Positions 1 to 23,241 of a DNA stretch of 23,241 bases are shown piece by piece; within the stretch, counting starts at the first letter, position 1; each line of letters opens with the position of its first letter. The notes under the pieces are model-generated. The model had not been told where the DNA came from. It did not search any database and saw only the letters and a program-made list of their open reading frames with translations. The stretch spans positions 1-23,241 of the forward strand of contig CAJINV010000041.1 in the NCBI GenBank assembly GCA_905178155.1. Direction: 5' to 3'. The stretch comes from Amoebophrya sp. A120. Its lineage: Eukaryota; Protista; Dinoflagellata. Both the position numbers and the translations under genes were made by a program.

Positions 1-86
1 ACCTCTGCCGCCGGCGGAGGTTACATTTGGAGGCGCACCTCCCGGGCACACCAGAATTCTAACCCGCACCGTCGGCGCGGGTCATA

Positions 87-293
87 CGGGCGTCCCCTGG
101 GACAGGTGCATTAGCCACCACTGGTGGCTAATGCGAGCGTCTCCAGGGACGGGTGCATTAGCCACCGCTGGTGGCCAATGCGGGCGTCCCCGGGGACGGG
201 TGCATTAGCCACCACTGGTGGCCGATGCGGGCGTCCCCAGGGACAGGTGCATTAGCCACCACTGGTGGCTAATGCGGGCGTCCCCAGGGACGG
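87..293. repeat. 47-bp tandem repeat (about 4.4 copies) of two alternating palindromes
   Basis: GCATTAGCCACC recurs at 108, 155, 202 and 249. The consensus unit holds GCATTAGCCACCA-C-TGGTGGCTAATGC and CGTCCC-NN-GGGAC. Confidence 0.95.
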
Positions 294-355
294 GAGAATG
301 CGAGCGTCCTCAGGGAGGGTCGGAGAGTGTCGTGCTGTTTAGCGTCCAGAAAAGT

Positions 356-381
356 CAAATGGCGCACATGTGCGCCATTTG
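356..381. repeat. Perfect 26-bp palindrome
   Basis: CAAATGGCGCACATGTGCGCCATTTG, with imperfect extension to about 345-392. Confidence 0.9.
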
Positions 382-1493
382 GATTTTTCGGAGCCCAAGC
401 AGCACGTCACTCTGCTATTTCGCACTCGCTGCTACCAGCAGTGACTCCGGTCCGTCGGGTTGGTTTGAAGGAAACGCAAACATGGCAGCATGTAACGCTG
501 TTTAGCTGTATATAGAAGAAGAAAGGCGATTACCTAAGACGGACTTTAGCACAGGAGCCGGCCGAAGGGCTCACATTTAGCGTACCGCATCACGTAGCAC
601 GAGACATGCATGCGCACGTCCGTTACTAGATTTTCGCGCCCTGTCGTGTCGTGCATCGGCGTTATCGGAAGTTTGTTGTTTCCCTGCCGGAAGTAGATTA
701 AACTCTGCCGCGGCTGTTCCGCTACTAAGGTTGTGACAGAGTCGAAAGAGGGAACGAAAACCCGCGTTGAGTGGACAGACAAGCAAAACGAACATCACAT
801 ACCACACAGCAGGACAACCTGCCAAAGACTACTCGGGTTAGTATCGAACGCGCTAAGTTTTACCGTACATACCATTACCTGCGCACTAGGCAGCCAGCAC
901 TAAGCGCGATCCGACTTTTAAAGCGAATGATGGCTGAGTGTTCTTTCCCGATGTTCAAAAAGTGCAACGTGGCCTCTTCATGCAACAGAAATATTAATGA
1001 ATCCTGCGTAAAAGACCTACTCTGTGTTTTGTCGTAGATGTTGGTATACCCACTTTCTCGTGAGCGGCAATGCCGTTTCTTTGATATTACGATAAGATAT
1101 TGCTTCTGCTCGTCTTTGAAGATTTCTGCTGATGTTATAAACCCCAAAACAGTATGTTGGTCCTAGTCTTTACCCAAGAATACCAAGCTTATGCGGACTT
1201 TCTTTTTTATATGTCCCTGCCAACGTGGCCCCTGGCGCACATACAACCAGCACCCTTCTTCATCATTTCGCAAAACAAATCACTCACACTTTAGGACAGG
1301 GCGAGGCGTGTCGAAATAGAGATGAGATGTTGCAGCGTGTAGTCAGAACACTTCAGTATAGGTCAATCATTGAGACCTAATTCGATGAAAGATGCGACAC
1401 CGGTTTGGCATACTCTCTCTCCAGAACGTACCGTCGTGCCGATGCAAGGTCTGATCTTCCCGTAGTTCCGGAGGAGTTTCTAAGCACGCGGTC

Positions 1494-1761
1494 ATATCAA
1501 ATGCAAATATGGCTGGGTCTGGAAAAATGCATAAGTTTGTCATGCATATTCTGCAGCAGGTAGCTGGTCTGGAATGCAAATCGGACAACACAGATTTTAC
1601 GAACGCTTCATGATGCCGACCCCGCATAAAAACTTCGCCCTTCACGTAGCTAAAATTGAGCTGCTTCTAGTACTCCCGCAACATAGATTTTTGGCTGCTC
1701 CAGAATCAGCATGACAAGTTGGAAGCCTTCCAGACCCACACGTGTTTGCATTGGATAAGTC
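1494..1761. mobile_element. MITE-like/introner element, family B
   Basis: Left arm TATCAAATGCAAATATGGCTGGGTCTGGAA..TTGTCATGC; right arm GCATGACAA..TTCCAGACCCACACGTGTTTGCATTGGATA; DR GTC. Interior resembles 12196-12467. Host reading frame unresolved. Confidence 0.75.
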
Positions 1762-1821
1762 CGAGGCAATACTCCATCATTTCCGTGCGCGGCCTGCTAA
1801 TCCGTCGTCACCAACCAAGAG

Positions 1822-4591
1822 ATGCCGTCCTCACCAACAAGAAATCAGAATGTCAACGACCTGGATCGAGGGAATCCGTTCGTGAAAAGAACTAATCCAG
1901 GAAACGAGCAGAAAGGCGAACACAACGACGGCAGGTAAAACTCTTGACAGTGATAGATTTTCATTCAAACTTATACTGCGCAAATGTCGAAGACTTTTGG
2001 TGTCCAAGGATGCAACAGGAACGTCGAATGCCCAAACTCCAACCGCAGATTGCCAAAAAACCCGCTCGGATGGGGAACACCACCGCCAGCATTGAACCCA
2101 TCTGGGGACAACCAACCAGGAGCTGCTGTGGTCCTGACAACAAATGCCACGTCCTCTTCCATCAGCAGAATCAGGCCACCGACACCCCGAGCCGCTCTGC
2201 AGAGATTATTCAACTGCCAACACCTTTTCAGCCCCACTTTCGTGCAAATTATTGAGCTTGTAAAAAAACGACACTTTATTTCAGCGTTACTTTGTCATGA
2301 CTTTTATACATAGTGAAGTTCGGATTGGAAAGGTGTTCGTTGGTATAAGACGGTGCCTCCGCGGGGCGAGGAGCCGTGCCTGCCGGCGGCGCTACGCCAA
2401 GGCCCAGGGGTTCAACGTATCGAAATATTTCTAAGTGACATTTCTTTTCTGCTACATCATGCACTGCATAAGTATTCGCCGCATGAATCATGAATGAAGA
2501 TATTTACGTATGTTTTCATGAAGATCCCCATGACTACACAATGCTTCAATAACTACCACAGCCTTCCGTCACCGTCATTGGCCGATCCACCGCGACGCAA
2601 CGTTTCCATTCCAAGGGCAGCGGGTTCCTCTGCAGCGGGTATGAAAATCAAATTACTCATGGCCGTCGGCTGCACGAGACAGGAATTTTCGACAGTTGTG
2701 TCATGCGAAAACTGTTACTAATCAGCGAGGACACCAAAAACTATATGTGTGGCGAAAGGAAATGCATACGGGCAAGTTTGGTTTTCATACGCCGCTCCTC
2801 TTCGAATCCGGTAATGGGAGGAAACGCCGTGTCTACGCAGTCTCTAATCCCAGCTCCCGGAACGAGGACGCCGATTATCCCACTCCAAAATCCCTCCAGG
2901 CCCCGTGCTGAGCCTGAGCCAGTCTGCCTTGCATGAAGCATGCATGAGTTAGATGTAAAAGTGAGAATGCGTCTCGACAGAAATTGGTTTGTAAAACACG
3001 AAAAAGCAAGTTTGTGTTGCGGGTTCGTGTTCAGCATGACAAATGTGCAGATGCGGGCTCGGGGTGGAGGCAATCTTCAGTGGCATGATAAGAACTGCTA
3101 CCTCCGCTTGGGGGGCACCGCAAAACCCGTTTGCGAACTCTACTAGTGCATCTTCCAGTTCTTCCAGTTCCTCCAGTTCCTCTAGTTCCTCCAGTTCCTC
3201 CGCTGCAGCTGGAACTCTGTCGAACTTGCGCACTATGCTATTGAAAAATGCTTGCATAGCGTATACTAGATTTGCCATGTAGTCATGTACAGTGCTCTCA
3301 TGCTGTGACGAATGATAGCAAAGAAAGATAAATCCTCGTACTGTGCAATCATTTTTTCCTATGACCCGACACGGATCGTCGCTGCTCTCCGGGCCCAATT
3401 ACCTGAGACAAACTGCATCTTCCGCGGCCAAGCACACAAGAGCCGTCGGAAGTACGGACGAACCGGCAGTACTAGCAGGTGAACTACAACAAGATGTCAG
3501 CATGCTAGATCCCATGCTGGTGGACGAAGAGCAGGGTGTCCCAGTGGGAGGTGTACAGCAGGTATGGAAACCGTTTTACACTGCGCAATGATGATGTAAT
3601 CGATGAGTAGATGAGGCTGGATGGAGATCAACTAAAATTTTTCCACATAAACCAAACTTTTTGAAAAAATATCAGGTCAACGACGCTGCAGCGGCCCCGA
3701 TGCAGGCCGACACTGCAATCGCCTTTGTCACGGAGGAGGATAGCGGAGGCTCGAAAAGCAGCAGTCCGAAACTGAGGCGGACTTTGCAGGCTGCACGAGA
3801 TCAGCGAAGAGCCGAGGCATTGTCGGGCACGTAATTTCTTGTTCATTTTCGCACCTATATCAAGAAAGGCTCTGGTGATTTCAAGCGAAAAAGAGCATAA
3901 AGCCAAACGGCATATGAGAAGCATACCGCATGATCCCGTTGATATGCTGTCGCGGTTCGGATTTCCGGTCTGACACATCAATCCAAAATACGTATAACAG
4001 GCCCGTCGGTTTGCCACAGCAGGAAGCGCCTCCGGCTCGAGGGATATCAAAACAGCCCCGCACAGTCGCAATGAATGCACGAGAAGGCTGGGAGAATGTA
4101 GTATATTTCTTGGTGTTGCATGTTGGAGGAGGTAGTGCTGTTGCGACAACAACTTTGCATCAGGACATTAGAGCAGGAACATTTTTGTTGCAAAGAAGAG
4201 TTTTGTCGTGCAAAAATCTATTTGATTGCCTCGGCTTCGATTGCGGCGGCCGTCTTTCGTTGCATACCCGCTGGAACCACGACCCGCAGACTCCAGTGAA
4301 GGAACCTCCCTCCTGCTCTCGTCCTCGTCGGACGAGGACAACAACAGCTCGTCCGCTATCCAAAGAAAGATGATTCGGTCCACCTACTGTAACAAAAAAA
4401 CATTTGTCACTTCGGCAGTGTCACTGTTGCTGCAGCGCATGACATGATCGAAATGAATGCGCAGCATTTTTATTTGTACGTGCTAGAAGAGAGCGCAGAA
4501 GGGTTTTGTGTTGCATGTGGACCAACAATTTTTCCCTCGTGATACCGCCAGTCGAAAGTGCGAACCCCCCAGTTTCCGGTGGACAGGTCGG
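1822..4591 (+). CDS. Probable 5' exons of gene 1 (Ser/Pro/Ala-rich, low complexity); start and some frames uncertain
   Basis: Short GC-richer open segments lie between IR/DR elements. In-frame joins include ...ATPRP|MTTQCF (DR CCCA), ...AGSS|SNPVMGG (DR TCCTCT) and VQQ|VNDAAAAP (GT-AG 3562-3675). ATG 1822 has an upstream in-frame stop. Several joins allow more than one frame. Confidence 0.4.
2206..2350. mobile_element. IR/DR-bounded putative non-canonical intron
   Basis: TTATTCAACTGCCAACACCTTTT pairs with GAAAGGTGTTCGTTGGTATAA; DR AGA. Confidence 0.65.
2407..2530. mobile_element. IR/DR-bounded putative non-canonical intron
   Basis: GGGGTTCA..ACGTA..AAATAT pairs with ATATTTACGT..TGAAGATCCCC; DR CCCA; open join. 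Confidence 0.55.
2632..2801. mobile_element. IR/DR-bounded putative non-canonical intron
   Basis: GTATGAAAATCAAA pairs with TTTGGTTTTCATAC; 6-bp DR TCCTCT; excision fuses the frames of ORFs 2494 and 2703. Confidence 0.75.
2875..3090. mobile_element. IR-bounded putative intron
   Basis: TTATCCCACTCCAAAATCCCTCCA pairs with TGGAGGCAATCTTCAGTGGCATGATAA; exact junction unclear. Confidence 0.55.
3150..3201 (+). repeat. 9-bp (TCCAGTTCY)n minisatellite, probably encoding poly-Ser
   Basis: About 5 tandem copies; reads as a Ser run on the + strand. Confidence 0.8.
3562..3675 (+). other. Canonical GT-AG intron (114 bp) with CAGGT duplicated at both ends
   Basis: CAG|GTATGG...ATCAG|GTC; in-frame join. 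Confidence 0.6.
4357..4548. mobile_element. IR/DR-bounded putative non-canonical intron
   Basis: TATCC..GGTCCAC..TGTAACA pairs with TGTTGCA..GTGGACC..GATA; DR CCGC abuts both termini. Confidence 0.75.
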
Positions 4592-4788
4592 TGCGGCACC
4601 AAATAACGACGCGCGGGTAAAAATATATTTTGCACGCATGCTGGCAAAGCCGGGACTTAATGAAGACGAAGATGAACCTATTTCTAATGTTTACGTAATA
4701 AACCTCATCATCTTCCCAATGTAATGCTTACAACGAAACACTCTTTCATCCTGTTGTTCACGACGAGCACAATAATACCACAGGTCGG

Positions 4789-7574
4789 AGTCGAGGTCCC
4801 ACTCTACACGGCGGAAGAACTGTTCTCCAGATTGTCCCCCATACCAACTGCAAATATTTGCGAGTCTGTCAAGTTGTCATTCTGCTTTACGGAAGATACC
4901 ATACACGGCGACCGATGCTCAACAAGATATGGTGACGCATTGAAAATCCTACGTGTTATTGCCTCCTCCGCATGATGAATCACAGGTGTGTATGACGGAG
5001 CAATCGTAGCTTGTTGGAAAGTAGTACATCATAAAACTTACAGCGCATTGCAAATGATCATGCAGCATTTTCCTAGCCCTCGAAATATTTGCAATGCATA
5101 TGCCGAGGAGCGGGGCCACTACGACGACTGGCAGACGAAGCTCGACGAGCTGGAGATATCATCACAGAAAGTAGCACCTTCACGTACTCGAAAAGACTTT
5201 GAAAGGCATGCTTTGTACGCACGAGTCGAATTGTCATGTTGTAGGAGACACGAGGCATACCTACCAGAGCCCACTTTGCAACGAGTAAGCACATGACAAA
5301 CACGCCTGTTGCGTGTCACGGAGCAACAGAAATCATGTGCGCAAGCAGATGCACTGTGCTAGCATTGCCGTACCACTGCAAGATGGTGAACTATCTTGGC
5401 CGAATATCTAGCACTATAAAGTCGCGTTCGAGAACGGCCGCGCCCGACTTTTTCCAACCATAGGACAAGATCAAGGAAGAAATCACGACAACCGCTGCCA
5501 AAGCAGAACACGTAGTCAAGCTGGCTGATGACGATGCAAAAGAATCCACGAGGGAACTGGCCAACGGAGAACGGTCCTGGACCAAGGACAAAGAGCTCCG
5601 GGTGCGCCGCAAAGACGAAAAGATCGAACTATGCCCAACAACGAGGGGACAGGCTACTATCGCGGTCGGGGTTAGTAGGTCTTCTACATTTGAAATGTTG
5701 CAGTCATGTGTACCAGGAAAAGCGACTCAAGCGATGGCATATTATTAAGGAGGCATAGTTATCTAATTTGCATGTATAGAAACATGGCTGTGAATTCCAG
5801 ATGAAGAAACGAAGACCACGATAGCTGATGGCTCTTTCTCCAGTCCATACATGGAGCAGAAGCTAAAGGCAGTCACGCCGAGACACTCAAACAGGCCGAC
5901 AGTCAAAACCCCTCGGGGGTCCTATACGCCCAAAGCTGGCCAAACTGCGGAAAGATATCATGCGGAAAAAAATGCAGTTCCTGAGGTATGAATCCATGTG
6001 TGTCATCGATCATGCAGAACAAGAAAAATATGCTTTGCAAAGGAGGACGACGCCTTGTTTCGCAGATCACGTCCGCAGCACTGCAGTGTGTAATGAGAGA
6101 TCCAGAAAGCCATATCCCAAAAAACAGCCGCCCCACCGCGGCACTGCTACTTCTTTCCGTGTGATAAATTAAAAGCAAAGGCCGAAGAGGCACGACGCAG
6201 AGCCAACCTGACGCCGCTGCAACTGGGCCAGGAGGATCGATATCAGTTTGCAGAATGTACCCGCTCCATATGTGGAAGAGTCTATTCAGTGACAGTCCTG
6301 CTGCGAGGCATGATGTACTTGTGAGGAATATAGCATGGAATGCACTTTTGTGTCCCCACCACCACAAGGAAAATGATGCGAATGGTTTGCCAAAGCGCTC
6401 GTCGGGGAGTGTCACTGGCAAGACATTCTTGCGTGAGGAGATAACAGCGGGGCAGCTTTCTCCTGGATAGTTAGGACAAGCAAATCAAAAAAATGGAACG
6501 AACCCGTAACAACATACGCGAGGAATACCCACCGGAATTTCTAACAGAACTCCGGGAGAAGAACGTCAAGCTGCAGCAAGCCCTGGAGGATGCAAAAGCG
6601 AAGCTCGCCAAGGCGAAAGAAGAGATCACAAAACTCCAGCAGAAACTGCGGGAAAAGGAAGCGGAGATAGAGAATCTACGTAGCAGACTCGGCAAATTGC
6701 AGCACGCCGTGCAAAAGTATGTTACTGATTTTTGATAACACAGCGCCAAAGATATGTTCGGCCATGGTGATGATCTGGCACAGAAAGAACACTGCAGAAC
6801 TTTGGCTGTGCAACATGCTAGGTTGTGTAACTTATGCGTCTCTAAGTACAAAGAATAAGAAACTCAAAGCAGCGAGCAACAGCACTATTATCTCCAAAAA
6901 TCCTACTATCTCTCCAGGCACTTCCAAATGAACCCGCGGTCTAGGCAGCAGTCGAAAGATATCAGTGAGGACTTGTACCGCAAGTTAAAATGGCCCCACC
7001 TCCTCGAACAGAAGCGTAGTGCTTTCCGCTAACTTCTGTTTATGACAGCATTCAGTTAGTAAAAAATCCATGACTTACTTCTTACTTATAGCAGGTTTGA
7101 GTGTGGCTGCATTGCCCGAGAACGTGCATGCATTCGAGGTCTGGAAACAAGAACTAGGCATGTATTCGAGGTGTGGGCCATTTTGCGGGACGATAACTAC
7201 GAGAAGAAGGAACGGGACATCGACACCGCGATGAAGAACAAAATCAACTCTGCGATCAAGCTCATATTTTCTGCCTGCTTCGAAGGTGGAGAGGACCACA
7301 AGCTGAACCACAAGGCCTACAAAGAGGCGAAACGCACGTTCCGGCGGGCGCGGGTAATACCTCTTGCAAAAGTATCGTAGACTACTTGTACAAATTGCAA
7401 CTCTGCATCGATGAATGCCTTTTCTTACTGTTTCCAGCGCTCTAAATTTCGCTACTTTCTGCGCCCAAATTTTTTATCGGGCAATTTGTACACCTACTGC
7501 GACCCTTTTGTAATGCATACGAAGAGGCGCTGTTGGAAAAGGTCGAGGATTCGAAGCGCAGGAAGATAGGGTGA
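4789..7574 (+). CDS. Gene 1 core: multi-exon coiled-coil protein of unknown function
   Basis: Removing 4841-5104, 5155-5465, 5639-5933, 5955-6175, 6237-6476, 6719-6985, 7015-7206 and 7354-7520 gives one frame: ...LFSRLSP|EERGHYDDWQTKLDEL|DKIKEEI...KIELCP|KLAKLRK|AKAEEARRR...GQE|DKQIKKMERTRNN...HAVQK|LKWPHLLEQK|KERDIDTAMK...RRAR|EEALLEKVEDSKRRKIG*. Contains the heptad-rich ORF 6493-6735. First and last joins are the least certain. Confidence 0.75.
4841..5104. mobile_element. Introner, family B
   Basis: TGCAAATATTTGCGAG pairs with CTCGAAATATTTGCA; short DR (CC). Confidence 0.7.
5155..5465. mobile_element. IR/DR-bounded putative non-canonical intron
   Basis: CGTACTCGAAAAGACTTT pairs with AAAGTCGCGTTCGAGAACG; DR GGA; join EL|DKIKEE. 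Confidence 0.7.
5639..5933. mobile_element. IR/DR-bounded putative non-canonical intron
   Basis: CGAGGGG pairs with CCCCTCG; 6-bp DR GCCCAA; in-frame join. Confidence 0.65.
5955..6175. mobile_element. IR/DR-bounded putative non-canonical intron
   Basis: TATCATGCGGAAAAAAATGCAGT pairs with ACTGCTACTTCTTTCCGTGTGATA; DR AAAG; join LRK|AKAEE. Confidence 0.8.
6237..6476. mobile_element. Introner, family A-like
   Basis: Left arm TATCAGTTTGCAGAATGTACCCGCTCC; right end ..GGATA; DR AGGA; join GQE|DKQIKKM. Confidence 0.75.
6719..6985. mobile_element. IR/DR-bounded putative non-canonical intron
   Basis: AAGTATGTTACTGAT pairs with ATCAGTGAGGACTT; DR AAGT. The nearby GT-AG choice (6717-6984) would create an immediate stop. 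Confidence 0.65.
7015..7206. mobile_element. IR/DR-bounded putative non-canonical intron
   Basis: CGTAGT..TCCGC pairs with GCGGG..ACTACG; 5-bp DR AGAAG directly flanks the IR. Confidence 0.8.
7354..7520. mobile_element. Short family-B-like introner (possibly GT..AC ends)
   Basis: TTGCAAAAGTATCGTAG..TGTACAAATTGC pairs with GCAATTTGTACA..CTGCGACCCTTTTGTAA. The right end matches 12449-12464 over 16 bp. Confidence 0.7.
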
Positions 7575-7984
7575 CCGCATCGGTGGTGAATGTGCTGACA
7601 ACTCTATTTGTAGTTGTGTGAGTAGTCATTTGCGTTTTCGAAGAAAACCGTCACATGAATTTACAAATCGGCATCTCTTTTGCTACCTATTGTCTAGTAG
7701 AAGAACTGACACTGCAGTTTGACATAATATCAGGAAGGGAACTGCAATACAATTTTCAAGAAAACAAAATTTTGGCTCGAGAGCCGACATCTATTCAGCA
7801 GCGCTAGCTTCAGATGAAAAAAATCACATTTAATTCTCCTAACTGTTTCAGAAAATTTTTTTTCCGGAAAGTGATGCAGGCACGAGGAACAAATCCTGGT
7901 TTGTACAAGCAGTAGTGTCGCCACTTGCGTACCTCGTTACAAAGTTACAGGCAAACAAATCAGCATAAGAAACTAAGACGTGAA

Positions 7985-10130
7985 TGGTTCCCGACGCCGT
8001 CCTGACAGGACGGTTGTCGCTTCGCGATTACCAACCAGAAGTGCAACACCTCGTGCGCATACGGATTGGTGTAAAAAGACAATGACAAGAACCACCAACT
8101 ATTGTAGCTGAAAACCCCATTGTACCAGCATTATGTAACGACTTCTATCCAAGAAATTATTAGCAATCATTTGTTTTTGTACAGGCGGCCGCTGAGGTTG
8201 CACACCCAGAAGATGCGCCACTGCCACAGTAAAGAGCCATGCAACAAAAAATAAAAGATCTACTAAGATATAATACCCCACGGATTGGTTGTATTGTGCA
8301 TAGGTATACCTTCTCAGAGTACTACAAATATATTCGAAGCTGTTTAATAGGAATAACTAGAACTGCGGGACACTCGAGGAGATTCATCGCGAACTCCGAT
8401 AAATTTTGCGACTCAATCAAGACAACTTAGCTTGAACGTCATCACAAACCTTTTCGAGAACGTAAGAAGGCGAAGATACCAGCAACAAAAATTGAAAACC
8501 AACCAACACCGTTTCAAATGGCAGTAAAACGCGTATTTTTCAATGCAGGATTCCAGGCACCAACGACCCTCGATGATGCGATACAACATAGGTTTCTGAC
8601 ATTAGAAGTTTCGGTTTGGGAAACAAAGCACGATCGCTTACAAAACGAAAATATTCAAAAAATAACCCTGTGGACAGCACTTTAAGTTTAGATGGCGAGT
8701 ACAAACTGGGTGGAATTTGTGCAAGGGACGAGACCGTTATAGTGCCATGTATCAAATTGAGATATTGTTGTCCCCACCTGGAAACTTTTTTGCAAAATGA
8801 AAATGTAAATGTGCAATATGGATGAACAAAAATCAGTGTCTCCCGTGTGGAACAATGTCCTGGCGGTTTCGATTGCCTGGCTCGAAAGCACGGTGACTTC
8901 GTATACTTACGTACACTGAGTACTTGTTCCTTAACCAACGAAAAAAGTCGGTCTCATTTACATGGAATCGCCCGCATGTCAACGTGAACATTCTGCTATT
9001 TTTACGAGTATAGAGGGGATGTTGGGCATCGGTTATGGCCGCACTTGGAAGCTCTGAACTACGACTAGTACAAACTGGTCAAACTACATTCACAATGAAA
9101 TCGAATAAGAAAATCTGTATTGCGGATTTGGAATATCTGAGAAAGTAGCAATTTCGGTTTTGTTCGGTCCGTATCAATGGTCAAAATTCTTGCGTGGACC
9201 ATCCCCCTCTCCATTTTTTTGAAATCGTCACATCTGGGTGGAATGTAAGTATCTAGTTGACGGAAAAAAGCACAAAGCGCTGATCGTTGTACGACTTAAT
9301 ACCGTTTTGCTATTCACACGCACCAACAGCCACGGAGCCCTTGCACTGCTGTACCGAAAAAGATGGACGTTGTGGGACCTAGACTCTCTTCGTCGTCCTT
9401 GCGGGGCTCATTCGTGGTTGCCTGCTGATAGCGCCCCCGCCACCTCCAGTGGCTGCGATATGGCCTCCCGGATCGGATGAAGTGTCTGTGAAGAGGTTTT
9501 GAGGCACCGTGTGCGAAAGATACGAAGTGTTTTATGATCGAAGAGGAGTACCTCTGCGGCAGGCCACACGGAGCGGAAGTACCTCAACCGCTGCCCAAGC
9601 GCCTCCAGCAGCATGAAGACCATGTAGAACTACCCGTAGCACACGATAGTTTCGAGCCACCTGAGGTGAACAAAAACCACGCGCGGCGCCGCTGTGTGAC
9701 GAAATGCAGGGCGAGCGTGGACGGCGGACGTGGGCGGATGTCCAAGGACGGCTACCTTACCGCGCGGGCCACTGAAATGCGACCTAGACCTTTCCTGCTG
9801 TGATGGAAGAAGGGAAAATTTTGTCATACCAGTCGAACTCCTTTCACTGGTCTTGCGGCACTGTGCCCTTGCGTATTAGAATGCACTCACGGTTGCGTTG
9901 ATGCTGGTAGCAAATTGCTGTACCAACCTTGACACCGAAATATGAGTATCAGACGCCGCCGCGGCAACGCAGGAAGGCAAGAGGAAACATGAGAAAAACA
10001 GAACGTGCGCTCTTCGTGCCCGTTTGTTTCGAAAGAAGATTTTATCGATTCTCGCTTTACGTTCGCCTCGATCCTCGCCTTCTTTTGGTCGCGTGACCAG
10101 GAATCAAAATCGAATCGCACATGGAAGTAG
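7985..10130 (+). CDS. Possible additional fragmented gene(s); structure not resolved
   Basis: Coding-like open stretches (7985-8085, 8431-8686, 9534-9630, 9950-10130) with IR pairs at about 8747/8965 and 9013/9210. No consistent spliced frame was obtained. Confidence 0.25.
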
Positions 10131-10661
10131 ATGTTCGAAAGAAATTACATCTTTCAGCACTGTAACTTTTGTTGCGATCTTTCAAGAAAGAGAGCGAGTG
10201 GTCGAGCGAGTGCGATTAGACATGAATTTTGTTGTTGTGCGTTCTTCTACGAGTGTAGATGATAAAGCGTGAAGGACCGAGTAGTCTTGTAGAAGTGTGT
10301 GAGAAGAATTATATGTGTTTCACGTCAAACAACGCATCATTTGCTTTCCGTTCCGAGCCATTAAGACCATTTACAATCTACCATTTACGCCTCTCTCCAT
10401 CAGAAGCACTACTCAGTTTAGTTAGTTACCCCACCCCCCTCTACTGCCTGAGTATCAGCCCTGAATAGAAACCGACTATCGCACCGGCTACGTAGTACAG
10501 CAGATCTGCTAGTGTGCTTTTTTCGCTCGGAAAAAAAAATGGTTTTGTATTGCTGTTGAACAATTTTCTACTGCGCTTCCTGTAGTTTCGTTCAGAGAAT
10601 AATACTAGCTGTGGTGTCCTCGTTAGAAACTGTTCGAACCTGCGTCTAATACTCTTGCACT

Positions 10662-13600
10662 ATGGTGTCGTCCCCTCCGCGGCGCGCGGGCCGCATCGAT
10701 GCAGCGGACCGCATCGATGCAGCGGAAAAGCGTACATCCGGCGTGAAACTCCCTGGGATCAATTCGGCAGTACCGTTTGCACCTCCACAGTCGGCCCAAC
10801 ACCAGCGTCCACCAACTTTGTATCCGTTGGCAGTTTGTATTCGATGCCGCCCCCCAATGTCCACAACAGTCGTTGGTGAGTTGACGCAGATTTCTAACCA
10901 ATGCGCCAGAAACAGAATTTGGAATGTTGAAAGTAAATCTTGTCGTGGTACTTCGCGGTGGTCATTCTTCTTGCGAGAAAGTACTGCACTCAACGGATTC
11001 TGGGGAGGGGGTATTTTCTCTGCCATAAGAAAAGTCACTTTCTCATTTCGGGACCGAAGAACCCAGTGCAGATGGAGAACCCGAGTGCCAGATACGGCTT
11101 CGACACGTATGGGGGTCAAACACCGACAACGGAGGAGCAAGCTTGGATGGAGTCGCAAGTACTTATGCATTGACATTTCTTTATACACCTTGTTCTCTTT
11201 CGGTTTTTATTCTTATTGTTTATGCATGTGCAAATACAAATACAAAATTGCTTAACGAGTTGTGCTGTAGTCAAACATTCATGTCAACATTTCCAGGTAG
11301 CAATTTCTAATTTCCAATTCCATCCAATACTCCAGATCCAACAAGAACGGCGGGAACGAGCAACAGCGAATATCCTGTCGAAAAACGTACCCACCCCCGA
11401 GTTTTCTATGCAGATGTGAATTGTCGCCAGCATGTGTGATGCAACTTCAGAACTTCATCGGGAAAGGCATTTTTTACAGTGTTTTTAAAAAATTTGAAGT
11501 AATGATCACTCGACCTACGACACAAAGCTACATTGTATATGCGGCGGCACTCGCTAGTACTCAGTCCTGCAGTACATTTCCAAACTTGCCATTCAGAGTT
11601 CGCAAAGTTTTGATTCCCTTCTAGAAGATTTCCCATTTGGTTGAACATGGAGCGGGTACGTTTTCATACATGATAACCCGCGGAGCGTCTTCCTCCTCGT
11701 CCTCAGCTAATACCCTGCACCCGAATGTTCTCCAATCGTCTTCGCCGCTGGTCAGGGATTCGGTTCCGCTCTATCGCAAGAAAATGAATCTGTCTCAACT
11801 TCAAAAGGCCTTTGCAGTGGATTCAGCAATACAAACTTGCGAACCAAGGAACAAAAAATCTTCTCTGACGCTTGTTCAAACGGCTACGGCAAGCGAACGC
11901 ATATATGAAAGACGACACCACTCTCTTGCATGTGGTCGAGCATGATAAATAAGTGTCTTAAGTAGGACGTTGCACATAATACAAGTTGAGACTGAGAGAG
12001 TTTTTTCTCGCGATACCAATTTGCCGTTCAACAACAGCAATCACGATACGTCGATGCACTCCAATTTGCTGTTCAACAACAGAAACAACGCGATAACTTC
12101 CCACCAAAGTCACCTACAACACAGGCCACCTACGACGCCGGCGTTTGGGGAGCGCAGGAACTCACCAGCCATACAGAACGCACAAGCACCCAGATATCAA
12201 ATGCAAATACGTCTGGGTCTGGAAGAATGCGCGCATTTGTCATGCATGTCGTGAATGACCGCACAGATGGACTACAATACAGACAGAGCACTACTGATTT
12301 TGAGCGGTCTTCGTGAATCCTGTCGCGCATCAGAAATTCGCTATATTGTCCTACTAAGAGGTTGGCCACTTTGGGCCGTTGTGCAACACAGATTTTTGCA
12401 CGATCCCAACTCGGCATGACAACATGCGTCCTTCCAGAGCCAGATATATTTGTAATGCATACGAGATCCGCGTTGCTAATGGCGGACCCTACGGTGGAGG
12501 CGGACAAGGACTATGCATTGCAAAAGTGTCTGGGTGTGGAAGAATGCAAGTTTGTCATGCTTGTCTGGCATGATTCCGAAATCTGTGATGCATAAGCGGG
12601 AAAGCGCCTCTTGCCTGTCATGCAAAGACGCAGTTTGTCATGCGGAAAACAAAACAAGTGGCAGCCGAAAAACTTGTCATGCTTGGCTGCGTTGCACTGT
12701 GCCCACGATCCACAGATTTGCATCACAAGTTTCCACGACCCCGAGACACATTTGCACTGCACATGGACGTGTCGATGGCGGTATCTGAGGACGTGAGCAT
12801 GATGCTCGACGAGAGCCCGCTCGGAGTGCCGATACGTGGCGCAGCGGATGTCGAAAATATGACGCGCTCCACCACCGCGACGAGAAACACTAGAGCTGGT
12901 GGCGTGGATATTGCGGCAAAAAACTGTTTCACTGTGAACTTGTCATGCAGAAAATGAAAGAACGCTATAGTGTTTGTGTTGCTGCACCTGCAAGACATTA
13001 GATTTCCAACCGTCTTTTCCCTTGGGAAGTGCCCATGGCAAATTTTCTGTGTCACGTGTAACGAACTTGTGATGCAGATCCTCGTGCAAAATCATCACAG
13101 TGAAACAGTTTTTTCGTGGTATAGTGGACAACATCAACCTGATCGAACCGGGCGTGACCACTAATCGCGCGAATGCCCATGCATCAACCCGGCCCGGAAA
13201 CTCGACGACCTCGTCACTGGCAGCAAGGACAAGGCCAGGAACTGTCAATAGCGGTGCGTATCCTACAGAAAAGTTTTTGCACTAGACGACCCATCTATTT
13301 ACCAGAAAAAGAAGTAGAGGCGTGTCATGCTAAATGAATGTCACGGATGATCGCGGTTCAGCAATTAGAGACGAGGTAGGGAAGAAGCTTGTCATGCTGA
13401 ACAGCATGAGAGAGGATCTTGTTTGTGACGCCGACGAGCACAAAAACACAAATTCACTTTTCTTCTGGTACGGGTGTGCTTTTCCGCTCGACACTACGAC
13501 ACGGCCATCCCCATCCGGAGGCTATTGTGGTGAAAAGGGTCCTTCTCGTCGCGTATTTCTTTGTAGACGCAAGTTCTTTGTTCCCACTTATCTATACACA

Positions 13601-16600
13601 AAACGTAAGTGCCTCTTCTTTGTATAGAGACGTCAGGACGTCGATTTTCGCCACAATACAAAACTGACCTCGTCGACCACGACTACCCGGGTTTCATCGA
13701 GTGCTAACGTCCGACCACCACGTCCTGTTGTTATGCAAGTGAAAATGGATCAGTAAAGAGCCTCCAGGTTTCTGATGCAATTGATACAAATTGCTTAGCA
13801 AAATCTTTGAACGAAAATGTGATGCGCGCCGGTTCTTGATATGCTGTACTGCTGACGAATCTGACGGGCGTATCACCCCTCTCAGAATCGTGACCTAGGC
13901 TCTTTCCGATATACTTTCTCCACTTTCCATAACCGCACGTACTTCTACCGGAGCAACGGGAGCTGCGCAGGTACTCTTTTCTCAAATTGGTGTAATGCCT
14001 TTAGGCCATTTCATGGCAAAGTCAGTTTCTCGGTCTAATGCACCATAGTACTCATGAAAAAAAAAGCAACAACACAATTTCCAGAGCCGCGCCTCTCCTG
14101 CAGTAGGCCAAGGACATCGTGATGCCGCGGCACGGCAATTATCCGGACCGGTGACTAGTACTGCAAACCGAGTGCGATCTGACCCAGCCACTCTCAGAAC
14201 GGGTGCAAAGCGCCCTGTGGATGCCACCATGGTAGTCAGTGTAAAAACGCCCCCACTCCATTAAATACAGGACCAGAGAGGTCACTTTTTGCATCACAAA
14301 GCTGGGTGAAAATTTTGACGGCCTTTCAAGAAGAGTCTCGTGCAGTGCGGAATTTTTAGAAAGTGTAGTTTTGTGATGCAAAATGTGGCTTCTACTGGTC
14401 TTCGCTGTAGCCGAGATTCAGGAGAAGGCGCAGTTTGCATCACAAGTGGACACTTTTGAAAATGCCCGCACTGCACGAGACGCTTCTTGAAACAGCATCA
14501 AAATTTTCCCCGGCTACAGCAAAGACGAAGACCTGAGAGGTCACTTTTTGCATCACAAAGCTGCGCGGAAATTTTGATGCTGTTTCAAGAAGCTATCCGT
14601 GCAGTGCGGAATTTTTAGAAAGTGTAGTTTTGTGATGCAAAATGTGGCTTCTACTGGTCTTCGCTGTAGCCGAGGTTCAGGAGAAGCCGCAGTTTGCATC
14701 ACAAATGGACACTTTTGAAAATGCCCGCACTGCACGAGACGCTTCTTGAAACAGCATCAAAATTTTCCCCGGCTACAGCAAAGACGAAGACCTGAGAGGT
14801 CACTTTTTGCATCACAAAGCTGGGCGGAAATTTTGATGCTGTTTCAAGAAGCTATCCGTGCAGTGCGGAATTTTTAGAAAGTGTAGTTTTGTGATGCAAA
14901 ATGTGGCTTCTACTGGTCTTCGCTGTAGCCGAGGTTCAGGAGAAGCCGCAGTTTGCATCACAAATGGACACTTTTGAAAATGCCCGCACTGCACGAGACG
15001 CTTCTTGAAACAGCATCAAAATTTTCCCCGGCTACAGCAAAGACGAAGACCTGAGAGGTCACTTTTTGCATCACAAAGCTGGGCGGAAATTTTGATGCTG
15101 TTTCAAGAAGCTATCCGTGCAGTGCGGAATTTTTAGAAAGTGTAGTTTTGTGATGCAAAATGTGGCTTCTACTGGTCTTCGCTGTAGCCGAGGTTCAGGA
15201 GAAGCCGCAGTTTGCATCACAAATGGACACTTTTGAAAATGCCCGCACTGCACGAGACGCTTCTTGAAACAGCATCAAAATTTTCCCCGGCTACAGCAAA
15301 GACGAAGACCTGAGAGGTCACTTTTTGCATCACAAAGCTGGGCGGAAATTTTGATGCTGTTTCAAGAAGCTATCCGTGCAGTGCGGAATTTTTAGAAAGT
15401 GTAGTTTTGTGATGCAAAATGTGGCTTCTACTGGTCTTCGCTGTAGCCGAGGTTCAGGAGAAGCCGCAGTTTGCATCACAAATGGACACTTTTGAAAATG
15501 CCCGCACTGCACGAGACGCTTCTTGAAACAGCATCAAAATTTTCCCCGGCTACAGCAAAGACGAAGACCTGAGAGGTCACTTTTTGCATCACAAAGCTGG
15601 GCGGAAATTTTGATGCTGTTTCAAGAAGCTATCCGTGCAGTGCGGAATTTTTAGAAAGTGTAGTTTTGTGATGCAAAATGTGGCTTCTACTGGTCTTCGC
15701 TGTAGCCGAGGTTCAGGAGAAGCCGCAGTTTGCATCACAAATGGACACTTTTGAAAATGCCCGCACTGCACGAGACGCTTCTTGAAACAGCATCAAAATT
15801 TTCCCCGGCTACAGCAAAGACGAAGACCTGAGAGGTCACTTTTTGCATCACAAAGCTGGGCGGAAATTTTGATGCTGTTTCAAGAAGCTATCCGTGCAGT
15901 GCGGAATTTTTAGAAAGTGTAGTTTTGTGATGCAAAATGTGGCTTCTACTGGTCTTCGCTGTAGCCGAGGTTCAGGAGAAGCCGCAGTTTGCATCACAAA
16001 TGGACACTTTTGAAAATGCCCGCACTGCACGAGACGCTTCTTGAAACAGCATGAAAAATTTTCCCCGGCTACAGCAAAGAACGTCATGTGGTTTGCTACA
16101 TCGGTTCGAATAGTTTGCGGACTCTGCGCGAAAAGCTTGGAGACGTAACGTCCTCGGCATGCTTAGCTATGAAAGATGCTGCAATGCATCCTGATAAAAT
16201 GTCTTCCATAAGAATCCGCATGAAAGATCATCTGTTGGACATGCAAATCTGCATGACAGTGTTGGACCGGGTACGTTTTTACACAGAATATCAAACCGAA
16301 CCCCAAGCTCATACCAGTCGCGGTGCCGCAGCCGCAGACTCGGTGACACCGAATGCCGAACGGGCTCAGCCGGGCGCCAACGTGGTGGCAGGGCGTGATC
16401 AGAGCAGCAAACACCGTGGTGAAATCAGCGAAACAAGATCATGTATGCAACCGGAGTCACAGGTTGAAAAAATTTTATAAGCGGCATGCAGTCGCATAAA
16501 ATCACGTTCATGTTTATGGTGTAAGTACGGGAATATGTACAAGTGTTTGTGACCTCACGGCATTTATTCAAAATTGAACTTCAGGTTAGTACCTCCCGTG

Positions 16601-19600
16601 CGGCAAGTAGCCGGCAGCTGTTGACACCAATCGCGGAGTCCCCAGCACAGGAGTCTTCCTGGATGAACAAGAGTTCCATCAGGAACCAATTGTCACTGGA
16701 CCAGGTTTTTATTTTTTTGTGTAATGCGAGATGATAAGAAACTAGAAGAGCCCGATCATTCAATATTTTGGGTCCAGCATTAGCGGTTCGTGAGGAACAG
16801 TCTGATGCATCATGAACAATCTGATGCTCCACTGAAAATGTAAAGAACATATTGTTCCTGCAACACATCAATCAGATCGTCGCACAAACGGAAGCTGCTT
16901 TACAACCGCGCCCCGGATCATCTTCGTCCAGTTCAGGCGACTCTATCACGAGCAAAAAGTTCGTTTTTCTCCGACACTAGACGCGAGCTCAATCGTGCTC
17001 TTGGACTTTTGAAATCACTAGTCAATGGCTGCATGATGCAAAAGGACCATAAAGATGTACTGAAGCGATGACGCCTTTCGAGCGCATCATTGTGAAAGCG
17101 CATCCTGATTTCTGTTTCACACACAACTTTCTCCACATAGCGTATATCTGCATCCTACTGCTGTGCTTTTTTGCTGTGTGGCATGCACGCTGATGTGTGG
17201 CCAAGCACCTTGCAGCGGACATTCGTTTTTTCTAGGGGAAAAACGTGTTTTCCTCGTGATACAAGACGCCGGACTGATTGAAGACGACGACAAACCCATC
17301 GTGCCCGGAGGAAAAATACGAAATGCAAATATGTCTGGGCCTGGAAAGTTCTGATGCTTAACTGTGCTTGACGAAAGGACCTCCGAATTCAGCCAAGCAT
17401 GACAAGTTTGCAGAGCGGTTTTTCATACGCAGCCTGCATGAAAAACTTTGTTTTTGTAATGACAAAAGACGCTGCGGCGTTTGTAGGTCACGCAATACAG
17501 ATTTCACCTGAATGTAAGGCCAGCGTCACAGGTTTCAGCGTCGCAGACCCAGACATCGTTGCAATCCATAAAAATCCTTGAAGTGGTTCCGGGACATGCA
17601 CGTGCAATTAGACCAGAGCTTGTCTTATGGAAGTGAAAGCATCTCGCCGTGGTCAGCATAACTACTGCATGTGATTTCCGGGTTGTAGCAAAGATTTTGT
17701 TTTGAAACTTTCTCCCGATTCGCATGAGTATGATGCTCTGCGTCTGCCCAGACACGACTAGAAATACAAATGAAAAACATGCCTGCGAAATTGAAAGAGC
17801 CAGGGTTATTCTGAGTAAAAACATTCCCACCCCAGAGTTGTCATGCAAATCTGCATGCCAGAAAAGTTTCTCATGCGAAGCCCCATGAGAGGCTTTTTCT
17901 CGTCGTGTTTTGGGATTTGTGATGCTAGAAATAGCATGACAAGCTAGACTTGTGATGCTGCTGAACTAGCTAAACAGCATCACGCTACGAGGACAGAGTT
18001 GTCATGCGAAACAACCAAAGTTGGCCGATTTGTCTAGCAAATTGCTCACCATGTTGACTCTGGTATGGGGACGTTTTTACTCAGGATAAGGGTGGAAAAT
18101 TGTTCCTTTCATACGAAGATGAGCCGGGCGGCTATCACAAAACAAAATTTGCTCTTGAGTACCCTACACCACAGCGAAAGCTACGAAAATGAACTAATTT
18201 ATTTCGAGGTAGGCCAGTTCACAAAATCGCTCTCGCAGTACAGGACAAAAGACGAAAGTCAGACACTCTCTCCTAGGTGGTTACTGTGAAGGTTCAAGAA
18301 AAATTACGATTCGGAGATGCTAGTATATTCTTGAATGAAAGAGTCACTATTTGTATTTTTCATCCGAGAACCGACTTTGCCGCCAGTACTGGAAGGGCAT
18401 TATTACTTTGCAGTACTTTTGCAGGTGAAGGACCGCATGCTTGTTGCATGGCCTGAGCGATCCAGGTTTATCTGCGGTGCAGGGTTCAAGAAACTTTTTC
18501 CAACTGATACCCCGCACCCCCGTATCGTCTGCAAAAACGTCCCCACCCCAGAGTCAAAATGGACATATTGCAACAAAACCAGTCAACAGGTTTTGTTGGC
18601 TGTCGCGCATGACAGATTCGTAATTGCATTGCAATCGGACTATGTAGCTAGTGGTGCTGCCGCATTAAAACTCGCTTTATCTCATCCTAACGCTCGGGCA
18701 TTACAAGGATCTCCGAAAAAACATTAGCTGCAAATGCTGGCGTGAGAAAATTTGTACTAGGCTTTATCGATTTGCATCTGCAAATCTGGGGTGGGGACGT
18801 GTTTGCACAGAGTAACGGAATGTCTCGTTCCTCCAGCAGGACGCCTCGGTCCTCGGTGAGTATAACCCGCTCAGGTGTTACAAATCTCAAACGCTACAAT
18901 GATAAAGAACGAGCATGACACGTCCTGAATCCGCGAATCACACGAGATGAAGAATTTAGCGAAATTTGTACTTCTGCGAAAAGCGTCAGGCCTCCTATCC
19001 TCCTGCTGATGCTCTTCATGCAAGACAAAATCCAGATTTTGCTGTAACGTTTGAGATGGTAACAGCTGACCGGGCCATACCGGCGCGTCGATCGTCCTGA
19101 ACCAGTCCGCCGTCGATCTGGACGAGCGGGTGATTCGTCAGCAGAGTATCCAAAGTGAATGTAGTGCTGGTGGTTAATTTGTATGTTTGTAATTTTCCAC
19201 TGTCGTTCATCTATGTATTGAGTACTACGAGGAAGGGCACAACAAGAGCAAGAAAGGGTTATGCTGCACTATCAGCGTCAGTTGTCGTTACGGACGATGT
19301 GACAGTTGAATAAAACACTGAAGTACACCAACACGCTTTTACTTTGGATAGGCGATTTGAGCAAAGTACTGTTTTTTCTCGGATTTGGATGGAAATTTTT
19401 TGCACTAGCAGATAGAAAATGGTTTGCATGACAGCACTTTCCTGCCACCGACATAACGTTAAAAGTGCGGTAATTTACTTTTGCGTGGGGAGAAAAACGC
19501 AGCTTGCACTCGTGCTGTCCAGTTTTGTAGCCACAATTTAGACTATTGTGTGAAGAATGGCTTGTCATGCAGCAGAAGCTATGATTGAATAACAATAAAT

Positions 19601-20800
19601 CTTCTGGTTTGTCGACCCATCAAACCACAATGCGCAGATGCCGGACGCCGATGCTCCGCAAGGACCGCTGGAAGGGGAAGAAGCATACCATAATGCAAAC
19701 CCCCTGCACTTGGTGCTCCAATTGAAGTTTGTCTTGCTGCGAGATTTGTGTACACAAGACGGGAGGTTATGCCACCAGAAGGCATGAGCAACGGCGTGAA
19801 AAATTGGGTAGCAGCTAGCCGCTGTCATGGTCTGCTCGTGTGACAAAGATAGCTGCCATATGCCCAGAACTGCATGACAAAGATGGCAATTGCCGACTTG
19901 CGGCCACAAATCAGCATGGAAAATTTACATTTTGAGTATCGAGATGGGACATTTTTCTGCACGATAAAGGTCCAAGCTTCGCCGACAGCTGCTCGATCAG
20001 CGATGTGGAGCCCAGTGCTTCGTCGGTCCCGCAGGTATACTTGGTAGTCTTTTAAAGAGCGCGCTGCTAGTGTGGTTTTTTTATGGATGCACCCAATCGC
20101 AAAGCGCGCTAGTCATCCTAGACAAAGTTTGCACATTCATAGCACACCACATTGCGTTTTGGATACGAAGTGACTACAAAAAAATAACTCAAGGCCGCCA
20201 CCCGAGGGGACCCGTACAAGATACGCATTGCAAATATGTTTCAGTCTGGAAAGGTTTAACCAAAATTGCGTGTTGAGCATTTCTGAAGAAAAATCTGTAT
20301 TGCATAAGAACAAGAAAACGCCACAATTTCGTTATGAAAAGTCGCAATTTGTAATGCACACTGAGCATCAGAAAGGAGGCGTTTAGGAAATCTGCTTGTG
20401 CCATGCTACACTGCATTTAAAGGCGCACTCGCACTCCATCATGACCATTCAGCATTACATGTTTCCAGCCCGAATCATATTTGCAATGCATGCAAGACAC
20501 CTACCGACGATTTCGATTGGATCAACGCACTTAACATATTCGATTGAAAAGCTGTGCTCGTGTAAGTTTGTGATGCGGAAAGTGCGTCTCAGCTAGTTGT
20601 ACACGATCTATTTTTACAGCGAACAGTCTCACTACTTCCTCCGCATTCATGAAGATGGGTTTTTAATATTATCTGACGCAAAACAACCCTGTAAGGATGG
20701 GATTCACCTTGCGAGAAAGTTATACTAGCACACTTTTTCTTTTGGATAACACCAGAGCATCCTGGGCCGAAACGACGAAGTACCCGTGGCTGCTCCCGTA
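10662..20800 (+). CDS. Gene 3: about 28-exon protein of unknown function (roughly 670 aa; disordered S/T/A/P-rich N-terminal part, more ordered C-terminal part); 3' end uncertain
   Basis: One frame from ATG 10662 after removing about 23 IR/DR elements and 4 GT-AG introns: MVSSPP..AAEK|SLSHFG..VAST|PDPTR..NS|GASSSS..APR|SALLMADPTVEADKD|VSMAV..GGV|DNINL..SG|AFPLD..PPR|TSTG..AQ|SRASP..DAT|EPQAH..ESQ|VSTSR..DQ|IVAQ..SGD|AGLIEDDDKPIVPGGK|ILEVVPGH|ACEIERAR|VENC..RA|HP|RNVSFLQQ..YNP|GHTGASIVLNQSAVDLDERVIRQQ|RRFEQ|IFWFVDP..EEA|WDIFLHD..PQ|AATRGDPYK|TPTDDFDWINALN|TRASWAETTKYPWLLP. Weakest join is at about 13520/13660 (1-nt DR). Confidence 0.7.
10691..10726 (+). repeat. 2 x 18-bp coding tandem repeat with palindromic core
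   Basis: CCGCATCGATGCAGCGGA twice (RIDAAD/RIDAAE). Confidence 0.85.
10731..11034. mobile_element. IR/DR-bounded putative non-canonical intron
   Basis: CTCCCTGGGATC..GCAGTAC pairs with GTACTGC..GATTCTGGGGAG; 6-bp DR GAAAAG. Confidence 0.65.
11164..11331. mobile_element. IR/DR-bounded putative intron
   Basis: TATGCATTG left arm; DR TACT; in frame. A GT-AG alternative (11159-11335) also keeps the frame. Confidence 0.5.
11369..11682. mobile_element. Introner, family A
   Basis: TATCCTGTCGAAAAACGTACCC pairs with GGGTACGTTTTCATACATGATA; DR GCG. Confidence 0.8.
11772..12017. mobile_element. Introner, TATCGC family
   Basis: TATCGCAAGAAAA..GTCTCAACTT pairs with AAGTTGAGAC..TTTTCTCGCGATA. Confidence 0.8.
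12016..12082 (+). repeat. 22-bp coding direct repeat, 45-bp period (NLPFNN/NLLFNN)
   Basis: CCAATTTGCYGTTCAACAACAG at 12016 and 12061. Confidence 0.8.
12196..12467. mobile_element. Introner, family B
   Basis: About 45-bp imperfect IR TGCAAATACGTCTGGGTCTGGAAG..TTGTCATGC; DR AGAT. Confidence 0.85.
12512..12768. mobile_element. Introner, family B
   Basis: TATGCATTGCAAAAGTGTCT pairs with AGACACATTTGCACTGCACA; DR GGAC. Confidence 0.85.
12909..13128. mobile_element. Introner with a perfect 20-bp IR
   Basis: AAAAAACTGTTTCACTGTGA (12918-12937) pairs with TCACAGTGAAACAGTTTTTT (13095-13114); DR GTGGA. Confidence 0.85.
13258..13479. mobile_element. IR/DR-bounded putative non-canonical intron
   Basis: TATCCTACAGAAAAGT pairs with ACTTTTCTTCTGGTA; DR GTGC. 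Confidence 0.65.
13523..13658. mobile_element. IR-bounded putative intron
   Basis: TATTGTGGTGAAAA pairs with TTTTCGCCACAATA; DR unclear. Confidence 0.7.
13724..13940. mobile_element. IR/DR-bounded putative non-canonical intron
   Basis: GTTATG..AAAGAGCCT pairs with AGGCTCTTT..CATAAC; DR CACGT. Confidence 0.7.
13971..14084 (+). other. Canonical GT-AG intron (114 bp)
   Basis: CAG|GTACTC...TTCCAG|AGC; in frame. Confidence 0.55.
14229..16297. mobile_element. Family-A introner expanded to 2069 bp by an internal satellite
   Basis: GTGTAAAAACGCCCC (about 14239) pairs with GGGTACGTTTTTACAC (about 16269); DR ACC; join DAT|EPQAH in frame. Confidence 0.75.
14271..16080. repeat. 7 x 259-bp tandem satellite; each unit is a foldback
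   Basis: Units start at 14271, 14530, 14789, 15048, 15307, 15566 and 15825. Inner copies are near-identical. Each unit has a roughly 73-bp imperfect IR. Confidence 0.97.
16463..16584 (+). other. Canonical GT-AG intron with CAGGTT duplicated at both ends
   Basis: CAG|GTTGAA...TTCAG|GTTAG; fuses the frames of ORFs 16088 and 16543. Confidence 0.65.
16705..16875 (+). other. Canonical GT-AG intron (171 bp)
   Basis: CAG|GTTTTT...ATCAG|ATC; in frame. Confidence 0.55.
16942..17267. mobile_element. Introner, TATCRC family
   Basis: TATCACGAGCAAAAAGTTCGTTTTTC pairs with GAAAAACGTGTTTTCCTCGTGATA; DR GAC. Confidence 0.8.
17318..17575. mobile_element. Introner, family B
   Basis: TGCAAATATGTCTGGGCCTG pairs with CAGACCCAGACATCGTTGCA; DR AAAAAT. 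Confidence 0.85.
17600..17782. mobile_element. IR/DR-bounded putative non-canonical intron
   Basis: AGACCAGAGC pairs with GCTCTGCGTCT; 6-bp DR ACATGC. Confidence 0.55.
17807..18093. mobile_element. Introner, family A
   Basis: TATTCTGAGTAAAAACATTCCCACCCCAGAGT pairs with ACTCTGGTATGGGGACGTTTTTACTCAGGATA; DR AGGGT. Confidence 0.85.
18131..18514. mobile_element. IR/DR-bounded putative non-canonical intron (384 bp)
   Basis: TATCA..TCTTGAGTACCCTACACCACAG pairs with CTGCGGTGCAGGGTTCAAGA..TGATA. Confidence 0.7.
18523..18817. mobile_element. Introner, family A
   Basis: TGCAAAAACGTCCCCACCCCAGA pairs with TCTGGGGTGGGGACGTGTTTGCA; DR CG. Confidence 0.85.
18870..19072. mobile_element. IR/DR-bounded putative non-canonical intron
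   Basis: TGTTACAAATCTCAAACGCTACA pairs with TGTAACGTTTGAGATGGTAACA; DR CCG. Confidence 0.8.
19147..19351. mobile_element. IR/DR-bounded putative non-canonical intron
   Basis: TATCCAAAGT..GTGCTGGTG pairs with CACCAACAC..ACTTTGGATA. Confidence 0.8.
19366..19599. mobile_element. IR/DR-bounded putative non-canonical intron
   Basis: TACTGTT pairs with AACAATA; DR AAA; join FEQ|IFWFVDP. Confidence 0.55.
19687..19945. mobile_element. IR-bounded putative non-canonical intron
   Basis: TACCATAATGCAAA pairs with TTTACATTTTGAGTA; short DR; junction ambiguous. Confidence 0.5.
20035..20193 (+). other. Canonical GT-AG intron (159 bp)
   Basis: CAG|GTATAC...CTCAAG|GCC; in frame. Confidence 0.5.
20222..20497. 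mobile_element. Introner, family B
   Basis: GCATTGCAAATATG..CTGGAAA pairs with TTTCCAG..CATATTTGCAATGC; DR CAAGA. Confidence 0.85.
20537..20751. mobile_element. IR/DR-bounded putative non-canonical intron
   Basis: TATTC..GAAAAGCTGTGCT pairs with AGCACACTTTTTC..GGATA; DR TAACA. Confidence 0.75.
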
Positions 20801-20939
20801 TAAAAGTGATTACTTCACGTGCTGCAGTTTGATCATGCATGATGGCAATGCTTTATTTTTTTACCGTGCATGTGGATTTACCGCTGAAAAATGGAAATTG
20901 GTTCCCGTACTACAACTCCAGGTAGCTGGGTCTTACGCA

Positions 20940-22712
20940 ATGGGACTGCTGACTGCTGATGGGATATCAAGCGCAGAGATGCTTAAATGGTTCATCTCGC
21001 AGAGGTGGTCAATGTATAAAAGATTTGATGTCTTGCATTTTTGCAGCGTGGCGGTCCATGACGAATTCAGTATATTTTTCCACCATTATGAGAGATCGAT
21101 GAAAGATGATGTAGCAGTGTTCTGGAACTAAATCCTGACCGTCATGGGCTACAACCAATGTCGCACGTTACTACCAACTCGAGAGGAACCAGGGAGATTT
21201 GCAATGCATAGACGCCGCTGGCGGTCAACACGGTGAACCGATACGTCGACGAAACCATGAATCTGTCTATCGCAATGAAAAAGTCCCGACCCGATAAAAG
21301 AACTCCGGAATCTCGTAGCTGTCGTGCATGGCAAGTTTTACCCGGCATGCCTGTTCCGCAGGAGTAGGGGAGAAGGCGCTTCTACTCGGCTGAGTTGAGG
21401 CATGAGATGAACTTGTGGCAAAGTAAGCCGTCTGTGACTCTTCGCTCTCCCATGCAGAACACGCTGACCGTTGGTAAACGGGATCTAAAATCGCAAACCG
21501 CATTGGAGCATCTGGTGGGGCGAGGGATTTTTCATCGCGATACTGCACCGCGACGTCGAAAACAAGTTTTTCACCCTACAGCAGGAGAAGTCCTCCTTCG
21601 TACAGCAGCTGAAGGACAAGAAAGCAGCAGTCGGCATACGCACGTGAAAAACAAGAAAGCCCAGCCCATCTTTAAAGAAGAGGGCACTTTCATTATTCTT
21701 GGTATACCAAAGATAGCCCATCTGTGCAATCAGGAATGCACATGCATAGGAACAACATATGCAGTTTCGCAAAGTGATTGCAGTTTGGAGCCGTCTTCTG
21801 TGCCCCTCCGCATGAAAAAGAAGACAGAGGACGCAGATTTCCCTTTTCGATCACGACACGAAGATCTATCAGCTCGTTGTTGTGCCAAACAACGGCGGGC
21901 TTGAGAATGATGATCTTGACCCTGGGAGGGGGGGCTTTTGTTTTTCGGCATACGCCAACGCCACCGTCGCGGTGCGAGCAAAAAGAGGAGCTGTCCAGGA
22001 GGCACTCCTGGAAAAAAAAGAAGCCCTATCCAAGGCGGAGGACATGGAAGGAAAGAAACGTGCGAAGGATGCAGAACTCGAGACGGCGAGAAAGGCGGCG
22101 GAGGACCAGGAAACCAAAGAGAAGAAAATGGCCGACACGCTAGCCGGGCGACAAAACGAAGCTGCTAGAATCCAACAAGAGATCGCGATACGCATCGAGA
22201 AAAACACTGGCATGACAGATAGGTAGAGCAGCTGATGCGCAGGGTTGTCTCGTTCGAAAGGAACATAGCAACCTACTTCGGACCTTCATATTGTGAATCC
22301 CCCAACATGCATTCGCTGTATCTGAAAGAGGCAGCTCCAGTTGCTTTAGAATTCATCGGTGACTGCCTTTTTACGTAGTAGAGTGAGCGTTTTTCCGAAG
22401 TATAGGCCGATCTCGAAAAACTGGATTTCACCTCCAAAAGAAGAGGCTATGCTGTTGAAAAGTGTAATGCCCTGCTGACTATGGAGAACAATAGGCATGC
22501 ACAGACAAAGCGAAGCTGAGGACGTACGTGTATATGGCTGCGGCTGTATCAGACAACATGCGCACCTTTGCATTTCCAAGATGCTATATGGTACAGCTTA
22601 CACATTTTGCCAGGATACGCATTCGTACAGGCAAGACCCGTCGAAGCCGAGAACCCCAGCTCGCGAACTCGCCAATACTACCACAGGGAGAATGAAACCC
22701 TCGCTCCTGTAA
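20940..22712 (+). CDS. Gene 4 (or continuation of gene 3): multi-exon coiled-coil protein of unknown function
   Basis: Joins MGLLTADG|TPLAVNTVNRYVDETMNL|HRDVENKFFTLQQEKSSFVQQLKDKK, plus a charged helical exon in ORF 21882-22226. Later junctions and both ends are uncertain. Confidence 0.55.
20965..21212. mobile_element. Introner, diverged family B
   Basis: TATCAAGCGCA..TGGTTCATCTCG pairs with CGAGAGGAACCA..TTTGCAATGCATA; DR GA. Confidence 0.7.
21266..21545. mobile_element. Introner, TATCGC family
   Basis: TATCGCAATGAAAAAGTCCC pairs with GGGATTTTTCATCGCGATA; DR CTG. Confidence 0.85.
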
Positions 22713-23012
22713 AAAATACAAAGCGAAGCATGTTGGTCATGTGATCTTGCAGTTACACGAAGCTTGGGCGCTTGTATTTACATGCATTTTCAGACTCAGA
22801 AACTTGGGGGCGTATAAGTATGCATGTTCAGACTGTATGGCGTCAGAAGCTCGCCCTTTGGGCTTCTGACTTTACAGCCGATGACGTTGCAGGCATTGCG
22901 GGCTCGAGGCCATTTTCAAATCTATCAGCAAAAACGCACGCGAAAACAAAATCAAGCAGGAGGAGTATCATGTGGATAAGCACGCCCACACCAAACAATT
23001 CGCGGGCCAAGC

Positions 23013-23241
23013 CGAAATCGACGTCCGGGCCGACGTCGATTTCGCGAGCCGGGCCGAAGTCGGACTTTCTACCTGCCCGGCTTTGCAGCTTCAAGTCGGA
23101 CCGGCAGAGGGGGAGCGAGGCGCCGGGGCCAGGCGCTTCTGCTTGGACGAAGCAATCGGACTTTGCAGCTGCAAGTCGGACCGGGAGATGGGGAGGCGCC
23201 GGGGCCCGGCGCCTCCGCTCGGACCAGCCGGACTTTGCAGC
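23013..23241. repeat. GC-rich palindromic tandem repeat (72-80 bp period), truncated by the window end
   Basis: CTTTGCAGC at 23081, 23161 and 23233. Hairpins CGAAATCGACGTC-N6-GACGTCGATTTCG (23013-23044) and GGAGGCGCCGGG-G-CCCGGCGCCTCC (23192-23216). Confidence 0.85.

What the first reader, a model, noticed from the sequence alone, without database searches (positions are those of the whole stretch)
1494..21545. Genes tiled by about 40 foldback elements that behave as non-GT-AG introns (introner-type splicing system)
Seen: repeated units of DR - IR ... IR - DR, about 120-390 bp long, separated by short GC-richer gaps. Deleting each unit plus one DR keeps a single + strand frame across many consecutive junctions, and most junctions cannot be slid to GT-AG. 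Established: IR/DR-bounded non-canonical introner elements occur in Amoebophrya, and MITE-derived or structured non-canonical introns occur in Fritillaria and euglenids. The excision mechanism of the Amoebophrya-type introns is, to my knowledge, unresolved. Inference: here removal is guided by end-pairing and terminal motifs, either at RNA level or by DNA excision.
Basis: partly seen in the sequence, partly recalled or inferred. Interest (0 to 1): 0.92.

Follow-up and report, generated by a model that had tools for sequence, protein, structure and literature searches.

The report
Fixed-register hairpin introns in Amoebophrya
Two genes of a parasitic marine dinoflagellate (Amoebophrya A120) are interrupted by 40 small hairpin-ended elements that lack normal splice signals, yet nearly all are absent from the transcript or the annotated protein; such introns are already known, but here every cut that could be pinned falls one base before and four bases after the hairpin, a simple code that likely lets these elements jump into genes without harm.

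Summary
Real, and a known system: the window matches Amoebophrya sp. A120, whose inverted-repeat 'introner' introns were described in 2021. Two + strand genes carry 40 non-GT-AG introns and 13 GT-AG introns. Transcript contigs skip them and a DNA contig keeps them, so removal is at RNA level.

The repeat is decayed in most elements, and 2 of its 4 example joins are wrong.

One fixed register fits all 40: N-TAY...ATA-NNNN, cut 1 nt before the 5' arm and 4 nt after the 3' arm. 1+4 equals the 5-bp target duplication (91 of 119 family copies). The cut follows transcript direction, not element orientation. Written in advance, the rule matched the annotated protein at 14 of 17 sites. The 2021 paper calls these borders variable or unknown.

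Invariant T+2/A+3 and A-7 point to a relaxed spliceosome (about 55%); a Euglena-like separate machinery is the main rival. This scan noted similar hairpin introns in other genomes.

The parts
1822..7574 (+). Gene 1 CDS span, 707 aa, low-complexity then coiled-coil-like; 13 non-canonical + 6 GT-AG introns in the CDS; 3' UTR unspliced to about 8820
   Evidence: 14 RNA joints and exact 2952-nt bookkeeping of contig X4/8; no homologue from two exon queries
10662..22964 (+). Gene 2 CDS span in the window = residues 1-842 of P0002 (1075 aa, Amoebophrya sp. A120, unnamed; no Pfam); 26 non-canonical + 7 GT-AG introns; continues beyond the window
1494..1761 (+). Non-canonical intron, 268 nt, in 5' UTR of gene 1
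   Evidence: adjacent pieces in RNA contig X4/7; slidable by 3
2206..2351 (+). Non-canonical intron, 146 nt
   Evidence: rule + open frame only
2639..2793 (+). Non-canonical intron, 155 nt
   Evidence: scanner; RNA piece starts at 2794 (side 80); frame
2875..3091 (+). Non-canonical intron, 217 nt
   Evidence: RNA joint
3233..3370 (+). Non-canonical intron, 138 nt, non-sliding, 3' arm decayed to ACC
   Evidence: RNA joint, both pieces 0 mismatches
4044..4270 (+). Non-canonical intron, 227 nt
   Evidence: RNA joint
4356..4548 (+). Non-canonical intron, 193 nt (a 4-nt look-alike DR would give 192)
   Evidence: RNA joint
4841..5104 (+). Non-canonical intron, 264 nt
   Evidence: RNA joint
5156..5466 (+). 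Non-canonical intron, 311 nt; retained form also in an RNA contig
   Evidence: RNA joint; X1 record 2
5629..5853 (+). Non-canonical intron, 225 nt; retained form also in an RNA contig
   Evidence: length required by contig bookkeeping; X1 record 3
5955..6170 (+). Non-canonical intron, 216 nt
   Evidence: RNA joint
6240..6473 (+). Non-canonical intron, 234 nt, non-sliding, TSD 1/5
   Evidence: RNA joint
6975..7199 (+).
   Evidence: RNA joint
7357..7523 (+). Non-canonical intron, 167 nt
   Evidence: RNA joint
10820..11031 (+). Non-canonical intron, 212 nt
   Evidence: RNA piece ends at 10819; P0002
11370..11679 (+). Non-canonical intron, 310 nt
   Evidence: RNA piece starts at 11680 (side 91); P0002 allows one position only
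11771..12019 (+). Non-canonical intron, 249 nt, non-sliding
   Evidence: RNA joint; P0002
12194..12465 (+). Non-canonical intron, 272 nt, abundant family, TSD 4/5
   Evidence: P0002; family depth in DNA
12511..12767 (+). Non-canonical intron, 257 nt, same family in opposite orientation
   Evidence: P0002; alignment scores
12908..13127 (+). Non-canonical intron, 220 nt, TSD 5/5
   Evidence: P0002
13258..13497 (+). Non-canonical intron, 240 nt
   Evidence: P0002
13522..13662 (+). Non-canonical intron, 141 nt
   Evidence: P0002
13731..13935 (+). Non-canonical intron, 205 nt
   Evidence: P0002
14232..16294 (+). Non-canonical intron, 2063 nt, holding a 7 x 259-bp palindromic tandem array (14271-16080)
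   Evidence: RNA loose end at 14231 reads into 16295; P0002 allows one position only
16943..17265 (+). Non-canonical intron, 323 nt
   Evidence: advance prediction; P0002, one position only
17316..17574 (+).
   Evidence: advance prediction; P0002
17625..18117 (+). Non-canonical intron, 493 nt: older 206-nt element with a young one nested in it
   Evidence: P0002; not predicted in advance, fits the rule
17807..18088 (.). Nested young element, perfect 5-bp TSD
   Evidence: many relatives in the fetched loci
18132..18513 (+). Non-canonical intron, 382 nt, followed by an 8-nt exon (18514-18521)
   Evidence: advance prediction; P0002, one position only
18522..18818 (+). Non-canonical intron, 297 nt, reversed relative of 11370-11679
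   Evidence: advance prediction; P0002
18860..19083 (+). Non-canonical intron, 224 nt
   Evidence: advance prediction; P0002, one position only
19146..19354 (+). Non-canonical intron, 209 nt, TSD 0/5
   Evidence: advance prediction; P0002, one position only
19685..19970 (+). Non-canonical intron, 286 nt
   Evidence: advance prediction; P0002
20221..20496 (+). Non-canonical intron, 276 nt, TSD 5/5
   Evidence: advance prediction; P0002
20536..20752 (+). Non-canonical intron, 217 nt
   Evidence: advance prediction; P0002
20964..21214 (+). Non-canonical intron, 251 nt
   Evidence: advance prediction; P0002
21267..21546 (+). Non-canonical intron, 280 nt
   Evidence: advance prediction; P0002, one position only
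21636..21956 (+). Non-canonical intron, 321 nt
   Evidence: advance prediction (weak score); P0002
22188..22408 (+). Intron, 221 nt; fits the rule, but a GC-AG cut 3 nt upstream gives the same protein
22447..22621 (+). Non-canonical intron, 175 nt, TSD 0/5
   Evidence: advance prediction; P0002
22678..22930 (+). Non-canonical intron, 253 nt
   Evidence: P0002; not predicted in advance, fits the rule
1935..6917 (+). Six GT-AG introns of gene 1: 1935-2048, 2417-2561, 3562-3675, 3831-4000, 4617-4783, 6717-6917
   Evidence: last four are RNA joints; first two from frame
11159..20921 (+). Seven GT-AG introns of gene 2: 11159-11335, 13971-14084, 16463-16584, 16705-16875, 19366-19637, 20035-20193, 20798-20921
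   Evidence: P0002

Best explanation
These are transposon-like elements with TAT...ATA inverted ends and a 5-bp target duplication that are cut out of the pre-mRNA at a fixed register, 1 nt before the 5' arm and 4 nt after the 3' arm, most likely by the cell's own spliceosome with relaxed first- and last-base requirements. Shown: RNA lacks them and DNA keeps them; the register; the 5-bp duplication; independence from duplication decay and from element orientation. Follows from these: since 1+4=5, a fresh insertion in either orientation would be removed without changing the message. Inferred: the terminal stem would bring the ends together in place of the undetected U1 and of AG recognition; T+2/A+3 would be read as in the GT-A donors of the same genes; A-7 would be the branch nucleotide; the 3' cut would be measured from it. 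Odds: RNA-level removal 0.95, fixed register genome-wide 0.8, spliceosome as catalyst 0.55.
For: RNA vs DNA: 15 listed joints in two transcript-like runs, none of them in the DNA-like run, whose 10,726-nt contig is continuous. Register: mean pairing 12 of 20 at offset 3 vs 4.0-6.5 at the other 20 offsets over 12 RNA joints. All 4 non-sliding RNA joints fit, as do the 7 gene-2 junctions where P0002 allows one position. Held-out checks: a hidden 225-nt skip and exon starts 2794 and 11680; 14 of 17 advance predictions, 24 of 27 in the full model. TSD: perfect at 5 bp in 91 of 119 family copies (at most 2 for k=3,4,6-10) and in 114 of 169 other-family elements. In the 20 elements with TSD match <=1/5, TA is kept in 20, A-7 in 19, T-6 in 20, A-5 in 19. 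The mirror cut (4 before, 1 after) is excluded at 30 of 40 junctions (11 by RNA, 19 more by P0002), including the opposite-orientation relatives 11370 and 18522. For the spliceosome: 11 of 13 canonical donors are GTA, sharing +2/+3 with all 40. A-7 is kept in 39 of 40 while its partner T+4 is kept in 30 (Fisher p=0.007, post hoc), and is A in all 10 cases where +4 is not T. Canonical introns have A at -7 in 9 of 13 and AC at -7/-6 in 7 of 13 (post hoc). Precedents: branch point anchored at a fixed short distance from AG in Yarrowia, Trichomonas and Giardia (PMC2483917, section 9); spliceosome retuned for non-GT/AG introns in Fritillaria (bioRxiv 2025.08.15.670264, abstract); A120 keeps 83 of 89 spliceosomal proteins and lacks a detectable U1 (PMC7789003).
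Against: No lariat, branch or inhibitor data; the catalyst is inferred from sequence statistics on 53 introns. The A-7 asymmetry and the canonical AC signal were found after looking; p=0.007 does not survive correction for 14 positions. A bulk count of AC..YAG spacing in 131 related loci showed no excess at -7. The +1/-1 pairs take 13 different combinations, hard for a standard 3' splice-site pocket (recalled). A-7 would have to leave the stem to branch. 10 of 40 folded introns, several of them RNA-proven, show register pairing <=0.05 in the predicted ensemble. 3 of 17 advance predictions failed. Most of gene 2 rests on an annotated protein built from transcript alignments, not on reads seen here. 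The length of RNA contig X4/7 is not accounted for exactly by my model of exons 2049-2638. One strain, two genes, both on the + strand.
Confidence: 0.55

Rival explanations
1. Same fixed register at RNA level, but cut and joined by a separate, non-spliceosomal machinery (structure-reading endonuclease plus ligase, or a domesticated transposase-like protein) that recognises the TAT:ATA stem end, as proposed for Euglena nonconventional introns.
For: The code has the same form as Euglena's N3-CDG...CHG-N5-6 (paired triplet, fixed spacers, free terminal bases; PMC12501133), where the authors suggest non-spliceosomal factors and cite circular products. All three TAT:ATA pairs are best kept in the oldest elements (19-20 of 20). 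Free +1/-1 bases. No polypyrimidine-AG.
Against: The two arms are not treated alike: A-7 to G (still a wobble pair) occurs once, T+4 to C (a mismatch) nine times. Donor +2/+3 and position -7 coincide with signals of the GT-AG introns in the same genes. Hybrid-looking cases exist (20035-20193, 22188-22408).
Confidence: 0.37
2. Programmed DNA excision in a life stage not sampled (like TA-bounded ciliate IESs, recalled).
For: TAY inverted ends and a target duplication are transposon marks; the DNA run checked may be the assembly's own source and one stage only.
Against: No joined form in the DNA run at the 15 listed joints; retained-intron contigs at depth 6-10 beside spliced ones at 49-78 in RNA; the cut follows transcript direction rather than element orientation; GT-AG introns alternate with these in the same contig.
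Confidence: 0.03
3. Joining is guided by the direct repeat itself (slippage or reverse-transcriptase template switching at DR-flanked hairpins), so the joints are artefacts or DR-dependent.
For: Hairpins flanked by direct repeats are a classic template-switch substrate (recalled); 7 of 40 have 4-5 of 5 matches.
Against: 20 of 40 have <=1 of 5 matches; 4 RNA joints have no shared base; at 4356-4548 the cut ignores a 4-nt look-alike repeat; spliced forms dominate in two samples and give 707- and 842-residue frames.
Confidence: 0.03

Closest known systems
Introner elements / non-canonical introns of Amoebophrya sp. A120 (Farhat et al. 2021, PMC7789003)
   Same: Same organism by the P0002 hit; IR motif TAT + 7 nt + AAA; mean length near 240 nt; 3-5 nt DRs (5-bp example in the Fig. 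S19 legend); mixed with GT-AG introns.
   Different: The paper's Fig. [quoted passage not shown] Here one register (1 and 4) fits all 40, explains the 5-bp TSD, and holds for decayed elements that an IR/DR filter would miss.
A120 TIR introner families in Gozashti et al. 2025 (PMC12130899, Dataset S2)
   Same: TIR DNA elements of about 250-320 bp with mostly non-canonical sites; TSD 5 called for some families; one family with an integrase-like ORF.
   Different: In the 22 of 58 A120 rows I saw, TSD calls run from 2 to 5 or NA and no common cut rule is given.
Euglena nonconventional introns (PMC12501133)
   Same: Paired terminal triplet at fixed spacers from both cuts, free terminal dinucleotides, MITE origin proposed, coexistence with GT-AG introns.
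   Different: Triplet CAG/CTG at +4/-6..8 with spacers 3 and 5-6, versus TAT/ATA with spacers 1 and 4; purine preference after the 3' cut not seen here; unrelated lineage.
Fritillaria borealis non-canonical introns (PMC11282704 passages; bioRxiv 2025.08.15.670264 abstract)
   Same: TIR/TSD-derived introns removed despite non-GT/AG ends.
   Different: They keep preferred dinucleotides (AG-AC, AG-AT) taken from a TAC target; here terminal bases are free and the TSD has no sequence bias.

Membership tests
Amoebophrya A120 introner elements (IE/NCI) | Host is Amoebophrya A120 | tested here: met
   842 residues of the gene-2 model identical to P0002, named A120
Amoebophrya A120 introner elements (IE/NCI) | Absent from mRNA, non-GT-AG ends | tested here: met
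   RNA joints; no slide to GT-AG
Amoebophrya A120 introner elements (IE/NCI) | Terminal IR starting TAT, 7 variable nt, AAA | tested here: met
   TAT 30, TAC 9, TAG 1; AAA at +12..14 in 24 of 40; TTT at -17..-15 in 28 of 40
Amoebophrya A120 introner elements (IE/NCI) | 3-5 nt direct repeat at the borders | tested here: met
   met as a decaying 5-bp TSD: 77 of 200 flank matches vs 157 of 640 beside them; 4-5 of 5 in only 7 of 40; 91 of 119 perfect in family copies
Amoebophrya A120 introner elements (IE/NCI) | Repeated families in the genome | tested here: met
   summed contig depth up to 78,890 vs 26 at family ends in the DNA run; relatives within the window
MITE / non-autonomous TIR transposon | TIRs, fixed TSD, no coding capacity | tested here: met
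MITE / non-autonomous TIR transposon | Cognate autonomous transposase | tested here: inconclusive
   six long copies examined; one with a 415-codon frame has no Pfam or Atlas match; no genome held
U2-type spliceosomal intron | GT/GC...AG ends | tested here: not met
U2-type spliceosomal intron | Lariat at a branch adenosine, U2/U6 dependence | not testable with these tools
   only indirect: A-7 in 39 of 40
U12-type intron | RTATCCTT donor (recalled) and minor snRNAs | tested here: not met
   NTATC resemblance only; +5 C in 23 of 40, no conserved CTT; minor snRNAs reported absent
Euglena-type nonconventional intron | N3-CDG...CHG-N5-6|R signature | tested here: not met
   different triplet and spacers; same logic, not a member
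Programmed DNA-eliminated sequence | Element-free DNA form | tested here: not met
   not seen in the one DNA run laid; other life stages not tested

The most novel reading that the evidence does not exclude
Amoebophrya A120 runs a second splicing code matched to one transposon chemistry: NTAY as donor, an adenosine at -7 inside the 3' arm as branch point, and a ruler to a sequence-free 3' cut. The 1+4 nt it removes equal the 5-bp duplication, so any TAT-ended element landing anywhere in a gene, in either orientation, becomes a perfect intron at once. The reported 'variable' splice sites would then be an alignment effect of sliding within the duplication.
Probability: 0.45. Interest if true: 0.8.

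Novelty: already known. Interest (0 to 1): 0.55.

Why it matters
How Amoebophrya removes tens of thousands of introns with no splice dinucleotides is stated as open in the 2021 genome paper. A fixed register turns that into direct tests: branch mapping at one named base, a genome-wide offset table from existing RNA-seq, and rule-based re-annotation. It would also explain how a parasite tolerates an element roughly every 500 bases in these genes, and would parallel the Euglena code in an unrelated lineage.

Tried and rejected
1. No whole genome is held, so no genome-wide count, snRNA check or transposase search was possible.
2. The 2026 raw-read run X7 touched 2 of 30 bins, only the family end at about 12193-12230, with fixed differences; it gives no evidence on these genes. 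The run search listed no holder on record as RNA. I treat X1/X4 as RNA because they skip GT-AG introns and fall to about 0 between the genes.
3. Sliding joints onto look-alike DRs (192 nt at 4356, 139 nt at 3233) was rejected by the RNA lengths.
4. The offset grid cannot separate removed lengths that differ by 3; RNA lengths fix 5.
5. Wrong calls of mine: 17657/17771 and 17805/18093 as separate introns, 20034/20191, 19935/20146, and the canonical acceptor at 11296. Weak scanner hits in the 3' UTR (7746, 7928, 8475) are not spliced.
6. Bulk AC..YAG spacing in 131 loci: no excess at -7.
7. IR quality vs TSD match: rho 0.27, p 0.09.
8. No homologue for two gene-1 exons, no Pfam for P0002, no Rfam hit in 1-14260.
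9. BHB/tRNA-type geometry (recalled) was rejected because the duplicated flanks are direct, not complementary.
10. Roy et al. 2023 (PMID 36543167) is not held.
Full report
WHAT THE WINDOW IS. An exon at 12021-12191 finds one protein, P0002 (1075 aa), named 'unnamed protein product [Amoebophrya sp. A120]'. A 33-intron model of 10662-22964 translates to exactly its first 842 residues. A second gene at 1822-7574 gives 707 aa. Both lie on the + strand. No family was found for either. No whole genome is held.

RNA AGAINST DNA. Reads and contigs of four coded runs were laid on 1300-14260. Runs X1 and X4, which are flagged only as guessed RNA, share all 15 listed joints; 81 further rows were not shown. 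Four joints are GT-AG and 11 are not. These runs drop to about 0 depth between the genes. X4 record 7 gives a twelfth non-canonical joint near 1490/1759, and an X1 loose end joins 14231 to 16295. X5 has flat depth 26, one 10,726-nt contig from 1495 to 12220 with no differences, and none of the 15 joints. X5 may be the assembly's own source, so it is one DNA sample and not independent. Low-depth X1 contigs retain two of the introns. Exon lengths sum to exactly the 2952 nt of X4 record 8 and reproduce all five listed piece coordinates, once one hidden 225-nt skip is added. This argues against hidden letters at joints flagged 'between: not known'.

THE RULE. Aligned on the RNA joints, every non-canonical intron reads N-TAY ... 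ATA-NNNN. Over the 12 joints, pairing between the ends averages 12 of 20 at offset 3 and 4.0-6.5 at the other 20 offsets; offset 3 is best or tied in 10 of 12. Four joints cannot slide, and all four fit. A scanner trained on these 12 finds 30 elements at score >=20 (10 are training cases) against 2.1 in 15 shuffles. Checks not used in training: the hidden skip must be 225 nt and the rule gives 5629-5853, 225 nt; piece lengths 80 and 91 put exon starts at 2794 and 11680, as the scanner predicted.

ADVANCE TEST. Seventeen junctions were written down in advance. No reads were laid on them, so they were tested on P0002: 14 agree and 3 do not. In the full pre-made model, where six junctions were placed by eye with help from the frame, 24 of 27 agree. 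Two misses resolve into one 493-nt skip that itself obeys the rule and contains a nested young element. One is a GT-AG intron 3 nt longer. A further intron revealed by P0002 (22678-22930) also fits. P0002 comes from a transcript-based pipeline (PMC7789003 section 25): it is independent of my rule but resolves only amino acids. It allows a single cut position at 7 of 26 junctions, and all 7 are the rule's.

THE DIRECT REPEAT. It is a 5-bp target duplication that decays. Ends were chosen by IR only. Flanks match perfectly at 5 bp in 91 and at 3, 4 or 6-10 bp in at most 2, with no sequence bias. Elements of other families in the same loci: 114 of 169. In the window only 7 of 40 keep 4-5 of 5 matches and 20 keep 0-1. 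In those 20, TA, A-7, T-6 and A-5 are kept in 20, 19, 20 and 19, while the deeper stem has fallen to 0.40 paired. So the terminal triplets are under selection and the repeat is not needed. Since 1+4=5, removing a fresh element restores the original sequence on either strand.

ORIENTATION. Related elements sit in both orientations: global scores forward/reverse are 0/50 for 12511 vs 17316, -18/18 for 11370 vs 18522, and 68/13 for 1494 vs 12194. The mirror cut (4 before, 1 after) is excluded at 11 junctions by RNA and at 19 more by P0002, including 11370 and 18522. The asymmetry therefore follows the transcript, which a DNA-level excision would not be expected to do (inference). Both genes are on one strand, so this needs a minus-strand check.

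MECHANISM. I commit to a relaxed spliceosome at 0.55. All 40 share +2/+3 with 11 of 13 canonical donors. A-7 is kept in 39 of 40 while its partner T+4 varies in 10, always uncompensated; wobble-friendly A-to-G is rarer (1) than pair-breaking T-to-C (9). Canonical introns have A at -7 in 9 of 13 and AC at -7/-6 in 7 of 13. These are post hoc counts on small numbers, and a bulk test on the related loci showed no such excess. Predicted register pairing is >=0.3 in 23 of 40 folded introns and <=0.05 in 10, and 0 in all 12 canonical ones (first model), so a protein or RNP clamp is likely needed for old copies. The Euglena-type separate machinery remains at 0.37.

LITERATURE SEEN. PMC7789003: abstract, passages, sections 10 and 25 whole, supplement legends. 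[quoted passage not shown] Its figures (3, S19, S21, S23) could not be seen and may show part of the register; the S23 legend gives 1-5 nt. PMC12130899: passages, supplement passages, 22 of 58 A120 rows; files 13-14 not searched. TSD calls run from 2 to 5, so a 5-bp TSD is not new. PMC12501133: abstract, passages, discussion. PMC2483917: abstract, section 9. PMC11282704, PMC12005148, PMC11453091: passages. PMC12621601 and bioRxiv 2025.08.15.670264: abstracts. Roy et al. 2023 was not available. Searches returned no paper that, in the parts I read, states a fixed 1/4 register or a branch candidate for Amoebophrya; subscription papers are not covered.

VERDICT. The feature is real and already known as a class and in this strain. 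What is added is a single positional code, well supported in two genes, that links cut geometry to TSD length and names one base to test. Interest 0.55.

Noticed in passing
L046:476-2934 (minus; contig JACKZZ010017813.1): A 2459-bp member of the abundant family with a perfect 5-bp TSD carries a 415-codon open frame (1511-2758) with no Pfam or Atlas match and no second copy among the fetched loci: cargo gene or unknown mobility protein.
   Followed up: partly
window 14271-16080: Seven 259-bp tandem units, 98% alike and internally palindromic, sit inside one 2063-nt non-canonical intron that is still cut at the rule's register; whether the copy number is real or an assembly effect was not checked.
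   Followed up: partly
window 17625-18117: Element nested in an element; whether the inner one is removed first (twintron-like) is unknown.
   Followed up: partly
window 18118-18131, 18514-18521, 19355-19365: Micro-exons of 14, 8 and 11 nt between introns, all present in P0002.
   Followed up: yes
window 20035-20193 and 22188-22408: Hybrid-looking introns: a rule-type cut and a GT-AG or GC-AG cut lie 3 nt apart; possible intermediates between the two classes.
   Followed up: partly
window 87-294 and 23081-23224: 47-bp x 4.4 palindromic array followed by a 45-bp inverted repeat (324-413); 76-bp x 1.8 repeat, apparently inside the last intron of gene 2.
   Followed up: no
window 12193-12230: Raw RNA reads of run X7 (same species label, does not cover these genes) carry this family end with three fixed differences, so the family may not be strain-specific.
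   Followed up: no
window 9218-10008: A low-depth unspliced 791-nt RNA contig between the two genes, with no long ORF.
   Followed up: no
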